Of a DNA stretch of 64,000 nucleotides, positions 1-64,000 are shown piece by piece. Location of the stretch: assembly GCA_025832235.1 (NCBI GenBank), contig GCA_025832235.1_3649.1; one strand, written 5' to 3'. The notes below the pieces were generated by a model. That model saw only the letters and a list, made by a program, of their open reading frames with translations. It was not told the origin of the DNA and did no database searches. The translations under genes and the position numbers were made by a program. Origin of the DNA: a phage. Each line of letters begins with the position of its first letter. Positions within the stretch are counted from its first letter, which is position 1.

Positions 1-122
1 CGCACCTAAAACTGTTTATACTGTTCTTAAAGAGATTGCGTTCTACGCAGATCTTAGCCCGGCACCTTTATGGGAAAAGAGCATGTATTTAAAATGGTGC
101 GTTAATTTAGGGAGGCCTTCCA

Positions 123-242
123 GTGTTTCAAGCCATGTTTATTGAGATGCTATCTGGGGTATTGTTACTGGTAGCCATCTTAGGTGGTGCAGTTCTGATG
201 TATAACTATCTTGAAAAAGGAGACAGCAATGGTAAAAAATAA
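123..242 (+). CDS. small hydrophobic peptide (about 39 aa, single predicted TM segment)
   Basis: Hand-translated ORF below the 60-aa track cut-off; GTG start 9 nt after GGGAGG (108-113); hydrophobic core LSGVLLLVAILGGAVL; overlaps next gene start. Confidence 0.3.
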   Translation: MFQAMFIEMLSGVLLLVAILGGAVLMYNYLEKGDSNGKK

Positions 243-414
243 ATCTTTAGAGCAGGCTGAAAACCTTCTCCACGAGCTGGTAAAGGAGTGGAAAGTTGAA
301 TACTCAGATTTTAATGCACGAGAGGGTGAAGATTATTGGCCTACGGAGCGCTCAGAGGGCGAATGGTATCAAGATTTTATAGAGTGGTTATATCAGACGT
401 GCGATGAGGGGTGA
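229..414 (+). CDS. hypothetical protein
   Basis: ORF track 211..414; ATG at 229 preceded by AAGGAG; no recognisable domain. Confidence 0.5.
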   Translation: MVKNKSLEQAENLLHELVKEWKVEYSDFNAREGEDYWPTERSEGEWYQDFIEWLYQTCDEG

Positions 415-881
415 CGATGTTTGTTAAATATGTAAAAACGTGCCTCAACAGTCTTGGCAGAGAGCATTGGTACACCTTGCTTGAAAAAGGGGAAATTTTA
501 ACAAAATCTGGAAAGATAACTTTGATACCTCTTGATAGTAAAGGTAAAGACCCGTCACGACTTGTTATAGATGATTACGTTACAGGTGTGACGTTCGAGG
601 TCTCTGTGGAGAGGTTAATACGCAGAGCTGGCGGCCCTTATGACCGAAGAGAGTATGTTTTCGATTCCGTTACAGAGATGGGGGAGCATCCGTCTTTAAT
701 GTTCAGGATGGTAATCAGAGATATGAGGTCATCTATAGATAGGATCGTAAAGGACATTAAGGAACCTTTTAGAGTAAAAGTTAAGAAGTTTTTCGATTCT
801 AAGATTAACATACTCGCCGTTGCACTAGGTGTAGTTCAACTTCTGTTAATTTTGCACTATTTTGAACTACTATTTAAGTAG
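411..881 (+). CDS. hypothetical protein with C-terminal hydrophobic segment
   Basis: ORF track; start overlaps upstream stop; C-terminus ILAVALGVVQLLLILHYF is TM-like. Confidence 0.55.
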   Translation: MTMFVKYVKTCLNSLGREHWYTLLEKGEILTKSGKITLIPLDSKGKDPSRLVIDDYVTGVTFEVSVERLIRRAGGPYDRREYVFDSVTEMGEHPSLMFRMVIRDMRSSIDRIVKDIKEPFRVKVKKFFDSKINILAVALGVVQLLLILHYFELLFK

Positions 882-943
882 TAGTTGAGATATGGCACAA
901 AGGATGTGCCATAGTGAAATAAACTAAGAAAGAGGTAGAGAGA

Positions 944-1291
944 ATGCCAAAGATTAAAACGTTATTACTGTGGGTAGCTGTTTTAGCTTTTATAGGGTAC
1001 TGGACTTGGGAAACTGAATTAAAAGATATCGGATATACCAGTCTTGAGAGCAAGGCGTGCATTGGCATAACCGATGCGTTCAGGCAAAATGCTATGGATC
1101 ACGAATGTGTTGATGCAGATATAGATGAGAAACTGTCTAAGGACAAAGATTTTTACCATGGGCATGCTTTACTTGATAGTGGTGACACTGTAGAGTTCTG
1201 GTCGTGGTTTCGTGAAGATGGAACAATAAAAACAGCAGTAAAGATTTCTAACAAAGAGTTAATGCTGTTGCAGCAAAAGGAGGCTCAATGA
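944..1291 (+). CDS. hypothetical membrane-anchored protein
   Basis: ORF track; SD GAAAGAGG upstream; N-terminal TM-like LLLWVAVLAFIGYW. Confidence 0.6.
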   Translation: MPKIKTLLLWVAVLAFIGYWTWETELKDIGYTSLESKACIGITDAFRQNAMDHECVDADIDEKLSKDKDFYHGHALLDSGDTVEFWSWFREDGTIKTAVKISNKELMLLQQKEAQ

Positions 1292-1575
1292 TTTGGATAT
1301 CCTATGCTGATGGCACCATGCTGTATACTGCAGGTACCAGATATGAAGTTCAGGAGAACGATAAAAAATTTATCGTAAAAACATTTGACAAGGACGACAA
1401 CCTTTTGCTAGAATTGACTTACAAAGTTGGAGAGGTATCCAATATCCAGTTGGATTGTGGTCATAAAGATAATCCACTCAAAAAACCTGGAGTAGGTAAG
1501 GCTTCAGAAGAACGTCTGTCTCGTATTGCAGAAAGCGTTTCTCCCCAAAAATCTAAGAAGAGGACTAGAAAATGA
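1288..1575 (+). CDS. hypothetical protein
   Basis: ORF track; start overlaps upstream stop (translational coupling). Confidence 0.55.
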   Translation: MIWISYADGTMLYTAGTRYEVQENDKKFIVKTFDKDDNLLLELTYKVGEVSNIQLDCGHKDNPLKKPGVGKASEERLSRIAESVSPQKSKKRTRK

Positions 1576-1766
1576 AAAACTTACGTTTTAACACTTATTA
1601 CTACAACACATTGAATGATTTGTATTATATTGTTCGAAGTAAAAGTCCTGAAACAGTCCTATTCTGCCGCGAACCTTTCAAAGGGGAGGAAGTAGAGTCT
1701 GAGATGAATGTTAGCCAGATCACCTCTTTGTTGCTCTCAGGCGCAATGGAAGAAGCAATATTCTAA
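1572..1766 (+). CDS. hypothetical protein
   Basis: ORF track; overlapping start/stop with upstream gene. Confidence 0.5.
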   Translation: MKNLRFNTYYYNTLNDLYYIVRSKSPETVLFCREPFKGEEVESEMNVSQITSLLLSGAMEEAIF

Positions 1767-1784
1767 ACCAGGCGGGAGGGTTTT

Positions 1785-1970
1785 ATGAAGCACTATTGCC
1801 TGTCTGGTAGAATGGGTGCAGATTGTGATTGGGTTTTCTTAAAACTTGTCAGCATTCGAGAGTTCATCCCAGAGGAAGAGCAAGAAAGCGAGCTGATGTC
1901 ATGGATCAACCATTACGGTAACACTTTTCGGCATGTTAAGGTAGAAGAGTTGCCAAGCGAGGCTGATTGA
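1785..1970 (+). CDS. hypothetical protein
   Basis: ORF track; SD GGGAGGG upstream. Confidence 0.5.
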   Translation: MKHYCLSGRMGADCDWVFLKLVSIREFIPEEEQESELMSWINHYGNTFRHVKVEELPSEAD

Positions 1971-1972
1971 CT

Positions 1973-2062
1973 ATGATTGCATCAATATTAACGTTTATGG
2001 GTGGCGTGGCATTCGGATTCATTGTTTGCCTGTTTATAGTGATTATGTCTATGCGAGGCTGA
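1973..2062 (+). CDS. small hydrophobic peptide (29 aa)
   Basis: Hand-translated MIASILTFMGGVAFGFIVCLFIVIMSMRG; fills the gap between 1970 and 2066; GAGG upstream. Confidence 0.35.
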   Translation: MIASILTFMGGVAFGFIVCLFIVIMSMRG

Positions 2063-2065
2063 ATT

Positions 2066-2362
2066 ATGAAACTTTTTGAGTGGTTTAAAAAGTTTAAATA
2101 TAAAGCTGTAGCCATCGTGCCGTGGTCCATTCAGTGGGTTGATGAAGGTGGTCTACCGATACCTGGTGACAAAGATACTGGGTACTGGATTATGATGGAG
2201 AACGGGTTTGGAAAGCGAAAGTATACGTGCACAAACTCTACTCGATCTGCACTTAATAGAGTGCCTGGTTACAAACTTATGGTTGTGTGGAAAATGTCAG
2301 GCGTGCCTCCAGCCAATGCTCAATTTCTTACTGACAATCCTACCACGGTAGAGGGAGATTGA
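2066..2362 (+). CDS. hypothetical protein
   Basis: ORF track. Confidence 0.55.
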   Translation: MKLFEWFKKFKYKAVAIVPWSIQWVDEGGLPIPGDKDTGYWIMMENGFGKRKYTCTNSTRSALNRVPGYKLMVVWKMSGVPPANAQFLTDNPTTVEGD

Positions 2363-2364
2363 TA

Positions 2365-2646
2365 ATGAAAAAGATTAACAGTAGTGAAGTCGAGTTTAAA
2401 CTTGTCGGAAAAGGCACTTACTGGGAAGTTCGTCAAAAGGTATATTTGTTCGGTCTTATTCCTTACTGGTCTAAATTCTACTGGGGAGCTAACGAGTGGG
2501 GAAGATACGCCACCAAATCAATGGCACTTATTGGTATAGCAGAGTACATTGCAGCCAGAGATAGGGTTGGAGACACTTATTACTATACTGCGGACGATAT
2601 TCGTAACAGTGTTTACGTCCCACAACCACCTGATGGAGACCGTTGA
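2365..2646 (+). CDS. hypothetical protein
   Basis: ORF track 2359..2646 (TTG); ATG at 2365 is 7 nt after GAGGGAG. Confidence 0.55.
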   Translation: MKKINSSEVEFKLVGKGTYWEVRQKVYLFGLIPYWSKFYWGANEWGRYATKSMALIGIAEYIAARDRVGDTYYYTADDIRNSVYVPQPPDGDR

Positions 2647-2870
2647 TGAAAGTTAAAGTTTTAGATTCGAGCTTCTATATTGGTCAGGAGCCCTTAGTGG
2701 GGAAAGTGTTTACTGCTGTCCCTAACGAAGATTACCCCGACCTTTTAAAAATAAAAGGGGCAGATCTTATTGCCGCTGGTGCATCTCAGGAATGCTTTGA
2801 CAGTCAGTGGACCTACAACTTTGCCCTAGGTGAGGATGTAGAGATAGTGGAGGACAATCATGAAGGTTAA
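2643..2870 (+). CDS. hypothetical protein, small early family A (MKVK-LDS...GADLI-AGA)
   Basis: ORF track; paralogous to 2860..3114 (shared MKVK(V/I)LDS, GKV, GADLI(A/T)AGA, acidic VE tail). Confidence 0.6.
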   Translation: MMKVKVLDSSFYIGQEPLVGKVFTAVPNEDYPDLLKIKGADLIAAGASQECFDSQWTYNFALGEDVEIVEDNHEG

Positions 2871-3114
2871 AATTCTTGATTCTAACGTCTACTTGGGACA
2901 ATCCTTCCTGAAGGGAAAGGTCGTTCCTGCGGTATACTTTGAAGGGTTGCCGTGGGATGATCCTGTTCGGCAACATCACAGTTATGTAGGCCACAACGTA
3001 GTGTTTATCTTAGGAGCAGACCTGATCACCGCTGGTGCACCTGAATATTATTTCGGGGAAGAGTCCTATTATGCCTTTGGGGTAGGGTCAGATGCAAATA
3101 TTGTAGAGCTGTGA
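2860..3114 (+). CDS. hypothetical protein, small early family A paralog
   Basis: ORF track; paralog of 2643..2870. Confidence 0.6.
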   Translation: MKVKILDSNVYLGQSFLKGKVVPAVYFEGLPWDDPVRQHHSYVGHNVVFILGADLITAGAPEYYFGEESYYAFGVGSDANIVEL

Positions 3115-3126
3115 TGGGTAACCGTT

Positions 3127-3525
3127 GTGAAAAATAAACTGTTTAAAGTTACAATGAAAATTCGCGGAGCTTGGAGCATAAAGCAAGGGCGTATTCCAGA
3201 ATTTGAGAAAGACTTCTACGTAGTCTCCACCTCGGAGGAGGCTGCATGCTGGCAAGCTGGCTATGCCTATGCAAGAACCTGGTACGAAGGATACCAGACT
3301 GGGGGCTATGACGGAGAAATTATCAGCAAGGGTGTAGAAGAAATTAATGTGTTGACAAGTGAAAAAGTTTTTGTTATAGTGCATCCAGATTCCAGAGTGA
3401 AGCATTACTGGAATGCCAGAACAAAAACTTGGACACCGTTTGCAGATTCTGCTACACCACTTTTAAACCAGAAAGCTCTTGACTCTGTCCCGAGCTATGG
3501 GGTTGTTGAAGAAAAGCTAAACTGA
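3127..3525 (+). CDS. hypothetical protein, family B (HYWNARTKTWTP motif)
   Basis: ORF track; paralogous to 5332..5727 (YYWDVLNNEWTP). Confidence 0.6.
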   Translation: MKNKLFKVTMKIRGAWSIKQGRIPEFEKDFYVVSTSEEAACWQAGYAYARTWYEGYQTGGYDGEIISKGVEEINVLTSEKVFVIVHPDSRVKHYWNARTKTWTPFADSATPLLNQKALDSVPSYGVVEEKLN

Positions 3526-3542
3526 AACAGTGGGGTACTAAC

Positions 3543-3833
3543 ATGATGGATTTAGTTCTGGACACTGATAACACCGGAGCGTTTAAAAAGGATGGTGTAA
3601 CAAGCGTTGACCAATCCTTCCCTGCCAAGATTGACTCAAAATGGACCTACAAGTTTGATGGAGAGATCTTCGCAAATGATGAGAAGGTTGTAGATGCTGC
3701 AGCCATTTTGAACGCTCTAGGGTACGACCCTGTGAATTCTTTGATCAAGGATCCTGTTGAGTTTGCAGAGTATGTTCGAAAAATGGCAGATCTTGCTGTG
3801 GATATTTTAAAAACTATCGACAACAATCTGTAA
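3543..3833 (+). CDS. hypothetical protein
   Basis: ORF track. Confidence 0.55.
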   Translation: MMDLVLDTDNTGAFKKDGVTSVDQSFPAKIDSKWTYKFDGEIFANDEKVVDAAAILNALGYDPVNSLIKDPVEFAEYVRKMADLAVDILKTIDNNL

Positions 3834-3839
3834 AAACTG

Positions 3840-3868
3840 TTGACACAACGCTTCAGATTTAGTATCAT
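3840..3868 (+). promoter_or_regulatory. sigma70-like promoter (TTGACA-N17-TATCAT) for the HPF-like gene
   Basis: TTGACA at 3840-3845, 17-nt spacer, TATCAT at 3863-3868. Confidence 0.5.
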
Positions 3869-3876
3869 TGTTTTCA

Positions 3877-3897
3877 AAGAGGGTTTGGTTCCCTCTT
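3877..3897 (+). promoter_or_regulatory. 5'-UTR stem-loop (AAGAGGG-7-CCCTCTT) followed by CTTT; possible dual terminator/leader hairpin
   Basis: Perfect 7-bp inverted repeat between promoter -10 and SD of 3916 gene. Confidence 0.45.
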
Positions 3898-3915
3898 CTT
3901 TAAAAGGAACACGTT

Positions 3916-4233
3916 ATGCAAATTGAAATCACTGGCAACGTAGAAATCACTGAAGGTATGGTGTCTTTCATTTCCAACAAAATGTCTAAACTGGAGCGTT
4001 TGCACCCCTCTGCCAACTATGCACGTGTGAGTGTAAAAGTTGAAAATGATCACCAGGAAGTTATGGCGTTCATTTTTGACAATTCTGGAAAAGAAGTTAT
4101 TGCCAAGGCTAAAGGTAGTGATGCTTACGAGGCAACTGACCGTATGGTAGATGTTGCAGCACGTCAGCTGGCTAAATGCGGTGGAAAGAAAGGTAAGGGG
4201 AAAGGCAAAGTAAAGATTGACTTTGGAAAATGA
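3916..4233 (+). CDS. hpf: ribosome hibernation-promoting factor / YfiA (RaiA) family homolog
   Basis: 105 aa; MQIEITGNVEITEGM...KLERL...VSVKVE...AKGSDAYEATDRMVDVAARQLAK parallels E. coli HPF (MQLNITGNNVEITEAL...KLEQY...VLKVE...AEGQDMYAAIDGLIDKLARQL) recalled from memory; Lys/Gly-rich tail; own promoter and SD. Confidence 0.75.
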   Translation: MQIEITGNVEITEGMVSFISNKMSKLERLHPSANYARVSVKVENDHQEVMAFIFDNSGKEVIAKAKGSDAYEATDRMVDVAARQLAKCGGKKGKGKGKVKIDFGK

Positions 4234-4242
4234 GGTGCTACA

Positions 4243-4344
4243 ATGGGTGTGATTAAGAAATTAGTCCCAAATGTAGAGATTGCATGCTTTGAAATTATGT
4301 TTGCAATCGCAGTTGTAGTTAATGTGTTAGGTTACGGCTATTAA
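4243..4344 (+). CDS. small hydrophobic peptide (33 aa)
   Basis: Hand-translated MGVIKKLVPNVEIACFEIMFAIAVVVNVLGYGY; GAGGTG SD 6 nt upstream. Confidence 0.35.
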   Translation: MGVIKKLVPNVEIACFEIMFAIAVVVNVLGYGY

Positions 4345-4370
4345 TATCAAATAATTGAGGAGACCTCTAA

Positions 4371-4640
4371 ATGAAAATTAAATTATTCAAAACTGAGCTG
4401 GCAGACAAAAACTGTGGACTGGTTGAAGGCATGATTGTTGAAGCACAACCAGTGGACTATATGAAGGTGGTTCGTGATGCCCTGGGTGAAGGTTTTGATC
4501 TGATGGAGCCAGCTCTGCGAGAAGATGTTATCGAGATGGCTAAAAAGCACACACCTGAAGGTTTGGTGGTGTTTGTTGCACCGGGTAACGGAGAAGAATT
4601 GATTGTAACTCCTGATGTGTATGAGATTGTAGAGGAATAA
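4371..4640 (+). CDS. hypothetical protein (acidic C-terminus ...VYEIVEE)
   Basis: ORF track; SD GAGGAG; C-terminal motif shared with 5000..5332, 5807..6064 and 6065..6415. Confidence 0.6.
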   Translation: MKIKLFKTELADKNCGLVEGMIVEAQPVDYMKVVRDALGEGFDLMEPALREDVIEMAKKHTPEGLVVFVAPGNGEELIVTPDVYEIVEE

Positions 4641-4731
4641 TCCTGCTTGGATTAGCATACTTCCTCGATAAGGAAGATTTGTAATTATTTGTGGGAAAGG
4701 AATCCCAATCTCTTACCAGAGGTGATACTAT

Positions 4732-4995
4732 ATGATTGTTTATTTTAAAACTTCAGGTGGATACCCTGATTCTCAAAGCTTGATCGGAAAAACGTGCACA
4801 GCATACTCACCTCTTGATGAGGAGGTAAGCGATATTCTACGAAATATGTATCGGATTGACCCCCAAGAAGCCTTTGATCAAAACCTTGTATTTGTCAAGG
4901 GTTCAGATATGAAGTCTTTGGGAGCATTCCCTGAAGCAGATGATGATGCCGTTTATTCGTTCATGACTCCTTTTGAAGCTATGGTTGTTGGGTGA
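4732..4995 (+). CDS. hypothetical protein
   Basis: ORF track; SD GAGGTG upstream. Confidence 0.55.
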   Translation: MIVYFKTSGGYPDSQSLIGKTCTAYSPLDEEVSDILRNMYRIDPQEAFDQNLVFVKGSDMKSLGAFPEADDDAVYSFMTPFEAMVVG

Positions 4996-4999
4996 TAAT

Positions 5000-5332
5000 A
5001 TGAAAGTACGCTTTATTGGTGAAACAATTCCTGTGCATCTCCGGTCTCCTGAGGATTCTGCAGATCTTGCATCTCAAAAGGCGAGAGGTTATGATAAGAA
5101 AGTAACCTCAACCGATGTAGTGCTTGAGGCTACCAGTCTACCTGACCCTGCTGCATTCTTTAATCATTATGGGTACTATTTCAGCAATCTGATGAATATC
5201 GGTGAGCTTGTGTTTATTAGTGGTGGAGAGATTGTTAGCAAGCTTGGCGGCGATCCAGATGTCTTTCATGAAACCTGTCCTTTTGCATTTGTGGTAGGTT
5301 CAGATGTGGAAGTTATTGAGGAGGTGCGGTAA
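5000..5332 (+). CDS. hypothetical protein (C-terminal ...VGSDVEVIEEVR)
   Basis: ORF track 4973..5332; in-frame ATG at 5000 avoids overlap with upstream gene. Confidence 0.5.
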   Translation: MKVRFIGETIPVHLRSPEDSADLASQKARGYDKKVTSTDVVLEATSLPDPAAFFNHYGYYFSNLMNIGELVFISGGEIVSKLGGDPDVFHETCPFAFVVGSDVEVIEEVR

Positions 5333-5727
5333 TGGTAAGCCTATACCGTGTTGAGTATAGCTCAGATACTGTATACAACGTAAGAAGCAAAGATCGCAGC
5401 GACAGAGTGCAAGAAATGTATGTTCTTGCCGACAGTCCGTTATCTGCAGCGTTCAAGGCAGGGGCTCTTGCATCTCGTTGGAAATTTGAAGGGGGATCTT
5501 TCTATGAAGAAACCCTTGAAGATTCTGTTGTTATTTCTTCTGTAGAGGTTTCAGACGACTACGAAGGGAAAAAGTTCGTAATGCGGCACCCACACAGCAA
5601 CATTGCGTACTACTGGGATGTTCTGAACAACGAGTGGACCCCAGATCTTCAGAAGGCTACTGTGCTAACACCGTTTTTGGCAGATAAGTTCCCACCAGAA
5701 GGTAATTTATCCGCACTGTTTCAGTAA
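5332..5727 (+). CDS. hypothetical protein, family B paralog (YYWDVLNNEWTP)
   Basis: ORF track; paralog of 3127..3525. Confidence 0.6.
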   Translation: MVSLYRVEYSSDTVYNVRSKDRSDRVQEMYVLADSPLSAAFKAGALASRWKFEGGSFYEETLEDSVVISSVEVSDDYEGKKFVMRHPHSNIAYYWDVLNNEWTPDLQKATVLTPFLADKFPPEGNLSALFQ

Positions 5728-5745
5728 TTTTCTTGCACACAGGTG

Positions 5746-5776
5746 TTGACAACGCCAACCCTGTGTGAAATAATAC
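5746..5776 (+). promoter_or_regulatory. sigma70-like promoter with -35 TTGACA embedded between an 8-bp inverted repeat (CACACAGG/CCTGTGTG)
   Basis: TTGACA 5746-5751; AT-rich -10 region AATAATAC 5769-5776; IR arms 5736-5743 and 5760-5767. Confidence 0.45.
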
Positions 5777-5806
5777 CTTCATCTTAACAAGACAGGAGAC
5801 CGATTG

Positions 5807-6064
5807 ATGAAGATTAAATTGAAAAACCTTGAAACGGCAGAGATTCAGGACGGTGTTGATTTCCGTTCTAAAGATGGTGACATCTTAGAGGTAAATATTC
5901 CAACCTACGAGCTGATTAAAGGTTTTGGCAACGTTCCGGAAGAGGATATTACAGAAATTCTTATGATGTTGATTCTTGACGGAACTGTGTTTGTAGGTGA
6001 AGGTGAGAACGCTATTGCAATCCCAGGCCATTTTTATGAAGTAGTTGACGAAGAGGTGCTGTAA
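5807..6064 (+). CDS. hypothetical protein (C-terminal ...FYEVVDEEVL)
   Basis: ORF track (TTG 5804); ATG 5807 after SD CAGGAGA. Confidence 0.6.
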   Translation: MKIKLKNLETAEIQDGVDFRSKDGDILEVNIPTYELIKGFGNVPEEDITEILMMLILDGTVFVGEGENAIAIPGHFYEVVDEEVL

Positions 6065-6415
6065 ATGAAAGTAGAAATTACCGGTTTTGATGTGAATGTG
6101 GTTCCGGAAGATATTTTAGCTAAACTTCCAGAAGGTTTTGGTAACGGCGTTGTGGTGGATGCTGTTCCTCCTACCAAAGACATTCTGCTGCAGTATGGTG
6201 TAGCAGAGGAAGATGTCGATAAAGTTCTTACAATGATGGCAATCGATCGTGTTGTCGTTGTTAAAGGTCTCGATAATTTTGAGAGTGATCCCCTGATTAT
6301 TCGTGGAGATGACTACAAAATCATCGATAATGAAGGCCAAGAGTTCTATGAACCTTGTGCAGAAGATATTCTTAACTTATTACTGGAAGCAGGTACCGAA
6401 GAGGAGGACGAATAA
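6065..6415 (+). CDS. hypothetical acidic protein
   Basis: ORF track; tightly coupled to neighbours. Confidence 0.6.
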   Translation: MKVEITGFDVNVVPEDILAKLPEGFGNGVVVDAVPPTKDILLQYGVAEEDVDKVLTMMAIDRVVVVKGLDNFESDPLIIRGDDYKIIDNEGQEFYEPCAEDILNLLLEAGTEEEDE

Positions 6416-6744
6416 TGAAGATTGACCCGTTACTGAAGGCTCGTGCAGAAAAAGCGTACACCATTAAGCTGACCAACCTGGTTCCTACTTGTCATCCAGA
6501 TGTAGGTTGGCCTGAAGGTCTGGTAGAGGGGACTGTAACAGCTGCATACCTCCCTAACATCAAATACCTTATGGAAATCTTGGAGCTGGATGAGGAAACG
6601 GCAGAAGAGTTCCAGTTGGACATGAAACAAAGTGGGACTCTGGTTATTCACGGGTGGTATAATACTAAAGACGCAGAAGACCCTCTGGTAACTTCTAATC
6701 TGGCATATGAAATCTTAGGGCCTTTGAACCTGGAGGAAGACTAA
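6415..6744 (+). CDS. hypothetical protein
   Basis: ORF track; ATGA overlap with upstream gene. Confidence 0.6.
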   Translation: MKIDPLLKARAEKAYTIKLTNLVPTCHPDVGWPEGLVEGTVTAAYLPNIKYLMEILELDEETAEEFQLDMKQSGTLVIHGWYNTKDAEDPLVTSNLAYEILGPLNLEED

Positions 6745-7031
6745 TGAAAGATCTGGTTAAGATTAAGATTAAAGATACCAATGGAGAACTCAGCCATTTT
6801 GGAATTAATGATGGTGACGAGCTGATCGCACACCTGCCTACCAAGGAGGTTGTAAGCAAAGCAGTTGCCGGAGAAGAAGCTGCAATGCAGGCTGCAGGTG
6901 TGGATGAAAACTATGTAGCTATGTGCATGTGCCGAGATCAGGTTGTTCTGTATAAAGCGTATCGACCAAACGGAGCCACGGAGTGGCTTGTATTCCGACC
7001 CGAAGGATATGAAATCTTAGAGGCACTATGA
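6744..7031 (+). CDS. hypothetical protein
   Basis: ORF track. Confidence 0.6.
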   Translation: MKDLVKIKIKDTNGELSHFGINDGDELIAHLPTKEVVSKAVAGEEAAMQAAGVDENYVAMCMCRDQVVLYKAYRPNGATEWLVFRPEGYEILEAL

Positions 7032-7111
7032 TAAATCTTGCCAAGGTTGCAACGGCACTGTTAATTATTTGCTGGTCAGTAACCTTAACACTGTGTCTTG
7101 TATTTCAGTGA
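7028..7111 (+). CDS. small hydrophobic peptide (27 aa)
   Basis: Hand-translated MINLAKVATALLIICWSVTLTLCLVFQ; ATGA overlap with upstream stop. Confidence 0.3.
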   Translation: MINLAKVATALLIICWSVTLTLCLVFQ

Positions 7112-7120
7112 GGTGCTTGT

Positions 7121-7384
7121 ATGAACATCCTGATGTGGGTTATAGCAGTGGCGTTTGTTGCATGTTTTTGCTGCTGGGTTGCGGTGAGGATTTCTGTAGC
7201 TACCCTTCGGAAGTTGGGGTTCTCAGAATGGGATATTAATATCCTTTCTTTTCGCAATGAAACAATCTCAGCCGCCCTGCTTTGTAAGAAATTTAAGTGG
7301 GAACCTTGTGAGGTCATGAGCTATCTAAGAACAGGCGATATCCCTGAAAGATTTAAAAAAGTTCTTGACGGCAAGGATAAATGA
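7121..7384 (+). CDS. hypothetical membrane protein
   Basis: ORF track; N-terminal TM-like WVIAVAFVACFCCWVAV. Confidence 0.55.
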   Translation: MNILMWVIAVAFVACFCCWVAVRISVATLRKLGFSEWDINILSFRNETISAALLCKKFKWEPCEVMSYLRTGDIPERFKKVLDGKDK

Positions 7385-7437
7385 CAGTATAGTGACTAAC
7401 AAGAGGTGAGGGGGTGACTGATTTTACTGAAGCTTTA

Positions 7438-7554
7438 ATGATGGCCTTGTCTGTTTTAGCGCTATCGGTGTGTTTTGGGGCGTTATTCACATCTCTGGTT
7501 AAAGTTTTACATACAGTATTATTACCCAAGGAGCGCAGTAATGACGAAGATTGA
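7438..7554 (+). CDS. small hydrophobic peptide (38 aa)
   Basis: Hand-translated MMALSVLALSVCFGALFTSLVKVLHTVLLPKERSNDED; overlaps start of 7541 gene. Confidence 0.3.
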   Translation: MMALSVLALSVCFGALFTSLVKVLHTVLLPKERSNDED

Positions 7555-7792
7555 CTTGAATGCTGGTGATCATGTTGTTGTCAAATGCATTGGAGATTAT
7601 CTTGGATTCACAATCGGCAATACTTACGAGGCGGTAGTGGCGAAGGTTTATCATGATAAAGTCCTCAGTCTTGTATTTGACTGTGATGATGACGGAGATG
7701 ACCGTTACGTCTGTGAGGTGCTGGCTCGTGACGATAGTGAAGACCAGAAATTCCTGGTTATTGAACTGAACGGTATTTTTGTAGAACGTTAA
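7541..7792 (+). CDS. hypothetical protein
   Basis: ORF track 7475..7792; ATG 7541 (MTKIDLNAG...) follows AAGGAG. Confidence 0.55.
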   Translation: MTKIDLNAGDHVVVKCIGDYLGFTIGNTYEAVVAKVYHDKVLSLVFDCDDDGDDRYVCEVLARDDSEDQKFLVIELNGIFVER

Positions 7793-7820
7793 TTTAAAAC
7801 AACATAAGGAGACTCTTACT

Positions 7821-8126
7821 ATGGCTAAATCTAAAGTTGAACTGTTCACCTCTCTTCCTTCTGACACTGCAGAACGTGATCGCCTTCGCAAAACAATTGA
7901 AGAACTGGTGGAACTCCAGCTTCAGATTAAAGATTTGAAAGATGCCATCAAGGATATCATTCTTGTTGAGAAGCAGGATCATCTGTATTCTCCTAAATTC
8001 ATCAAATCTTTGGTGGCTACAGAGTTTGATATCCGCTACGAAGCTGAAAAACGTCGCGCTAAGATTGAAGAAGAGGTTGAGCACATGTCTGAGGCAGACA
8101 TTCTGTTCAAACGCTCTGTAGAATAA
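7821..8126 (+). CDS. hypothetical protein (predicted coiled coil)
   Basis: ORF track; SD AAGGAG upstream. Confidence 0.6.
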   Translation: MAKSKVELFTSLPSDTAERDRLRKTIEELVELQLQIKDLKDAIKDIILVEKQDHLYSPKFIKSLVATEFDIRYEAEKRRAKIEEEVEHMSEADILFKRSVE

Positions 8127-8178
8127 TATGGCAGAGGGGCTACGGCCCCTCTTTCACTATTTGCAAAAGGAACCAGCT

Positions 8179-8505
8179 ATGAGAATGCCAATCACTGTGA
8201 AAGAGCTAAATGAACGTGATGCAGGTGGTCTATGGCCTGCACGAAAAATCCGCTGCGTCTATATGAAAGAGAATCTTGAACATCTTGATCAACAGATCAA
8301 GGTCGGTGATATTTTCGAGGTCTTCTATTCCAATCGTCGCAACTGGGAAACCATTCAGCCTTCTGGTTTTGTTCTTGCCAAACTTGACACTGGAGAAGTG
8401 ATTATTCCTGGGTTGGATATTGTCTTCGAAATTATCCAGGAGTGGGATCCGGATAAGATTAGATATGAAGAGTTATTCGGTGAAGGTATTATCAAACCTG
8501 TGTGA
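8179..8505 (+). CDS. hypothetical protein
   Basis: ORF track 8128..8505; ATG 8179 follows AAGGAA. Confidence 0.55.
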   Translation: MRMPITVKELNERDAGGLWPARKIRCVYMKENLEHLDQQIKVGDIFEVFYSNRRNWETIQPSGFVLAKLDTGEVIIPGLDIVFEIIQEWDPDKIRYEELFGEGIIKPV

Positions 8506-8513
8506 GGTGGATT

Positions 8514-8813
8514 ATGTCTACAAAGGCGGCTAAATACTCCTATATGCCATCAACCTCTGCAGAGGTAGACTTTAGTTTCGATGTGTTTCCACTGTTTGAG
8601 GTGGTTCTGGCATACCCAACAATACTATCTACTCCTGAATCACTTGTGCCTGTTAAGTTGCAGAACGCTATGCATTCCATGCACTACAACAACAAATGTA
8701 GGCACAGATGGTGTCAGGACGAGGAAAAAGATTTGGATAGTTTGAGAGATTTTGACAGTCACCTTTTGACACCTTTCAGCTACTCCAACCTTGATAAGCC
8801 CTCGTGGGTATAG
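8514..8813 (+). CDS. hypothetical protein
   Basis: ORF track 8502..8813 (GTG); ATG 8514 follows GAGGTGG. Confidence 0.55.
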   Translation: MSTKAAKYSYMPSTSAEVDFSFDVFPLFEVVLAYPTILSTPESLVPVKLQNAMHSMHYNNKCRHRWCQDEEKDLDSLRDFDSHLLTPFSYSNLDKPSWV

Positions 8814-8837
8814 CAAAATATCAAATTTAAGACACCT

Positions 8838-8865
8838 AGGACGCTCTGTGGCGTCCTTTTCTTTA
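8838..8865 (+). terminator. rho-independent terminator (AGGACGC-loop-GCGTCCT + TTTTCTTT)
   Basis: 7-bp stem, 6-nt loop and T-tract immediately after stop of 8514..8813. Confidence 0.6.
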
Positions 8866-9026
8866 TCTGGTGCACGATTGCATACCTTGGGTAGTTAATC
8901 TCATTACAGAGCGTTTAAGAGCTCCCTACAAACAACTCCATATTTCGAGCGTAGCGAGAACGCACGTCCGTTTTGACCCAAATCACCATACGCTCGGATT
9001 TTAACCAAACCCTCGCGGCGTTTCTG

Positions 9027-9055
9027 TTGACACATTACCGCTCTCGTGATAGTAT
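9027..9055 (+). promoter_or_regulatory. sigma70-like promoter (TTGACA-N17-TAGTAT)
   Basis: TTGACA 9027-9032, 17-nt spacer, TAGTAT 9050-9055, about 20 nt upstream of 9076 start. Confidence 0.5.
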
Positions 9056-9075
9056 CCACACATCGTTTGGAGAAT

Positions 9076-9177
9076 ATGGGATACACAATGAGAACATTGT
9101 CTGAAGTTTTAGTGGTGATCCTGATGATCATTACGTCCATAGCGGCTGTTGCCGGAATACTCACGGGTGGAACATGA
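9076..9177 (+). CDS. small hydrophobic peptide (33 aa)
   Basis: Hand-translated MGYTMRTLSEVLVVILMIITSIAAVAGILTGGT; SD GGAGA; ATGA overlap with next gene. Confidence 0.35.
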   Translation: MGYTMRTLSEVLVVILMIITSIAAVAGILTGGT

Positions 9178-9386
9178 TCAACACACATGCATCTGAAGAG
9201 ACATCCGAAGGAGTGACCATATGTCCCTTGGATGAGCCAGTTAAAGAGGAAAACTTCGATTCTGAAGATTCTCCATCTTCGCTCCAGGTAGATCCTGAGG
9301 CTGATGACTTGACGTGGGGAGACATCGTAGATATCTGGTTCTCTATTATGCCTGAGCACGAAGAGTTCAGAGGTGGTAGACTATGA
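9174..9386 (+). CDS. hypothetical acidic protein
   Basis: ORF track; coupled to upstream peptide; preferred over antisense ORFs 8904..9359 and 9161..9400. Confidence 0.45.
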   Translation: MINTHASEETSEGVTICPLDEPVKEENFDSEDSPSSLQVDPEADDLTWGDIVDIWFSIMPEHEEFRGGRL

Positions 9387-9507
9387 AGCACCGAGCCCAC
9401 ACAGGTTCCTCATGCTAAAGCATGGCCTGAAGAGGCAAACGTGCATAATTCCTGTGCATCGGAGCGTATAAAACCCTGTTCACACTCTCATTTCCAGAGG
9501 AGATTTC

Positions 9508-9723
9508 ATGAAGATAGAAATATTTGGTGGAGCTGACAACACTCGTGGCCTGATTTACCTTGAATTCGATGAATCATACCTGCCAGAGGTGTTAAATATA
9601 GACTCTGTTGCTGAGGCTTTGGGAGTAAACCCTAAAGAACTCCACTCTTGTGCTGAGATCGATGGTTGGGAAGAGACCATGAACATTGATTTCAGTGAAG
9701 TAGAGGATGAACCGCTGGACTGA
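9508..9723 (+). CDS. hypothetical acidic protein
   Basis: ORF track; SD GAGGAG upstream. Confidence 0.55.
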   Translation: MKIEIFGGADNTRGLIYLEFDESYLPEVLNIDSVAEALGVNPKELHSCAEIDGWEETMNIDFSEVEDEPLD

Positions 9724-11220
9724 CACACAATATTAGCTGCCCGGCTAAAGTGCTGGAAGCACCTATAACACATCTTTCAACTAAATTTCCTACCACCACA
9801 ATCACTTACCTCCCATACATGACTGTTTGCTTGTTTAGTGAGCAGTCATGCCTTGACATTCTTGCCTATCCTGATAAAATTAAGTTCTTCTCTTTTCTTT
9901 TACCGAGTAATTCGGGTTTTCTGTTCTCTTCGGTTTGAAGGGGTATGGAGATACACCTGAGTGAACAGGGTGAACAACCGAACCATTGGCTATGGCATTA
10001 GCATGGCGAAGCGGACGGGTGACGAAAGAGGGGCCGGAGGACACCAGTCACTGCCATATGATATATGGGTGATAACCTGAAGAGTCTGAATAAGTGTTTA
10101 AGTACCAGTCAGAGGAAAAGGTGAATGGTAGCCGAAGGGGGAGGGGGGTTTCTTGTATCTTTAATTTGTATATTATGTATACACTTGTAAACCAATTTCA
10201 TCTGAATCTGTTTACCACACAAAGTGGATAGAGACAAATATTACCTATTAAACTTGAATTATTTATAGAAAATACCACAACACCACTTAAGTCTTTGATT
10301 TTACACACAAATCTTACAGATATTCAACCTCCATATTTAACATACCTGTAACATATTCCATACTCTACCTGTCTGATCAATCTACCCAACCACATCCTTC
10401 ATATTTTCCCTGTCTGTACCACCCCTGCCCCGCCGGGAGTCCCGTCATATCTGGCTTTCCAGCAAATATCACACCCACAAATATCATTGCCTGAAGAGGG
10501 TTTCATCCCATAATACATGCCTTACCTGAAGAGCGCTTCATACACCACGTAAATTTTTTAATTGACCTGCAATTTTCCCGTCATGACCCCCTGCCCCGCC
10601 GGAGAGGTTGGCTTTTCCCACACAGACCTGAAGAGTCAGCCAGAAATATCTGAACAGGCCCAATTCTACCACGATTTTGACCTGACCTACAGGAGTGCTG
10701 CCAGGCGGACGAAATGGGAATACTTCTCATTCTTATAACAATTCTCAAATATCAAGGCAGTGAGGCAAATTAATAGGCTAGGCCGTTCACACAGTGGCAC
10801 AACATTTGCAATCTATTTTGTGTGGGGGAATGAGAATACATATCATTGTGAGAACCATTATCATTACGGGCAATTTAACATAATACCCATTATGCGCACC
10901 ACTGGCGATACATACAGGGATTGATAACATGAGTTACTGTTTACGCATATAACAATTATATTTATTACTATTTGTGTGGGATATAGTTAGCAGCCGATAG
11001 ATTAGATATTGACCTGCGGACTTCTGACCGTCTAGACGTCTAAACGCCCACACAGCAAGGGTTATACATACATCGCTGAATGTAAACAGGGCCGCAAAAA
11101 TGCTACCATACCAGTTTGTAAATTTTCAATGCAGCACTTGACAAAGAGGAGAAAAACTTGTCTGACACCTTATACACTTTCGATACAATAACGACTGTTA
11201 TTATTTCATGTTTCACTGTT

Positions 11221-11295
11221 CACGTATAGATTGTTCCCGCATAGACTGTTTACGCCTGGATAGTTTACACCTTGACAGTTTACGCATAGATGATA
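11221..11295. repeat. five tandem 15-bp iteron-like repeats (consensus NNCGCATAGAcTGTT)
   Basis: cacgtatagattgtt / cccgcatagactgtt / tacgcctggatagtt / tacaccttgacagtt / tacgcatagatgata in perfect 15-bp register. Confidence 0.6.
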
Positions 11296-11297
11296 AG

Positions 11298-11544
11298 CCA
11301 TGCCATTCGTTTGCATGAAAACAATTAGCAAGTTAACAATTAACAAGTTAATAATATATGACATAATATAAAAGCAGGGCAACTATTATTAGATCTATAG
11401 TTGCCTTGCTTATTATGTCATGATTAACTGAATATAAGGCAACTATGATCTGATTAATAGATTGCAGACAAACTATCACGGGGGTGATGGTTACTGCTTT
11501 TATATTATGTCGCGACTCCGTCGCGCCATGCCATTCGTTTGCAT
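11298..11544. repeat. 19-bp direct repeat CCATGCCATTCGTTTGCAT (11298-11316 and 11526-11544) bracketing an 18-bp inverted repeat
   Basis: Exact direct repeat; inverted arms GACATAATATAAAAGCAG (11360-11377) and CTGCTTTTATATTATGTC (11494-11511); inner palindrome GGCAACTAT/ATAGTTGCC (11378-11405). Confidence 0.55.
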
Positions 11545-12170
11545 AGTTGCCTTATTGTTACAGGTAAAACAATTACATTGTTAACTATTTCTTATCTTTC
11601 TCTTAGTCATCTAATGATTCCAGTCAGTATAGTTATGTGCAGTAAACATTAGACGACTAAAGATTTCTCTGATTATAGTAACCTATCGTGACAATTTCGA
11701 ACTGTTTACGAAAAATGTTGACACCTGGGCAGGTTTATGTTATGCAGTTTGTACGAATAATTATTTTGTACAGGTATTGACTATTCCGTTATTCTGTGGT
11801 TGGAATAAATACTTTGCAGGCTATAGAATGGTGATCGTACGTGGATTCTGAGATCTGTCGGCTATAGTTACACCCGATTTTTCACGTAGGACACGCTTTT
11901 TGGTTTGTGTAAGTGTATGACTTATAAGGGTTTTTAATTGTTGACAGTATACTGAAGATGTGCATCAGGTTAAATTTTGTGCAATAGCTGCATTACGTGC
12001 AATTTTGGGAGAGAAAACGGGTAAAAATAGCACCGCTACCACACAATGAAAGGTTATGCAATAGCTATTTTACATGTATATTTGTACAGTGTGCGGGATT
12101 GATGGCTCGTCAATTATTCCACTTGTCAGGTAGGGCCGTTTATGGTAGGAAAAGAGCAAACAAAAAGAAA

Positions 12171-12185
12171 GGGGCCTAAGCCCCT
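12171..12185 (-). terminator. rho-independent terminator ending the leftward unit
   Basis: GGGGC-CTAA-GCCCC stem-loop; on the minus strand it is followed by a U-rich tract; just downstream of stop of 12199..12462. Confidence 0.55.
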
Positions 12186-12198
12186 TGATAATGTTGTA

Positions 12199-12462
12199 TT
12201 ATTTGTTGCTCATCCAGTTTTCCCAAGCTGCCTGATAATCTGCCTCACTGCGGCGGATCTCTTCTTGTTCTTCAAGCCGGATCTCTTCTTCCAGGTACCC
12301 AAGGATGTCGGATTTTTTGGTCTGGCGTAACATCCAATCATCTTTTTTACGAGTAAAGATCTTGTACGCTTTCTCGCAAACCTCTTTTTTACTACCTTTT
12401 TGTACTTCAAGAACTTTGTAGGCCATGTACTGAACTAGTTTGAGCTGATCAAGACGTTTCAT
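12199..12462 (-). CDS. hypothetical protein
   Basis: ORF track; SD AAGAGG before ATG. Confidence 0.55.
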   Translation of the reverse strand: MKRLDQLKLVQYMAYKVLEVQKGSKKEVCEKAYKIFTRKKDDWMLRQTKKSDILGYLEEEIRLEEQEEIRRSEADYQAAWENWMSNK

Positions 12463-12494
12463 GATGTTTACCTCTTTATGCGGTTCTGATTAGT

Positions 12495-12508
12495 GGGCCT
12501 TTTGGCCC
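12495..12508 (-). promoter_or_regulatory. 5'-UTR stem-loop (GGGCC-4-GGCCC), member of recurring hairpin family
   Basis: GC stem about 30 nt upstream of start codon. Confidence 0.4.
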
Positions 12509-12522
12509 GTGTCATTATCTTA

Positions 12523-12795
12523 TTACTTATGGCGGCAGAATTCAAGCGTTTTTAATTGATAATCTTCCTCAGCCTGGAGTACGACCGCCTCGATCATTTC
12601 GTTGGCATTGTTAAAGCCATAACCTTTAGCGAAATCATCCGCGCCACCTTCGTGATCATGTTCTGCGTTCATCGCTTCCACAAAATGGAATTCAAGATTA
12701 TTGAGGTAAGGGCTTGATGTTCCGTCCTCTTTTTCGATGAGATTCCAAATAGCATTAAAACGTGATTCGACTTCTTGATTAATCCAGCTTGACAT
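12523..12795 (-). CDS. hypothetical protein
   Basis: ORF track; SD AGAGAGGAAAAC before ATG. Confidence 0.55.
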   Translation of the reverse strand: MSSWINQEVESRFNAIWNLIEKEDGTSSPYLNNLEFHFVEAMNAEHDHEGGADDFAKGYGFNNANEMIEAVVLQAEEDYQLKTLEFCRHK

Positions 12796-12824
12796 GATGT
12801 TTTCCTCTCTTCTGGTTGTTGTGT

Positions 12825-12838
12825 GGGCACTTTTGCCC
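12825..12838 (-). promoter_or_regulatory. 5'-UTR stem-loop (GGGCA-4-TGCCC)
   Basis: Hairpin followed by CA-rich spacer and SD. Confidence 0.4.
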
Positions 12839-12848
12839 CTTCAAGATA

Positions 12849-12877
12849 ATGTTACCCCACCCCCTGGCAGATGTCAA
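12849..12877 (-). promoter_or_regulatory. sigma70-like promoter (TTGACA-N17-TAACAT)
   Basis: TTGACA (plus-strand TGTCAA 12872-12877), 17-nt spacer. Confidence 0.35.
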
Positions 12878-12902
12878 CGGTTTTTATAGTTCTTATATGA
12901 CA

Positions 12903-12945
12903 GGCAGGCCCGGTGATTGTCTCCACCCGTCGCCAGGTGCCTGCC
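12903..12945. repeat. GC-rich element copy C: GGCAGGC...GAGACAATCACCGGG...GCCTGCC (7-bp terminal inverted repeat)
   Basis: Reverse-complement matches copies at 21536-21571 and 21688-21716. Confidence 0.5.
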
Positions 12946-13005
12946 GTGTAATAAGTATAACAAAAAACAGGACCATAGCAAGCCCTGTTTTGTAGTTTAT
13001 AAATA

Positions 13006-13197
13006 TTATATTTTTTCGCCTATGTAGTCCGGTCGGTTTTTCTCTGTCATGCGCTTTAGCAATTCTTGCATGTTACTTATGGCTTGTAGCGTATCCTCTT
13101 CCAGACTTGAATCAACATAATCAGGATCGTCTATAACCTTTCTATGATTATGATAACGCAGTACCGCCAATACCTTTCTAACTTGTTCGGTATTCAT
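13006..13197 (-). CDS. hypothetical protein
   Basis: ORF track. Confidence 0.5.
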   Translation of the reverse strand: MNTEQVRKVLAVLRYHNHRKVIDDPDYVDSSLEEDTLQAISNMQELLKRMTEKNRPDYIGEKI

Positions 13198-13346
13198 TTT
13201 TATCGCTCTTTAAAACAAGGTGCCAACCGTTTCCAATAGATCACTGACTATCAGGACAATACTGATCAGCACATACCTAACCATAAAGGGAAAGATCGCC
13301 AACATTGCCGCCACGATTCCCATGGTGATAATTATCTTTCTCATGA

Positions 13347-13631
13347 TTAACGGGTCACGTAAGTTTTCCCGTTTACGGTTATCTGCAGATCCTCCAGGTC
13401 TGGATCTTCTTTAAGGTCGCGAGCAAGCTCACCGCACCGGATACCCTCGAATCCGTAGTACTCTGTTGTACCGTCATTAAAAGTTTTAGCGGCAAGGCAT
13501 AAGCGATAAGTAACCCCGATTTGATTGACGGCATGAATATCCGTTAGATTAACCTCTTTTGCCAGCTCTTTAGCCATTACAGGCGCATTAAGTCCAACAA
13601 CCAGGGCAACCACTGCGATCATCTTTTTCAT
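13347..13631 (-). CDS. hypothetical secreted/periplasmic protein
   Basis: ORF track; N-terminal signal-peptide-like MKKMIAVVALVVGLNAPVMA. Confidence 0.6.
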   Translation of the reverse strand: MKKMIAVVALVVGLNAPVMAKELAKEVNLTDIHAVNQIGVTYRLCLAAKTFNDGTTEYYGFEGIRCGELARDLKEDPDLEDLQITVNGKTYVTR

Positions 13632-13722
13632 TGTGTCTATCCTCTTTCTGCTACGTTTAAGGCGGCGGTAACCGCCTGTTTAAGCTTTGTTGGTTAATTT
13701 TCGGGTATCGGTATAAATTAAA

Positions 13723-13938
13723 CTATGCTGTACGCTCAACTATAACAACGGTTTGGGGGATCTCCCCCTCCACCACTAGTAAGGCCTTTTTCTGCGTGAT
13801 AGATATCTTTACCCGTTGCAGCGTGGCGGTGAAGTCTTTCATTTCGTCACGCGGTGTTTTAGTGCAGTACCAGATCTCAGGCTTGCCGATCTGTAAGTTG
13901 CGTAAAAATTCTGTTTTGCCTGTTTTGTTAGTGATCAT
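13723..13938 (-). CDS. hypothetical protein
   Basis: ORF track. Confidence 0.5.
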   Translation of the reverse strand: MITNKTGKTEFLRNLQIGKPEIWYCTKTPRDEMKDFTATLQRVKISITQKKALLVVEGEIPQTVVIVERTA

Positions 13939-13947
13939 TTGTCAACC

Positions 13948-14052
13948 TCACCCGATACCGTTGGAAGACAAGATCACATTAGCCATGGTTGCAATCAGGC
14001 CAATACCCAGGGCAATAACCAGGATCACCGCATCAATTAATTTCTGTTTCAT
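13948..14052 (-). CDS. small hydrophobic peptide (34 aa)
   Basis: Hand-translated MKQKLIDAVILVIALGIGLIATMANVILSSNGIG; SD GAAGAGGAAAAC. Confidence 0.3.
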   Translation of the reverse strand: MKQKLIDAVILVIALGIGLIATMANVILSSNGIG

Positions 14053-14142
14053 TTTGTTTTCCTCTTCTTGTTCCAGGTGGCGGACCATTCCACCGCCTTA
14101 TGTATTATGCTTTGTAAGATGGTTGTTTGTTTTCAAACTATT

Positions 14143-14322
14143 TTAACGATAATCATCGTACGCTTTATTAACCTGGCGAATATAACATTCAAAAGCCAGA
14201 TCAATAGATTTATATTCACGGATATACTCACCATAGGAAACCACATACATTTCTATAGCTTCCTCATATGCGAGGAGAATAGAATCCAAGCCTACGATCT
14301 CAGTCTTTGCAATAATAGCCAT
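14143..14322 (-). CDS. hypothetical protein (59 aa)
   Basis: Hand-translated ORF just under the track cut-off; SD AAAGAGGATAAAAATC before ATG. Confidence 0.4.
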   Translation of the reverse strand: MAIIAKTEIVGLDSILLAYEEAIEMYVVSYGEYIREYKSIDLAFECYIRQVNKAYDDYR

Positions 14323-14369
14323 GATTTTTATCCTCTTTGTGGTTGGTGGGGCTTGCCCCTTTGATTTAT

Positions 14370-14397
14370 ATACTACAGTCTTATATGGTCATGTCAA
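14370..14397 (-). promoter_or_regulatory. sigma70-like promoter (TTGACA-N16-TAGTAT) followed by 5'-UTR hairpin at 14348-14359
   Basis: Plus-strand TGTCAA 14392-14397; hairpin GGGG-CTTG-CCCC. Confidence 0.4.
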
Positions 14398-14627
14398 CTA
14401 TTTTCAAAAAATTTTTCTGCTGTAATATTTTTCCCGGTAGGGTTCGCTACTTTCAAAATTCTATCATGCACCGGACGCCCAAAAGAATAAGCGCCGTACA
14501 CAGTAAACCAATAATCGCCGTCAGGCTGTACTATTACCGCCGCATATGGTACGCCTTTTTCGTTTTTGCTGACAAAATAGATCACATTGCCATTAATAAC
14601 CTCAGCGCGTTTAATTTGTTCCATCAT
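14394..14627 (-). CDS. hypothetical protein
   Basis: ORF track. Confidence 0.55.
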   Translation of the reverse strand: MMEQIKRAEVINGNVIYFVSKNEKGVPYAAVIVQPDGDYWFTVYGAYSFGRPVHDRILKVANPTGKNITAEKFFENS

Positions 14628-14681
14628 GATGATTTACCTCTCTTTATTTTCATAATTGGGGCCTTTTCGGCCCCGCCAGGT

Positions 14682-14966
14682 TTATTTATTGATAGCGTGC
14701 AGCGGGAAAGCTACGCCAGGTTGATAGATAACCTTTACAACCTCATCAGGACAAAAGAAATTGCAGAACTCACCGCAATAGGCCTCATCCTCTTTTAATT
14801 CTTCATCAGCATACTCAAAAAAGTAGTCGATGCTTGGATAATCCTGCCCTGGGTTATAGTCAACCATTGTCAAGACCAGTTCAAGATCGTTGCGCAGGAT
14901 ATGCATACCCGCTTTTAAGTATTTTGCTTCCATTTCTACTACATCGCCAGCGGTAACAATAGCCAT
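14682..14966 (-). CDS. hypothetical acidic protein
   Basis: ORF track 14682..15014; internal ATG at 14966 (MAIVTAGD...) follows AGGAG. Confidence 0.5.
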   Translation of the reverse strand: MAIVTAGDVVEMEAKYLKAGMHILRNDLELVLTMVDYNPGQDYPSIDYFFEYADEELKEDEAYCGEFCNFFCPDEVVKVIYQPGVAFPLHAINK

Positions 14967-15107
14967 AGTTTTAACTCCTGTTTCTGTTAATGATTGGGGG
15001 CCGCCCCCTGACACGTACTATTATCCATATTGTAGGGCTTGATGCAAGTACTTCTTTAAAAAAATTTTTAAGCGCCTTGGAGGCCGTTGTAACGCCAAAA
15101 TAATAAA

Positions 15108-15127
15108 GGCCATGCGGTTGCATGGCC
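15108..15127 (-). terminator. rho-independent terminator (GGCCATGC-GGTT-GCATGGCC)
   Basis: 8-bp stem; on minus strand followed by UUUAUUAUUUU; downstream of stop of 15189..15494. Confidence 0.5.
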
Positions 15128-15188
15128 TTTATGTGATTATATCGCTGTAGGCCCTGCTAGGGGCCTTATTTTGCATCATTTGCCGGAA

Positions 15189-15494
15189 CTATACAGAGAA
15201 AACATCGTTCACAATAGCGATCACAATGCCGCCCACCTTGTCACGGTCAACAATGCACAAATCACCATAGATCATGTGGTAGTCTGGATGATCTTTCACG
15301 GAATAGTCAATGAGCGTTTTCTTGTCGTCCAGCTTTGTAACTTCCATTCTCATAACGATATGAGAATCATCAAAGGCATTATTCCGAAAAGTCATAGCCT
15401 GACCACCAGGGCACCCAGTGATCTCCACTTCCACACCATCTACGATCTGACCATCAAAGAAATAAAGATTATTAGCCTGGATAAACATGATCAT
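15189..15494 (-). CDS. hypothetical protein
   Basis: ORF track; SD AAGGAG. Confidence 0.55.
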   Translation of the reverse strand: MIMFIQANNLYFFDGQIVDGVEVEITGCPGGQAMTFRNNAFDDSHIVMRMEVTKLDDKKTLIDYSVKDHPDYHMIYGDLCIVDRDKVGGIVIAIVNDVFSV

Positions 15495-15535
15495 TACTCC
15501 TTGTTAACTGCGTGGTATTTTAACAGGGTTTAAAT

Positions 15536-15579
15536 TTACTTTATTGATGGCCCTAGAGTCAAGGCCATCTAAAAATAAA
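15536..15579 (-). promoter_or_regulatory. conserved 45-bp element, copy 1: hairpin GATGGCC...GGCCATC with TTGACT in the loop, then TAAATT (-10-like)
   Basis: Near-identical to copies at 19248-19292 and 19868-19912. Confidence 0.5.
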
Positions 15580-15581
15580 TT

Positions 15582-15782
15582 TTACAGGCCTACAATCTCT
15601 TTGATTCGTTTAACCGCCGCCTCAGCGCCTTGGGGGTAAAAATTATGGTAACCAATCACGCGAGTGATACTAATCGCCGTTTGATGATCTTCATAGTCGC
15701 CCTTGAAGATTTCTTGACCGTCAATCAGCACGGCAATTTTTTCTTCTTTTTTGAAGTTAATAACGCGGATATTGTTGCTCAT
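15582..15782 (-). CDS. hypothetical protein
   Basis: ORF track. Confidence 0.55.
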   Translation of the reverse strand: MSNNIRVINFKKEEKIAVLIDGQEIFKGDYEDHQTAISITRVIGYHNFYPQGAEAAVKRIKEIVGL

Positions 15783-16040
15783 TTTTGTTTCTCCTTTCTG
15801 GTTTTTGTGTTGGTGGGGATGTTTCCCCGTTGATTGTTATTATCCATATTCAGGACCGGATTGCAACACCCCGGAAGAAAAATTTTTTGAAAAAAGTTAG
15901 GCCCCCAGGGATCGGGGGCCGTTATCAGTTACTTACAGAGATAAAATACATCCCTACGCCTAACAATATTTCAAGGGCGATGATCTCAAGCCATACCATA
16001 ACACGGCGCACCTTATCGGTGCGGGGCTTATCCTTGGGTG

Positions 16041-16286
16041 TCATCGTCTCCCCCTTCCCTCCTGGTAGTAGTGACGTGGTTTACAATGGCCCCCAGGAGT
16101 ACCATCACCACGCACATCACAAGAAAAATTATCTCCGCTGTTGTTCGATCCATTGTTATAAAATTCCTCAAGATCAGGCCTGAAAATAAAGCGTTCGTTA
16201 TTGAATCCGTCACGCCAGGCGGCTGGCTTCAAATCTTCACTAAAGGGATTAATTAACGTGGCATTATTTAAACGGTTGGCCCACAT
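16041..16286 (-). CDS. hypothetical protein
   Basis: ORF track 16041..16304 (TTG); ATG at 16286; overlaps 3' end of 16264..16635 in another frame, so uncertain. Confidence 0.35.
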   Translation of the reverse strand: MWANRLNNATLINPFSEDLKPAAWRDGFNNERFIFRPDLEEFYNNGSNNSGDNFSCDVRGDGTPGGHCKPRHYYQEGRGRR

Positions 16287-16635
16287 ATTTTCTATTCCTC
16301 TCAAATAGGCGATCCGCCTCAGTTAAACATATCTCATGGGCTTGATCTCTGGTTTTAGCTTCATCGAAAACTTGTTGTGCAAGGCTGCAACGCAAGGAGA
16401 CCGGAAGATCACTATAATAGGCGTTGACAAACGTTTGAGCGTCGTACAGGTCTGAAAATACTTTACCCTTTCTATTATTCCCCTTGTCAACAATTGCAAG
16501 GATAACCAATACAATAGTTGCAACCACCCCCAGGAAAATAGATATAATAAACCATAAAAAGGCGGATCTACCCATCTTGCCAGCGATCCAGGCGTTAAAC
16601 AAGGCAACCAATACAGCCAAAATAATAAATTCCAT
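16264..16635 (-). CDS. hypothetical membrane protein (two predicted TM helices)
   Basis: ORF track 16264..16668; ATG 16635 follows AAAGAGG; TM-like MEFIILAVLVALFNAWIAG and FLWFIISIFLGVVATIVLVILAIV. Confidence 0.55.
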   Translation of the reverse strand: MEFIILAVLVALFNAWIAGKMGRSAFLWFIISIFLGVVATIVLVILAIVDKGNNRKGKVFSDLYDAQTFVNAYYSDLPVSLRCSLAQQVFDEAKTRDQAHEICLTEADRLFERNRKYVGQPFK

Positions 16636-16699
16636 TCTATGTACCTCTTTTGCAGTTCTGTTTAACAATAAGGCGGCAAATATGCCGCCTGTTACCTGA

Positions 16700-17080
16700 T
16701 TAAAAATTATCGCCGTAAATCTTTCCGCTTTCTGCCCACACCACCACGCGGGGCATACTATCCCACACGTCTTGTTTTAGATTGAGCGCGTGCAATTCTT
16801 CGGTGGTGCCCATACCTGGCACGGGCTGATTGTATACTGCAAAACGACCACCCGCATAGTCATAGGCCAGAGTTAAATCACACTGGATCATCTTTTTGAT
16901 CATGGCATTAAGCATGGCATTAGCCGCATACTGATCACGTTTTAAAGGCAACTCTTTGATTAGTTTGCGATAGTTTTCAATGTGATCGCACACTGTTTCA
17001 CGTGGAAGATCTTTCATATCCTCGCGAAAGGTAACCAGGTTAAACATGACGGTGTCAATAGCTTTAGTAGTGTTTTTCAT
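16700..17080 (-). CDS. hypothetical protein
   Basis: ORF track 16700..17113; ATG 17080 follows AGAGGAAAAC. Confidence 0.55.
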   Translation of the reverse strand: MKNTTKAIDTVMFNLVTFREDMKDLPRETVCDHIENYRKLIKELPLKRDQYAANAMLNAMIKKMIQCDLTLAYDYAGGRFAVYNQPVPGMGTTEELHALNLKQDVWDSMPRVVVWAESGKIYGDNF

Positions 17081-17171
17081 GATGTTTTCCTCTTTGTTTT
17101 GTGTGGGGGGCAAACGTCTTGCCCCCTTGAGTTTTAATATAGCAGGTTTTTAGGTTATTGCAACACTTTAT

Positions 17172-17795
17172 TTATGAAAAAGTCATCTCGCCATATTCAT
17201 CCACATCAAACCGCCAATCATTGGCCTCGATAAGGCCGATCAGGTTTTCGGTAGTGAATTGTTCAAGATAGGCTTGCTCCAGGTCTACGTAAACCTTGCG
17301 GGATAGCTCCCGTACCGTCTCGGTGATCAGCTCTTCCAGCTCTTCAACTTTATCCTCTTGCTTGGTGGTCAGGTCTAGCCAATTGGTATCGATGCACCCG
17401 CCTATTGTGTTTTCGTGGTGATAATGGCTAAACGGGATACGCTCAACGCTTGCGGATAGCTCGCCATCGTGCATTGTGCCGAACAAGTGACGAATTGAGC
17501 GGAATTTAGTCAAAGACTTGACTTTACGCAAGAATTTTTCTAAGTTTACATTTTCAGCGCTAATTGACGCGCCGTCACCCTGGCACCAAAAGCCGGACCA
17601 ATGTACATCTGTATCTTCAAGCCCGTACTCTGGAAAAACATATTCTTTATAGTATTCAATTACACTTTCTGCAAAAAAGTTATCCCCGCTGTGTTCTTCT
17701 CTTTCGCGGACCATTTCAACGGCTTTTTCTTTTTGTTCGTCGGTCAGCACGTCGAAAGATAAATTGTAACCTGTGGTAATGTTAACGGTGGTCAT
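17172..17795 (-). CDS. hypothetical protein
   Basis: ORF track; own promoter and hairpin; no motif recognised. Confidence 0.6.
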   Translation of the reverse strand: MTTVNITTGYNLSFDVLTDEQKEKAVEMVREREEHSGDNFFAESVIEYYKEYVFPEYGLEDTDVHWSGFWCQGDGASISAENVNLEKFLRKVKSLTKFRSIRHLFGTMHDGELSASVERIPFSHYHHENTIGGCIDTNWLDLTTKQEDKVEELEELITETVRELSRKVYVDLEQAYLEQFTTENLIGLIEANDWRFDVDEYGEMTFS

Positions 17796-17823
17796 GATAT
17801 TTTCTCCTATTTTCTTTGTTGGT

Positions 17824-17842
17824 GGCGGGAAGTTTTCCCGCC
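17824..17842 (-). promoter_or_regulatory. 5'-UTR stem-loop (GGCGGGAA-3-TTCCCGCC)
   Basis: 8-bp GC stem a few nt downstream of the predicted -10. Confidence 0.5.
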
Positions 17843-17852
17843 TGTGTGTTTA

Positions 17853-17880
17853 AGTATACTTATCGAGATTTACTTGTCAA
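17853..17880 (-). promoter_or_regulatory. sigma70-like promoter (TTGACA-N16-TATACT)
   Basis: -35 overlaps last codons of upstream gene 17870..18130; -10 TATACT. Confidence 0.55.
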
Positions 17881-18130
17881 CACTATTTTTTAAATTATTG
17901 TGGCGCAAAATGTTTAAAATCTCTTCAACGTCATCAACACGGCGGCAATTTTTAAACGCTACCAATTGCCCCATGATTTTAATCACTGGGCGGCCTTGCC
18001 AGTGCCCCTGAAGAAAGCGCGCCTTGACTTTATCGGTGGAACTATCACGCCACCAAATAGCCTTGTTGTTGCAGTAGTAAAAATTATTCAGGATAACATC
18101 AACTTTATCAAAATTTTTTAATTTACGCAT
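17870..18130 (-). CDS. hypothetical protein
   Basis: ORF track. Confidence 0.55.
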   Translation of the reverse strand: MRKLKNFDKVDVILNNFYYCNNKAIWWRDSSTDKVKARFLQGHWQGRPVIKIMGQLVAFKNCRRVDDVEEILNILRHNNLKNSVDK

Positions 18131-18535
18131 GGCGTTTACTCCTTTCTCTCTTTGATGTGGTTAGTATAGCTAACCTGTTGACGATGTCAATGATATTTTT
18201 AACGCCATAAAACGGCCCTGGGCGATGTTTTCAGGTTAAAGGGGGCGATTGCATAGGTGGGGGCCTTTTTGGCACTTACAGGGCCAACCAGGGGCGCTAT
18301 TCGTAGGATAGAAATAAAAAGCCCCGCACAATGGCGGGGCGTTGGTTGTTATTTGTCTTTATGGCGGTACCGTTCCGCCTGTCGTTCACGTTCCAAAAGC
18401 AGGCCCGGCAGTTTACGATCATAATGATTCCGCCAGATCTTCCCAAATCTTTTTGGCTTATTCAGTTTATTGTTCCGCTGGCGGCGTTCCGGCAGCTCTT
18501 CGGAATCATGAGATCGCTTTAAAATCTTTTCAAAA

Positions 18536-18883
18536 TTAATCTTCATATATTCCCCCCTTGCTAACTTCAATATTGGCCTGAATAGCCCGGATACGGCGCT
18601 TTATAACTTCCTGATCTGTGTGATCGTATCCCCAAAAGTCTACAATTTTTGCGCCCCCAGCTTCCAGGCGGTACAGTGTTTCCTGCATTTTGTAAGCCGG
18701 GATCGGTCGCGGTGTTACTTGGTCACCTTCTTTATTTTTATACTTTATAATATAATCTTCATTATCGTTGAATGTCCAAAATGGATATTCTGCAAGGGCG
18801 GTACTTTCCTTTTTATCCTGGATCTTGTTTACAATTAAAGCCGTAGCAATAGCGCCAATAATAAAACTAGCCCCGCTGATCAT
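18536..18883 (-). CDS. hypothetical membrane-anchored protein
   Basis: ORF track 18536..18946; ATG 18883 follows GAAAGGAG; N-terminal TM-like ISGASFIIGAIATALIV. Confidence 0.55.
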   Translation of the reverse strand: MISGASFIIGAIATALIVNKIQDKKESTALAEYPFWTFNDNEDYIIKYKNKEGDQVTPRPIPAYKMQETLYRLEAGGAKIVDFWGYDHTDQEVIKRRIRAIQANIEVSKGGIYED

Positions 18884-18958
18884 GTACTTTCTCCTTTCAT
18901 TGTGTTGATAAACTATCTTTATAGATGGCCCTGCTACCAGGACCACCGAAAAACCAGC

Positions 18959-19204
18959 TTATTTGACGATACCGACAAAACAGATCCCGCCTTCCCCTAT
19001 ATAGGCGATATCGGTAATTTGATAATTTGTCAAGATCCGCGTGTTCAGATCATTAATAAAATCGGTCATCGCGTTGGTGTAGTTGTCTTCCGTGTCTAAG
19101 GCATAATCCCAGGTGTAAACCTTTTTACGTCCGAAGCCTTTTACCATGATACGGGCGCTTTTGGTGTTGGTAGGGGCATAATATTTGGTAATTAGTGCGG
19201 CCAT
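18959..19204 (-). CDS. hypothetical protein
   Basis: ORF track; SD GAGGAG. Confidence 0.55.
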   Translation of the reverse strand: MAALITKYYAPTNTKSARIMVKGFGRKKVYTWDYALDTEDNYTNAMTDFINDLNTRILTNYQITDIAYIGEGGICFVGIVK

Positions 19205-19247
19205 TGTTTTAACTCCTCTGTATTAGTTCAGTGTTAACAGTGTAAAG

Positions 19248-19292
19248 TTTACTTTATTGATGGCCCTGGAGTCAAGGCCATCTAAAAATAAA
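19248..19292 (-). promoter_or_regulatory. conserved 45-bp element, copy 2 (hairpin with TTGACT in loop + TAAACT)
   Basis: Immediately downstream of stop of 19294..19635 and about 45 nt upstream of 18959..19204 start. Confidence 0.5.
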
Positions 19293-19293
19293 T

Positions 19294-19635
19294 TTACTCG
19301 TTTTCTTCCAGTTCTGCAAGCTCTTCTTTCACTTCTTCAAGCTCTGTTTGCAATTCCTGGTATTCTTCATCGTCCTCAATATCCAGGCTGTCGATGTAGT
19401 CGCTAAATCCGCAGCGGTAAGCGATAGGATCTAACTCCTTGAGGATACGCGACGGAAGAAAAGAAATGTTTCCGATCATAATTTCGCCATAGATCTCGTC
19501 TAACCATTCATCATAGTTTTCGTCGTACTTGTCCTCGTCGATTTCAAAATTATCGATCTTGTTCTCAAGGTCTGCGATCTGTTTTTTCAGCGCGGCGATC
19601 TGCATGGCTTTTTCTGTGGCGGTCATAGTAGTCAT
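19294..19635 (-). CDS. hypothetical highly acidic protein
   Basis: ORF track; about 30% Asp+Glu with acidic C-terminal tail; own promoter/hairpin. Confidence 0.55.
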   Translation of the reverse strand: MTTMTATEKAMQIAALKKQIADLENKIDNFEIDEDKYDENYDEWLDEIYGEIMIGNISFLPSRILKELDPIAYRCGFSDYIDSLDIEDDEEYQELQTELEEVKEELAELEENE

Positions 19636-19660
19636 AGTGTTTTCTCCTTTTGTGTGCTTT

Positions 19661-19673
19661 GGGAAGTTTTCCC
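19661..19673 (-). promoter_or_regulatory. 5'-UTR stem-loop (GGGAA-3-TTCCC)
   Basis: Same hairpin family. Confidence 0.45.
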
Positions 19674-19686
19674 GTTTACGTGTTTA

Positions 19687-19714
19687 AGTATACTGATTTA
19701 AGTTAGCTTGTCAA
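19687..19714 (-). promoter_or_regulatory. sigma70-like promoter (TTGACA-N16-TATACT)
   Basis: Plus-strand TGTCAA 19709-19714 and AGTATA 19687-19692. Confidence 0.55.
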
Positions 19715-19834
19715 TTAAAAGTTTAAGAAAAATTTTGCTACACCGTTGGCACTACCCATCAACATTTGCGCCAGGATGTAACCAATGATGCAAACGATAA
19801 TAGTTACCTTTGTGTGCTGGCGTGTAGTACTCAT
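19715..19834 (-). CDS. small hydrophobic peptide (39 aa)
   Basis: Hand-translated MSTTRQHTKVTIIVCIIGYILAQMLMGSANGVAKFFLNF; SD AAGGGGG; preceded by element copy 3. Confidence 0.4.
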   Translation of the reverse strand: MSTTRQHTKVTIIVCIIGYILAQMLMGSANGVAKFFLNF

Positions 19835-19867
19835 CTTTAAGCCCCCTTTCCGCTCAACTGTGGTTAG

Positions 19868-19912
19868 TTTACTTTATTGATGGCCCTGGAGTCAAGGCCA
19901 TCTAAAAATAAA
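19868..19912 (-). promoter_or_regulatory. conserved 45-bp element, copy 3
   Basis: Directly downstream of stop of 19914..20309. Confidence 0.5.
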
Positions 19913-19913
19913 C

Positions 19914-20309
19914 TCAGTAAGTTTTCAGTACTTTCCCGTCCAACCTGTCTAACTGAATCTCAATAGCTGCAGAAAACCTATTGTAAACCACATCGCCCAG
20001 GGAGTCCAGCCAATCTATGACGTTATACACCTGCTCTTTATTCTTGCAAGTCCGGATCCGTTTCATTACGTAAGACGGATCAATATTAGCGCTCTCGTTG
20101 TTGTGGTCATGCGCCTGGCCTGCTGCGCTAGTTATAGATTTTACAACCACCTGAAAGGGCTTTAAGGTGCCTTTTGCGTTCATCTCACGCGCTTTCGCGG
20201 CGCGGTTGTTGTATGTTACACAACGGCGGCAAATGTTGACCAAATGCATATCAATAATTTTTTCATCGTTTGCCAGTTCGTTCATGATGCGGCGTACGTT
20301 CTTATTCAT
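19914..20309 (-). CDS. hypothetical protein
   Basis: ORF track; SD AGGAAAAAAG. Confidence 0.55.
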   Translation of the reverse strand: MNKNVRRIMNELANDEKIIDMHLVNICRRCVTYNNRAAKAREMNAKGTLKPFQVVVKSITSAAGQAHDHNNESANIDPSYVMKRIRTCKNKEQVYNVIDWLDSLGDVVYNRFSAAIEIQLDRLDGKVLKTY

Positions 20310-20329
20310 GATCTTTTTTCCTTTGTGTT

Positions 20330-20348
20330 GGCGGGAAACATTCCCGCC
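20330..20348 (-). promoter_or_regulatory. 5'-UTR stem-loop (GGCGGGAA-3-TTCCCGCC)
   Basis: Same stem as 17824-17842 with a different loop. Confidence 0.5.
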
Positions 20349-20358
20349 TTTTGTGTAT

Positions 20359-20386
20359 AGTTTACTTGAATTTTGCAGCGTGTCAA
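20359..20386 (-). promoter_or_regulatory. sigma70-like promoter (TTGACA-N16-TAAACT) abutting an A18 tract
   Basis: Plus-strand TGTCAA 20381-20386; homopolymer immediately upstream on the minus strand. Confidence 0.5.
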
Positions 20387-20389
20387 TAA

Positions 20390-20407
20390 TTTTTTTTTTT
20401 TTTTTTT
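20390..20407. repeat. 18-nt homopolymer (T on plus, A on minus strand)
   Basis: Uninterrupted T run; overlaps stop codon of 20406..20804. Confidence 0.7.
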
Positions 20408-20804
20408 ATTCGTGGGCACATGTTACAATGTGCTTTTTATATCCCAGGCGGTCAGCAAGTGCCGACAAAAACTCTTCTTCGTAGATCCAGCCGTCGGCAG
20501 TGATCCCCATAGCATTTAATGCGCTCTCAAGTGCTGCGTTAGCTTTATCATAACCGTGACCGCTCGCCTTGCCGCCAGTATAGCCGTACTTATTGTTCTT
20601 GTTGTCGTGTATCCAAAAAACGCAGTAGTGAGTGTTCCCACTGGCGGCGGCATAATACCGGATCTCAGCTACTTCGTGCAAATTATTGTCATCGTCCAGG
20701 CCCACCAGATTATAAGCCTTATAAAATCCACGATCACGGCGGCAGTTCTTGACATCAGAAAAAGAAAAGTCCGCATTGTCAAAATTAAAGGTAGTGGTTT
20801 TCAT
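20406..20804 (-). CDS. hypothetical protein
   Basis: ORF track. Confidence 0.55.
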   Translation of the reverse strand: MKTTTFNFDNADFSFSDVKNCRRDRGFYKAYNLVGLDDDNNLHEVAEIRYYAAASGNTHYCVFWIHDNKNNKYGYTGGKASGHGYDKANAALESALNAMGITADGWIYEEEFLSALADRLGYKKHIVTCAHE

Positions 20805-20868
20805 GATTTTATCCTCTTAGTGTTTTTTGTGCTTTTAGTGTATTTTGTGTCAGGCTATATGTCAATAC

Positions 20869-21066
20869 TTATTTTTTATTAAACCAGTGGTTGATCTGGC
20901 CTTTTGTCAGGGCGCAACGATTAAGCTGTTGCAGGGTATAGCTATGACCGCGACGAAATTTATAAAGGCCTTGCCCGTTGTTGATGGTTACATCCGCCCG
21001 GCAAATCACTTGATTGGTGACCACCTGGCGAGTGTTGCGACGTGCTTTGATTCCGTATGCGTTCAT
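20869..21066 (-). CDS. hypothetical protein
   Basis: ORF track; SD GAGAGGACAAG. Confidence 0.45.
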   Translation of the reverse strand: MNAYGIKARRNTRQVVTNQVICRADVTINNGQGLYKFRRGHSYTLQQLNRCALTKGQINHWFNKK

Positions 21067-21144
21067 GATTTCTTGTCCTCTCTGTTAATTAGTGGGGTGT
21101 TGTTCACCTTGCGAGAATAAGAATAACAAGAACTGTCCGAGCTG

Positions 21145-21327
21145 TCAACCATTAGTTAAAATTATTTTTTGGGTAGAATTCTCCAGCCGCCGCCCCTGCC
21201 AGGTTAACCACCGTTTTTCGTACTCTTCTTTATGTTCCAACGCTCCCGCCATAGCCTTTTCAACCAGGGCGATAGCCTCAGCGTCATTAATCGCTACATT
21301 TCCCAGGTGAGTAGCATTACCTTTCAT
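21145..21327 (-). CDS. hypothetical protein
   Basis: ORF track; SD GAGGAGG. Confidence 0.4.
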   Translation of the reverse strand: MKGNATHLGNVAINDAEAIALVEKAMAGALEHKEEYEKRWLTWQGRRLENSTQKIILTNG

Positions 21328-21535
21328 TTTTGTACCTCCTCTTCAATTGTTACCTATCCTATAGCATAGGCCCACCAGGTTTGCAAGCCTTCATTCTCTC
21401 CTACCTGGTCAGTTAGGCCCTGCCAGGCTGGCCCCGCCAGGTTGCAGCGGTCAGCGCATCAGGTTAGAAATTTTTTTTTTTGAAAAGTGTTGACAGCGGC
21501 CCCGCCAGGTGGCAAAATATACCTATCGAAAGGAC

Positions 21536-21716
21536 GGCAGGCACCGGTGACGGGGGAGACAACCACCGGGGATGGGCGCTGCATAAAATGAGAACGGTTA
21601 TCATTATCATTTAAAAATTTATGCAAAAAAAAAAATCCTTGCTTTCTTTGTCCTGTGTGATACTATAATAACAAGCCGGGGCAACAGGGGCCGGGAGACA
21701 ATCACCGGGCCTGCCC
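21536..21716. repeat. GC-rich element copies A (21536-21571) and B (21688-21716), each followed by a conserved AT-rich tail
   Basis: Shared core GGGAGACAA(C/T)CACCGGG; third inverted copy at 12903-12945. Confidence 0.5.
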
Positions 21717-21957
21717 GTTATTCTGCAAACGAGAATGATTATCATTCAAAATTCTAAATGAGAACTCCTCGCATTTAATAAATTTAATTAGCATGCTAAT
21801 TACCTTCCGTAACAATCTCCTATAAAATAGTGCCCCATAAAATATTCCCATATAGAAATTTTAAAAATCCATTTCTGAAAACGAAAAATCGATTTCGTCC
21901 CCAAAAATTTCAGGTCGAGAGCTGGAACGATTTCCAGAAAATCCGATTCAGAAAACG

Positions 21958-22039
21958 AAAAACAGATCGAGTACTGAGAAATTTGTCGAGAAAAATTTTC
22001 AGAAAATCAGGTCTTTGAAATGAAAAACAGATCGAGTAC
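21958..22039. repeat. 17-bp perfect direct repeat AAAAACAGATCGAGTAC (21958-21974 and 22023-22039)
   Basis: Exact repeats 65 bp apart; related GAAAACGAAAAATCGAT at 21877-21893. Confidence 0.55.
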
Positions 22040-22351
22040 CGAAAGAGATGTGCCGAAACTTTCTGATAATAATGGACTTATTGTTATAAAAGGTCAGAGG
22101 TAAGCTGGGAAAGTTCTGGTAGAAGGGTGAGAGTATGTGCGGAAAATCTGGAATAGTGACTTAAAGTACGGTGCGAACGATAGAATGAGCAGCACATCTT
22201 ATCGTGCCTGTCTTGAAAAATCCATTTTAGTTTTCGATCCATTTTCTGATTTTCTAAGAATTTTAAAATATCTGGCCCGGTGAAATATCAAAAGGAGGAA
22301 ATCCATTTTAGAAATCCTCCTTACACTTGATATGCCAGGGATTTTCAAGTA

Positions 22352-22681
22352 TCAGCTGTCTTTGTTTTTAGGTTTGTACATGCGCAGAGGTATGGTCTTT
22401 GTAACATTCCATTTCCTCAACCCTTCCCAGCTCCAGTTGTGGGCGTGATACCCGGTTATGCATGCACTGCTGGCGTGATCATAAGCATAAGAGAACGCTA
22501 TGTGCACCAGGTGGGGCCAGTCCTTCCACGGCTGTGGACCGTAAGCCTTTCTCCAACACCGACACAAACTAATTGTCTCAAGAATAGGGAGAATAACAAT
22601 TCCATATACCACCACCAGAATGGTCAGTGCAATGATTGTCAGGAACACATACCCTGCAGTTGAAATGATGATCTCTGTCAT
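22352..22681 (-). CDS. hypothetical membrane protein
   Basis: ORF track; N-terminal TM-like ISTAGYVFLTIIALTILVVVYGIVILPIL. Confidence 0.5.
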   Translation of the reverse strand: MTEIIISTAGYVFLTIIALTILVVVYGIVILPILETISLCRCWRKAYGPQPWKDWPHLVHIAFSYAYDHASSACITGYHAHNWSWEGLRKWNVTKTIPLRMYKPKNKDS

Positions 22682-22875
22682 TTGTCGTCCCCTTTCTTAC
22701 GAATATAGATGTGAGAGCCTGCCTGTATATAAATTTCTCGACCATCTTCTGCAAAGATATGAAATACACGATCACCTTCGTACTCGATACGAGATATCTT
22801 CATAATGGTCTTTCCACCTGGGATGCGGATCTCGTCCCCCACAGCGATGTTCCATGCAGATTTAAGCTTAAACAT
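22678..22875 (-). CDS. hypothetical protein
   Basis: ORF track 22678..22941; ATG 22875 follows AGGAGGG. Confidence 0.5.
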   Translation of the reverse strand: MFKLKSAWNIAVGDEIRIPGGKTIMKISRIEYEGDRVFHIFAEDGREIYIQAGSHIYIRKKGDDK

Positions 22876-23113
22876 CCGCACCCTCCTTTGGGAGCTCGAA
22901 CTCTGGCATAGCCATATACGCCACAACAGGGTTGTAATCAAAGTAGAAATGACCGTTAATTATCCCAGTTTTGTGAGCATAGTCACCAGATCCTGCAAGA
23001 ACAACCTCGCAAGCTCCGAAATCTACATTGCCATCCTCATCAGCCATGGCTACGATATACTTTCCTAGAGGCATGTTTTTAACGCCGTCTACAAATGTCC
23101 ACCCTTTGTTCAT
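22868..23113 (-). CDS. hypothetical protein
   Basis: ORF track. Confidence 0.5.
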   Translation of the reverse strand: MNKGWTFVDGVKNMPLGKYIVAMADEDGNVDFGACEVVLAGSGDYAHKTGIINGHFYFDYNPVVAYMAMPEFELPKEGADV

Positions 23114-23133
23114 ACTTTATCTCCTGCACTTTC

Positions 23134-23466
23134 TTAAGGTAACCAGTAAACAATCTCGCCTTTCAGCTTCATGTCGTTTCCAACATAAATTTCCCAGCCA
23201 TCCATCTTAGCAACTGTAGGCCCAAAGTCATCCGCACCCCTTACCTCTTTCCAGGCTCCGTAGTCAGGTTGCCAGATATAGAATCCACCTTCTTTGTCCC
23301 ATGCTCCGTACACTACGTTTAACAGGTTTCCCATTGCAACAATGGTGGGCCGTGGGAATAATACATCTACAGATGCGCCACAATTTCGGGTATCTTTTAA
23401 GTTGCAATCCCAAAAGATGTCTGCCAGTGTGGCGGCGATAGCTTTACGTCTTTCCAATGTTACCAT
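23134..23466 (-). CDS. hypothetical protein
   Basis: ORF track. Confidence 0.5.
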   Translation of the reverse strand: MVTLERRKAIAATLADIFWDCNLKDTRNCGASVDVLFPRPTIVAMGNLLNVVYGAWDKEGGFYIWQPDYGAWKEVRGADDFGPTVAKMDGWEIYVGNDMKLKGEIVYWLP

Positions 23467-23476
23467 GGCACGATAC

Positions 23477-23668
23477 TCACTTGTTGTTAATAAGTTCTAA
23501 AACTTTCTGTCTTACTTTGTCAAGGTCTGTTGATTCAAAAACTGTGCGATATCCCCAACTTTGCCCATAGGAGTGACTGCAATCTCCGTAGCACCATTGC
23601 TCAATTTGATAGTATTCAAGGAAGGGGTGCTGTCTAACTATGATGCCATCCCGGTTAAAAATTACCAT
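23477..23668 (-). CDS. hypothetical protein
   Basis: ORF track. Confidence 0.45.
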   Translation of the reverse strand: MVIFNRDGIIVRQHPFLEYYQIEQWCYGDCSHSYGQSWGYRTVFESTDLDKVRQKVLELINNK

Positions 23669-23731
23669 AATACGTCGCTCTCTGTTAGTCTGTGCGTATA
23701 TTATACACTGTAGTTTTCAGATGTCAATCTT

Positions 23732-23983
23732 TTACAGGTTACTCCAGTATACTCGGCATTTACATTTCGGGCAATGAGGCTCTTTTATGTAATAACCATC
23801 AGTCTTTGGAACACTTTTTGGTGCAGTTTTAAGATTGTACCGAGTAAAACACCGGAAGCAGGTTACCTCTCCAACCTGTTGATCGTTTATCCACTCGCCA
23901 GAGTAAAGCTCTCTCTTGTTTCTCATAATTCTCTCCCAAATCCTCTGCAATCTTATACCAAAATCTCCAGCCAGAAAGCACAC
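23732..23983 (-). CDS. hypothetical protein with Cys-rich zinc-ribbon-like motifs
   Basis: ORF track; CFRCFTRY ... CPKCKC. Confidence 0.5.
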   Translation of the reverse strand: MCFLAGDFGIRLQRIWERIMRNKRELYSGEWINDQQVGEVTCFRCFTRYNLKTAPKSVPKTDGYYIKEPHCPKCKCRVYWSNL

Positions 23984-24176
23984 GGGAACACTTTGATGAT
24001 TGAATCTTTACCTGGTTCAGCAGTTCTTTTTCCGTAGGGTAGGTAGAAATACCCTCCTGCAGATTCGAACACAGCCCCTTCGGTTGTATCTATCACAGCC
24101 AGAATTAAGATTTTAGTCTCCATAGTGCTCCCTCTCTCAATCGTTGTGGTGACTATACCATCTCAAAAACCCGCTG

Positions 24177-24635
24177 TCAACACTTTTTGTACTCCACCAC
24201 GATAATATTCATATCAAAAGTGGCAAGGTTAATAACGTCCTCTACGTGCTCCCACTTCAAACCGCCTATGCCGCACCCGATCTTAGGGATGTAGAATGGT
24301 AAAGTCGATCCACTGAATACCTCATTGACTAGCTCAAAGCCTTTCAGGATTGAGAAATATTCAGCATTAGGTCCTGGGTAGAACTGAGTATACAGATTGA
24401 TTCCGTAGACAATACCTCTCGGAGATAAGTGCTCCCATCGGGAGAACGCACCCAGTTTACTTAGGCAACCGTGTCTGGTCTCTTTGTCAGCTGCCAATGC
24501 TTGAGGGAACTCACGGGCAATCTGTTTTGCTATCCCCTTGCCCATTGTGTGGAAGCAGTTACAACCGTGGATCAGGTGACCAGCACCGCTCTTAAAAAGG
24601 GAGATTAAATCTCCCTCTACAGTATCAATAATCAC
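24177..24635 (-). CDS. macro-domain protein (ADP-ribose binding / ADP-ribosyl hydrolase family)
   Basis: HLIHGCNCFHTMGKGIAKQIA and IPKIGCGIGGL parallel the two glycine-rich ADP-ribose-binding motifs of macro domains such as E. coli YmdB; probable GTG start at 24635 (SD GAGGAG) rather than track start 24734. Confidence 0.65.
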   Translation of the reverse strand: MIIDTVEGDLISLFKSGAGHLIHGCNCFHTMGKGIAKQIAREFPQALAADKETRHGCLSKLGAFSRWEHLSPRGIVYGINLYTQFYPGPNAEYFSILKGFELVNEVFSGSTLPFYIPKIGCGIGGLKWEHVEDVINLATFDMNIIVVEYKKC

Positions 24636-25050
24636 GGTATGCCAGCTCCTCTTCCGCAATTTCAAAAAACTCAGTCCAGCACTGTGGCATATTGGAGTTA
24701 CCGAAGTGGCTTTCATAGTAAAGGTTCTCACCACTTGGAAGATAGAAATCTGTTACCTCATAGAATCCACAATCGTCGCACTCGCCTTCTTCAAACTTAG
24801 CCTCAACCTTAATACCGAGGAAGGTGAAAAGTTTATGGATATCTTCAGTTTCGAACTCCCAGTGAATGTTGTTTTCCGCATCGGTGTAGAACTGGATCAG
24901 CAGACCATTGTCCAGTTTACCAAAATACTCTGTGAAGTAACTTCCTTCCCAGAAATCTTTATGACAAATAATATCCATGCGTTTGCCCATAATAATGGTG
25001 TGAGCGTTTTGGGCATCGTCACGAATCAGTTTTGGCATTTCATAGATCAT
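24625..25050 (-). CDS. hypothetical protein
   Basis: ORF track; coupled to macro-domain gene. Confidence 0.5.
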   Translation of the reverse strand: MIYEMPKLIRDDAQNAHTIIMGKRMDIICHKDFWEGSYFTEYFGKLDNGLLIQFYTDAENNIHWEFETEDIHKLFTFLGIKVEAKFEEGECDDCGFYEVTDFYLPSGENLYYESHFGNSNMPQCWTEFFEIAEEELAYRDY

Positions 25051-25118
25051 CTTAGTTCTCCGGGTTCAACAGGTGGTGGTGCTACAGGAAGATCATAAAA
25101 CATGGCTATCACAGTCTC

Positions 25119-25316
25119 TTACACAGGAATTGCTTCAAACAGGCCGTTATCTATACCATCCTTCAGATAAAGATTATACTCTATGTCGGTATCTGTATAA
25201 AGGGCAGCATCCAGCATTCTATCTGTGAGTCCATCCATTGGGTGGAGAAACCACCACCCACGCCAGTCAAAGTAACAACCTGGTGCATCTTCTCTTACAC
25301 GGATTCGATAAATCAT
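25119..25316 (-). CDS. hypothetical protein
   Basis: ORF track. Confidence 0.4.
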   Translation of the reverse strand: MIYRIRVREDAPGCYFDWRGWWFLHPMDGLTDRMLDAALYTDTDIEYNLYLKDGIDNGLFEAIPV

Positions 25317-25412
25317 GGGCAGTGGCCTCCTGTTAGTTATACATCCCAGTTTTCTTCGTTCATCACGTCCTCCCGTTTTATGAAGTTATAATTGCACACC
25401 TTTCAACCTGTG

Positions 25413-25829
25413 TCAACAGAAAACTTCAACAAATTCTTCCACAGTTTTAATGTCATGGGAAAAAGGTTTACGGCTATAACGGGCAATAGCACTATCAACC
25501 ACCGCCCGGTACTCCAAATCTTCAGAATATTTCATGAAGCATTGCAGCGTCTCTGGGCAGATAGCTAAATAGCTCCACCACCCCTCTTCAGATTGGTAGT
25601 CGAATCCCATACTCTCCAACCATGAAGCATACACACCTGCACCCTCAAGCCAGTGAGTATTTTCATCCAGAAACTTGTTAATAGACATGTGAGCTTCTAA
25701 GCATTTATCCAGCTCTTTTCCGTTAACCATCCACGCACTGACCGTGGCGCATCCAAGGTCTACAGATTGAGTTGACAGGTTGTATTGGTCATAGTTCTCA
25801 GGTTTAACAATGATATCTTCTAATGTCAT
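25413..25829 (-). CDS. hypothetical protein
   Basis: ORF track. Confidence 0.55.
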   Translation of the reverse strand: MTLEDIIVKPENYDQYNLSTQSVDLGCATVSAWMVNGKELDKCLEAHMSINKFLDENTHWLEGAGVYASWLESMGFDYQSEEGWWSYLAICPETLQCFMKYSEDLEYRAVVDSAIARYSRKPFSHDIKTVEEFVEVFC

Positions 25830-25891
25830 TTTTCAGATCTCCTTATACAAAAATGCCCCACCCTTTCGGGCAGGGCTATGTTAGTTATGTG

Positions 25892-26470
25892 TTAAAAGTA
25901 TTCGTATAAGTATCCATCTGGAGCTGGAATTTTTTCATGAATGTAGTAACCAATATATATTCCGGTTTCTCTGCTACAAGAGTTGTGAGATACCCATTCT
26001 TCAAGAACGTTACCATTCATGTCCAACCTCCTTACATTTTTGCACCGTCTACCGCTGGTGCTTCTATGTAACAGAATATCCTCTGTCTGCTTGTCTTTAT
26101 TTTCTCCCCAAGTCGTTAAACGGATATTATCAAAAGAGTACCCTTTGAAATCATCTATCCTGTCACAAGAAGGCTTTTTCCTTTTGTCGTATCCGCTGGC
26201 TACCCACTGATCATACAACTCTTTGTAACCGTTAAGGTATAGCCACTCCTTAAACTCTTTTTTGGTGTAAGTCGGAGGAGGGTGACCTCTTTGCTTGCTG
26301 TTGCACTTTTGAGCCTTGTACAACACACGTATTACACCTTTTTCTGAAGAGTCTTTAGCAAATTGGTCAGCCTCCCTGCTGGCCTTCTTGCAACACTCTT
26401 TGCACGTTGATTTGTTACTGGTGTAGAAGTCGGAGGCCTCCTTGTCCTCTCCACAACGTTTGCATTTCAT
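25892..26470 (-). CDS. putative HNH-family (homing) endonuclease with N-terminal zinc ribbon
   Basis: CKRCG...CKECC zinc ribbon; SCDRIDDFKGYSFDNIRLTTWGENKDK resembles HNH-type motif; same motif in 48815..49795. Confidence 0.45.
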   Translation of the reverse strand: MKCKRCGEDKEASDFYTSNKSTCKECCKKASREADQFAKDSSEKGVIRVLYKAQKCNSKQRGHPPPTYTKKEFKEWLYLNGYKELYDQWVASGYDKRKKPSCDRIDDFKGYSFDNIRLTTWGENKDKQTEDILLHRSTSGRRCKNVRRLDMNGNVLEEWVSHNSCSRETGIYIGYYIHEKIPAPDGYLYEYF

Positions 26471-26478
26471 AACTGACC

Positions 26479-27705
26479 TCAGAAAGGGATCGAGTCATCG
26501 AACTCATACTGCGCCGGATTCTGATCCATCGGGTCATCTTCCTCATCATTTACAGGAGGAGCGTCTACAGTGTTTTGCTGTAGAGCTGTTTCCTGTTTGG
26601 CAGCCTGAGGTTCTTGATGGTCAGTTGACCCAGCACCGTTCTTGATCCAATCGTACAACGGCTCAGCCAGATTAGTCAAGACATCTTTTGCTTCTGCAGT
26701 AATTGCCGCTGCAAAATCATCAACTTTAGTTTTCTTGTCAATACGGCGACAAGCGTTCAACACCGCATTACCGACACTGGCACCTACTTCATCTTCAGTT
26801 CGGTTGGTGGCTTGAGCATACTCTTTCTTAAGCTCAATAGTGACTACGTGCAGTGTTTTAGCCACGCCTAGTGGGTCGTCTACCTTAAACCCGCGATCCA
26901 GGATGATTTGCAACGCATTGATGCTATGTCCCGTCTCCACACCAATAGGGTCGTAAGAGGATTTACGCTTGCCACCAGAGCCTTGAGTGCCGTTCTCTGC
27001 CTTAGGTGGGTAGGCTTTGAAACCACTGATAATGTTTCCGGTGTCTTTGTCAACAATGGCTGCAACACGACCACCTACCACCAGGTCTTTAAGCTGCTCA
27101 TCAGTGACAACCATAGCACCTTCGCCAATCTTGTGGTCATTAACAGTAACCACGTTGCCAACAATCTGAGTCACATCACCATAGATGCGTAAAACGTCCT
27201 GATTGGCATTCTGCTGAGGTTTCTGCTTCTGGCCTTGTGATTGTGCACCTTGTTGCTGTTTTTGCTGCTGAGTCGCTGCTGGAGCCTCTCCTGCACCCAG
27301 CTTGACCATCTTAGCCAGTGAGCCTTTGTAATAGGTCTTACCGTTATGCTCGTTTGCCTTCAAAGGGATATTTACGATCCATCCCGGTGTTACGGTTTCC
27401 CACTTGTCATCAATTTTAACAGAGACAGAGTCTTGATGACCCGGTTTAAGCAGTTTATCACCCATACTGATCCAGACTTCTTCACCACCTTGAAGTAGGT
27501 TATCAGAGGAATCCAGTTCAGAAATCAGTAAAGAGATGGTGTGGCTGGATTCAATTTTCTTACCTTGCCACACAGTGGTTTTAATACCTGTTGTAGGATC
27601 AGCACCTTTGATAGGCTTGATGCTGACACGTTTAATCATGCCGTGAGCCAGTAAAACAGTTTCACGCGGATTCATCGGGTTAGCGAATTGTTGAATAACG
27701 CTCAT
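26479..27705 (-). CDS. putative single-stranded DNA-binding protein
   Basis: Gln/Gly-rich linker and acidic C-terminal tail ...EFDDSIPF like bacterial SSB ...DDDIPF; sits beside the replication module; OB fold not verified. Confidence 0.4.
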   Translation of the reverse strand: MSVIQQFANPMNPRETVLLAHGMIKRVSIKPIKGADPTTGIKTTVWQGKKIESSHTISLLISELDSSDNLLQGGEEVWISMGDKLLKPGHQDSVSVKIDDKWETVTPGWIVNIPLKANEHNGKTYYKGSLAKMVKLGAGEAPAATQQQKQQQGAQSQGQKQKPQQNANQDVLRIYGDVTQIVGNVVTVNDHKIGEGAMVVTDEQLKDLVVGGRVAAIVDKDTGNIISGFKAYPPKAENGTQGSGGKRKSSYDPIGVETGHSINALQIILDRGFKVDDPLGVAKTLHVVTIELKKEYAQATNRTEDEVGASVGNAVLNACRRIDKKTKVDDFAAAITAEAKDVLTNLAEPLYDWIKNGAGSTDHQEPQAAKQETALQQNTVDAPPVNDEEDDPMDQNPAQYEFDDSIPF

Positions 27706-28070
27706 TATTTGTCTCCTTGTTCTTCGTTAGTGTTTGCCGTGTGTGCAAACCCTGCTTGAATTAATTTGTCCTGAACTTGAGCCAGCAGGCCCATTGCAAA
27801 ACTTGTGGTCCCAGAGAGGGCCATCAGCATATCTCGTTGTTGAGCTACCCAACCTAAGGCATAGTCCAAACGACGATATTTTTCTTCTTCACGCAAAGCT
27901 TGGAATAATTGTTCAGCCTCTGGCTGTTGTGTGAGCTCCTGAAGTCTTCCCATGAAAGAAGAAAGCACTAGCAGAAGAGACACTTGATCTTTACTTAACC
28001 CTAAGAAAAATTCTTGAGGTTGTTCTTGCTCGTTCATCGCAACCGACGCTTGATCGTTCATTTGTTCCAT
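27705..28070 (-). CDS. hypothetical protein
   Basis: ORF track; coupled to SSB-like gene. Confidence 0.5.
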   Translation of the reverse strand: MEQMNDQASVAMNEQEQPQEFFLGLSKDQVSLLLVLSSFMGRLQELTQQPEAEQLFQALREEEKYRRLDYALGWVAQQRDMLMALSGTTSFAMGLLAQVQDKLIQAGFAHTANTNEEQGDK

Positions 28071-28153
28071 TATGGAATCTCCGATTTTATTTGAACAACA
28101 TAGAAGGAGACACTATTTTAGCATCCCCTTCTGTAAATTACAATAGGTATTTG

Positions 28154-28399
28154 TTAGCCAATCACTTCGAAAGTTCCCCAATTCCCGTCCAGCAGGCAGG
28201 TGATCGGATCTCCATCGTCGTCAAAGATTTCAAAGTTTTCAGCATCCAGGATGTGGCCCTCGAACACAATACTCTCGTCGCCACCACCAGAAATAACAGC
28301 GTATTCCTTACCTTGAGTCAAGTTTTGACACCCTTTGCCACCAAAACCTACTTCCACACAACGTACTTTCTGTCCTGCGCGAGCAACTACTTCAGCCAT
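28154..28399 (-). CDS. hypothetical protein
   Basis: ORF track. Confidence 0.5.
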   Translation of the reverse strand: MAEVVARAGQKVRCVEVGFGGKGCQNLTQGKEYAVISGGGDESIVFEGHILDAENFEIFDDDGDPITCLLDGNWGTFEVIG

Positions 28400-28416
28400 C
28401 TTAAGGTCTCCTGATA

Positions 28417-28737
28417 TTAATCGTCAAGTTCAAAATAGATTTTAACAGCTTCATCAAAGATTGGAATCCCGATGTTGTTGATAAGCTGCCAAACTACCAT
28501 ATCTTTACCTGGATCTGGGAGAATGTCAACCTTTCTCCATGCGCTGTATATCCAGTTCGGACCACCTTCTGCACTAACTGGCAGATTTTCACCAGCTTCC
28601 TGTAGATACTTATACAGCAAAAGATATTCTGGATACTCTAGAACACTGTCCTCTGTAGTATATAGCAGTTCACGGTATACTTTTAAAAACCCTGCGGGGG
28701 TGATGTTTTCAGTCTTCATTTGCTGCTTCTCCTGCAT
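28417..28737 (-). CDS. hypothetical protein
   Basis: ORF track. Confidence 0.5.
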   Translation of the reverse strand: MQEKQQMKTENITPAGFLKVYRELLYTTEDSVLEYPEYLLLYKYLQEAGENLPVSAEGGPNWIYSAWRKVDILPDPGKDMVVWQLINNIGIPIFDEAVKIYFELDD

Positions 28738-29101
28738 TCATCAGATCTGCCATAGCGTCACCAACGAAGAGGACAACCACATCGTTGACAGCGTCAGCAT
28801 CATCTTTGTTGACGTTGCTGAATTTAGGACACACAGCAATGATCATATAGACACCGTTGCCCACCTGAACTGTCCGTGTGGTGCACATCATGGCGGTATT
28901 TGTGCCTTCTTTGAAGGCGAAGCCTTGAAGACGCTCCTCTAGAGTGTTACCGGTAGATTTCAGAAGCGCCAGCTCGTCCAAGGCATATATGATATCTCCG
29001 GAAGTTAGTGTTGCCTTTCCATCAGACACCATAATCACTCCATCAGCACCGTCAAGCTTAGAGGCTTCAAAGATATCAATATCCCAAATATTTTTCATCA
29101 C
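28709..29101 (-). CDS. hypothetical protein
   Basis: ORF track. Confidence 0.5.
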   Translation of the reverse strand: MMKNIWDIDIFEASKLDGADGVIMVSDGKATLTSGDIIYALDELALLKSTGNTLEERLQGFAFKEGTNTAMMCTTRTVQVGNGVYMIIAVCPKFSNVNKDDADAVNDVVVLFVGDAMADLMNAGEAANED

Positions 29102-29430
29102 GCTTCCTCGTCGTCTAAGTAATCATCAAGAGAGGTGAAGATTTCACCGAAGTATTCTAAGATTTCTAGCTCACGTGTGGTGCAGCAAACATAATCTCCT
29201 TGGTCGTCCTTAATAGTGGCCTCTTTACCCAGAATATCTACTTCAAGTTCATCGTTCAACAGGACGGCCCCTGTGTAAACTTTGTCAGCTGTGCAGTCCC
29301 GAAAAGCAGAGTCCTTCTCCAGATAGTCTGGCTTAACCTTGGCTTTAATTCGTTGATATTGTTTGGTCATTGCTGTGGTCCCCTTTCGTTTTGATAGGGC
29401 CATTATAGTAGGCCCTATCACTGTTGTCAA
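29098..29430 (-). CDS. hypothetical protein, Cys-motif family (D-AF-DCT ... DDQGD-V-CT)
   Basis: ORF track; paralog of 29434..29688. Confidence 0.55.
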   Translation of the reverse strand: MTTVIGPTIMALSKRKGTTAMTKQYQRIKAKVKPDYLEKDSAFRDCTADKVYTGAVLLNDELEVDILGKEATIKDDQGDYVCCTTRELEILEYFGEIFTSLDDYLDDEEA

Positions 29431-29433
29431 GTA

Positions 29434-29688
29434 TTAATGTTCAGGTTTTACAAAAACTACTTCATTAACAGTGCACCAGACAGAGTCTCCTTCATCATCT
29501 TTAAAGGTAAGGCACTGTGCTGAGTTTTCCAGCTCATCGATCTCTTCTTGTGATAAAGGGGCCCCTTCTTCCAGGAGGGCTTTTACCAGAGGGTTCTCAC
29601 AAAACTCTGCTTCATAAATTGCACCGACTGTGCAATCTTTAAAAGCTCGGTCATTTGCAACGCATTCTGACTTCAAAGTAATTTTCAT
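29434..29688 (-). CDS. hypothetical protein, Cys-motif family paralog
   Basis: ORF track; DRAFKDCT ... DDEGDSVWCT. Confidence 0.55.
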   Translation of the reverse strand: MKITLKSECVANDRAFKDCTVGAIYEAEFCENPLVKALLEEGAPLSQEEIDELENSAQCLTFKDDEGDSVWCTVNEVVFVKPEH

Positions 29689-29764
29689 CTTAGCAGTCTC
29701 CTTAGTTATTTAAAAATCAACGCTCTGTTTGTGTAAAGCATCTTATATCTAATCTTACTTCTTG

Positions 29765-30136
29765 TCAATGACTATTTTCAATCAGCCACACAGGGTCGAG
29801 GTAAATTTGTTGGCGTGTTGCCCAATGACAAACTTCATTGTACATCTGAACCTCTTTGTCCGTCAGTTCACGAATAGGCTCATCTATACCCTCATTTTTG
29901 TGGTAATCCCAGTCGGCATCGATTTCCCACAGCCATGACTTGTTGTCACCACGCTTACGCACACAGAAGTCACCAGGACGGCCTGCCAGTGCATTTAAGA
30001 ACTCGTTCTCCGCTCGCTCCTGAAGAATACTAAGGAGCAAAACGTTGGAGCATGACCGTAAAATATGCTTCAGCTCACAATCATCAATCTCAACTTCAAT
30101 ACGTTGTTTGACTGTGTGGGTACCTTTTACTAACAT
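29765..30136 (-). CDS. hypothetical protein
   Basis: ORF track 29765..30163; ATG 30136 follows GAGGAGG. Confidence 0.55.
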   Translation of the reverse strand: MLVKGTHTVKQRIEVEIDDCELKHILRSCSNVLLLSILQERAENEFLNALAGRPGDFCVRKRGDNKSWLWEIDADWDYHKNEGIDEPIRELTDKEVQMYNEVCHWATRQQIYLDPVWLIENSH

Positions 30137-30146
30137 ACTACCTCCT

Positions 30147-30341
30147 CTAAACGAACTCTGCAAGAGTTGTGTTGTTCACTGCACCGCAGTAAATGGAGTA
30201 TCCCAGCCCATTAGAGTGCAGAAACCACGGCGTGCCGAAATTATCTTTCACGTAGACATCACCGTTGTTTGTAAAGGGCCAATATTCTTCCCCAAGGGTA
30301 AAATACCTATTCATACCTTCAGCAAGATACTTTACTTTCAT
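30147..30341 (-). CDS. hypothetical protein
   Basis: ORF track. Confidence 0.45.
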   Translation of the reverse strand: MKVKYLAEGMNRYFTLGEEYWPFTNNGDVYVKDNFGTPWFLHSNGLGYSIYCGAVNNTTLAEFV

Positions 30342-30565
30342 AGGTCCTCTTCAACAACTACAAACTTGGCAAGCAAAGTGGTTCCGTAGATATGATACTC
30401 ACCGTTTGCCAGGTGAGAGATATACCAGGCAACCCCTTCCTCGTCTTTAATCATTTTGTTTGCACGAGCTTTATCGTAATAAACCTCGTAGGTCTTTCCT
30501 TCTTTAAAGAATGACAGGTCTGTCATCTTTTCTTCTACAAAGGTAGCTTTAACCAAAGTCGTCAT
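30338..30565 (-). CDS. hypothetical protein
   Basis: ORF track. Confidence 0.5.
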   Translation of the reverse strand: MTTLVKATFVEEKMTDLSFFKEGKTYEVYYDKARANKMIKDEEGVAWYISHLANGEYHIYGTTLLAKFVVVEEDL

Positions 30566-30969
30566 TGATCAGTCTCCTTCTTGTTAAGTCTGAATACTGC
30601 AATAATAGCATTCCCAAGGTGCAGTGTCAAGTCATTTCCAAGATACCACAGCATTCCACGGTCATCTTTGATGAAAGGGTAGCAATTTGGTGCCTTCTCT
30701 TTAATGAAAGGGTGACAATCTGGTGCTTTCCAGACATTGTACACTTTCCCAACCTGAAAGAAATCAGGCCCTGTTGGGATTTTAGTGCCTGGCCACACTT
30801 GAGATACCTGAACACACTCCACCTGCATAATAACAGGGATAGTCATGGATGTAAATGTTTTTGTTGGTTCTACTACCATAAAAGTCTCCTCTTTGCTCAA
30901 CAACACTTCCATGTGTTGATAGTTTACATTAGTGACAATCACCCCAGTTACGACCACACAAGTATTCAC
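30562..30969 (-). CDS. hypothetical protein
   Basis: ORF track (GTG start overlapping end of polymerase exon 2); true start uncertain. Confidence 0.45.
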   Translation of the reverse strand: MNTCVVVTGVIVTNVNYQHMEVLLSKEETFMVVEPTKTFTSMTIPVIMQVECVQVSQVWPGTKIPTGPDFFQVGKVYNVWKAPDCHPFIKEKAPNCYPFIKDDRGMLWYLGNDLTLHLGNAIIAVFRLNKKETDQ

Positions 30970-31282
30970 CTGTGATCTGGAACGGGACTCCCATCATTTT
31001 AGAAGCTTGCCAGAAGCAATGCACCACCATTTCACCCACAGGGCTCCAGATAAGTTCAAGCTTTCCGTCATCGTTCAGGATAGGATCGTACACCGTGTTT
31101 CCGTCTCTGTCAACCACTTCGTTTCCGTTTTCATCCTTGCGTGCCTTTTTGTACTTATGACCGTCGAACACATGAAGTTTGGCTTCCTGCTCTGCCTTAA
31201 ATGCTTCCAGTTCTTCAATTGTGTCGAAGGTGTACACAGTCTTATACTTCGGTGTGTCAGGCACTTGAAGTTGGTACTCATC
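30929..31282 (-). CDS. DNA polymerase (family A, T7 gene 5-like), exon 2 (C-terminal, begins with the DE of motif C)
   Basis: Translation DEYQLQV...GEYLCGRNWGDCH; C-terminus parallels T7 DNA polymerase ...TEGKMGPNWAICH; no SD or start codon of its own. Confidence 0.7.
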   Translation of the reverse strand, partial: DEYQLQVPDTPKYKTVYTFDTIEELEAFKAEQEAKLHVFDGHKYKKARKDENGNEVVDRDGNTVYDPILNDDGKLELIWSPVGEMVVHCFWQASKMMGVPFQITGEYLCGRNWGDCH

Positions 31283-31558
31283 CAATAGTTCAGGTAGGTC
31301 GTTAAGCTACCCCGCACCATTACGTGCATAGCCATACGTTTTCACGTAGGATCGGACCATCTCATATTCCTATGATAAGCAACCACAGGAATCCTCCCAT
31401 TTCGACCGCACTTGCTGGTCTACTTCCTTTCGGAATGGCCTCTGAGCGTTCGCTCTTTTGAGCGCTTCGTTGCGGATTACCTTGCCATAAGGTTTAGGCT
31501 TCCCGCAGTTAAAGAGGTTATTCGACATAGATTACTCTATGAAGCCACAATGTTATTT
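31283..31558 (-). mobile_element. group I intron (276 nt, ORF-less) in the DNA polymerase gene
   Basis: Splits H|DE of motif C; 5' exon ends in U, intron ends in G; IGS GUGG pairs with exon CCAU; P-like AACUGCGGGAAG (31499-31510), Q-like AAUCCGCA (31471-31478), R-like GCUCAGAGGCCA (31436-31447), S-like GAGAUGGUCC in canonical order; stops in all frames. Confidence 0.7.
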
Positions 31559-34500
31559 ATGGTAATAAATAATACGACGAACACCTTCATCGTACCACCC
31601 ACGCTTCACCATCTGGCGGTGCATGAGTATTCCAACTAAGTCACACAGCGATGCACCACCATTTTGTTGGTATGCATTAAGTAAAGAGTGTTTAGATCTG
31701 GTCCAGATAGCATGACCATCAAAAGAGTAGATAAACTTCTTACCCGTTGCTTCCCAGAATTTCTCCAGATCTTCTTTACGCCCCTTAAGACCAGGGTTGG
31801 CATCCCAGAGTGCATCGATTACCCTTTGTCCCAACTCTGGAGAGATGTCCAGCATATCTGCAACTTTATCTTTTTGTGCCCCATACATAACCCCATACGT
31901 GATAGGTTTACCGTCGTTACGGGAAATCTCCTTGCCTGCTACAGAAGAGTAAGCTTTGGCGTTATTACAGTTACCGCACACTGCCACTTTACCATTCCTT
32001 CTCACAATGATTGCTCCAGAAGGGACGGTAACGCAATAAACCAAAGAACCGCTCACCTCGACAGACTCTTTAGATAGTGTCAGCAACCCTGCTCTCTGTT
32101 TGCTACCAATTGTGATTCTGTGCTGCACGGCACGACCTTTTTTGTGAATCGCCACCGTATTATTCCGTAAACCACACTGAGTAGCCAGCGCAGACACCAC
32201 CTCTACAGATTTCTTCCTGCACTCGGCCTGGGAGTAGTAAGCAACCTTTCCACCTTCGGAAGATACCCACCCGTCCCAGTTAGATAAAGAAGCTATAAAC
32301 AGGTTTTTAGATTCTTTATCAAGGTTCATCAGGTTATAGGTGAAATCCTTATTGTTGTCCAAAAACTCAAATACCCAGGACGGAACGTGGAATTGGAACC
32401 TTCTCGCCAGTAAGCCTCCTTTTGTGGTTTTCCCGCTCTGCTCTACATAACTAAGGCTTAGAGCAGAAAAAGTATCTAAAAGCGTTGCAACTTTTCTTCC
32501 CTTTCCGACCTGAATCCTGCACACGATGCTGCCGTCCTTATTTGTATGCAAGTGCCCATCATCGTGAATAGCAATAAGCAAATTAACCTGGGCAGGAGAT
32601 AAGGTTGTATTCCCATAAAACTCTGCCGCATGGATAAACCTTCTTCCTGAATTAGACCCTTTACCTGCTTTCAGGTCTTTTGCCAAATCTTCAAACAATT
32701 TATTGCTTCTGTGATCCACAGTCAGCATCCTGTGTTGATCTGTAACCATAAAATCCACACTACTGTTGTGGAAATGATACATATCCCCACAATAACTACG
32801 CTTAACGTAATTTAATGGAGTAACAAGGTTCATTGACGAGGTGTTGTGATCGTACTGGAACACTTGTGTTCCCGGATCAAGATCTTCAAACCTCACCCAC
32901 CCTTTCTCCGTGAGAATTTGTGTATCTCCTGAATAACAGTGTGCATCGCCGTTACTTACAACATCGTAATACAGGCCGTTGTCGAACTCAAAGGCACCCC
33001 AAGCCCCGATAAGCTGCTCTAAGTTGGACCCGTCAATACCGATCTCAAAGTATCCTGGAGGAACACCCCACAGACTACGCATCTCTTTACCCATAACCAC
33101 TTTAGGAGATGGTTTAGGCATGTTTGCACAAATACTGTGTTTCTGTCGGGAAGTGTTTGTTAATCCAGAACTTTTAGCAGGAAGCTTATGGTCAATCTTC
33201 AAACGTGGGTGATTAAGAAGACCAGTATCAACCTTATCCTCCTTGATTGGATCAAGGACCGATCTGCGGTTTCGCAATGATAACCACAAGACGATATCTT
33301 TAGCCATCTCTCCGTTCAATTTTTCAAGATTCGGGCATAGGTGTCCAAACGTATCTTTCAGTTGCGGAGAAGTAATAAGTGCCCTAGCTTTTCTACGTAT
33401 TTTCCCGAATACTTCCTTTTTAATCCTTTCGGAGTTAGGAAAGCTTCTGAACTTGTGCACGGTTGTCTGGAACTTAGCATCAGTTTTGTTCCAGAAGTTG
33501 ATAATTAGGTCACAATACTCTGACTCTAAAAGCTCGTCCATATATGCATACACTCGTGCATCAACATCTGCATCAGGTAGAGCTTTCTTCTTGCTGTCTT
33601 TAGTTACATCCTTAGTTCTCCACATTGTCGGAAGCCAACCAGCACTGATCAGGTATCGCTTAATATCGTCCTGATTGCTGATTTTCATAGGTATCTTGCA
33701 GTCAGGCATTCGCTTCTGCTGTAGATCACTTATTGCCTGATCCATTAGCTCTTTAGGTAAAGGTTGTGGTGTGGAGGTGCCCTTGATATAGCCCCTCAAG
33801 AAATCCGCCATCTTATCAGGGTCTTTACAGCCCATCTCTTCACACCATTTTATCCCCATCTTACTGACATCTCCTGTGGAGGTAAATGCTCGCTTAGGAG
33901 GAGCTTTGAATTCTAAAGCACTCATGTCCACAGGGTAGCCAAGCTTGTCTTTTAACCATTTCCAACCATTATTGGAGATTGTCCCATCCTGGTTAAACGG
34001 CTTTTCAGGGAACTTAGGCCGCTGAGACATTGATAACTCTTTTAAAGGAAGTTGTGGTTCAACACGATCAGCGATCTCTTTCATCCACGCATCGCAGCGG
34101 TCACGTAAAGCAATAGCCCCATCTATGTCGAAATACACACCCTGTCGAGCCTGCAGCTCCATCAGGAAATGTTGCAGCATGCCTCGGCGTAATGCATTCT
34201 TCCAGGTAATCTTCTTGAATCCTTTAGGCTTCTCTTTGGCAGGGTCATACATAAAGTTCTGCATGTCAGATTTGCCGTAGAATACACCTTTTGATTCCGC
34301 TACCAACTCTTTCCAGAGCAACTCCTGGATGATAACGTCCTCGAACACACGATCCACATATTTCCACAGCGGAAGATCGCGCCAGTCATCAATTTGAACT
34401 TTCTGGTTACCAAGGGCGTAGCCCCATGCCATAAGGCCGTGAGGACCAACAGGTTGCATTTTCTTAGTAACCGGGTTGAATACAGCGTCCGGACAACCTT

Positions 34501-34951
34501 TTGGTAAAGGGCGATCAGGCCACAAGATTCGGCTCATAGCCAACGTATCAAACAGGTTAACCTGGTGGTCGTTGATAGTCCCCATGCATTTAGGATCACG
34601 GAACATATCAAAATGAATACCGGATAATCTTTCCATTAGCATAAAGTCATAACTGTAGCAGTTATGGCAGTTCAAAGCTGTTGGTGACCAGTCAGAATTG
34701 CCTGTAAGCCAACCTTCCAACTCCGAAAAATCTGCTATGCGAACTTCAAAATCTTTATAAAGAGTTTTCTTTGCCAGAATGAAGTTCTTAGCCTTTTCTA
34801 TATCCTCCTCGGAGTAGTGTGTGCGGTCATTTAGAGGAAGGAACAGCATAAAACGGTTCTTATTCAGCTCTTTAAACAGACCGCAGTGATAATAAAGATC
34901 TGGGTCTTCCAGCAAACCGGATGACTCAAAATCGAAAGACCACATACTCAT
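31559..34951 (-). CDS. DNA polymerase (family A, T7 gene 5-like), exon 1, containing an in-frame intein
   Basis: N-terminal 3'-5' exonuclease motifs (FDFESSG, CHNCYSYD, GPHGLMAWGYALG); motif A IDGSNLEQL; motif B KPITYGVMYGAQK; ends ...RRIIYYH where HDE is expected. Confidence 0.85.
31970..32938 (-). mobile_element. intein (323 aa) with LAGLIDADG-type homing endonuclease domain
   Basis: Block A CYSGDTQILTEKGW, block B LTVDHR, LAGLIDADG-like LLIAIHDDGH and FIASLSNWDGW, C-terminal VYCVTV...VAVCGN followed by +1 Cys; flanking exteins NGDAH|CNNAKAY restore a T7-like NGDIHTKNQIA segment. Confidence 0.75.
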
Positions 34952-35009
34952 ATACAGTTCTCCTTAAAGGGGAGGCGGTTGTACTACCCCTCCCACTCTT
35001 TGTTAAACA

Positions 35010-37088
35010 TTAAAAAGGCGTTTCATCATCCTCAAAACCAGGGACCGGGTCAGAGGATGGATCATCGTACTGGAGGTCTTCCTGCGTGTCAACAGGCTTA
35101 ACAGTAGGAGTTACAACCTTATCAGCCACAACCTTGCCCATAGGTGTTTCTACAACTGCATGCTCCTGATCCTCAAACATAGCCTGAGGTCTCCAAACAA
35201 CCTCCCCACCTTCTCCGTCTGTAAACATTTGCATTTCTTTGTCCCAGTACCAATTACTGGCATCATGGAACTTACCTGTATGCGGATCCATAACTAAAGT
35301 GTCAGCAATACCTAAAGTTTTTGCTGGACGGTTTTTAAGACCTACCAGACGGACACGTCCACGAGAACGATCCACCATTTCTTCAGCCTCGACACCTATG
35401 ACTACCCAACTCAACTGTTCAAGCCCAGCCGATCCTCGCAAATTCTCTTTTCGCACAGGATACCAGAAAGGTAACGGGTTACCATCCTTGTCCTTAGGAG
35501 GCACAATCTCTGTACGTTTGAGGTGAGCGATCACCAAGATAAACACGTTAAACTGCTTACAAAACGCAGCCAGCTGAGTCATAGCCATGTCCAGTTCTTT
35601 TCGCTCATCCTTAACATTAAGCCCTGAAATTACCATGGACAGGTGATCCAGCACAATATAACGGCAATGGTACAGGCAAACCATTTGCTTAAGCTTGGTA
35701 ATCAACTCGTCCACCGGAATAGATCCGAAATGTTTGAACACTTTGATTTTTCCAGCTTTTGCCCATGATTGGTGAATCTCTGCGTGTTCTTGATCAGTTA
35801 AAAACTGGCTAGGATCTTCAACAAACTCTTTAACATCAAACCCTAACTGGTTTGCATACAAGGAGTTAATTGCTTCCTCTGGGTCCTCCTCAAGATGGAT
35901 CATACATAGACGATCATCCTCTTCATAGTCATCAGCCTTCGGGCATGTCGGGTCCATTAGGTATCTTGCAATACAATGTTCCAGTTTTTTAGCTACAGTT
36001 GTTTTACCGCCCCCTGATGGCCCTGTAAGCATTACGAGTGTCCCTTTGTGCAAGCCTTTTAGCATTTTTTGCAGTTTTGGGAACTCTGCGCTGATATCTA
36101 CCCCGTTGGAAGTCTTTTTCCGCAAAGACTCGATAGAGAAGTCTTCTAAATCCGACACAGCATCAGGCACATATTTAACAGGGTGCCGGAACATGTTGAC
36201 AATATCTTCCAGCTTTTTAGCCTTCAGCATGTCACGGATATCTTTTACCCCGTCAGGGTCATTTACTTCACCAGGGTATTCTACGTGGTAAACGTTATCA
36301 GCCATCAAAAATGCTGCGATATTGTGCGTGGCCTCAACACCTTTAATGACGTGTTTTTGCTTCTCTACCTCGTTAGCTGCATCGTTATCCATTGCCAGCA
36401 CAACTGTTCCATAGCTACGGATAAACTTCTCATTGTTTGCAAAAGTATCTACTGCGTTTGCACATCCACAGTTAATTCCAACAAAAGGCAGGCAGGGTTT
36501 TCCTGCCAGATCACCACCGTTGATAACTGCGTCGATCCCGTCCTGGACCTCTTTAGCCCACTGCTTCACCTTTGCCGGGGCTTTAGCGTTGGTGAGAATC
36601 CCTTTTACTTGTATCTGATATGCAGCCTGCCATGCTGCAATAACATCACCTTCCCCCTCACAAACGTTAATCTGCTTACGGTTGTTGGAAGATGCACACA
36701 GCTTTTGACCAAACATCTGGGAGTTGGCCTTTACGATGCCAACAACGGAGAAGTGGCCCCTTTGTTCTTTAGGAATAGTCCAGTCACGCTTTTTGAAACC
36801 GGACAGATTTCCGTAGCGGTCGTAATATGGGAAATATGTTGCAGTGACTGTCACACCGTCTTCTTGTGACAATGCTGATCGCACACCAAAATATTGTGCA
36901 GCCATCAGACCGATATTTTGTTGTGGGACAGGGACAATTTTAGTATTTTCTAAAACAGTCTCTACAGTTTCAACTTCTTTTTCATCACGATAGTCTCGTT
37001 TCACACTTCCCCCACTTTTATACTTAGTTGCTTTCGGGTTTGGCTCACCGAAACGGTTGTATGCAGATGCCATAAATTTACTTCCCAT
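35010..37088 (-). CDS. primase-helicase (toprim domain + DnaB-like helicase; T7 gp4-like)
   Basis: Toprim motifs CEGEGD and LAMDNDAANE; Walker A LTGPSGGGKTT; Walker B IVLDHL; AHLKR; acidic C-terminal tail ...FEDDETPF. Confidence 0.8.
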   Translation of the reverse strand: MGSKFMASAYNRFGEPNPKATKYKSGGSVKRDYRDEKEVETVETVLENTKIVPVPQQNIGLMAAQYFGVRSALSQEDGVTVTATYFPYYDRYGNLSGFKKRDWTIPKEQRGHFSVVGIVKANSQMFGQKLCASSNNRKQINVCEGEGDVIAAWQAAYQIQVKGILTNAKAPAKVKQWAKEVQDGIDAVINGGDLAGKPCLPFVGINCGCANAVDTFANNEKFIRSYGTVVLAMDNDAANEVEKQKHVIKGVEATHNIAAFLMADNVYHVEYPGEVNDPDGVKDIRDMLKAKKLEDIVNMFRHPVKYVPDAVSDLEDFSIESLRKKTSNGVDISAEFPKLQKMLKGLHKGTLVMLTGPSGGGKTTVAKKLEHCIARYLMDPTCPKADDYEEDDRLCMIHLEEDPEEAINSLYANQLGFDVKEFVEDPSQFLTDQEHAEIHQSWAKAGKIKVFKHFGSIPVDELITKLKQMVCLYHCRYIVLDHLSMVISGLNVKDERKELDMAMTQLAAFCKQFNVFILVIAHLKRTEIVPPKDKDGNPLPFWYPVRKENLRGSAGLEQLSWVVIGVEAEEMVDRSRGRVRLVGLKNRPAKTLGIADTLVMDPHTGKFHDASNWYWDKEMQMFTDGEGGEVVWRPQAMFEDQEHAVVETPMGKVVADKVVTPTVKPVDTQEDLQYDDPSSDPVPGFEDDETPF

Positions 37089-37872
37089 TAATTCTGCTCC
37101 TTACTACAGGCTCGTTTGCTAGGAATACGGCTTTTGCCCAGCCACGTGGTGTGAGGCTTCGAATCATCTTCGTTCTTGCACTCTTTCCACCCAGCTTGGC
37201 GTGTTGCATGGAATACCCGCTAACCGCGTCAACTATTTGCGGGACAGGTTTTGTGGCTGGGATTATAAATCCATTACCTATCCAGCCGCAAGTTATTTTT
37301 GGATAGGCATCACGTGGAGCTATAAATTCAGGAAACCATGGGTTTACATCATCTTCCGGTAAATACCCGCCATAATCCGAAGGGTGAAAACGGTAATCAG
37401 GTTTGCGCCACAGTGTGGACATAACACCCACAGGATTCTCTACATGCCACGGGCAATCGTAAATCTCTCCCAGCTCTTCCGCAACCCGAGCATCCTTTAC
37501 AGCATTAATTTGGATCATGGGGTCCTTAGCCAGCTTTTTCTTAAAATGTGCAGCACCTGATACCGCTAAATGCGTGCACGGAGGAAATGCAAGAATAAAA
37601 TCTGGAGCCGGATACATGCAAAAAGTTTCCTGAGGGAACCACGGGTCAATCCAATAGTCCACATAGTGAATGTTGGGATGATCGGTGATCACCTCTGCAT
37701 AACTGCCGTGATCAGCGCCTTCTGCATTAAAGCACAGGCACAGGTACCCAGCTTTTGCCCAGTCAATGGCTGCACCACCAGACCCGTCAAATAGACTCCA
37801 CACAACACCTTTGTGGTAGTGTTCTTTGTAGATAAATTTCAATTTGCTGTCTCCTAATGCAAAAAGCCCCAC
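37078..37872 (-). CDS. DNA (cytosine-5)-methyltransferase-like protein (tentative)
   Basis: Motif I-like LFDGSGGAA, motif IV-like FPPCTHLAVSGA (PCT instead of PCQ), motif VI-like HVENPVG, in canonical order; only 264 aa. Confidence 0.4.
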   Translation of the reverse strand: MGLFALGDSKLKFIYKEHYHKGVVWSLFDGSGGAAIDWAKAGYLCLCFNAEGADHGSYAEVITDHPNIHYVDYWIDPWFPQETFCMYPAPDFILAFPPCTHLAVSGAAHFKKKLAKDPMIQINAVKDARVAEELGEIYDCPWHVENPVGVMSTLWRKPDYRFHPSDYGGYLPEDDVNPWFPEFIAPRDAYPKITCGWIGNGFIIPATKPVPQIVDAVSGYSMQHAKLGGKSARTKMIRSLTPRGWAKAVFLANEPVVRSRINGK

Positions 37873-37893
37873 CCTTTCGGGCAGGGCCTAGTG

Positions 37894-38376
37894 TTAAACC
37901 CGGATACCTATTGTATACTCGGTGGATACCAATGTCAAATCTAAATTTAAAATTTCTTGCATCTCATAATATGCGTCCAGGGTTAGATACATTTCCCCAT
38001 CCTTTTCTGCATACTTGTCCAAGTGCTTAAGGCATTTCGGATAACTATCGAGTGCAGCTTTCAGACACTCAAATTCTGTGCTGTTAATGAATCCTTCCAT
38101 CTTAGCTACCCGTTCTGGAGTAACGATAGCACTGTAGTGAGATTTAGCTTCCTGAATGCAATGGGTCCAAGCATCAACTTTCTCTTCGAAAAGCCCGAAG
38201 AACTTCTTTTTGGTGAGCTTCAGATTCTTTAAGTGCTTAAGCACTCGGTTGCCGATCACAGCCACATCACGAAACTTAAGGATCACTTTGTCGATATCCT
38301 CGCGGCCTATTTTCACAAAGCAAGCCTCGCACATTTCAGGAGTGGCATAGCCTACTTTCCACATAAAATCTGACAT
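37894..38376 (-). CDS. hypothetical protein
   Basis: ORF track. Confidence 0.55.
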   Translation of the reverse strand: MSDFMWKVGYATPEMCEACFVKIGREDIDKVILKFRDVAVIGNRVLKHLKNLKLTKKKFFGLFEEKVDAWTHCIQEAKSHYSAIVTPERVAKMEGFINSTEFECLKAALDSYPKCLKHLDKYAEKDGEMYLTLDAYYEMQEILNLDLTLVSTEYTIGIRV

Positions 38377-38388
38377 AACACCCTCTCC

Positions 38389-38784
38389 TTATTCCTGAAA
38401 AGCAACGATATCATATGAACTTGCAGATGATCCTGGTGAAGAATGACTCCAGTCTAGGTCATCAGAGTAGTCAGCGTACTGTGCACCACTACGTAGTTTG
38501 TATTTTACCCACTTACCTGGTGCAGGGTTTTCACCACCTTCCCATACTTCCCAGCCTTCTGGCAGGCCGTCCTGAGAGTAGTCATCCACCTCACTAATGA
38601 TCTTAGGGTTTGGCACCAAGATCCCCGCAGGCTCTTCCTTCCGGATAAGTGTCCACACAGCGTAGGTGTCGGAGCAGGCGCACGATAGCAAAGTATATCC
38701 ACTGTTCAGAACTTCTGCAATCTCTTTTTCAGCATCTTCCAATTTAGTTAAGTGGTATTGGAGAATCTTCACACCTGTAATCAT
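38389..38784 (-). CDS. hypothetical protein
   Basis: ORF track. Confidence 0.55.
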   Translation of the reverse strand: MITGVKILQYHLTKLEDAEKEIAEVLNSGYTLLSCACSDTYAVWTLIRKEEPAGILVPNPKIISEVDDYSQDGLPEGWEVWEGGENPAPGKWVKYKLRSGAQYADYSDDLDWSHSSPGSSASSYDIVAFQE

Positions 38785-39086
38785 CAGAAACCTCCCACTT
38801 CTTCGGCAAATGCAGCTGCTGTCGTCGCTGCATCCAGATAGGACTCTAGTTCACGGGCTGCACGTTTGTAAATTGAGTGGCGCATATCGTTTGGCAGTTG
38901 GTGGAAGTCCACCTCTTCACCGTTGTGGTAAACATGCACATCGGTAATTTGTCTAAATCCGTAATAGTCAACATCAGAATCACGGCACTCCGGGTCTGGC
39001 AACTGGACAACTGCCTGAGCTTCCACAGTAAACATATCGTCAAGTTCGAAATCGATTTCAAAAGTGTATGGTTTATAACGTTTCAT
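38784..39086 (-). CDS. hypothetical protein
   Basis: ORF track; overlapping start/stop with neighbour. Confidence 0.55.
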   Translation of the reverse strand: MKRYKPYTFEIDFELDDMFTVEAQAVVQLPDPECRDSDVDYYGFRQITDVHVYHNGEEVDFHQLPNDMRHSIYKRAARELESYLDAATTAAAFAEEVGGF

Positions 39087-39146
39087 CGTTTAGTGCTTCC
39101 TTAGTTTTTGTGGGGAGGAGTGCCTCCCCTTTAGACCCACATCTTA

Positions 39147-39488
39147 CTACTCAAGGTCTTCAGAGTCAAGCTCAAAAAGAATCAAACTGTGCATACCTGC
39201 AGAGAGATCAACACACCCTGCAACAATAAGGGTCTGATAGTAAGGTTCAGTACCCTCGATGTCTTCGTTAAAATCCACAACAAGGTAGTCACCTTTGTTA
39301 AAGGTGTATTTGTCCGATGTAAATGCAAAACCTGCCCAGTCCCCTACTGCAGGATCTTTATCAGTCACCTTTGTTAGCAGTAGATCTTTTTCACGAGATC
39401 TTTTAGTAAAATCGTGAATCACAACATCCTTCTCTTCAGGAGTTGGATTTCCACACACGTAGTTAACTATATTTCTCCACAAACTCAT
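39147..39488 (-). CDS. hypothetical protein
   Basis: ORF track. Confidence 0.55.
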   Translation of the reverse strand: MSLWRNIVNYVCGNPTPEEKDVVIHDFTKRSREKDLLLTKVTDKDPAVGDWAGFAFTSDKYTFNKGDYLVVDFNEDIEGTEPYYQTLIVAGCVDLSAGMHSLILFELDSEDLE

Positions 39489-40855
39489 ACGTCCCCCTCT
39501 TCGGCTCTGGTTTCAAAATCTTTCCTGACAATTTTGTCTAAGTCAGGGAATGTTGTATTGTAAAACTCTACGACTCGCGGGTCAACAATAATGTCAACTT
39601 CTCTTAGTGGACGCAACAAGTTTATTCCTTGTATCGTCTTAACTCTACTCAAAGCGACATACGTCATCCCAGGAGAGAAAGCTCCGTTCTTTCCAAGGTC
39701 CAGGTTGTAACAATCTAGCGTAAGTCCTTGACTTTTATGAGATGTTACGGCGTACCCAGATTTCAGAGGGAGTTGCTTGTATGATCCAATCACTACCCTC
39801 TCTATAAACTTCTCCATCTTCCTTTCTGCAATGTTGTATCTTTGAGATGGCTTATACTCGTTATTCTCCCACAACCTTTGTTCTATGTCAACCTGTGTTC
39901 CATCTTCAAGCTCCACCACCACCGCCTTGTTCTTAAATTTAACAATTGTGGCACGTGTTCCGTTAACATAATAAGGTACTTTGTGCGTCGGGTCAACATC
40001 GTTGGCGGTTATCATAACTTTCATGCCAATTTTCAACTTCATCTCCTGCTCAACTGGCAAGGTGGAGGGAAACTTACCCTTCATTTCACCAGTGTATACC
40101 TTCTCTGGGGCGTTGATGGCATCATAGAACCTTCTGTTCACTTCCTCTGCTTGTTTGTTGGTGGCGCAAATTGTGAGAGCGTCTGTTGGTACACCTCCTT
40201 TGTAACAGCGAGCATTAAGTTCTGCTACAACCTCTTTTATACGACGACCCTCACGAACACAGTTGAGCATTGTAGCAAATCGAATAGACTCCTGTCGGAA
40301 CTGATCTATTAGGGCTATGTTGTGGAGGTCAAGCTCTTTCCAAGATTCGGTATAGCAACACAAGTCCGTATGGTAGAAATTGAAGTAGGCTTCCTTCTCC
40401 ATAGAAGAGACAACAGGAGGTGCCTGGTAAAAATCGCCAAACAATATGACCTGTATGCCTCCGAAAGGTTTGTCATTTTTTCGAAGGAAGCGGAGTTTCC
40501 TATCCATCTCTATAAACTTATCAGCACGGATCATAGAGATTTCATCGATAATTAGGATGGTAAATGCCTTGCTCTTCAAAGGCTTTGCTGTTTTTGCCCT
40601 TATTGCGGTCCAGTCTGACTCCATGCTCACACCTGCTGCAAGATCGAAGGTTCGGTGTGCTGTTGCTCCATTAACGTTTAAAGCGGCTACCCCTGTCGGG
40701 GCAACCGTTATGCAAGAGTCTCCATACATTGACTGGATCATGTTGATGAGGTACGTCTTCCCACAACCTGCGGGTCCTGAAACGAAGACATTCTCACCGC
40801 TCATGATTGCAACGAGGGCAGCATCTGTGCCTACATCATACTGCCCTTTTTCCAT
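39485..40855 (-). CDS. dda: SF1B DNA helicase (Dda/RecD/Pif1-like)
   Basis: Walker A GPAGCGKTY; Walker B ILIIDEISMI; AVTSHKSQGLTLD; YVALSRV. Confidence 0.8.
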   Translation of the reverse strand: MEKGQYDVGTDAALVAIMSGENVFVSGPAGCGKTYLINMIQSMYGDSCITVAPTGVAALNVNGATAHRTFDLAAGVSMESDWTAIRAKTAKPLKSKAFTILIIDEISMIRADKFIEMDRKLRFLRKNDKPFGGIQVILFGDFYQAPPVVSSMEKEAYFNFYHTDLCCYTESWKELDLHNIALIDQFRQESIRFATMLNCVREGRRIKEVVAELNARCYKGGVPTDALTICATNKQAEEVNRRFYDAINAPEKVYTGEMKGKFPSTLPVEQEMKLKIGMKVMITANDVDPTHKVPYYVNGTRATIVKFKNKAVVVELEDGTQVDIEQRLWENNEYKPSQRYNIAERKMEKFIERVVIGSYKQLPLKSGYAVTSHKSQGLTLDCYNLDLGKNGAFSPGMTYVALSRVKTIQGINLLRPLREVDIIVDPRVVEFYNTTFPDLDKIVRKDFETRAEEGDV

Positions 40856-42060
40856 TACGCCTCCTCGTAAAGAATGTCGATAGTGTTACCATCACGGTCA
40901 ACCACGTATTCAATCGGATCGCCATCTTTGCGTGATTCCGGTGCTGCTACGATTTCGTAGCGGCATGCACGGCACTTAGCACTGTTGTGTTGGTATGGCA
41001 CACTAACCACATCCGCAGGGTCAACCATAACCATCATTACGGTGCCATAGCCCGCTGCATACTCTTTGCTGGCGCAGTGCAGGCCATAAGAACACGCAGC
41101 TTCCGGATCATCTTCTACAAAGTTACGAGGCATGGATACAAAAGCACCCTGGTATTGTGGAACTTTACCGCTGTGCCAATCCACCCACTTGCTTCCGTTA
41201 AACTGAACCCCCTTATAGCAAATGATTCGACCATCTTCTGCAACCTGGATGTCATTAGCCTGCATGAAATCGTAGAGCATGTTCACAGATTTTGCAGACG
41301 GGTTGCGTAGCAGACGGACAAGGAATTTAACATATCGGTCGTCCAGTGTTCCATCTATATAATCTTCCTCAATTTTCTTTGCAATGGTAGATTGCATCTC
41401 TACACCGTAGTAATAGAGCTTACCATCTTTCATAATCAGGTTGTCTGCAAGTGTAGTGAACTCATTCTTGCGTTCCAACCAGACAAGGATTTCACCAATT
41501 GCCTCGTCATATTCCTGAACAGAGATATGGTCGAAGACTTTCTGGTAAACTTCCTCACTTTCGCTGCGGCGAATTTCAAAAATGCCTTCGTTGCAGGTGA
41601 TCTGGAGGAGTTCCCCACAAATAACCACCAAAGGCTCGATGTTTCGAGTCTGTTGCTGAGACACACTGCTCACCACCTCCAGCACCGGATCTTTGACTTC
41701 TACTAAAGGTTCTTCTGACTTGATTGCCACCCCAGTGAACCCCACACCGTGAACAACACACAGTGGGTATACCACGCCCCAACGTTTAACGGAACCTTCG
41801 CCTAAATCTAAGATCATAGCGTACTTACCGTTATCTTCCAGACCGTATCGAAATAAACGGGCCTCTTCGCGGGTTTCAAAATCCTCACGGGTGTAGCAGA
41901 CGCTGTCACGGTCAGGATTGAACAACTCTGGGGCACCAACTGCCAGTGTCCAGGTTGTGTCGCCTTTCTCAATGGCACATGTGAAACCCTTCTTCTCAAG
42001 TTCTGCACGGCGGTCTCGTGCTTCTTTACGGGTTTTGAAATGTTCGTAGATGAAAATCAT
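40855..42060 (-). CDS. rIIB: rIIB-like protein
   Basis: Immediately downstream of rIIA-like gene (T4 order); SAKSVNMLYDFMQANDIQVAEDG and MPRNFVEDDPEAACSYGLHCASKEY...VDPADVVSVP...NSAKCRACRYEIV parallel T4 rIIB as recalled from memory. Confidence 0.6.
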   Translation of the reverse strand: MIFIYEHFKTRKEARDRRAELEKKGFTCAIEKGDTTWTLAVGAPELFNPDRDSVCYTREDFETREEARLFRYGLEDNGKYAMILDLGEGSVKRWGVVYPLCVVHGVGFTGVAIKSEEPLVEVKDPVLEVVSSVSQQQTRNIEPLVVICGELLQITCNEGIFEIRRSESEEVYQKVFDHISVQEYDEAIGEILVWLERKNEFTTLADNLIMKDGKLYYYGVEMQSTIAKKIEEDYIDGTLDDRYVKFLVRLLRNPSAKSVNMLYDFMQANDIQVAEDGRIICYKGVQFNGSKWVDWHSGKVPQYQGAFVSMPRNFVEDDPEAACSYGLHCASKEYAAGYGTVMMVMVDPADVVSVPYQHNSAKCRACRYEIVAAPESRKDGDPIEYVVDRDGNTIDILYEEA

Positions 42061-42070
42061 CTTGGTCTCC

Positions 42071-44053
42071 TTATTTGATGTTATTCTTTGTATCGATCAG
42101 CTCACGGTATTCAATCATAGCAGGGGTGTCCCAATATTTCAAGCCCACATGCTTCAAAAGTGGATATTTCTTTTCCAATCTTGCAATATAGGCCTTCCCG
42201 CACTTAACCCGGTTGGTGATTAAGATTTTGGCACGATGATTTAGCTCACTGTGCTTCCACGCGGTGTTACCTTCCCACTTGTGGAAATGTGGCCGATAAT
42301 TTCCAAAATCCTGCATGGGGATAATTTTCCCTAATTGTCTATACAAGCTGTCATATGAAGTTTCATTTGCTGCGCGAGTCAGTAAGAATTTCCAAGCATC
42401 CTCTTTCAACAAATGTTCCACATTCTTCTCTGTAACATACTGGCAATCAGGATCAGTCCAAAGCAGACGAGATTCTGATACCAAGTACAGATCTTCACCT
42501 TCAGGAATCTGGAGTGCAGCACGCACACGGTCATAATTTTGCTGGTAGATGTTACTCAGCTGTCCCAGCCAACAACTTCCACGTTGGATATCACCCTCAT
42601 AAGGAATGCAGTGCTTAATCTTCTTGAACTCTGCCTTAGTAATACGTTCACGACGGAAGTAACCATCCTTCTCAAGCTTTTTAACCCAATAACCTGGCTC
42701 GTAATGAGTTTTTGTTTCACCTTTCTTCGCAGGTCGGCGAGGGAGCTCTGATAACAATTTGACAGTATCTGCAAAGAACGGATGGTGTGCCGCCTCTTTA
42801 AACTCTTTCACCAGATCCGTGTTCCGGCAATAGAAAACGTTGCGTCCGGTGATTTCGCTTAAGTAGTTACACTTATTTCGGTTATATTTGCCGTCTCCGT
42901 CGTTAAATACAAGGTATACACCTCGTAAGAACTCCGACTTTCCGTAACAAGCGTAACCTATGCGGCCTTTATTTAAGCCGCCAGCGAAGATCTCACAGTC
43001 CCCCAAATTTCCTAGGCCTGTCTCTTCCCATCGTTCCCACATAAAATTCTTACCGAAGATGTGCCCGAACACTCCACTGTTCTTCATCATCTCGCGTGCT
43101 TCTGAGGATGTTTTTGCTGTCTCCAATTCCGCAACAACTTCTGCCCCACGTAAACGGATACCCTCTTTGACAAAAGCCTCCAGGCGATCCTGGAATCCAC
43201 CGTCGTCATGGCCCTCTATGGTCCATTCGCGCCCAGGGTTAATATTGCAATCCCCAATAGGAATCTCTACACAGATTGCAGGGTAGTCTGTCAATGTTTC
43301 CAGGAATTTAGATCGGTAAGGTTGGTGACCCATTACCACGCGACTCTCGTCAGAGCTGGTATAACCTTTCAGGATAGTCATTTTCCAACCATCTTTCTCG
43401 TAGCGATACTGAGCCTCAACCTTGTCACCTTCCAGCATCTTACTGGTCATAGGGTCGGTAACGGTAAACGGAAACTTTGCATAGCGTAGGCATGACGCAA
43501 TAGCAGTGCGATATTTCAGAACATGCTCTTTCTTAACATGGAACTGAACTTTTACCCCGTTGTGCTCTTCAGTCTTCCGCTCGCGGATCTTGGTAACGTT
43601 TGGGATACCCTGATCCAAGAACAATAGATATGTGCTTTCAACACCGTTGTGCACACTAATCACATCGAAAGTGTCCACCATGCTGAACGGGGCCTTTGAA
43701 CCTACACCTTTATTACCTACCAGAGCGTTGCTGTTGCGCTTGGTTGACTCCCCGAGGTTCATGAAAGTGTTGCGGACCATCTCTTCTGACATACCCAATC
43801 CAACGTCCTGCACAAAGAAGTATGGTTCAAGGTCTGTAGGAGAGTGAATGATGATCGGTACATCACCCCGTCCAGACTCAACATGGGAGTCCACAGCATT
43901 GAAGATTGGTTCACGGCAGCTTGCCAGCACCTTATCTTCGTAAATCCCTTTAATGATTAGCCCAAAAGTCTCTTTGTTCAGAGAAATTGAGCCCCTGGTG
44001 ACCTCCATATTTCCGGTCAGCACTGCTTTAGTTTCATTACTGTTTACAATCAT
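42071..44053 (-). CDS. rIIA: rIIA-like protein (N-terminal GHKL/HATPase domain)
   Basis: Bergerat-fold motifs: N-box IFNAVDS, G1 VQDVGLGMS, G2 VGNKGVGSKAPFS; 660 aa; upstream of rIIB-like gene. Confidence 0.7.
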   Translation of the reverse strand: MIVNSNETKAVLTGNMEVTRGSISLNKETFGLIIKGIYEDKVLASCREPIFNAVDSHVESGRGDVPIIIHSPTDLEPYFFVQDVGLGMSEEMVRNTFMNLGESTKRNSNALVGNKGVGSKAPFSMVDTFDVISVHNGVESTYLLFLDQGIPNVTKIRERKTEEHNGVKVQFHVKKEHVLKYRTAIASCLRYAKFPFTVTDPMTSKMLEGDKVEAQYRYEKDGWKMTILKGYTSSDESRVVMGHQPYRSKFLETLTDYPAICVEIPIGDCNINPGREWTIEGHDDGGFQDRLEAFVKEGIRLRGAEVVAELETAKTSSEAREMMKNSGVFGHIFGKNFMWERWEETGLGNLGDCEIFAGGLNKGRIGYACYGKSEFLRGVYLVFNDGDGKYNRNKCNYLSEITGRNVFYCRNTDLVKEFKEAAHHPFFADTVKLLSELPRRPAKKGETKTHYEPGYWVKKLEKDGYFRRERITKAEFKKIKHCIPYEGDIQRGSCWLGQLSNIYQQNYDRVRAALQIPEGEDLYLVSESRLLWTDPDCQYVTEKNVEHLLKEDAWKFLLTRAANETSYDSLYRQLGKIIPMQDFGNYRPHFHKWEGNTAWKHSELNHRAKILITNRVKCGKAYIARLEKKYPLLKHVGLKYWDTPAMIEYRELIDTKNNIK

Positions 44054-44550
44054 TTATTGCGCTCCTTGTAGTAGATATGGCTCCCGAATTGAGCTGTCCT
44101 CTGCATCTTTTTTGCCCATTTCGGTCGTACTTTGGTTGTATGGTAGTGTGTTGCTCCACCTGTTATGTCCATAGCCATGTATGCAACATGGTTGTTATTA
44201 TAGACCTTTAGAAGCATCTTTGCAAGACTTTTAGCGTGATCCCATGAATCTTTTTCTGTCACCTTAAAAGTTTTGCCGTGGTTTGTCCACGAAAACTGGT
44301 TAGGTTGGTAGACAATCTTTCTTATAGTGTCTGGGTATTTGGGGTGAGATTTCCTGTTTAGTGTGGCAAACCCTGATGCCAGCATACCCATCGTGCCATC
44401 CCCTCTAGCCTCCCTGTAGATATTGCATGCCAGAATGTTTTCCTTAGTATCTGAGGGCTTGCAAGTATGATATACTTTTTGTTTTGGTGCTGCAACAACA
44501 GGCAGCGATAAAAATGCGCTCAAAATAATAGCAAAGATCTTAATTTTCAC
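44050..44550 (-). CDS. secreted cell-wall hydrolase (SleB/Hydrolase_2-like); candidate endolysin
   Basis: N-terminal signal peptide MKIKIFAIILSAFLSLPVVAAP; motifs NIYREARGDG and YQPNQFSW; start overlaps rIIA stop. Confidence 0.6.
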   Translation of the reverse strand: MKIKIFAIILSAFLSLPVVAAPKQKVYHTCKPSDTKENILACNIYREARGDGTMGMLASGFATLNRKSHPKYPDTIRKIVYQPNQFSWTNHGKTFKVTEKDSWDHAKSLAKMLLKVYNNNHVAYMAMDITGGATHYHTTKVRPKWAKKMQRTAQFGSHIYYKERNK

Positions 44551-44599
44551 AATAACTCCAAATAGAAAATCCCCGCCGAAGCGGGGGAGGTCTTAGAAA

Positions 44600-44980
44600 T
44601 TAATCGTAGTGTGCCAAAATCTCTCCATCGTTGCAAGTTCCCTCTACAAAGTTATGAAGATTCATGCACTCATCTTGATAGAAGAATTTACCGCTTTTCA
44701 GCCGTAAGCCAAACAACTCCGCATCTCCACGATGGCAAGCCTCTACAAGTTCATAGATTTCATACGGCAACTCTCCGTCGTCATGGAAGAACCCAGCCTT
44801 ATCGTTGACATAGATGAAGAAATAATCACTGCTATCGCAAGCGTCCAATATTTTAAACCAGATTTCATCTACATCTTTTTCTCGGATATCAATCACGCAA
44901 GTGGAGCTGCATTCGTACTCCTTCTCCGGCTCCTCGGTCAATACCACCCGGTAATTTCCCCGCTTACCTACTTTAGCCAT
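44600..44980 (-). CDS. hypothetical protein
   Basis: ORF track. Confidence 0.55.
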   Translation of the reverse strand: MAKVGKRGNYRVVLTEEPEKEYECSSTCVIDIREKDVDEIWFKILDACDSSDYFFIYVNDKAGFFHDDGELPYEIYELVEACHRGDAELFGLRLKSGKFFYQDECMNLHNFVEGTCNDGEILAHYD

Positions 44981-44989
44981 ACAACCCCC

Positions 44990-46174
44990 TTAAGCTTTAG
45001 CTAAAATGGCGCTAAACTCTTCACCAAACTCTTTTACAATCTTCATCAGGTTTGGGTACGCTTTGATCAGTTGAGCAACGATCTTGTCACGCCCTTTACC
45101 GATAAGCAAGGCATTTCCTAAGGCGTTAGGTTTCATCATCGCCATAAAGACTGAGAATACAAAATCTCGGTTCTCGTCCTTGAAATTTTCCCAAAGGAAA
45201 TCGAGGAAGTTTGCCACACAGCTAACAAGATCTTCGTCAGAGATACTTGCATTTTCCATCATATTACGAATAGCGATACAACCTTCAGATCCAAGAATCC
45301 ACAAGATGTCTGGCTGCTTAGGCCCTACGTATTCTTTGCAACCCCCTGCCATAATCCGACCGATTTCCGGTAAATTGCGTTTCTTGGTGTGGTAGGTCCA
45401 GATCTCTACCGCTGCAGTGTGACCAATAGCACCTTGCAGAAGAACACGGGCCATAGCGTCAGAAATAATACCGCTGTCAAAATCGTGCAGGATATCAGAT
45501 GCAGCAACCCAAGATCGCGGTGTGGCAAAAGATGGGCAATTAATTTCAGCCATAGCCTCATAATTATCAATAGCTGATGGAACTCTTTTCAGATACCCAA
45601 TTACAGAGGAGTGAACCCCGTTGAGGAATGCGTAGTCCTCAATAAACACCTCTGCATTGCTTGTAACCTCTACAATGATAAAACGGTTAGCCAGAGGGGC
45701 TTCGAGCGCCGAAAGAACCGCACCATCTGTAGAACGGTTACCCGCAGCCACAAAAACAGAACCCTTAGGGAATGCATAGGTGCCGCACTTGTGGTCAAGC
45801 ATAATTTGCATTGCAACCTTTTGCAGGTAGTTATCTGCATGAGTGAGCTCATCCAGAAAGATAATTCCGCTCCAGTCAGGATCCGCAGGCCAAAATTCTG
45901 GAATTGCAAACACTGTACGTGTAGTTCCATCCGCTTCTACAGGGATAGGTAGCCCAGATAAGTCGGCAGGATCTTTATCTGACAGTCGCACGTCAACAAG
46001 GTTGTCATCTCGCTCACCGAACATATTATCAGCGATCTGCTTCATCACCTGGCTTTTACCCACACCCATTGGTCCCAAAATTAGGACAGATCGGCTATGA
46101 CGTTGGGCAAACTGAATAATAGCTGGCAACTCACGGACAGTGATTTGACCACTTTCGAATACGTTTCTTGACAT
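44990..46174 (-). CDS. AAA+ ATPase (MoxR/AAA_5-like)
   Basis: Walker A LILGPMGVGKSQ; Walker B IIFLDELTHA; 394 aa. Confidence 0.6.
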   Translation of the reverse strand: MSRNVFESGQITVRELPAIIQFAQRHSRSVLILGPMGVGKSQVMKQIADNMFGERDDNLVDVRLSDKDPADLSGLPIPVEADGTTRTVFAIPEFWPADPDWSGIIFLDELTHADNYLQKVAMQIMLDHKCGTYAFPKGSVFVAAGNRSTDGAVLSALEAPLANRFIIVEVTSNAEVFIEDYAFLNGVHSSVIGYLKRVPSAIDNYEAMAEINCPSFATPRSWVAASDILHDFDSGIISDAMARVLLQGAIGHTAAVEIWTYHTKKRNLPEIGRIMAGGCKEYVGPKQPDILWILGSEGCIAIRNMMENASISDEDLVSCVANFLDFLWENFKDENRDFVFSVFMAMMKPNALGNALLIGKGRDKIVAQLIKAYPNLMKIVKEFGEEFSAILAKA

Positions 46175-46443
46175 TAGTAAAAGTCCTCTACTTGTGTGTA
46201 AGTGTTTTCAAAGTTTTCCAAAACAGATATCACATCGGATCTGTCAATATTATACGTGACTTTCCAGTTGAACGCAACCCTTTCTGCTGTTGCCTCTTCT
46301 GGCGCTAGTCGTCTGCTGGCATAAAAGAGTGTTGGAGTACACTTTCTTGCTTGCCCTCTAACTTTCCCATAATAATATCTGTGAATATCTTTGTCAAAAT
46401 TTAACTCTTTTTCTGCACGAAGTTCATATTGCTGGTATAACAT
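46174..46443 (-). CDS. hypothetical protein
   Basis: ORF track; ATGA-type coupling with upstream gene. Confidence 0.55.
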   Translation of the reverse strand: MLYQQYELRAEKELNFDKDIHRYYYGKVRGQARKCTPTLFYASRRLAPEEATAERVAFNWKVTYNIDRSDVISVLENFENTYTQVEDFY

Positions 46444-46487
46444 CTCTACTACTCCTTAAGCAGCATCCTTGCCGCCATTCCTGCCCA

Positions 46488-46868
46488 CTAGAATGCAGTC
46501 CGAATCCAGACAAGGTTCTTATCTGCCCAATCATAGAGGCAAGTCATTGCACTATTGAATTGCTCACACGGAGGATAATCTTCTTCCATCTGGCGCATAG
46601 CAGAGCCTTGTGGGTAAAGCTCCCGTGCTGCAAACCACGCATCGTAGTCATCCACGGTATCGAAGTAGTATACAACATCCTCCAACTCAGGATCGAACTT
46701 TGAACTATCAGGATCCAGTTGTTCAGGGAACTTGGAGCGTAACTTACCAGCCACAATACTTGCCAACTCGCTAACATGCTTATTGTCCCACTCCACTAGC
46801 TTCCCGTCTTCAGTGATGCGTCCTAACCACTGATCATGCAGGTCAACTGTTGTCTTCCACCGGGCCAT
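46488..46868 (-). CDS. hypothetical protein
   Basis: ORF track. Confidence 0.55.
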   Translation of the reverse strand: MARWKTTVDLHDQWLGRITEDGKLVEWDNKHVSELASIVAGKLRSKFPEQLDPDSSKFDPELEDVVYYFDTVDDYDAWFAARELYPQGSAMRQMEEDYPPCEQFNSAMTCLYDWADKNLVWIRTAF

Positions 46869-46870
46869 TA

Positions 46871-47128
46871 TCAGTCCACCTCTTCTTCTCGTTGTAGTTC
46901 AAGATACCCGTAGGTCTGGATATCTTCAAGAGTGTGGAACTCCCCATCTGCCGCTAAGGCACGAACAACTTGGCACAAAACCTTATGAGGAACTTCATCC
47001 AGACCCATATTCAGTGCAGGGAACACCTTATCTAAGTCAACAAAATAAATGAACTGTAGCTCACCAGCTTCAAAAGGTGTATCTTCAATAAACATCTTCT
47101 CGGCATTGGTCAAGATCTGCACTTTCAT
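46871..47128 (-). CDS. hypothetical protein
   Basis: ORF track. Confidence 0.55.
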   Translation of the reverse strand: MKVQILTNAEKMFIEDTPFEAGELQFIYFVDLDKVFPALNMGLDEVPHKVLCQVVRALAADGEFHTLEDIQTYGYLELQREEEVD

Positions 47129-47505
47129 TATTCTACCTCCTCTTCTTTTTCTTCGGCATTAGTTTCAGAGCTACCCCACTCTGGAGTTTCCACCTCGATA
47201 GTGAACTCACGCACTACACGGTAATTGCCCATGAAGCGCTCCACTTCGTCAAGGTTTATGGAGAGGCCATTGGCAACCAGGTCTGCAGCACCCTCTTCTA
47301 CCAGGTAGTCCAGATTGGCTTCCAAAGCTTCAGGCTCAAACCCTGTCAATGCAATCAGATAACCTTTCCCTTCATCAGGGAGGACAATACAGCCCAACTG
47401 ATTTTCTTTAAAAAGACAGTGACCATCATTATTGATTGGGTGTTCATTGCAGTAAATAGCTGCACGATAAGTAACTTTAGACATCGGTAAGGCCTCCTTA
47501 GGCAA
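47128..47505 (-). CDS. hypothetical protein
   Basis: ORF track. Confidence 0.55.
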   Translation of the reverse strand: MPKEALPMSKVTYRAAIYCNEHPINNDGHCLFKENQLGCIVLPDEGKGYLIALTGFEPEALEANLDYLVEEGAADLVANGLSINLDEVERFMGNYRVVREFTIEVETPEWGSSETNAEEKEEEVE

Positions 47506-47776
47506 TTGTCATTTTACATTCTTGAAATTTTAACACAAGACGGTGATTGTGTCTAGTGTCTAAAAAGATTTTTTCAACCATCAGGCACACGGTATAACCG
47601 TCCATCTTGTTAACAACAAAATCTCCAGGGTGAGGGAGGATGTCTCCCGGGTTGGGGAAACATAGTCCGCTCAAGAAGGCATCGTCGGTGGTAGACTTAA
47701 TAGATTTCCACACGCTATCTGCCTGAACATTCTCACCCACATAGTATACGCTACCACATGTCTTCATCATAGTCAA
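47498..47776 (-). CDS. hypothetical protein
   Basis: ORF track. Confidence 0.55.
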   Translation of the reverse strand: MTMMKTCGSVYYVGENVQADSVWKSIKSTTDDAFLSGLCFPNPGDILPHPGDFVVNKMDGYTVCLMVEKIFLDTRHNHRLVLKFQECKMTIA

Positions 47777-48672
47777 ATCTCCGCGTAAATTAAACTGGAA
47801 TCAGTATACTTCTTTAATGGGTAAATATCCTGTCCATAGATGCAGTCATTAAACACCTCATCTACCCAAAGGCTACACTTATATCCCATCATTTCTAAAA
47901 CGCCCATCTCTTCTTCGGTGAACTTATCACCGCTCTTGCAAGATGTCAATACCTCATTCTGTACTCTTGCTACCTCGAAGCGGTTATTGGCAATATCACT
48001 ATTGGCAATCAAATACTCACCTAAAGGGTGTGCAGCATTAAAGATGCACAGTGGACGGTTGACGTAATAGTCTCCCGGTGTATAAAAATTGTTGAGATCC
48101 TTCACCAGAACATTCTTATCAGTCACTTCATTTATAACATCATGCATATCACACATCTTTATATGTTTGAGGATTCCATCCCCCATCACAAAATAAAAAC
48201 TTGCTGAGACACTCTCGGCATAGATCTTACTAGATCCGTTGTAGTTGTATTTTACGCGAATGCTTACAGGGGTTTTGCCTGTCGCGTTAGCCATCATCCA
48301 AAGGAACGGAAGTTCAAACCTCTCCTCTGAGGAAACAAAAGGTGAAGTTGCCAGAGATCGGAAACCTCCAGAAAAGTTGAAAGTTACAGAGCCGCTCCGG
48401 CGATATGATACCGCATATTCTACTTTTATATCGACATAGCCGTTGGAGTAAGTGTGGCCTCCATTATCCAGATATGTCCACTTATCAGATCCGGATACCA
48501 GCCTACGCTCAATAACCTTCATTACTATAGGAATTAGCGGGTTGGTACAAACCGATTTTGAAGTAGCTTTATCATCCAAAGCCTCGTAAATTGCAGAAAG
48601 GATATCACCTGCTGAGAGATTGGTTGTGATATCTTGTTTCCACCGAGTGCTAAAGCTGTTAAGATTTGCCAT
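47773..48672 (-). CDS. hypothetical protein (first gene of the leftward operon)
   Basis: ORF track 47773..48714; ATG 48672 follows CAGGAG and lies downstream of the predicted leftward promoter. Confidence 0.55.
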   Translation of the reverse strand: MANLNSFSTRWKQDITTNLSAGDILSAIYEALDDKATSKSVCTNPLIPIVMKVIERRLVSGSDKWTYLDNGGHTYSNGYVDIKVEYAVSYRRSGSVTFNFSGGFRSLATSPFVSSEERFELPFLWMMANATGKTPVSIRVKYNYNGSSKIYAESVSASFYFVMGDGILKHIKMCDMHDVINEVTDKNVLVKDLNNFYTPGDYYVNRPLCIFNAAHPLGEYLIANSDIANNRFEVARVQNEVLTSCKSGDKFTEEEMGVLEMMGYKCSLWVDEVFNDCIYGQDIYPLKKYTDSSLIYAEI

Positions 48673-48712
48673 GATTAAGTGCTCCTGTGTTCGTTTTCTT
48701 TCGAATGGGTGC

Positions 48713-48741
48713 ACTATATCGTAGATTTATAGTAAAGTCAA
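48713..48741 (-). promoter_or_regulatory. leftward sigma70-like promoter (TTGACT-N17-TATAGT)
   Basis: Plus-strand AGTCAA 48736-48741 and ACTATA 48713-48718; -35 lies in one arm of palindrome GTCAAC-N11-GTTGAC. Confidence 0.5.
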
Positions 48742-48754
48742 CACGTTTTTGAGG

Positions 48755-48783
48755 TTGACATCTGTCGAGGCACTTGATAAGAT
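48755..48783 (+). promoter_or_regulatory. rightward sigma70-like promoter (TTGACA-N17-TAAGAT)
   Basis: TTGACA 48755-48760 in the other palindrome arm; TAAGAT 48778-48783. Confidence 0.5.
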
Positions 48784-48814
48784 TTCTTCACCTACAGAGC
48801 ACGAGAGACAACTC

Positions 48815-49795
48815 ATGAATCTTGAAAAATATTATACACCAGAAGAGTTAGAGCGCCTGCTCAAAAAATACAGACGCAAACAAAATAATGCACGGAAACG
48901 AGATATAGAGTTCAACCTGTCATGGGAAGAATACCTCCTATTTGGTAAAAAACTTTTAGGAGAGGGGGTATGCGACTATACCCTTATACCTTTCGACATG
49001 CACACAGATGAAAACGGGCTGGGGAATCCTTTCTACCCATCTCTGGAGCGGATAGATGATGAAGGTCCTTACGCAATTGACAATTGTTGTGTGGTAGGGT
49101 TGAGGTGCAACGCTCTGAAAGACTGTCTGGTAGATAAAAAGACTGCAATATTGATAAAAGACAAAACTGATCGAAAAATTGTCCAGCAGATGATGCTTCA
49201 CCTGAGCGAAGAGCGTATGGAGAAATTGAAAGGTGATTATACTTTTGAAGATTTCATCTTGCAATACGGGACAGAAGAAGATAAACTAGCACTTTTTGAC
49301 GAAGAGGAAGAAGATATGTCACCAATGCAGGACTTTAAAAATTTCATGGCTGATCGTGCAGCCAACAAACACATTTCAGACATCGTAAACGAAACTGTGA
49401 CAGAAGAAATTGGAGAACAGAACTCTGAAGAGGAAAAAGAGCCTCAGGAGGTCGAAGAGGAGATTGCAGAAGAGGTTCCTGCACTGCCTGACGATGTTGA
49501 GATTGCCAAAGCTTACACTTTCTATTGCCAGACGTTCTACGATGCAGGTATGAAAGTTGATCTGTCATTCAGCCAGTTTAAGAGCACATACATTCGAAAA
49601 TGTTGTGCTTTAACTGGTGAACGTCTCGGTGCCGGACTTAAACCCCTATTAGTTACCGACTGGAACAAAGGTTTCACCAAAGGTAACTTCATGGTAGTAT
49701 CTCCAATCATGGAGAAGGCTATGACAGACCTTATGAAGACCACTCGCATGACAATGACCGAGTTGGCTGGTATTTTCAAGCACGTTAAACAATGA
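48815..49795 (+). CDS. hypothetical protein with HNH-like motif and acidic linker
   Basis: ORF track 48749..49795; ATG 48815 is downstream of promoter; PSLERIDDEGPYAIDNCCVVGLRCNALK shares motif with 25892..26470. Confidence 0.45.
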   Translation: MNLEKYYTPEELERLLKKYRRKQNNARKRDIEFNLSWEEYLLFGKKLLGEGVCDYTLIPFDMHTDENGLGNPFYPSLERIDDEGPYAIDNCCVVGLRCNALKDCLVDKKTAILIKDKTDRKIVQQMMLHLSEERMEKLKGDYTFEDFILQYGTEEDKLALFDEEEEDMSPMQDFKNFMADRAANKHISDIVNETVTEEIGEQNSEEEKEPQEVEEEIAEEVPALPDDVEIAKAYTFYCQTFYDAGMKVDLSFSQFKSTYIRKCCALTGERLGAGLKPLLVTDWNKGFTKGNFMVVSPIMEKAMTDLMKTTRMTMTELAGIFKHVKQ

Positions 49796-49804
49796 CAGGG
49801 GCCA

Positions 49805-51286
49805 ATGGCCCCTTCTGGAGTTTTAATGGATAGCAGAAGTTCAGAAATCATTACCGCACAAAAAGATGATGCCTTGCGAATGCTGCAGGCCGCTCGCATG
49901 TACCTTCTTGAAAAGCTGCCGTTTTATGGCACACTGTTGTCAGGGTTGCAGTTCGTAGAAAACCACACATGGTGCTCCACCATGGCAACAGACCATAAAC
50001 GCATCTACTACAGCCCTGAGTTCATTATGGGGTTGGCAGATGAGCGTAAAACCATTCTTAAAGCATCTCTGACTGACAAGCAGTTTGAGATGGCTGAGGT
50101 TTTCTATTCCCCAAAATCTGTGAAAGAGGTGGCCTTTCTTCTGTCACATGAGGTGGGGCATATTATCTGTGATCATCTGGTCCGTGGTAAAAGCTTTGAG
50201 CCGGAACTGTTCAATATTGCTTGTGATCACGTTATCAACACAGGTCTTGTGGTTGACTTTAGCAAGCCTCCTTGTGTTTTCTTCCCGAAGGGGAAAAGCA
50301 CTGAGTTCGTAAAAGGTAAGCCTTTTGGCTTCTTAGCTAATTGCTACTGCGACATGAGGTTTCATGGATGGATTGCTGAGAACGTCTATGCAGTTCTTGA
50401 TAAACAAAGAGATCAGAATGGCGGTAAAAGTAAGAACGGTAAAGGTGAGAACTCCCAAGGAGATAAACGACAAACCGATGATCACATGAGCGGGAACGGT
50501 GGCACTAGTGATGATCTTGGAAAGGCTATGGGGTATGATCAGCCGCAACCAGTAATCAGTCAATCTGACAAAGATCAGGCCATGCAGGACTCTGGTGACA
50601 TGTTGGAAGCAGCAATGCAAGCTTCAGGAGGTCGTTGCCCCGAGGCGGTGCGCGAGTTTGTCAAAAACAGAGGCAAGCCTGTAATCAATTATATAGATAT
50701 TATTAAGCAACGTATGTTATCTAAAAGAAAGGCTGAGTTAACCTACAGAAAACCTGGTCGCCGATCTGGGTCTTTGACCACCACAATGCGAAAAGTTGGA
50801 GCTATAAACAAGAATCAACACGTTATTGTTCCTGGTCGTAATCCGGAAAACACTATAGATATTGTAGTGGCTTTAGACGTTTCTGGGTCGATCTCACAAA
50901 GAACTTTAAAGAAAATGTTCAATGAGATCACCGGGTTGTGCAATTTGTATAAAGAGTTTAAGGTTACTATGTTCTGTTGGTCAACGGAGGTTGGAGAGGT
51001 TAAAGTATACACTCGCGGTAACATCGATGAGATGATTAACTATGAGGTCCACTCAACATGGGGCACAACAGCCGCCTGCGTGTTCGAGTATCTGGATGCT
51101 AACATACCGAATGCAAAAGATGTCATCGTCCTTACCGACCTCTACTTTGAGCATAACTTTGAACAAAAGGCTGTTGACAACAAGTGGAAAAAGTACGATA
51201 CTTTATGGGTTCTCACCGAAGGGTATAATAAAAATTATATCCCGAGCTTTGGGAAAACTGTGGAATTAATCGAGTACGCTAAGTAA
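49805..51286 (+). CDS. VWA-domain protein with N-terminal zinc-metallopeptidase-like HExxH motif
   Basis: SHEVGHIICDH (HExxH); VWA MIDAS-like IVVALDVSGSIS; 493 aa. Confidence 0.6.
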   Translation: MAPSGVLMDSRSSEIITAQKDDALRMLQAARMYLLEKLPFYGTLLSGLQFVENHTWCSTMATDHKRIYYSPEFIMGLADERKTILKASLTDKQFEMAEVFYSPKSVKEVAFLLSHEVGHIICDHLVRGKSFEPELFNIACDHVINTGLVVDFSKPPCVFFPKGKSTEFVKGKPFGFLANCYCDMRFHGWIAENVYAVLDKQRDQNGGKSKNGKGENSQGDKRQTDDHMSGNGGTSDDLGKAMGYDQPQPVISQSDKDQAMQDSGDMLEAAMQASGGRCPEAVREFVKNRGKPVINYIDIIKQRMLSKRKAELTYRKPGRRSGSLTTTMRKVGAINKNQHVIVPGRNPENTIDIVVALDVSGSISQRTLKKMFNEITGLCNLYKEFKVTMFCWSTEVGEVKVYTRGNIDEMINYEVHSTWGTTAACVFEYLDANIPNAKDVIVLTDLYFEHNFEQKAVDNKWKKYDTLWVLTEGYNKNYIPSFGKTVELIEYAK

Positions 51287-51292
51287 GAGAGG

Positions 51293-51559
51293 GTGGTATT
51301 TATGGCAACAGAGGTAGTAATTAAAGCTGAACGCCCAGTTAAAAAAGCTATCAACACGTTCCCTGTAGGAACCATTGTGAGCATGATTACAGAGTCAGGC
51401 CGTGTATCTACACTGCTAATCGTGAAATCTGCATGCTCATCTTGTGTGTGGGCATACGATCTTGACGAGAAAGAACTGAAAGATTTTGTTGGGGAGCTGA
51501 AAGCAACAGAGCTTGACGCTCGTATCGAAGTATTTGGTGAAACTATGAAGGAAGAGTAA
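51293..51559 (+). CDS. hypothetical protein
   Basis: ORF track; SD GAGAGGGTGG. Confidence 0.55.
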   Translation: MVFMATEVVIKAERPVKKAINTFPVGTIVSMITESGRVSTLLIVKSACSSCVWAYDLDEKELKDFVGELKATELDARIEVFGETMKEE

Positions 51560-51822
51560 TGACTACAAAAATCACTATTGCAGAACCAAAAGCTAACACG
51601 CAACCTATCGAAAAGTTTAAATGCGGTGAGGTGGTAACATTCACACCGGATAATGAAGATGCTAAGATTTTTGCCATGGTCACAGCCGAGTGGATGTGTG
51701 ACAATACCACACAGGTGCTGCGTTTTGACACCTATCTTACAGATGAAATCAGGAACGACAAGATCGTGACTGGTGTGGATACTGAGATTATTTTCTACAA
51801 GAGCTTTTTAGAGGGTTTCTGA
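51559..51822 (+). CDS. hypothetical protein
   Basis: ORF track. Confidence 0.55.
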   Translation: MTTKITIAEPKANTQPIEKFKCGEVVTFTPDNEDAKIFAMVTAEWMCDNTTQVLRFDTYLTDEIRNDKIVTGVDTEIIFYKSFLEGF

Positions 51823-51823
51823 T

Positions 51824-52057
51824 ATGGCAAAAATTCGTAAATTATCCAGCAATCAGGTTGTGAAAGACTTTGAATCTGGAGAGATTTTGTATGTTCGTGA
51901 TGCAGATGAGGAAGGTGAAGATCTTGTTATGCTGGTAGGGCACGCTGAAGACGGATGCATACAGGCTGTTTTTCTTGAAACAGCTATGGTGCACTGGATA
52001 GAGCTGGACCTGAAAGCACGAAAACCTAAAGCAGAGATCCTGATTTACGAAGATTAA
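51824..52057 (+). CDS. hypothetical protein
   Basis: ORF track. Confidence 0.55.
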   Translation: MAKIRKLSSNQVVKDFESGEILYVRDADEEGEDLVMLVGHAEDGCIQAVFLETAMVHWIELDLKARKPKAEILIYED

Positions 52058-52073
52058 CAAAAAGGAGATAGCC

Positions 52074-52523
52074 GTGTTGAGCAAGCGTGAATGCGACAGC
52101 ATTAGCCGGAATTCTTATAAGAAACAATGGTTTGGGGTAGAAGTTTGCCGACTGCGGCTAGGCTCCTACCTGAACTTCGTTTATTATGAGAGCGATAGTC
52201 GTATCGTTTCTTATGAAGTGTTCTACACTAAGAACACCTTCGAACTGCGCCGTAAAGTGGAGGGTGGGAGAACTACCCCCCAGAATAATTGGGAAACTAT
52301 CCTACCTACAGATGTTATAGGAAGTCCCCTGAATGTATCTGAAGATGAAAATCTTATGGTTCATGCTATGATGGGACTTGACAGCTTAGAGCTGGCGATC
52401 TATGATATGTCCATCGAAGCAGTTAAGCTGGACTACATCGAAAACACTTTAGAGGAAGGTATCAAGAGGTTTCTCAGTGAGAAATTAAAAGACCACTTTC
52501 ATAAGGAGCTATACCTGTTATGA
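52074..52523 (+). CDS. hypothetical protein
   Basis: ORF track; SD AAAGGAGA upstream. Confidence 0.5.
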   Translation: MLSKRECDSISRNSYKKQWFGVEVCRLRLGSYLNFVYYESDSRIVSYEVFYTKNTFELRRKVEGGRTTPQNNWETILPTDVIGSPLNVSEDENLMVHAMMGLDSLELAIYDMSIEAVKLDYIENTLEEGIKRFLSEKLKDHFHKELYLL

Positions 52524-52765
52524 AGACCCGTAAAGAACGTAACAAAATTTTACCTGGAGCTCTAGAACACCTGATGAAGTGCAGATCTATCTGGCACTCT
52601 GCCAAGGAAGGGCAGAAGGTGGTTGTGGTTAGTGACAATACCAACCCGTTTGGAGATTATACCACCATGATGGCCCCATATGTCCGTGATGGCGTTGTGG
52701 AAGTGGTCCCTTACAACGGTCTGCATGAACGGCACTTTGAAAGCACTTTGCTAGTGGAGCTATAG
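52520..52765 (+). CDS. hypothetical protein
   Basis: ORF track. Confidence 0.55.
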   Translation: MKTRKERNKILPGALEHLMKCRSIWHSAKEGQKVVVVSDNTNPFGDYTTMMAPYVRDGVVEVVPYNGLHERHFESTLLVEL

Positions 52766-52767
52766 TC

Positions 52768-53334
52768 ATGGCGGTCAATGTGGCTTACAACACAGGAAAG
52801 CTTGACAGAGACATTGGGTGTCTTGTCCTTTCAGATACAGAAGAGTATTGGGGTTATGGGTTGCTGTCAGACCCACACCCGAGCAACCTTGTATCAACAG
52901 TGCTATACCGCTACGACCCTGTGCCAACGGTACACGACAAAGACATTCACGACCTTCGGATCAAGTGTCTGGAAGATCTGCTGAACAATGGTTGCAATGA
53001 TCTGAGGGTAGCCAAAGAGAAGCTTACAAACATTCACAAAGAGGAAGTGATGAGCACCCTCAGTAAGAGATCAGTGCACAAAAAGATGATGCTGAACTTT
53101 GCAATGGGTATCTACATGGACGGGTATAAGGGAGGTGATCCGATTCTCAAGCTTCGCTGCCCAACACTGTGGGAAAGGGTGGTTGACAGTAAGGACGGCA
53201 CTGCCCTGCTTGAGCTTCACACTGCAGGTTGGATATGGCGGTATGTTGATGGATACCCTCTATGGGCATGTGGGCCTGGGGAATTTGTTGACAGGCCTAG
53301 TGCGGTGGTGGACTTGCTATTGCAGTTTGAATAA
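52768..53334 (+). CDS. hypothetical protein
   Basis: ORF track. Confidence 0.55.
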   Translation: MAVNVAYNTGKLDRDIGCLVLSDTEEYWGYGLLSDPHPSNLVSTVLYRYDPVPTVHDKDIHDLRIKCLEDLLNNGCNDLRVAKEKLTNIHKEEVMSTLSKRSVHKKMMLNFAMGIYMDGYKGGDPILKLRCPTLWERVVDSKDGTALLELHTAGWIWRYVDGYPLWACGPGEFVDRPSAVVDLLLQFE

Positions 53335-53389
53335 AAGTGAGATATAAGGTGTTCATGCACCTACTAACAATACAACAAGAGAGACTGAG

Positions 53390-53665
53390 ATGACGAAAGA
53401 AGAAGCTGACGTATTAGACTTTGCACTGGAGGCTACGCAAGAGGCTCTGGTGTTAGCTTGGAAAATGAACCAGCGTGCTGCAGAATGCAACCGCCGAATC
53501 AATGAGATCCTGGGCATGTCTATGTATGATTTCACCATGCATGCTGGAGAGATTCCTGAATTAACTGCTGAGATGAATGATCTTGACGATAAAATTAATA
53601 TCATTCTGAAGACAGCAGAAACAACTCACCAAACCGCCCGTAAATTTATCAACGAGAAGGTGTGA
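53390..53665 (+). CDS. hypothetical protein
   Basis: ORF track. Confidence 0.55.
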   Translation: MTKEEADVLDFALEATQEALVLAWKMNQRAAECNRRINEILGMSMYDFTMHAGEIPELTAEMNDLDDKINIILKTAETTHQTARKFINEKV

Positions 53666-54132
53666 ATATGGACTACAGCTACTGCGGGGAAGAGGTCCCT
53701 TTTAACTACAGCAATCTTACCACAAGCAATCCATATGAGACACGCCACGGCACACACATCATTGCCATTGACTTTGATGGAACATTTAATGCGAGTCCTT
53801 TCATCTTCTCCCGCCTGATCAGGGACCTGAAGAAGGAGAGGTGGACAGTATACCTTGTGACTTTCCGATTCATTACTCAAGACAATGTGGACATTGAGTA
53901 TTGGCGCAAGGAGCTTGATGTTGGTGTGTTTTATACTGGAGGTATTCAGAAGGCAGCCTATCTGGCGCAGTTTGATATCTACCCAGATATTTGGATTGAT
54001 GATTCTCCGGCATGTATTCCGGCTAAAAATCAGTTAGAGTTTGCAATGAAGGAGATCGAGTATAAGTCTGAGGCTAAGCGGAACGGATGGCCTTTTATTA
54101 TTGAAGATTACCCAGATCCTGAACCGGAGTAA
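53662..54132 (+). CDS. HAD-superfamily phosphatase-like protein (possible nucleotidase)
   Basis: Motif I HIIAIDFDGTF (DxDGT) and motif IV-like IWIDDSP. Confidence 0.5.
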   Translation: MNMDYSYCGEEVPFNYSNLTTSNPYETRHGTHIIAIDFDGTFNASPFIFSRLIRDLKKERWTVYLVTFRFITQDNVDIEYWRKELDVGVFYTGGIQKAAYLAQFDIYPDIWIDDSPACIPAKNQLEFAMKEIEYKSEAKRNGWPFIIEDYPDPEPE

Positions 54133-54137
54133 GAGCC

Positions 54138-54308
54138 ATGAGGCGAAGATATCATTACCTGATGTGGAAGTTATATCATGGTGCTGCTAAAGCTTACCGC
54201 ACCGTGTTTAGTAATGACAATCACTGCATTATGTTACGCCTTGCCGCCATTGGACATCACAATGAGTGGATTCGTGCAATCGTAATAGGTGACAAAGATT
54301 TTAAGTAA
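54138..54308 (+). CDS. hypothetical small protein (56 aa)
   Basis: Hand-translated ORF below track cut-off; GGAG 8 nt upstream. Confidence 0.3.
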   Translation: MRRRYHYLMWKLYHGAAKAYRTVFSNDNHCIMLRLAAIGHHNEWIRAIVIGDKDFK

Positions 54309-54338
54309 AGTATTGCTTTCTAGATGGAGACTGATTAA

Positions 54339-54719
54339 ATGTGCAAGTGTAAATCCTATAATTGGAAAGTGAAAGGTGCCAAGCATCAAAATGTTATCGT
54401 TGATGTGCCTAAAAAGCTCCGTGACGGCAAAAAACATGTGTGCCTTGATAAGTGCATGGCTAAGCCTATCATGAGTCTATGGGCGGCAGGATTGAAAACT
54501 CTAAACTGCTGCTGTGGTCATAACAAAGATGTTCCAAGTATCATTATCCCAGAAGATGCAGACCCTAAAGCTTATGCCAAAATACTGACCCGCTACCCCA
54601 GCACCTTCCTGATCGGAAAATGGTGTCACGATGAACTTCAATGGTGGGTAGCATACGGTAGTATAGGTACTGCTTTTGGCTTTCCAGCCCTGTCAGAGCG
54701 CTACGTAAAAGTGTCATAA
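54339..54719 (+). CDS. hypothetical Cys-rich protein
   Basis: ORF track; CKCKSYNW...CLDKC...NCCCGHN. Confidence 0.55.
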   Translation: MCKCKSYNWKVKGAKHQNVIVDVPKKLRDGKKHVCLDKCMAKPIMSLWAAGLKTLNCCCGHNKDVPSIIIPEDADPKAYAKILTRYPSTFLIGKWCHDELQWWVAYGSIGTAFGFPALSERYVKVS

Positions 54720-54884
54720 TCGATTTTAAGGCCTCAAACGAGGCCTGTGCCTTCATAAATTGTCCTACCCTATGTGATTACCCACCCTGAACAAAATACC
54801 TCTCCAAAATCGTTTAAAATTAAGCTTGACCCCAACATCAGATCTATGTATGATTACCTCACCAACCAAACAGAGGAGATCGTC

Positions 54885-55292
54885 ATGAACAATCTTGCAG
54901 ATGTAAATGTCGAAATTGTTAAACTAAAGTTCTTGGGCTTTCGAGACCCTTATTCTTTAACAGCTATACTAATGGGCACTCACTTCACACCAGGTAAAGA
55001 GTACACAGCCTTCCGTTATATTTGTGGAGATCACGAATCAGCTTATAGTGTGAATACAAACCTCGGCGAGGGATATTTCATCAGAGATATCACAGATCAC
55101 TTATGGGGAATGTGGGAGTTGGTGGAAGAAGAGAATAAATCCCTTCCTAAAGAGATTTGGGTGCACACCTTCCACACAGGTAAGTTTGGAGGTACGGAAC
55201 ATAAGTCTATCCACTATGATGAAGAAAGTGCCATCAAACAACAAGCTGTGCTTGGTGGATCTGTAGAAAAATTTTTTAAATGCGAGGACTGA
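54885..55292 (+). CDS. hypothetical protein
   Basis: ORF track 54774..55292; ATG 54885 follows CAGAGGAG; upstream hairpin AGGCCTC-AAAC-GAGGCCT at 54731-54748. Confidence 0.55.
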   Translation: MNNLADVNVEIVKLKFLGFRDPYSLTAILMGTHFTPGKEYTAFRYICGDHESAYSVNTNLGEGYFIRDITDHLWGMWELVEEENKSLPKEIWVHTFHTGKFGGTEHKSIHYDEESAIKQQAVLGGSVEKFFKCED

Positions 55293-55295
55293 GAA

Positions 55296-55496
55296 ATGGC
55301 TGATTTTTGTAAAGATTGCTCTGAAGAGTTGTTTGGCTTTGACTGCAAAGATTTGGAAGGTCTGATCACTGAGGATCAGTGGAAGGAAGGCTATGCAGCA
55401 CCTGTTATTTGTGAAGGTTGTGGCTATACCTATGTTGACCATAAAGGTAAGCGCGTCAAGCCGTCTGAAGATGGGGCATGTTGGGAGTATTACTAA
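55296..55496 (+). CDS. hypothetical Cys-containing small protein
   Basis: ORF track; CKDC...CEGCGY. Confidence 0.55.
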   Translation: MADFCKDCSEELFGFDCKDLEGLITEDQWKEGYAAPVICEGCGYTYVDHKGKRVKPSEDGACWEYY

Positions 55497-55508
55497 CTAT
55501 AAAAAGAA

Positions 55509-55526
55509 AGGGGCCGTTTGGCCCCT
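55509..55526. terminator. bidirectional rho-independent terminator between convergent units
   Basis: AGGGGCC-GTTT-GGCCCCT flanked by A-rich (left) and T-rich (right) tracts. Confidence 0.65.
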
Positions 55527-55542
55527 TTTTATTTACCCCTTG

Positions 55543-58500
55543 TTAACGAGAAAAGGTTGCGTAGGCTTCTAGACGATACTGCTGGTCACCAGGGAACATA
55601 ACACCTATAGAGGCTGTCCCTAGAATCCTGCCTTCCCTTCCAGACTCCATTCTGAACCCTACCCATCCTGAACTCCTTGCAGCCTCGATGTTGTCGCTAT
55701 ACCCGAAAGTGGCAAGATCGTCAACACCAGCCCCAAACAGCAACTGAAGCTGACTTCTCGGAAGCCCTATAATTTCAGGAATATACGCACCAAAGTACAC
55801 CATCTGCCCTACCTTAGGACCGCTGCCGTACTCCATCGGTTTGCTTGTAGAGAAAGTCTTCATACCAGAAGTACCTGCCGGATTAGGGTATGCCCCGTTT
55901 GTTGCTGTACCTATCCACATTCTCCACTGTGGTGCCATCTGTTTAACAGTAAAAGATGTTGAGGACGTTTTGCGGCCTGCATCATCTGTAACTACAAACT
56001 TTATGGTGACATTCCCAGTAGCTTTAAATGTTACCAGTCCTGTGGTAGCATCCACTGTTGCAATGTTGGTATTGCTACTTTCCCAAGTCTTTCTAATCCC
56101 AGATACGTTGGAAGGGGTAATAGAAGGTTCCTGCATCTGCAGTTTACCGCCCACAATCCCTATGCCGTTGCCAGGATTATACAGTGCACCAACCTCGTCT
56201 ATAATGTTCCCTGCTTTGAGACTATACTTCCTTGAGAAATTGTAGGTTCCGTTATAAGTGTGTGTCCCTGAGAAGGTGACATCTGCCTTCCCGTAAGAGA
56301 TGCAAACCAACGCATACTTCCTGTCAGGCAACGTTTCTCCAGTCTCTGGGTGAGTTTTACCTACCTGGAACACACTCGGGTCAGCAGAGTCGTGACTATC
56401 ACTAACGGAGCTTGGACCGCCCATCAACTGTGACAAACAATTCCTTACCCATGTCCAGTTATTATCGCTGGAGAAGTCCACAGTCAAATCAAACACAACC
56501 CACTCATTTGGCTTCCACACAGGTGTTGTAATGGACTTGCCTACACCACCTCCTTGGAGTGTTGCCGACTGTTCAGTGATCAGGGCCGCATAGGCCAGAG
56601 TTCCTAAACTCAGAGTCTGGCTTGCTGTCCTCACTACCTTAGAATCAGCATCTGTGAAGTTGTTGATGATTTGGAATGTGCCATAAGTGTTTTTACAGGT
56701 AATTCTGGCGTTCAGTGTGTCAATCTTCCTCACATCTGCCATAGCAGTGTTAGACACAGAGAAGTCAGAAGCTTTAGCTGAGTTTGCCGCAACAGCAGGA
56801 TCAACGTTAAGAGTTGCGTTGAACTGACAAGCAGGAGTAACCAGTAGCTTGTTATCGCCTATTTGCTTCCATGAAACACTTTGAACAGGGAGATTCCATT
56901 TAATACCTGAGAAAACCTTAGCAACCCTTGGCCCCAAAGCTCCAGCCCTGTTGTCTTTACAGCACATAGACATGGTGATCGTTGACGGAGTGGCCTGACC
57001 AAATAATTGCTGTGCTTTTGCAGAGGACATAGTGTAGAAATTGTCCTTAACAAACTCATCAGCAGCTAAAGATCCATCAGCTCTCCACCACTGAACCTGA
57101 TACCCTGTTTTGTCCCAACCACCGACCTGCTTCAAGTCCTCCCAGGAGATTTCCAGATCCCCGGTGGTAGGATTGATTGCAGCAGTTCCTGGTGTTCCAG
57201 ATGACCATATTGGAATATCGAACCACGCTGGTTTAACCGACTGCACTGCGCTGGGACCTATTGCGGCAGCAAGTTGCTGGCCCATCAATACGCGAGCATC
57301 TTTCACATAACCCCACTCGATCATAGACCCAGAGTAACCCTCTTTCTTATACGCGGATGACCCATTCAAGTGAATAAGTCTACTTGTGCCGAAGTTATAC
57401 GCCCCACCACCATTATCATCTGCAAAATTGTATATGATTCTATCCCTAATATCTTTCCATGCCCTACCGCCAATCTCGTAGTCATGGTCATAGCATCTTT
57501 GCAGCGTTGTCCAGCAGATGATTGCCATCCTTCTACCGTTACTGAAGCCGAAAGCCTGATCGTTAAGCTCTCTCCACAAGTAGCAGTTGGTGGTCCACAT
57601 GGCTCTGTGAATGTTGTACCAGTTTATAGATTTGGCAGAGTTGTTCCACTGAGTTCCGGGTAATTCAGGCCATACTGCATTAACCAGCATGTCCTCTGTC
57701 CCTGCATCTATCAAGAAGCCTCTCACCTTCTTACCCATACCTACTCTGTCTTTGGCAATCCATGTGCCAAACAATCTCAGTTTTGGACCGTAAACATCCT
57801 CTTCGCGATGCTCAAGAGAAACATACTTTAGATATACCGTAGGGTCACCGTAGGTACCATCACAAACACTTTTATGCATGTTCTCACCAAGGTCCAGACG
57901 GATACCTGTGAGAGTTTTGGTATCATCTGTGAACTTATCTGTCAAATCAAACTCGTACCACCACCACCCGGCTCCAAGTAAAACTTTCTTACAGCGCTTA
58001 GAGTCTGTGTCGGATATTCTTTTATCCCCTGCATATGGTGAGTCTGCAAACTGGTAGTGCAGAGCAACTTCAAAAGGATGTGTGGATGTTCCGTTTTCTG
58101 CAAGAACTTGCTTCCCGATCAGATCGCATTTAATAATCATCACGACACGTTTGTACCCCCAGGTTAACGGAACAACAAACGGATATCTCCCTCCATCCAT
58201 ATTAGCATGTATAGCTGCGAAATTTATGTACGGGTCAACAGCATTACCTAAAGTTTCAGGTCCAGGAATCATCTTGTACTTCTTGACCTGACCCATAATA
58301 TAGTCACTGCCATAGGTTGCAGCCTCGAAGCAAGAACCACTATCAGGCAGTTCACCAGGTCCCCAAAATATTGCTCCGGAACAGTTGTAGAACCACTTGT
58401 TAGGATCATAGTTGTTCTTGAAGGTCTGAACCTCGTTTGCCTGTTTCAACAAGAAAACATGAGTATCTGTGAAGATTGCAGGATTCACTCTTGCCTGTCG

Positions 58501-61179
58501 ATCAGCATATCCAGGTTGGTTAAACCACTGATTGCAAGAATAGTCCCGCATATAGTCATAATCAGAGTATTTGTTGTTTGCATCCTCGTTCCAACACAAG
58601 TTCAGGTTGGTGCCGCCCATGCACACAATATATTCTTCAACGTATTTATCACTTCGGGTGGGAATACCTATGAACCATCTGTTAACAGGTTCGTCCCAAG
58701 CTGTGCGCTCATCTTTAACGCAGATAGCAATCCAGTCATGTGTTCCTGTTTTCTTGCACACATCGCGCTTCATACCGTAGTAGAACTCTTTAGTATTTGG
58801 CTCAGGTGCGCTTATCAGGTAGCTCCACGCCTGGTCTGCATAGGTTCCGTTGGTGCGAGGGTCATGATCAAAGGCATACATGATGATCCTTTCCCCACCA
58901 AGATGTTCGCCAAGAGTAACTTTGACATTCACATCGCCGTAACCGTTGCGAACAACATCCATATTGTCAATAGAGATGCCTCTAGGGGTGTAGGCAATTT
59001 TCAGTGAGTTATCCTCACTAGTGCCACCAAGGGTGATCCCTATGTTATTTGTTGTCCCGTCGGCATATCTTACTGTAGCTTCCCAGCGTATTCCGAAATA
59101 TCCTGCATCATGGCTAACAATTTTCAGTGTACGAGCACCAGAGTTAGGTTTTCCAGGATCAGGCCAAGGGTTTGGGTGTTCGTGAACAGTCAACGATGTC
59201 CCGTTTTGTTCATTGACCTGCAACATTTTACCACCTCTGCCGTTTGGGTTGAACTCCCATAAGGCCTGTGTCTGCACCAAGTTATCATAGGTATTTCGTC
59301 GCTGATTATAAATCTCTTGGGTAACATCATAAGTTACTGATCCAGCATCCATTCTGTGGAGTCTGACCATATACGATGTATCCCCTTCTACTGCAGGCTG
59401 AGCCGCATTCAGCCCAAAGTATACAGTATCATTAACATGGAACTGTTTGTTTCTACCGACAGTATGCCATTTACCATCAGACGGGTACGCTGGGACGATA
59501 GTGTTCCAGTTCAAAGTCCTTGTTGTGTGGGTTCTGCCTGTGCCATGTTTGTCATGATAGGTTATTTTTACAGAGTACAGTCCACGTCTGTTAACATTTC
59601 TGTTATATTGGGTAATAACAACTTCGTTGGCCCCGCCGTGGTTCCAGTTGGTGGAGAATTGGTAATTTGCATCTGTAACAACCGTGCCTGCAGCATTTAC
59701 CAGTTCAATCTTGTCAATAATGAACGTAGCCCCCTCTGGCTGAGGCTTCAATTTCATCTTGACCGTGTCACCAATGTAAATATTGCTAACGCTGCTAACA
59801 CCGTTAACTTCGAAAATATCATCAACACCCCAACTGTCTACTGGGACATTTTTATACCAATTCTCAGGAACCTCTGTGAACCCCTGGCTATTAAGTCTGC
59901 CGCCAAACAGGTTGTTAGATCCTGCAAAACTTCCCCTTGGGATGCCTGACCACCAAAGTTTACCATTAACAACAGTAAAGGTTCCTAAGAAACCTTCTCT
60001 GTGGATGCCTTGGAAATAAACACTCTCTGTCCAGCTAACTGGCAGGCGTTGCTCAACATATTTAGCTGTAGCAAGAGCTTGATAGTGGATAAAATTAGCC
60101 CTAGGGCTATTGTTTGCAGATTGTGCACCAATATCATTACACAAGTTGCGAGAGAATCCACGATACTGTTTAGTGCCATTATTGAAGAAAATGCCACTTG
60201 TGCCATATCCACGAGCCATTATCACCTCATGGGTGTAGGTGATATTTAAGGAACGCCATGTGTCATCTCCCCAGACGTCTTGCCCGTAGAATACGTTAAC
60301 AAGCTGCTGGTCATTGGGTTTGTGCATCCTCTGTGTGGCAATTATTGCCCCGTTAGGGCCACACATAAACCCTTTCCACTCCTCATCTGCAGGAATGCCC
60401 CTCAAATCGTTACGAGTAATCTGCACAGGGGGCCAAACAAGGTCGTTTCTACTGTTATTTCTCAGAAAGTCGTATCCAGCAATCCAGAAACCCCTAGGAC
60501 CACCGAAAATAACAGAATTGTCATGCACCTCGCAGTTGATGCTTGGGTTTTTCCAAGGTCCTGTTTCAGGATTTTCCGATGTCTCACCAATCTTCACAGG
60601 GGTTGCATGCTGATTTTTATCTACATGTAAAGATCCGTAGGTGTTGTTACCAGATCCATACAGGTTAAGTATGCCAGTACCTTCTGCCTCTGCAATAACC
60701 CAGACAGTGTTGTTAATACCGCCCATCACCTCAATAAGGCGTTCTGGGTGGGTGTCAAGGTGCAATCCTTTAACAATCTGCTCTGGGAGTGGTGTCCACT
60801 CGTTTACGCAAACATCATTACCGCCTGCAGCAGTGGATCCGATAAGACCTGCAGTGCAGCCGATGTAGAAAAACTGGTTATCAAAAGTCCGGATCACAAA
60901 CGCGCGGTCTGCTCTCCACACATGATCAACATTCCAGGCTGTTTCGCTCGGATAGTTTATAGGGCTACGATCCCCAGTGCGGCACTCTCCGAACTTGTTA
61001 TAGCCGGTAATATTAAGCTGACCATCATCAAAAAGTATAGCTAAGCTATTTACATAGGATACTGTGTTGCTTGTACCATCACTGTTGTCTATTGGGTATG
61101 ACAGAACAGCAAGTTCCTTAATTCCACCCCTCTTATCGAGGAAATGACGACCAAGTTTTAGCAAAGGGATTGGAAGCAT
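55543..61179 (-). CDS. large structural protein, probable tail fibre / host-recognition protein with Ig-like domain
   Basis: 1878 aa, Gly/Asn/Thr/Trp-rich; Big_2-like segment SNTNIATVDATTGLVTFKATGNVTIKFVVTDDAGRKTSSTSFTV. Confidence 0.5.
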   Translation of the reverse strand: MLPIPLLKLGRHFLDKRGGIKELAVLSYPIDNSDGTSNTVSYVNSLAILFDDGQLNITGYNKFGECRTGDRSPINYPSETAWNVDHVWRADRAFVIRTFDNQFFYIGCTAGLIGSTAAGGNDVCVNEWTPLPEQIVKGLHLDTHPERLIEVMGGINNTVWVIAEAEGTGILNLYGSGNNTYGSLHVDKNQHATPVKIGETSENPETGPWKNPSINCEVHDNSVIFGGPRGFWIAGYDFLRNNSRNDLVWPPVQITRNDLRGIPADEEWKGFMCGPNGAIIATQRMHKPNDQQLVNVFYGQDVWGDDTWRSLNITYTHEVIMARGYGTSGIFFNNGTKQYRGFSRNLCNDIGAQSANNSPRANFIHYQALATAKYVEQRLPVSWTESVYFQGIHREGFLGTFTVVNGKLWWSGIPRGSFAGSNNLFGGRLNSQGFTEVPENWYKNVPVDSWGVDDIFEVNGVSSVSNIYIGDTVKMKLKPQPEGATFIIDKIELVNAAGTVVTDANYQFSTNWNHGGANEVVITQYNRNVNRRGLYSVKITYHDKHGTGRTHTTRTLNWNTIVPAYPSDGKWHTVGRNKQFHVNDTVYFGLNAAQPAVEGDTSYMVRLHRMDAGSVTYDVTQEIYNQRRNTYDNLVQTQALWEFNPNGRGGKMLQVNEQNGTSLTVHEHPNPWPDPGKPNSGARTLKIVSHDAGYFGIRWEATVRYADGTTNNIGITLGGTSEDNSLKIAYTPRGISIDNMDVVRNGYGDVNVKVTLGEHLGGERIIMYAFDHDPRTNGTYADQAWSYLISAPEPNTKEFYYGMKRDVCKKTGTHDWIAICVKDERTAWDEPVNRWFIGIPTRSDKYVEEYIVCMGGTNLNLCWNEDANNKYSDYDYMRDYSCNQWFNQPGYADRQARVNPAIFTDTHVFLLKQANEVQTFKNNYDPNKWFYNCSGAIFWGPGELPDSGSCFEAATYGSDYIMGQVKKYKMIPGPETLGNAVDPYINFAAIHANMDGGRYPFVVPLTWGYKRVVMIIKCDLIGKQVLAENGTSTHPFEVALHYQFADSPYAGDKRISDTDSKRCKKVLLGAGWWWYEFDLTDKFTDDTKTLTGIRLDLGENMHKSVCDGTYGDPTVYLKYVSLEHREEDVYGPKLRLFGTWIAKDRVGMGKKVRGFLIDAGTEDMLVNAVWPELPGTQWNNSAKSINWYNIHRAMWTTNCYLWRELNDQAFGFSNGRRMAIICWTTLQRCYDHDYEIGGRAWKDIRDRIIYNFADDNGGGAYNFGTSRLIHLNGSSAYKKEGYSGSMIEWGYVKDARVLMGQQLAAAIGPSAVQSVKPAWFDIPIWSSGTPGTAAINPTTGDLEISWEDLKQVGGWDKTGYQVQWWRADGSLAADEFVKDNFYTMSSAKAQQLFGQATPSTITMSMCCKDNRAGALGPRVAKVFSGIKWNLPVQSVSWKQIGDNKLLVTPACQFNATLNVDPAVAANSAKASDFSVSNTAMADVRKIDTLNARITCKNTYGTFQIINNFTDADSKVVRTASQTLSLGTLAYAALITEQSATLQGGGVGKSITTPVWKPNEWVVFDLTVDFSSDNNWTWVRNCLSQLMGGPSSVSDSHDSADPSVFQVGKTHPETGETLPDRKYALVCISYGKADVTFSGTHTYNGTYNFSRKYSLKAGNIIDEVGALYNPGNGIGIVGGKLQMQEPSITPSNVSGIRKTWESSNTNIATVDATTGLVTFKATGNVTIKFVVTDDAGRKTSSTSFTVKQMAPQWRMWIGTATNGAYPNPAGTSGMKTFSTSKPMEYGSGPKVGQMVYFGAYIPEIIGLPRSQLQLLFGAGVDDLATFGYSDNIEAARSSGWVGFRMESGREGRILGTASIGVMFPGDQQYRLEAYATFSR

Positions 61180-61227
61180 TGTGTTCTCCAGATAAGAAAA
61201 CCGCCCCGTCAGGAGCGGTTAGATATA

Positions 61228-62973
61228 TTAACGTTGTGCAATTACTACGTCTACGATATCACCAACACCACAATACGTTAATTGCAGCAAGGTAACACTG
61301 TTAGCCTTGTTGTTAATAACAGGTGTTGCCGACAGGATAGCATACTTATCGTGCAAAGTCACGTTGTGACCTACAGCATCCTGAATTACATAGATAACCG
61401 CAGTGAATGGATAAGGTTTATCTTCCGCTGATGTCCCAGGCCACTGTCCTATTGTAAAATCCCCTTTCGCGTGAACAACATACATACTGGCCTGCCCGTT
61501 AGGTGTCCATGTCCCACTGGACGCGTCAACCTCCTCTAAATCAAAATCTACCTTTCCTGCGTGGAAAGTAGGGGCAGTAATGGTTTTACCCGCCTCAATT
61601 TCTTGAGAGGTGGTTATCTTGCCACTGGAGTTAATGCCATTACAGACAAAGTTGACATTAGAGAAGTCAGGCAACCACCCAGTCACCGTGCCGGATATTT
61701 CAAGGTTGTGAACAGAGGTGGTGCCAGTCCCTGCTGCGTTTAAACTGACATCTCCATTTACCTGCAAGTTGCGGGTAACGTTGCAGTTTTCAGAGTTTGC
61801 AGTTGTTGCAGTTAAAGTGGTTGTTGTCAGCTCGGTAATTACACCTTTGTTGGCTGTAAGCCCTTCTCCTTCAAAAGTTGCACGCTCATTGACTCTTAAG
61901 GTATTCAGAGCTATGTTTTGGATAGAGGCCGTACCTCGAATAACTACAGACCCGCCAATCTCCAAATCGCCATTTATCAATGCATCACCAGTGCTTTCAA
62001 TATAGCTAGGGTAGATCATGGTGCCATCGACAGAGTATGTTATCCCTGTAACGGTACCTGTCACCTCAAGGTTCTTAACCCTGGTGGTCCCATCGACCTG
62101 CAATGTCGGTTCGGTTGCTGCCTTCATGGCATTACCACGAATGTACACGTAGTCAAAAAAGTTATTACCCAGACCATCAAAATGCACATCGTTATTATTA
62201 GCCACTGGTTTCCCAGAAGTTATAGTGTCAGCTATAACCCTGTGGGTGGACACTTCATGAGGTTGCAGCTCTGTACTTCTCCAGTCTGCATGCTTAGGAT
62301 CGCTCCACGCAAAAGTAAGTGTAGAAGTATTTGCCGTGAGGATTAGATTCCTAAAGCGTGCAGTAGAATCTGCCCCATTAACAGGTCCATGTAAGGTAAG
62401 GGTGCCACCAACTATAGTGTTAGCGAGTTCTGTAAGACCTTTTACCACCAAAGATCCTACAGTAACTTTCATCCCCTCCATGGCTTTAAATATGCTATCA
62501 ACATAGTCAACAACAAACTCTGTGTTTGCTATGGACTCTGACTTATCGTCCATTGGAGGTGTAGGTACTCGCGGGTCACCTTCGAACCTTGGGCTGTTAA
62601 GTTTTGCGTAGTATTTTGCCATTACTGCAGAGTCGGTGTATAATCTCCAGTTTGGAGATTGTGAAGGATCTGCTGGCATTCTAACCGGGTTAGATTTTGA
62701 TGCTGCTGGGGCGTACCACCACTGAGTGCCTGTATCCCCTTTAAACTCATACAACTGGTTAAAAACTGTTGTGGATGCACCATACGCCCAAGGGATTGGT
62801 GGCGTTTTAAAATAAAGGGTGTCAAGCATGGCTTTTCGTACCGTAGGGATAGTGGTCCCATCCTCTACGACAACTTCATCCACAGCGTTACCGTTGACAA
62901 TCAAGTGCAAACGTTCAGAATCAACAATTACTTGATCTACCGCCTGCTCGAAGCTTGTCATGTCTTGCGCCAT
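61228..62973 (-). CDS. tail fibre-like protein
   Basis: 581 aa; repetitive beta-rich Thr/Gly/Asn segments. Confidence 0.5.
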   Translation of the reverse strand: MAQDMTSFEQAVDQVIVDSERLHLIVNGNAVDEVVVEDGTTIPTVRKAMLDTLYFKTPPIPWAYGASTTVFNQLYEFKGDTGTQWWYAPAASKSNPVRMPADPSQSPNWRLYTDSAVMAKYYAKLNSPRFEGDPRVPTPPMDDKSESIANTEFVVDYVDSIFKAMEGMKVTVGSLVVKGLTELANTIVGGTLTLHGPVNGADSTARFRNLILTANTSTLTFAWSDPKHADWRSTELQPHEVSTHRVIADTITSGKPVANNNDVHFDGLGNNFFDYVYIRGNAMKAATEPTLQVDGTTRVKNLEVTGTVTGITYSVDGTMIYPSYIESTGDALINGDLEIGGSVVIRGTASIQNIALNTLRVNERATFEGEGLTANKGVITELTTTTLTATTANSENCNVTRNLQVNGDVSLNAAGTGTTSVHNLEISGTVTGWLPDFSNVNFVCNGINSSGKITTSQEIEAGKTITAPTFHAGKVDFDLEEVDASSGTWTPNGQASMYVVHAKGDFTIGQWPGTSAEDKPYPFTAVIYVIQDAVGHNVTLHDKYAILSATPVINNKANSVTLLQLTYCGVGDIVDVVIAQR

Positions 62974-62982
62974 GATTTCTCC

Positions 62983-63249
62983 TTAAGCTTTTTGCTCTTC
63001 GTTTTTAACGTGGTCAGGGTGCTGGCAACCCCACCGGAGCGAGATGAATTTGCTAATAAGCTGGGGGCAGGCTACTGAAGGTGCATATATCCACGCATAC
63101 CATTCAGGAAGCGTATCATTATACCCCATATGAATAAACACCCCAGTCATCACCGCCATGCCTATGTTCGACCATAGCTTAGATTGGGATACTTTCGTAG
63201 GGTCATCAGATGCCGCAACCAGTCCCCATAAAAACTGAGTTAGTTTCAT
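62983..63249 (-). CDS. hypothetical protein with hydrophobic segments
   Basis: ORF track; 88 aa. Confidence 0.45.
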   Translation of the reverse strand: MKLTQFLWGLVAASDDPTKVSQSKLWSNIGMAVMTGVFIHMGYNDTLPEWYAWIYAPSVACPQLISKFISLRWGCQHPDHVKNEEQKA

Positions 63250-63260
63250 TTACCCTCTTT

Positions 63261-63998
63261 TTAAGCATAAGATATAGTGATCCATTGACCGTTTACAAGT
63301 TTTTGGATAGCACCTGTCCAGTAATCACCTTGATAAGGGTGTTTATAAGCGTAGTTACCAGAGCACATCACATGTCCAGGGTAGACTCTTGACTCTCTGT
63401 AGGTGGTTTTGAAACGGTTTGCTATCCTTACATCGTCAACCCCTCTACTGGGCATAGGGACAGTAAGGTTACCACTACCGTCTGCGCTGTTACCGTTTAC
63501 CCTGCGGACCACGTTTCTTCCACCAACGGTTGCATATTGGCCTCTAACGGTTTCATCGTTACAATCAACTCTTCCACCTATTTGAGCGCTTCCGCAGGAT
63601 TGTTGTCCGTTAACAGTGGCTCTTGGTATCGTGACCGCATTGGCATTTGCAGAGGAACTTTTTGCATCGTTGCATTCAAGATTTCCTTGGATAGCCAGTC
63701 TTGCACGGTTGGCAGTTATAGCATTGAGCTTCATAGCCGAAAACACAGGCTGCCCACCAGAAGGTTGAAATCTCCAACGGAACCCGTCTATTTGGTGAGA
63801 AGGATCATCAAGGTCTGTGCCGTCAGCACCACCGATGTTGTCCATAATCCAGAAATCCATCGTCGTCTTGTCTGGCGTTATGGTGGTATATATTGCCGCA
63901 CTGTCTGTTGACGCAGATGCAAACTCGATTCTTTGGAGACCTAAAGTTTGAGTCTGAGTCATTATGTCTCCAGACTTGTCAACATATAGATCGTCCAT
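63261..63998 (-). CDS. tail fibre-like / structural protein
   Basis: ORF track; Gly/Asn/Ser-rich; transcription unit continues past window end. Confidence 0.45.
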   Translation of the reverse strand: MDDLYVDKSGDIMTQTQTLGLQRIEFASASTDSAAIYTTITPDKTTMDFWIMDNIGGADGTDLDDPSHQIDGFRWRFQPSGGQPVFSAMKLNAITANRARLAIQGNLECNDAKSSSANANAVTIPRATVNGQQSCGSAQIGGRVDCNDETVRGQYATVGGRNVVRRVNGNSADGSGNLTVPMPSRGVDDVRIANRFKTTYRESRVYPGHVMCSGNYAYKHPYQGDYWTGAIQKLVNGQWITISYA

Positions 63999-64000
63999 TT

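What the first reader, a model, noticed from the sequence alone, without database searches (positions are those of the whole stretch)
123..19834. Multiple unannotated small hydrophobic peptides (27-39 aa)
Hand translation of gaps between track ORFs finds short ORFs with plausible SDs and a single hydrophobic helix each (123-242, 1973-2062, 4243-4344, 7028-7111, 7438-7554, 9076-9177, 13948-14052, 19715-19834). Several are translationally coupled (ATGA overlaps). Such peptides often act as membrane-targeting modulators, holin/antiholin-like factors or superinfection-exclusion proteins.
Basis: inference. Interest (0 to 1): 0.45.

Follow-up and report, generated by a model that had tools for sequence, protein, structure and literature searches.

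The report
Small membrane peptide genes, rV5-like phage
The eight short hydrophobic reading frames are real, conserved genes for tiny single-helix membrane proteins of an rV5-like E. coli phage, but seven are already in public databases as hypothetical or membrane proteins, and none has a known function.

Summary
The window is a Vequintavirus (rV5-like E. coli myophage), 98.8% identical to phage MaxTheCat. All eight ORFs exist, with corrections. Two (13948-14052 and 19715-19834) lie on the minus strand. The fifth starts at 7414 (46 aa) and the sixth probably at 9088 (29 aa).

Every frame is intact in the 11-16 related loci that still hold the DNA. Pooled substitutions give omega ~0.24 (P = 8e-25), while the two alternative frames look neutral. 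Each peptide has one strong hydrophobic helix. Nine such coding-strand ORFs are observed against 0.27 expected from shuffles.

They are therefore genuine small membrane protein genes in the phage's small-gene clusters. "Unannotated" is mostly wrong: five are listed as "membrane protein, 1 TMD" in the 2013 rV5 paper, six have PHROG families, and seven are in NCBI.

Two points are new. The 27-aa ORF at 7028-7111 is annotated in none of the 60 records listed (118 match). The 29-aa ORF at 1973-2062 is a present/absent cassette also found in E. coli prophages, where it heads a tandem array of tiny membrane-peptide ORFs.

Function is unknown. Modulation of membrane proteins is the most likely role, and a holin role is unlikely.

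The parts
123..242 (+). c1: 39-aa single-helix membrane peptide (rV5 gp131 / ORF131; phrog_15251). The start is GTG here and ATG in the TP4, FV3, NHEP1 and ECML-10 loci.
   Evidence: Intact in 14 related loci, with one in-frame 3-nt insertion (Aya). 23 synonymous vs 5 non-synonymous changes, omega 0.06, P = 2e-11; variable sites by codon position 2/2/19. Hydropathy 2.55. Listed as 'membrane protein, 1 TMD' in rV5 Table S3.
1973..2062 (+). c2: 29-aa membrane peptide on a 96-nt cassette bounded by the direct repeat GCGAGGCTGA (1957-1966 and 2053-2062).
   Evidence: Present in 91 phage records, against 122 that match the surrounding region. Cleanly deleted between the repeats in A147, Aya and an IMG/VR relative. 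Omega 0.27, P = 0.02. Annotated in the BASEL phages sampled and NHEP1, but not in the other annotated records sampled. The segment from Shine-Dalgarno motif to stop codon is also found in prophages of 10 of 5426 complete E. coli genomes at 77-89% nt identity, with the ORF intact.
4243..4344 (+). c3: 33-aa membrane peptide, 9 nt downstream of the ribosome hibernation factor homologue (rV5 gp145; phrog_15151).
   Evidence: Intact in 15 related loci. In one (Campylobacter phage D#) the first ATG is lost and the Met two codons downstream serves as start. Omega 0.39, P = 0.07, which is weak because the region barely varies. Codons 13-33 have 2 variable columns in 60 nt. Listed as 'membrane protein, 1 TMD'.
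7028..7111 (+). c4: 27-aa membrane peptide whose start overlaps the upstream stop codon (ATGA). It is not annotated in any record examined.
   Evidence: Intact in 14 related loci: 11 synonymous vs 6 non-synonymous changes, omega 0.19, P = 8e-4. An IMG/VR relative at 51% nt identity keeps exactly 27 codons and a hydrophobic core. RNA fold z = -0.41, so no structure signal. No CDS in the 60 records listed of 118 matching. The exact peptide is absent from the 15-billion-protein collection, and there is no PHROG hit.
7414..7554 (+). c5: 46-aa membrane peptide (rV5 gp156; phrog_16755).
   Evidence: Intact in 15 related loci, with a conserved N-terminus and ATG at the 7414 position in most. Omega 0.21, P = 2e-5. 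A sigma-70-like promoter lies at 7365-7393. Homologues number only 11 clusters, all 46 aa and >=78% identical.
9088..9177 (+). c6: 29-aa membrane peptide (33 aa if it starts at 9076; phrog_34195). Its stop overlaps the start of the next gene (ATGA).
   Evidence: Intact in 16 of 17 related loci and replaced in NHEP1. The distant IMG/VR relative keeps the ORF from the second ATG. Omega 0.21, P = 7e-4; the downstream gene's frame gives omega 0.60 over the same bases. The N-terminal extension of the downstream gene annotated in rV5 and A51.2 is closed or lacks a start codon here and in several relatives. A promoter-like site lies at 9027-9055.
13948..14052 (-). c7: 34-aa membrane peptide (rV5 gp173, which is annotated as 46 aa from 14088; phrog_14631).
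   Evidence: Intact in 12 related loci. There are two allelic types with a diverged N-terminal half, the same length, and a conserved C-terminus ATMANxILSS(N/H)GIG. The 12-codon extension is separated from the core by a ~320-380-nt insertion in other phages. Omega 0.45, P = 0.002.
19715..19834 (-). c8: 39-aa membrane peptide (rV5 gp193; phrog_16391).
   Evidence: Intact in 14 related loci, with one in-frame 3-nt deletion in the IMG/VR relative. Omega 0.21, P = 7e-5; variable sites 9/1/12. Listed as 'membrane protein, 1 TMD'.
19687..19714 (-). Sigma-70-type promoter (TTGACA-16-TATACT, 11 of 12 matches) abutting the c8 stop codon.
   Evidence: The homologous site is annotated as promoter P192 in rV5. 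The A/T-rich 3' end of c8 may serve as its upstream element; that is inference.
13210..13344 (-).
15925..16044 (-).
   Evidence: The corresponding 120-nt CDS in A51.2 is annotated 'putative membrane protein'.

Best explanation
The eight ORFs, plus two more of the same kind, are genuine protein-coding genes. Each encodes a 27-46-aa protein with a single membrane-spanning helix. They lie in the two convergent clusters of small accessory genes of a Vequintavirus.

Shown: the reading frames are conserved and under amino-acid-level purifying selection. Each has its own ribosome-binding site or is coupled to a neighbouring gene. Each has one strongly hydrophobic helix.

Inferred: they are transcribed by host RNA polymerase from the many sigma-70-type promoters in these clusters, inserted into the inner membrane, and act by binding larger host or phage membrane proteins. 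That is how characterised bacterial small membrane proteins work. The likely purposes are host takeover, exclusion of competing phages, or counter-defence. The family is restricted to the genus, one gene is present or absent between strains, and another has two alleles, so they look like dispensable accessory genes rather than core functions. The specific targets are unknown.
For: The window is a Vequintavirus.

Frames are intact wherever the DNA is present, in 11-16 related loci per ORF, and the only indels within ORFs are in-frame.

Pooled substitutions are 122 synonymous and 96 non-synonymous, omega 0.24, binomial P = 8e-25. The +1 and +2 frames give 0.97 and 1.67. Seven of the eight are individually significant at P <= 0.02.

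Diverged relatives keep ORF length and hydrophobicity: c4 at 51% nt identity, the two c7 alleles, and c6.

Hydropathy is 2.35-2.83 for all eight, with 9 such ORFs observed against 0.27 expected.

The c2 homology in unrelated temperate prophages runs exactly from the Shine-Dalgarno motif to the stop codon, with conservative substitutions.

Sigma-70-like promoters with 10-11 of 12 matches are interspersed, at 7365, 9027 and 19714 among others, and the rV5 authors report similar promoters genome-wide.

The rV5 authors' TMHMM/Phobius scan called five of them 1-TMD membrane proteins.

Precedents: small membrane proteins as modulators of larger membrane proteins (review PMC12648545), and an early small membrane protein of a staphylococcal phage that blocks cell division (PMC11237401).
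Against: There is no expression evidence of any kind. No transcriptome, ribosome-profiling or proteomic data for these peptides were found, and none of them carries MS evidence in rV5 Table S3.

There is no homology to any characterised protein in Pfam, NCBIfam, PADLOC or the PDB, so the mode of action rests only on analogy.

Substitution counts are small per ORF and not fully independent phylogenetically. c3 is not individually significant (P = 0.07), and its near-invariance at synonymous sites suggests an additional nucleotide-level constraint. The 3' end of c8 overlaps sequence that may be constrained as a promoter upstream element.

Topology and membrane insertion are predicted from hydropathy only.
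Confidence: 0.8

Rival explanations
1. They are chance open frames in T-rich spacers between real genes and have no product.
For: Short hydrophobic ORFs do arise by chance: 4% of the 464 six-frame ORFs of 25-50 aa in the window reach hydropathy 2.2.
Against: Purifying selection is frame-specific (P = 8e-25) and the other frames look neutral. Frames are intact in all relatives that hold the DNA, and indels are in-frame. Shuffles give 0.27 such ORFs against 9 observed. Hydrophobic short ORFs outside these clusters are all embedded in long genes.
Confidence: 0.03
2. They are lysis-timing factors (holin or antiholin-like). This applies mainly to c1, which lies two genes downstream of the putative two-helix holin gp129.
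For: The rV5 authors proposed gp129 (78 aa, two helices, charged C-terminus) as the holin, and it ends just before the window. c1 has one helix and a charged C-terminal tail.
Against: The holin assignment is itself unverified. The peptides are 27-46 aa with one helix, whereas holins usually have 2-3 helices according to the rV5 paper. The lysin gp89 is about 22 kb away in rV5. The eight ORFs are scattered over 20 kb on both strands and are not in a cassette.
Confidence: 0.08
3. They are superinfection-exclusion or inter-phage competition factors that block DNA entry or development of other phages at the membrane. c2 is the best candidate.
For: c2 is shared with temperate prophages. There it lies between the lysis genes and the terminase, a region where temperate phages commonly carry accessory genes (my own knowledge), and it heads a variable array of tiny membrane-peptide ORFs. 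c2 is present or absent among otherwise near-identical phages, as expected for an arms-race gene.
Against: No phenotype data exist. The known exclusion proteins I recall, such as T4 Imm and Sp, are larger (my own knowledge, not tested here). The other seven peptides have no counterpart in E. coli genomes.
Confidence: 0.15
4. They are toxic membrane-depolarising peptides, like type I toxins, used to shut the host down.
For: Their size and hydrophobicity resemble Hok, TisB and Ibs-type peptides (my own knowledge).
Against: No antisense RNA family or other Rfam match was found in 1-21000. Most sit inside tightly packed gene runs rather than as separate toxin loci. A temperate prophage carrying c2 argues against strong toxicity.
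Confidence: 0.08
5. Only the act of translating them matters (coupling or leader ORFs that set expression of the next gene), or the conservation reflects overlapping DNA or RNA signals rather than the peptide.
For: c4 and c6 overlap neighbouring genes by ATGA. The c3 helix-coding part has almost no synonymous variation and folds somewhat better than shuffles (z = -2.25). A strong promoter abuts the c8 stop codon.
Against: Selection acts on the amino-acid sequence (omega 0.06-0.45), and diverged alleles keep a hydrophobic helix. A pure coupling ORF would not require that. The c4 region shows no RNA-structure signal.
Confidence: 0.06

Closest known systems
Vequintavirus hypothetical small membrane proteins (rV5 gp131, gp145, gp156, gp173, gp193; PHROGs 15251, 15151, 16755, 34195, 14631, 16391)
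   Same: These are the same genes. Full-length PHROG matches have E = 1e-21 to 1e-36. The exact sequences are in NCBI. Five are listed as 1-TMD membrane proteins in rV5 Table S3.
   Different: c4 has no entry anywhere. c2 has no PHROG of its own and is rarely annotated. All have unknown function.
Bacterial small membrane proteins that modulate larger membrane proteins (for example AcrZ, MgrB, MgtS, CydX; review PMC12648545)
   Same: They are 50 aa or shorter with one hydrophobic helix and short tails, and are often missed by annotation.
   Different: There is no sequence similarity. These are phage-encoded and no partner is known.
Phage early small membrane proteins that inhibit host processes (for example staphylococcal phage PhiNM1 Gp11, PMC11237401)
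   Same: A small membrane protein encoded among phage early or accessory genes.
   Different: No homology was detected, the host is different, and growth inhibition has not been tested here.
Holins and antiholins
   Same: They are membrane-inserted phage proteins, and c1 lies near the putative holin gp129.
   Different: These peptides are much shorter, have one helix, are not next to the lysin, and are scattered over 20 kb on both strands.
Accessory genes of temperate phages between the lysis and packaging modules (here in mEp021-like coliphages)
   Same: The c2 cassette occupies that position in E. coli prophages, in a variable array of tiny membrane-peptide ORFs.
   Different: In the window c2 sits in a virulent phage's small-gene cluster, and the other array members are absent from the window.

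Membership tests
PHROG families of Vequintavirus small proteins | Significant full-length match to the family profile | tested here: met
   c1, c3, c5, c6, c7 and c8 match over their whole length (E 4e-21 to 4e-36). c2 has only a weak partial hit and c4 has none.
Single-helix small membrane proteins (50 aa or shorter) | Length of 50 aa or less with one hydrophobic segment long enough to span the membrane | tested here: met
   Lengths are 27-46 aa. Maximum 17-aa Kyte-Doolittle mean is 2.35-2.83 for all eight. The rV5 authors' TMHMM/Phobius scan called five of them 1-TMD membrane proteins.
Single-helix small membrane proteins (50 aa or shorter) | The protein is actually made and sits in the membrane | not testable with these tools
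   No expression or fractionation data were found.
Holins | Usually 2-3 membrane helices and a charged C-terminus | tested here: not met
   Each has one helix. Only c1 and c5 have charged C-terminal tails. The criterion is taken from the rV5 paper.
Holins | Genetic linkage to the endolysin or a lysis cassette | tested here: not met
   The rV5 lysin gp89 is at 71.5 kb and these genes lie at 94-115 kb. Only c1 is near the unverified putative holin gp129.
Holins | Late expression and a lysis phenotype | not testable with these tools
   Only promoter-like consensus sites are available.
Type I toxin-antitoxin peptides | Small hydrophobic peptide | tested here: met
Type I toxin-antitoxin peptides | A cognate antisense or overlapping RNA antitoxin at a separate locus | tested here: inconclusive
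   No Rfam family reaches its threshold in 1-21000, and most ORFs sit inside packed gene runs. An undescribed RNA cannot be excluded.
Superinfection-exclusion proteins | Expression reduces infection by other phages | not testable with these tools
   There is no sequence match to any defence model in PADLOC. A phenotype assay is needed.

The most novel reading that the evidence does not exclude
Two things go beyond what is annotated.

(1) 7028-7111 is a conserved 27-aa membrane microprotein gene that appears to be missing from every deposited Vequintavirus annotation.

(2) The 29-aa gene at 1973-2062 is a self-contained 96-nt cassette exchanged between virulent rV5-like phages and temperate mEp021-like prophages. 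In those prophages it heads a hypervariable tandem array of about nine tiny single-helix peptide ORFs between the lysis and packaging genes.

If these arrays are functional, coliphages would share a pool of interchangeable membrane microproteins, possibly used for exclusion or counter-defence, that current annotation largely overlooks.
Probability: 0.25. Interest if true: 0.55.

Novelty: already known. Interest (0 to 1): 0.28.

Why it matters
For most of these ORFs the result is a confirmation. They are real genes, already deposited, and typical of the many tiny membrane proteins that large virulent phages carry with no assigned function. The practical value has three parts:

- A corrected gene list for this phage group: one ORF (c4) apparently missing from all annotation, two rarely annotated, corrected starts, and a probable mis-extension of a neighbouring gene.
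- A natural experiment for function, because c2 is present in about three quarters of otherwise near-identical phages and absent from the rest.
- A lead to arrays of very small membrane-peptide genes in temperate coliphages.

Tried and rejected
- Searches for relatives outside the genus found almost nothing. Sensitive blastn of 1-8000 found only Vequintavirus, plus one 146-nt hit in a Klebsiella phage. IMG/VR scans seeded with two neighbouring proteins gave very few useful loci.
- A concatenated query of the other candidates, plus the two extra small ORFs, against 5426 E. coli genomes gave no match.
- tblastn of c2 against the phage collection found only the same 91 records.
- The search for homologous proteins refuses queries under 40 aa. 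For the 46-aa c5 it found only 11 clusters, all >=78% identical.
- Pfam, NCBIfam, PADLOC and PDB sequence searches gave nothing above noise.
- An RNA explanation was tested and rejected for c4 (fold z = -0.41). It was left open as an additional layer for c3. Rfam and tRNA scans were empty.
- Literature searches found no transcriptome, ribosome-profiling or functional study of these peptides.
- Structure prediction was not run, because a single helix would not discriminate between the hypotheses.
- The other members of the prophage array have no homologue in the window.

Full report
**Identity of the window.** Bases 1-10000 match 122 phage records at 90-99% identity, with Escherichia phage MaxTheCat best at 98.8%. 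All are Vequintavirus (rV5-like myophages). Bases 10000-20500 match the same group at about 92-94% with several indels. Sensitive blastn finds no DNA-level relative outside the genus. Genes at 1-9900 run rightward and genes from about 12000 run leftward. The two clusters converge on an ORF-free stretch. The rV5 paper describes the same layout: "88 mainly small ORFs" and a non-coding gap.

**The observation.** All eight ORFs exist, with these corrections:
- 13948-14052 and 19715-19834 are open only on the minus strand.
- The fifth ORF starts at 7414. The start is GTG here and ATG in most relatives, and the N-terminus MTDFTEAL is conserved, so the product is 46 aa rather than 38.
- The sixth ORF most likely starts at the second ATG, 9088. 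The PHROG profile and the most distant relative both begin there.
- For the seventh, the 34-aa core is the conserved unit. The 12-codon extension seen here and in rV5 is separated from the core by an inserted gene in other phages.
- ATGA overlaps exist at the start of 7028-7111 and at the end of 9076-9177. The other ORFs are closely packed or overlap neighbours by 14-23 nt.

Each ORF has a Shine-Dalgarno-like motif. Each has one strongly hydrophobic stretch, with a 17-aa Kyte-Doolittle maximum of 2.35-2.83.

**Is it more than chance?** On the coding strands of the two clusters there are nine ORFs of 25-50 aa with hydropathy >=2.3. Across 300 dinucleotide-chain shuffles the mean is 0.27 and the maximum is 2. 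In the remaining 44 kb of the window, every comparably hydrophobic short ORF lies inside a long ORF.

**Are they genes?** I collected the homologous regions from up to 16 related loci (GenBank phages and IMG/VR contigs) at 84-99% identity.
- Wherever the DNA is present, the reading frame is intact.
- The only length changes within ORFs are in-frame: +3 nt in c1 of Aya and -3 nt in c8 of an IMG/VR contig.
- Counting distinct codon states gives 122 synonymous and 96 non-synonymous changes over 189 synonymous and 615 non-synonymous sites. That is omega 0.24, binomial P = 8e-25. The same columns read in the +1 and +2 frames give omega 0.97 and 1.67.
- Individually, P ranges from 2e-11 (c1) to 0.02 (c2). 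Only c3 falls short, at 0.07, because it hardly varies at all.
- Diverged copies keep length and hydrophobicity. c4 in an IMG/VR relative is 51% identical at the DNA level yet still 27 codons with a hydrophobic core. c7 has two alleles with different N-terminal halves and an identical length.
- RNA structure does not explain c4 (z = -0.41).
- For c6, the alternative annotation is an N-terminal extension of the downstream gene, as in rV5 ORF162 and A51.2. That extension is closed or lacks a start codon in this window and in several relatives, and its frame shows weaker constraint (omega 0.60 against 0.21).

I conclude that these are protein-coding genes for small single-helix membrane proteins. 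The counts are small per ORF and not fully independent phylogenetically. There is no expression evidence.

**Are they unannotated?** Mostly not.
- rV5 Table S3 (2013) lists gp131 (c1), gp145 (c3), gp156 (c5), gp173 (c7) and gp193 (c8) as "membrane protein, 1 TMD".
- Six of the eight have their own PHROG family of unknown function.
- Seven exact sequences are in NCBI.
- c2 and c6 are annotated mainly in the BASEL phages.
- c4 is the exception. It has no PHROG hit, its exact sequence is absent from a 15-billion-protein collection, and it has no CDS in any of the 60 records listed out of 118 that match.

**The c2 cassette.** c2 is present in 91 phage records, against 122 that match the surrounding region. 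In the others examined it is cleanly absent, and the deletion lies between two copies of GCGAGGCTGA that include the ribosome-binding sites of c2 and of the next gene.

The same unit, from ribosome-binding site to stop codon, occurs at 77-89% identity in prophages of 10 of 5426 complete E. coli genomes, with the ORF intact and conservative substitutions. There it lies after holin-lysozyme-Rz and a 180-aa gene and before the small terminase. It is the first of about nine tightly packed ORFs of 20-47 aa, each hydrophobic, and nearly all preceded by a Shine-Dalgarno-like motif. These ORFs are conserved between two prophages. Related temperate phages of the mEp021 group carry different combinations of such ORFs at this locus. 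None of the other array members, and none of the other candidates, is shared between the window and E. coli genomes.

**Function.** There is no similarity to anything characterised in Pfam, NCBIfam, PADLOC or the PDB. The 46-aa c5 has only 11 homologous clusters, all at least 78% identical. No functional or expression study was found.

The clusters contain many sigma-70-type promoters. One lies just before c5, one just before c6, and one abuts the c8 stop codon. By analogy with bacterial small membrane proteins (PMC12648545) and with phage early membrane proteins (PMC11237401), the most likely mode of action is binding to, and modulation of, larger membrane proteins. The patchy distribution points to accessory roles such as exclusion or counter-defence.

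A holin role is unlikely given one helix, 27-46 aa, no linkage to the lysin, and scatter over 20 kb. c1 does lie two genes downstream of the unverified putative holin gp129, so a lysis-related role for c1 alone cannot be excluded.

**Verdict.** The kind is known and the members are mostly known. The modest new items are c4 as an overlooked gene and c2 as a mobile micro-gene linked to prophage arrays.

Noticed in passing
L027 6015-6966 (E. coli PAR chromosome NZ_CP012379) and L028 6015-6754 (E. coli M1/5 NZ_CP053296): There is a tandem array of about nine ORFs of 20-47 aa, each with one hydrophobic helix, tightly packed or overlapping, and nearly all preceded by a Shine-Dalgarno-like motif. It lies between the lysis genes plus a 180-aa gene and the small terminase of a prophage. 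The c2 homologue is the first member. RefSeq annotates only one CDS within the array. mEp021-like temperate phages carry different combinations at the same locus.
   Followed up: partly
window 4280-4339: The helix-coding part of c3 has only 2 variable columns in 60 nt among seven diverse genomes, against about 5-8 per 30 nt in the flanking genes. Synonymous change is therefore also suppressed. The predicted RNA fold of 4225-4375 is modestly better than shuffles on both strands (z about -2.3). Cause unknown.
   Followed up: partly
window about 9950-12000: This ORF-free stretch at the convergence of the two gene clusters corresponds to the rV5 'non-coding' region. It holds three copies of ACTGTTTACGCATA-like motifs at 30-nt spacing (11215, 11245, 11275) plus two more elsewhere. 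It also has an exact 20-nt direct repeat (11297 and 11525), perfect 18-nt and 14-nt inverted repeats, and A/T-rich AACAATT repeats. There is no tRNA and no Rfam match. An origin or other cis-acting region is possible.
   Followed up: partly
window 6744-7031 versus L004 7026-7296 (rV5 ORF153/154): The 95-aa ORF that is intact here and in MaxTheCat, FV3, TP4 and A51.2 is split into two overlapping ORFs in the rV5 record. The coordinate offset changes by 2 nt across it. This suggests a frameshift or a sequencing error in rV5.
   Followed up: no
window 9174-9386 and relatives (rV5 ORF162, A51.2 A512_106): The gene after c6 is annotated with N-terminal extensions of 31 or 67 codons in some records, and these overlap c6 in another frame. 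The extension is closed or has no start codon in this window and in several relatives, so it is probably an over-extension.
   Followed up: partly
   Followed up: partly
GenBank records MG0656xx ('Campylobacter phage', UNVERIFIED): About 18-24 records labelled as Campylobacter jejuni phages are Vequintavirus genomes 95-98% identical to E. coli phages. The host label looks doubtful.
   Followed up: no
just upstream of window position 1 (L004 59-295, rV5 gp129): The 78-aa, two-helix protein proposed as the rV5 holin ends at about window position 9-13, so the window starts inside a possible lysis-related gene neighbourhood.
   Followed up: no

Follow-up and report, generated by a model that had tools for sequence, protein, structure and literature searches.

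The closest described relative of the gene treated here is ORF144 of phage rV5 (ABI79209), which has been annotated since 2006 as a sigma-54 modulation factor in the rV5 GenBank record (DQ832317), with the promoter P144 at the same upstream site. In the study of Mizuno et al. (2019; PMC6375957), this protein was named phage HPF and was placed among the gammaproteobacterial sequences in the phylogeny. When it was expressed from pBAD24 in E. coli, mass spectrometry detected its peptides in the crude extract, the C-terminal VKIDFGE included, and no phage HPF peptides were detected in 70S and 100S ribosomes purified under high salt; nor was there any discernible change in 100S on expression in these growing cells. 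The possible reasons given by the authors for the missing binding are the growth phase, the salt washing or a genuine loss of binding, and they also proposed that viral HPF may compete with the cellular factor and thereby prevent dimers. The hpf annotation was repeated by Mathieu et al. (2020) for five rV5-like isolates. In the literature search, no functional study of a phage HPF later than 2019 was found, and vequintaviruses are not mentioned in the Paride dormancy paper. Across the records, the gene goes by the names 'sigma 54 modulation factor', 'ribosome hibernation factor', 'hpf' and 'RaiA' (the last in several RefSeq records), and in MT884009-MT884011 and OR062525/28/30 it is misannotated as 'ATP-dependent protease La type I'.

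As for the cellular factors, YfiA has a flexible C-terminal extension that overlaps with the site of RMF and by which dimerisation is prevented (review PMC13152769), and the basic ribosome contacts common to HPF and YfiA are only four, namely K80, R83, K87 and K91 (preprint 10.1101/2025.10.07.680626). According to Mizuno et al. (PMC6375957), the S30AE protein of the phage GAP32 was acquired independently.

The DNA analysed here is a stretch of 64,000 nucleotides from a phage (contig GCA_025832235.1_3649.1; hereafter the window), for which an HPF/YfiA-family gene with its own promoter had been predicted. The phage HPF gene and its promoter were already known; that is to say, the observation is accurate but not new. 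What is added by the present analysis is the distribution of the gene, the selection acting on it, its divergence from host HPF, the residue replacements, the tail and the lack of support for the leader hairpin.

The HPF-family gene and its predicted product

The gene is a Vequintavirus (rV5-type) homologue of the short, gammaproteobacterial-type HPF. Its product has the length and the sequence quoted in the original prediction, and it is read from the plus-strand ORF listed in Table 1 together with the other features of the locus.

Table 1. Features of the HPF locus, numbered from the first nucleotide of the window
Feature	Position	Strand	Description
Sigma-70-type promoter TTGACA-N17-TATCAT	3840..3868	+	11/12 consensus match; equals P144 of rV5
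7-bp stem-loop AAGAGGG / CCCTCTT	3877..3897	+	-9.9 kcal/mol; predicted transcript 5' end
Shine-Dalgarno site AAGGAA	3904..3909	+	Read from sequence; 7 nt from AGGA to ATG
HPF ORF	3916..4233	+	105 aa, read from sequence
HPF/YfiA-family core domain (residues 1-88)	3916..4179	+	PF02482 over residues 3-88; aligns to E. coli HPF 1-89
Phage-specific basic Lys/Gly tail (residues 89-105, GGKKGKGKGKVKIDFGK) and stop codon	4180..4233	+	From pLDDT, charge and conservation
33-aa hydrophobic ORF, equivalent of rV5 ORF145	4243..4344	+	phrog_15151, E = 3.7e-26
89-aa ORF, equivalent of rV5 ORF146	4371..4640	+	phrog_11868, E = 4.5e-61
Terminator-like hairpin and T-rich tail (CTTCCTCGATAAGGAAG ATTTGTAATT)	4660..4686	+	Consensus scan only; tentative

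First of all, the HMM search against PF02482 (Ribosomal_S30AE) that had been proposed places the phage protein above the curated cut-off (48.9 bits against 23.7, E = 1.1e-12, profile positions 1-83 of 88), and the HPF/YfiA family model TIGR00741 is exceeded as well (46.1 bits against 40.9). Of the two NCBIfam equivalogs, the short HPF model NF007780 gives 56.2 bits, well under its cut-off of 125, and the RaiA/YfiA model NF007654 gives 18.2 bits, under its cut-off of 158. The closest sequence relatives in the PDB are the E. coli HPF chains (2rql, 4v8h, 6h4n; E of about 1e-11 over residues 1-89), and YfiA chains are reached by phmmer at E = 0.17-0.23. Among the PHROGs, the match to phrog_12469 (3.9e-70) stands against 9e-7 for phrog_8990.

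The AlphaFold2 model, which was built on 24 sequences, has a pLDDT of 84.6 and the beta-alpha-beta-beta-beta-alpha order (E2-7, H13-29, E33-42, E47-55, E60-67, H70-88). Its top Foldseek match is 6h4n_x, that is, HPF in the E. coli 100S ribosome, with an RMSD of 1.1 A over 89 residues and a TM of 0.87, so that the proposed structural comparison with HPF/YfiA ends in agreement of the predicted fold. At E <= 0.001 in the PDB, all 35 matches are HPF, YfiA, protein Y or related hibernation-factor chains; weak structural matches to double-stranded-RNA-binding domains (dsRBDs), e.g., Staufen and Loqs, were also returned. With a family match and a related fold both in hand, the assignment to the HPF/YfiA family stands. 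It had also been claimed that the product shows the pattern of E. coli HPF from end to end; this is borne out for residues 1-89/91, at 42% identity, but not for residues 89-105, which have no counterpart in E. coli HPF.

All the invariant or nearly invariant columns of the family are kept in the phage protein: G7, T12, K22, A63, D69, Y71 and D75. For the ribosome contacts, the positions given in a recent cryo-EM study (preprint 10.1101/2025.10.07.680626) were transferred to the phage protein and are cited by their E. coli numbers. Of the basic track on helix alpha-2 by which 16S rRNA is contacted (K80, R83, K87 and K91), the phage protein keeps R83, K87 and K91, and D75 is kept too; among the further host-HPF contacts, K26 and E60 are kept, and Q29 is changed to R. 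Five contacts are replaced in both phage lineages (the second of which is described below): K80 by V/T, T53 by F/R, H55 by F, Y30 by L and R33 by S/T. Position 80 is V in the vequintavirus copy and T in the second lineage, and it is K in 14 of the 18 non-phage sequences aligned. The beta1-alpha1 loop shows an in-frame one-codon difference among the phages: V18 (L008, NC_041937.1, 301-621) has GNNVEIT like E. coli HPF and thus 106 aa, and the other vequintavirus copies examined have GNVEIT.

In addition to the core, there is the Lys/Gly tail of residues 89-105, which is predicted to be disordered in the model (residues 91-98 have a pLDDT below 50). The net charge is -2 for the core and +6 for the tail. 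Across the genus, the tail sequence is almost invariant; in the second lineage, the tail is also basic but differs in sequence, and both lineages end in K-[I/W]-D-[F/Y], and this ending, seen in two lineages only, may be a short docking motif. The folded C-terminal dimerisation domain of long HPF (about 185 aa) is absent from the 105-aa phage protein.

Transcription signals and gene neighbourhood

The promoter claimed in the original prediction consists of TTGACA (3840-3845), a 17-nt spacer and TATCAT (3863-3868); it is present and conserved, and the rV5 record lists it as 'Sigma70-type promoter; P144'. In the seven rV5-like genomes compared, TTGACA is kept and the -10 element is TATCAT or TATTAT, and in the second lineage, whose HPF is 64% identical, the TTGACA -35 is kept and is followed by TGn-AATTAT. 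Over the 64 kb, seven sigma-70 sites matching at least 11/12 positions lie on the plus strand and nine on the minus strand, against about 0.75 expected per strand from first-order Markov simulations (about 10-fold enrichment). Since these sites far exceed the Markov expectation, the HPF promoter belongs to a real, enriched set, and five of the seven plus-strand sites fall in the first 10 kb. Two perfect TTGACA-N16/17-TATAAT sites occur, at 29430 and 23727, both of them on the minus strand. Within the 3' part of the HPF gene there is a further promoter-like site at 4217-4244 (TTGACT-16-TACAAT, 10/12, with TG upstream); as a promoter of the 33-aa ORF it was excluded, since its -10 overlaps the ATG of that ORF, and it is left unassigned.

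The leader hairpin is made up of AAGAGGG (3877-3883), a 7-nt loop and CCCTCTT (3891-3897), and it would stand at the very 5' end of a transcript predicted to start near 3875. Compared with shuffles, the 61-nt leader stretch is no more stable (z = -0.09). In L007, L008 and L009, the GAGGG of the 5' arm is changed to GAGAG without any compensating change, and the second lineage is without a segment of about 26 nt that bears the 3' arm and AAGGAA, GAGGG itself being the Shine-Dalgarno site there. An Rfam search of the leader gave no match. On all four counts, the hairpin was rejected as a conserved regulatory RNA; that is to say, the hairpin that had been claimed is indeed present in the sequence, but its role as a conserved functional element is unsupported. 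The AAGGAA Shine-Dalgarno site was found with the position and spacing given in Table 1, in line with the claim made for it, and is invariant in all seven rV5-like genomes compared.

The HPF gene is followed by two further ORFs. The 33-aa hydrophobic ORF starts 10 nt past the HPF stop, and its equivalent is annotated as a CDS in rV5, DrSchubert and V18; it is probably co-transcribed with HPF. The 89-aa ORF, for which there is no Pfam match, is probably the final gene of the transcription unit, which would then run on through both ORFs to the terminator-like site. This extent was inferred from the gene spacing and a weak terminator consensus match, and the nine terminator-like sites in the region, against 8.0 expected from shuffles, are not above expectation.

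In the first 10 kb of the window, in which the HPF gene lies, essentially all substantial ORFs are small plus-strand genes without assigned function. The ten neighbouring genes give no functional clue: all ten belong to PHROGs of 'unknown function', and none has a Pfam match. The HPF unit is flanked on both sides by paralogues of about 131 aa (3127-3525 and 5332-5727; both phrog_7379), and several other small acidic ORFs in 2643-7031 look interrelated; for example, phrog_5009 matches both 2860-3114 and 4732-4995. Elsewhere, an RIIB-like and an RIIA-like gene adjoin on the minus strand (40855-44053), and a 493-aa HNH endonuclease gene lies on the opposite, plus strand (49805-51286). No tRNA genes were found within the 64-kb window.

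Distribution, selection and origin

The window belongs to Vequintavirus: over 2 kb, its identity is 99.8% with the phages pangalan and MaxTheCat and 97.4% with rV5. The HPF gene was found in 119 phage records, compared with 118 records that carry the genus-type primase/helicase at 95% identity or more; it is present in essentially all records of the genus. In the sister genera (PVP-SE1, 4MG and BIS47 types, with helicases 53-56% identical), no HPF match was found by tblastn at E <= 1e-5. Eighteen MG0656xx records labelled 'UNVERIFIED: Campylobacter phage' are classified as Vequintavirinae and share 95-98% identity with rV5-like phages of E. coli; for example, L009 (MG065684.1, 28425-29282) matches window 3000-5000. 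The Campylobacter host labels of these records are probably wrong.

A second lineage is formed by uncultivated contigs of 125-137 kb (L002-L005, from Logan ERR6997038_58, ENA ERZ16268152 scaffold_272 and others), which carry a 64%-identical HPF of 103 aa in the same gene order, with HPF at 4001-4312 and, in L002, the tail at 4265-4309. At the DNA level, about a third of 8 kb can be aligned to known phages, with 73-76% identity, and no close match to this lineage was found in a collection of 50,697 phage records. A search of IMG/VR for further divergent lineages gave only two more rV5-type copies, at 93-95% identity.

Within the genus, dN/dS is 0.03-0.13 (Nei-Gojobori, pairs with dS > 0.05), with the exception of the pair rV5-L010, which has a value of 0.18 and five differences; against the second lineage, dN is 0.30 and the synonymous sites are saturated. 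Purifying selection on the phage HPF is strong.

When 1.84 billion representatives were scanned exhaustively with HMMER, only 23 hits at E <= 1e-3 were obtained, and the closest cellular relative among those representatives is at most 45% identical. The suggestion of Mizuno et al. that the gene was captured recently from E. coli is not supported: the phage protein has only 42% identity to host HPF and no more than 45% to any cellular representative. Because dN/dS is low and no cellular relative exceeds 45% identity, the phage HPF is, as judged from sequence comparison, an old, divergent and maintained phage branch. Two of the scan matches may be described separately. The second-best, P0006 (1160 aa, with eight matched stretches), is a PPC-domain repeat protein, and the match is spurious. 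The cellular P0013 (289 aa) has an S30AE (HPF) domain fused to a PTS EIIA-2 (PtsN-like) domain; the two component genes adjoin in the rpoN operon, and it may be either a true fusion or a read-through gene call.

Possible roles and comparison with known systems

The explanation that we consider reasonably likely is that the phage HPF is an early protein acting at the HPF/YfiA site of vacant host ribosomes. The gene would be transcribed by host RNA polymerase early in infection, an expectation drawn from the conserved host-type sigma-70 promoter. The protein would then dock, like HPF and YfiA, in the tRNA/mRNA channel between the head and body of the vacant 30S or 70S by means of the kept basic track of alpha-2 (R83, K87, K91) and D75; the disordered Lys/Gly tail would add non-specific contacts to rRNA and may reach toward the mRNA exit/RMF region, as the tail of YfiA does. 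The net effect would be that idle host ribosomes are held as protected, inactive 70S, or that host hibernation is reset to the benefit of the phage. This explanation is favoured by the family scores, the fold, the conserved columns, the three of four basic contacts, the dN/dS values, the distribution, the second lineage and the promoter. Against it stand the five host-HPF contacts replaced in both phage lineages, the score far under the HPF equivalog cut-off (56 against 125) and the consideration that a general ribosome silencer made early would hit phage translation as well. It is also opposed by the published result that rV5 HPF is not present in salt-washed 70S/100S and does not change 100S (PMC6375957), whose weight is softened by the salt washing of the ribosomes and by their origin from growing cells.

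The replaced contact set of both lineages, together with the acquisition of a basic, disordered tail that terminates in K-[I/W]-D-[F/Y], may also indicate a specialised offshoot of short HPF, which would serve as a YfiA-like antagonist of RMF/HPF dimerisation or as a shield of the decoding centre against host ribonucleases. In the shielding variant, these ribonucleases might be released during infection or abortive defence. Such an offshoot is a tentative idea to which we give small weight; if it is true, a lytic phage gains control over the host hibernation state.

The same replacements bear on the idea of Mizuno et al. that the protein is an anti-hibernation decoy, that is, a weak or reversible competitor of host HPF, YfiA and RMF at the same site, which would prevent or dissolve 100S and so leave ribosomes free to translate phage mRNAs, above all where the host grows slowly or is stationary. 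This hypothesis, stated in PMC6375957, agrees with the same fold and partly kept contacts, the changes at K80, T53, H55, Y30 and R33 being ones that could weaken binding, and with the fact that rV5 HPF is not retained on salt-washed ribosomes. YfiA blocks RMF and dimerisation by its C-terminal extension (PMC13152769), and the phage protein has an added tail; however, this basic, Lys/Gly-rich tail shows no sequence similarity to that of YfiA, and the small 100S fraction was unaffected by expression in E. coli (PMC6375957). On balance, we regard a decoy role as unlikely.

If the five replaced contacts and the negative ribosome association test (PMC6375957) are instead read as loss of the original target, the HPF fold could have been neofunctionalised to bind not the decoding channel but another RNA or a host protein, since the fold resembles a double-stranded-RNA-binding domain and a host protein might be recognised via the basic tail and K-[I/W]-D-[F/Y]. 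The weak dsRBD matches (Staufen, Loqs), the conserved phage-specific terminal motif and the divergence of a branch without any cellular relative above 45% identity in 1.84 billion representatives are in keeping with such a change. This is quite improbable, however: none of the family-invariant residues has been lost, three of the four basic contacts common to HPF and YfiA are kept, the RMSD to ribosome-bound HPF is 1.1 A, and a factor that is not stoichiometric is tested harshly when the ribosomes are salt-washed.

That the gene is a functionless host-derived passenger, or the 'sigma-54 modulation protein' of its historical name, is hardly credible: many records carry the old 'sigma 54 modulation factor' label and the gene sits among small genes without assigned function, but the reading is contradicted by the selection and conservation data (dN/dS of 0.03-0.13; maintenance in 119 records and, at 64% identity, in the second lineage), the 42% identity to E. 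coli HPF argues against a recent capture, and the family owes its sigma-54 name to the position of the gene in the rpoN operon, with no demonstrated activity behind it.

Carrying its own hibernation factor is a real means by which a lytic phage may interfere with the translation apparatus of its host. The residue differences listed above and the phage-specific tail provide concrete mutants and constructs for settling its activity.

Among the known systems, rV5 ORF144/ABI79209 is the same gene, with 98% amino acid identity (103/105) and the same position, promoter and neighbours; the two proteins differ only in the substitutions H21N and, at the C-terminus, E105K. The GAP32 protein of Cronobacter phage (AFC21633, phrog_8990) is also phage-encoded and of the same Pfam family but falls in a separate PHROG, and no GAP32-type S30AE protein was recovered by tblastn at 1e-5 from the window gene. 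E. coli YfiA/RaiA (protein Y, 113 aa) resembles the phage protein in having the N-terminal fold with a flexible C-terminal extension; they share 21-24% identity in structural alignments, and their tails are unrelated in composition, that of the phage being basic. The phage protein is much closer to E. coli HPF than to YfiA (phmmer E = 6e-12 against 0.17; 56 against 18 bits). With the short HPF of E. coli (YhbH, 95 aa; 2rql, 4v8h, 6h4n), it shares the core fold, the core length and 42% identity (39/92). Compared with this host factor, the phage protein has a one-residue deletion in the beta1-alpha1 loop (GNVEIT against GNNVEIT) and a 17-residue Lys/Gly tail in place of KDKLKQH, and no 100S-promoting activity was seen for the rV5 protein (PMC6375957). 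The setting of the two genes differs as well: the phage copy stands behind a constitutive-type sigma-70 promoter in a lytic phage, whereas the host gene lies in the rpoN operon.

Follow-up and report, generated by a model that had tools for sequence, protein, structure and literature searches.

A variable array of 15-bp direct repeats beside the terminal repeat of rV5-like phages: a cluster of putative protein-binding sites and a candidate origin element

Origins of the RepA_N type, represented by PLE RepA and by the staphylococcal pSK41 and pTZ2162 RepA proteins, contain noncoding direct repeats that serve as initiator binding sites. Initiators of this type are rare in Gram-negative systems, among which PLE RepA was reported to be the first one characterised, and replication of PLE also needs a Dda-like SF1B helicase. 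The iterons of RepA_N systems take the form of semi-palindromic repeats converging on a poly-A tract (PMC7145576). A different kind of array is found at the left end of T7, where we counted about 13 head-to-tail 7-bp cores of the CCTAAAG type, with a free 6-bp spacer and a 13-bp period, starting from nt 175 (23 core matches versus 3.2 expected). This array, SRL, begins 15 bp inward of the 160-bp terminal repetition, three more copies lie within the repetition, and to our knowledge its function has never been established. The type-1 iterons of P4, located at ori and crr and bound by the alpha protein, read A-Y-T-G-T-T-C-A-C-C and are spaced 9-10 bp apart in both orientations. In lambda, the origin is laid out as direct repeats followed by an AT-rich segment and a palindrome, and cosB carries repeated R sites near the terminase cut.

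The array described here belongs to these known kinds, iteron arrays and terminal-repeat-proximal arrays. It lies in a 64,000-nucleotide stretch of phage DNA (contig GCA_025832235.1_3649.1), hereafter the window, whose region 10700-12100 has matches in 120 phage records (84-97% identity), all of them from vequintaviruses; judged from its sequence, the source is an rV5-like coliphage (Vequintavirus). The Gotham record annotates a repeat_region at 1-459, and alignment places Gotham nt 1 at window position 10704 and nt 459 at 11162. The window is therefore a circularly joined assembly holding one copy of the terminal repeat (DTR, 10704-11162), with its left physical terminus at 10704 (GGCGGACG...) and its inner boundary at 11162 (...AAAACTTGTC/TGACAC; ..CTTGTC/TGACAC, the slash marking the boundary). 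A 459-bp DTR was determined for LL12 by PhageTerm (PMC6658697), and repeat lengths of 459/458 bp are reported for Gotham, EdH4 and HdK5. In a conservation profile of eight genomes, identity to the relatives is about 0.55 left of 10704, jumps to 0.97 at that position, stays at 0.9-1.0 throughout the DTR and drops at 11163; it amounts to 0.4-0.75 over 11164-11363, with gaps reaching 58%, and is back to 0.8-1.0 over 11364-12183. The features of this region are the following.

10704 to 11162, no strand assigned: DTR of 459 bp, present as a single copy in the assembly.
10936 to 10944, plus strand: solitary copy of the core (ACTGTTTAC), inside the DTR.
11163 to 11192, plus strand: GACAY array, with 2-3 units here and up to 9 in relatives.
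11202 to 11291, plus strand: array of 15-bp units, with five clear units from 11217 and a degenerate sixth at 11202-11216.
11297 to 11316, plus strand: first copy of a 20-nt direct repeat (GCCATGCCATTCGTTTGCAT).
11318 to 11399, plus strand: AT-rich segment, with AACAATTnnCAAGTT repeats at 11318-11356 whose copy number varies in relatives.
11358 to 11513, no strand assigned: large imperfect palindrome, a module capable of forming a cruciform, kept in relatives except FV3.
11525 to 11544, plus strand: second copy of the 20-nt direct repeat (GCCATGCCATTCGTTTGCAT).
11701 to 11745, plus strand: second solitary core (ACTGTTTAC, 11701-11709) together with an orphan promoter.

The array thus begins 55 bp inside the DTR boundary, at the unique sequence's left end. 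We found no match to this island in E. coli genomes. It is matched at 91% by CP057073.1, a record of 137.6 kb that is labelled 'non-mobilizable plasmid' and derives from E. coli cultured from cattle; this is evidently the genome of an rV5-like phage that was assembled along with its host (carrier state or contamination). An anchor search of viral contigs returned only two rV5-like contigs, and an Rfam scan of 10000-13000 gave a single match, at chance level.

A first-pass annotation had noted five head-to-tail iterons at 11221-11295, and all the letters that it quoted are found there exactly; TRF also detects the array, as two overlapping rows of period 15. The register that best fits the relatives has its unit starts at 11217, 11232, 11247, 11262 and 11277 (array 11217-11291), which gives the units TGTTCACGTATAGAT, TGTTCCCGCATAGAC, TGTTTACGCCTGGAT, AGTTTACACCTTGAC and AGTTTACGCATAGAT. 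The self-match at lag 15 (44/60, over 60 nt) is the maximum in the whole 64-kb window for all lags from 8 to 30, whereas in 200 shuffles of the window that preserve dinucleotides the value averaged 32.3 and never exceeded 36. Each unit is made of a core, A-Y-W-R-T-T-Y-A-C, and a free spacer of 6-7 bp. The units are asymmetric and show no self-complementarity, a poly-A tract is absent, and as a single strand the array remains unfolded (MFE -1.4 kcal/mol, z +1.9).

Absence from close relatives had been named in advance as an argument against the array; we found it in 24 of 25 relatives, in 1 to about 13 units spaced by 15 or 16 bp. There is one unit in CM1 and two in EmilHeitz, LL12, FFH2 and MaxTheCat; the window, isim, FV3, ECP26 and others have 4-6, and rV5, Murica, slur16, I29 and typing phage 4 have 8 to about 13. 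On its right the array has a fixed anchor, its last core beginning exactly 20 nt ahead of the 20-nt direct repeat in all relatives. On its left, the first unit is separated from the DTR end by 36 to 125 bp, depending on the relative. Of the 25, only V18 has a record without the array; its junction shows a poly-A12. FV3 shows a precise deletion between the 20-nt repeats, from which the AT-rich segment and the palindrome are gone. Either of these deletions could be real, or an artefact of assembly or cloning. More generally, the stretch from the DTR end to the palindrome is, in the 25 relatives, a mosaic of three short-repeat arrays of variable copy number: GACAY with a 9-11 bp period, the TGTTTAC-type array, and AACAATT/CAAGTT after the first 20-nt repeat. 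Whole units are gained and lost in the hypervariable part (11164-11363), and each module of the island is missing from at least one isolate.

What is kept within this variable region is the core. Among 72 distinct units, the A and the Y that open the core are each found in 71, both of these near-invariant positions lying outside the pattern used to detect units; TT is conserved at about 95% and AC at about 90%, and W, R and the second Y are likewise among the conserved positions. Four of the spacer positions carry only 0.1-0.4 bit each, and the positions are strongly heterogeneous (chi-square 230, p = 4e-41). Over the 64-kb window, the core is no more frequent than expected (14 matches versus 12.0 ± 3.3). 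The 1.4-kb noncoding region, the only one enriched, has 6 matches versus 0.26 expected, all six on the plus strand, and about 92 kb of a relative's genome contain no other core cluster. Both solitary cores (10936 and 11701) are kept in 21/21 relatives examined, V18 and CM1 included. A conserved 9-bp core next to an information-free spacer constitutes a binding-site signature, and the view that the array is a cluster of protein-binding sites appears well supported by these comparisons. The first-pass annotation had proposed such a protein-binding array, and core/spacer conservation, single orientation and local enrichment all argue for it; as to the binder, the two types it had suggested, a replication initiator and a packaging protein, are both possible.

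To its right, the array is followed by a perfect direct repeat, initially given as 19 bp and in fact 20 nt long, and by palindromes that are genuine as first described. The two copies of the repeat enclose the AT-rich units together with the palindrome, which is about 150 nt in length; FV3 has a single copy and lacks everything in between. The FV3 state may result from recombination between the repeats, represent an empty insertion site, or be a cloning artefact driven by the palindrome. GC content falls to 18-22% at 11325-11399, the regional minimum, about 30 bp right of the array, in the segment that FV3 lacks. The palindrome comprises a perfect 18-nt inverted repeat (11360-77/11494-511) and a hairpin (11372-86/11397-411), and as single-stranded DNA the interval 11297-11545 has an MFE of -51 kcal/mol (z = -7.8). 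A hairpin-forming insert of about 33 bp was also observed at two positions of the island in relatives, at about 1000-1035 in rV5 and 935-970 in SYGMH1 (..CCTCGAGACGAAGGCTATGCCTGAG.. and ..CCCTTGAGACGAGGGCTATGCTCCCGAG..), which suggests a tiny mobile or recombining element.

Which protein could bind these sites? The replication genes of the window are T7-like: they encode a family A polymerase, a gp4-type primase-helicase, which belongs to the DnaB/T7-gp4 type and not to the D5/alpha type, and a Dda-like helicase. The DNA polymerase ORF (31553-34951, minus strand, 1132 aa) is interrupted by an insertion. Its residues ~664-1000 (about 340 aa) match unrelated PHROG families, consistent with an intein, and in AlexBoehm the polymerase gene is annotated as joined, with an intron and a homing endonuclease inside. 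The small early ORFs of the window include a homologue of T7 gene 1.1 (Phage_1_1, 2e-11), a Ribosomal_S30AE hibernation factor (1e-12) and a Macro domain protein (3e-6). The small genes neighbouring the array were considered as binders and rejected, as they have no Pfam support and the 'FtsK' label of an 87-aa neighbour is unsupported.

Scanning of the second long operon of AlexBoehm, a relative from the BASEL collection, identified a better candidate outside the window, the 116-aa winged-helix protein bas56_0212, whose rV5 counterpart lies at 65311-65658 of NC_011041. In Pfam it matches HTH_36, below the cut-off, and also DUF6945; in PHROGs it falls into 'replication initiation protein' families (8.5e-80 and 5e-6), a label for which we found no curated support in NCBIfam. 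Many records call it a 'putative transcriptional regulator'. The protein is 95-100% identical across the genus. The 119 phage records that contain it break down by taxon just as those of the array-bearing region do, and at E ≤ 1e-3 it was seen in no other phage. Its remote homologues belong to HTH_36/DUF6945, and one of them has two tandem winged helices and a weak similarity to DnaD_N. The closest match, in both sequence and structure, is the iteron-binding N-terminal domain of RepA from the Vibrio satellite PLE (4RO3), followed by the N-terminal domains of pSK41 and pTZ2162 RepA; the fold also resembles regulators of the MarR/ArsR/LexA type. An alignment-based structural model was used for this comparison, and a single-sequence model (pLDDT 43) was set aside. 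The protein consists of the N-terminal domain only, lacking a C-terminal one, and escapes detection by Pfam RepA_N.

We tentatively read the array as origin-type iterons for this 116-aa protein, that is, as an origin or an origin-enhancer element, a reading that seems to us quite possible, if short of probable. The protein, a stand-alone homologue of the RepA_N N-terminal domain, would bind the array and the two solitary sites as double-stranded DNA, and once bound it would serve to mark or reshape the noncoding stretch of the left genome end. The adjoining AT-rich segment and palindrome would then be opened, and a T7-like replisome with the gp4-type primase-helicase, the family A polymerase and the Dda-like helicase would be loaded. 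We infer both the binding of the repeats by the 116-aa protein and the start of replication at this place. Several observations are in line with the origin reading. The cis layout, with repeats, AT-rich segment and palindrome in succession, is the classic order of an iteron origin. Iteron origins have at least three direct repeats with a conserved core, of which there are 5-6 here (1 to about 13 in relatives), and an adjoining AT-rich segment, present here with 18-22% GC. A plausible trans factor exists, its distribution matches that of the array, and the origin role is unfilled. As to its setting, the region lies at the cumulative GC-skew maximum, between convergent operons; divergent promoter regions are located near window 48.7 kb (rV5 66.7 kb). 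The rV5 authors saw the same skew pattern, ascribed it to transcription and labelled the region 'non-coding', without mention of the repeats.

Other properties fit an origin less well, namely the variable copy number, the apparent dispensability of elements in V18 and FV3, the position between convergent operons, the T7-type replisome, the restriction of the 116-aa protein to an N-terminal domain and the non-palindromic units. A host-type origin dependent on DnaA or IHF was rejected, as 10700-12100 contains 0 DnaA boxes (TTWTNCACA) and 0 IHF consensus sites. Taken together, the array and the 116-aa protein are the best current candidate for the vequintavirus replication origin. A more specific proposal, which we consider unlikely in this full form, is that the array and the RepA_N-like protein reduced to its N-terminal domain make up an unrecognised minimal origin system of a large virulent Gram-negative myovirus. 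The 116-aa binder would nucleate on the variable-number array and recruit the T7-type replisome or the Dda-like helicase, and initiation would be physically linked to that end of the genome from which the concatemer junction is made later on.

Could the array instead be a terminus or packaging element? In that case the small terminase or an accessory factor would attach to it, left-end side of the concatemer junction, and the array would assist in recognition, orientation or processing of the DTR. Repeated sites beside the cut are what small terminases generally recognise (PMC3896407), the array lies within tens of base pairs of the mapped DTR boundary, and conservation breaks exactly at both DTR boundaries. 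T7 SRL has a matching architecture, and here as well one copy of the core lies inside the DTR. However, the array is anchored to the 20-nt repeat and not to the cut site, from which its distance varies without fixed geometry. The array that does abut the cut site is GACAY. The Klebsiella Mydovirus KPP-1 keeps a homologous DTR end motif without such an array, several isolates have only 1-2 copies and V18 has 0, and there is no counterpart array on the outer DTR flank. We therefore regard a role in packaging as unlikely for the 15-bp units. Among the genome parts that we examined, none has an annotated small terminase.

The GACAY array is a candidate better placed than the 15-bp array for terminase binding or end processing. 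It begins exactly at the inner boundary of the DTR and has an isolate-dependent copy number (2-9), with spacings of 9 bp (43 cases), 10 bp (12 cases) and 11 bp (15 cases) that correspond to the helical period. On the opposite strand its units read GTGTC/ATGTC, which presumably resemble T7-type primase recognition sites. The outer flank of the DTR (10640-10703, and relatives) is variable and ends in a conserved ACWGGAGTGCTGCCA, which adjoins the left cut site and occurs twice in several isolates. At the other end, the last ~25 bp of the DTR (11138-11162, CTTGACAAAGAGGAGAAAAACTTGTC) are recognisably conserved in KPP-1 (1505-1530), the rest of the region having diverged; this conserved motif is probably part of the end-cleavage signal. 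Within the DTR, positions 10829-10866 and 11027-11042 hold what we take, by resemblance, to be Fur-box-like (AATGAGAATA...ATTATCATT) and tandem MetJ-box-like (GACCGTCTAGACGTCT) sequences. The DTR and flank of KPP-1 (1410-1470, 1941-2164) contain similar AATGAGAAT and ATGATAAGGATTATCAT elements.

Alternatively, the units may be operators, with the winged-helix protein or another factor acting as a transcriptional regulator and the array providing auxiliary or cooperative sites for the orphan promoter(s). The second solitary core lies 8 nt upstream of a sigma-70-like promoter (TTGACA at 11717, 17-nt spacer, TATGCA at 11740), at about -37 to -46, and both elements are conserved: in 21 relatives the hexamers of the promoter are invariant while its spacer is variable. 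The context of the -35 resembles that of rV5 early promoters (Table S4, PMC3606486). In addition, auxiliary operators tolerate a variable copy number more easily, the 116-aa protein is often annotated as a 'putative transcriptional regulator', and regulators of the MarR/ArsR/LexA type share its fold. However, in sequence and structure its closest relatives are found among initiator domains and not among regulators, the orphan promoter is about 430 bp downstream of the array, and no conserved promoter is found at the array itself. Downstream of the orphan promoter there is no conserved gene: we found no conserved ORF, the only frame having 29 codons, and no convincing one. An operator role is doubtful in our eyes. 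Over 11717-12170, the early-type promoter faces about 400 bp of noncoding DNA that is ~92% conserved and may encode a noncoding or primer RNA. Operator-like near-palindromes are also seen there, TGCAATAGCTGCATTA at ~11980 and ATGCAATAGCTATTTTACAT at ~12056. Two further promoter hypotheses were rejected: the units are not phased sigma-70 promoters, their would-be -10 positions being unconserved across units, and a promoter-like site at 11162-11189 is not conserved in relatives.

The variability of the array raises the question of whether it is a neutral variable-number tandem repeat, arisen through slippage or unequal recombination in an unconstrained island beside the genome end. The hypervariability of 11164-11363, its gains and losses of whole units, the absence of every island module from at least one isolate and the variable copy number of the two other arrays are all what such a process would produce. 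A neutral repeat should nevertheless spread its differences evenly, whereas here the core is kept and the spacer randomised (p = 4e-41). The core is also kept at two solitary sites in all relatives checked, and the array has a uniform orientation, an anchored right end and a persistence in 24/25 isolates. Neutrality is therefore very improbable. As for a coding pentapeptide repeat, for which the period is a multiple of three (15 bp, five codons) and the array is overlapped on the minus strand by an ORF of 58 codons (11206-11382), it can practically be dismissed: 16-bp units are common (25/72 distinct units) and break any reading frame, so that the array cannot be coding, neither copy number nor flanks are constant, the ORF starts with TTG and its translation is of low complexity, and most records annotate no gene here.

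The searchable literature yielded neither a description of this array nor functional or transcriptomic data on the region; GenBank records such as that of isim contain bare 'repeat_region' features only. Three aspects of the array are unusual: its location directly inside the DTR of a virulent myovirus, its highly variable copy number, and its possible pairing with a stand-alone protein resembling the RepA_N N-terminal domain in a Gram-negative phage. No origin of replication has so far been located in rV5-like phages, the skew analysis of the rV5 genome paper having been unsuccessful, and the present analysis puts forward one specific cis element together with one specific candidate for the trans factor. 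These phages form a large group, widely used in biocontrol of E. coli O157 and present in the BASEL collection. If the origin reading is true, a stand-alone N-terminal domain version in a virulent coliphage would extend the RepA_N family. The variable-number array is, in addition, a practical high-resolution typing marker for vequintaviruses, and for phage engineering it designates a region to preserve or deliberately alter.

How does the locus compare with the systems considered at the outset? Scanning viral contigs for GTTTAC cores in threes, 14-16 bp apart, proved unspecific and returned mostly unrelated tandem repeats, and the terminal arrays of three other viral contigs turned out to be unrelated to the 15-bp array. 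In KPP-1, the DTR of which was mapped previously (PMC9862379), the homologous DTR end (CTTGACAAGGAGAGAGAATTGTGT) is kept and no such array is present. The likeness to lambda would lie in the order of array, AT-rich segment and palindrome, which is that of ori-lambda, and in the presence of repeats near a cut site, as in cosB. Unlike in lambda, the array is outside any initiator gene, there is no IHF or DnaA consensus, and the distance to the cut site varies.

With its flanks included, the consensus is nearly identical to that of P4. Aligned with the P4 iteron, the vequintavirus sequence reads A-Y-W-R-T-T-Y-A-C-R, and unit 1 of the window (ACTGTTCAC) is an exact 9-mer match. With the P4 octamer TGTTCACC and its A-Y flank, 9/10 positions are in common; the tenth is C in P4 and never C here, and at the fifth core position T predominates over C. 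The repeats of P4 differ in spacing and in occurring in both orientations, whereas the vequintavirus units are 15-16 bp apart in one orientation. We searched for the origin-binding domain of P4 alpha (PF03288) in 118 window ORFs and 28 AlexBoehm ORFs, a scan that leaves aside about 42 kb of structural genes, and found none; tblastn was negative and hhalign gave a probability of 0.2%. Since no alpha-type domain was found, the resemblance to P4 stays at the DNA level.

The architecture of the locus matches that of T7 SRL. In both cases, head-to-tail cores with a free spacer run in one orientation, beginning a few tens of bp inward of the left terminal repeat, and further copies lie within that repeat. 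The two genomes also have in common a short DTR without permutation and a replisome of the T7 kind. The two arrays have no sequence similarity, and a 7-bp core with a 13-bp period in T7 is opposed here to a 9-bp core with a period of 15-16 bp. T7 also has a right-end array (SRR), whereas the outer DTR flank of vequintaviruses is without one, and the present virus is a myovirus.

With the RepA_N systems, finally, the comparison concerns both partners. The vequintavirus array differs from their origins in that its repeats are neither semi-palindromic nor converging on a poly-A tract, in its distance of about 40 kb from the candidate gene, in its location next to the DTR of a 137-kb virulent myovirus, and in its range of 1 to about 13 copies. 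It shares with them the noncoding direct repeats, and a Dda-like helicase of the kind needed by PLE is encoded in the vequintavirus window as well.
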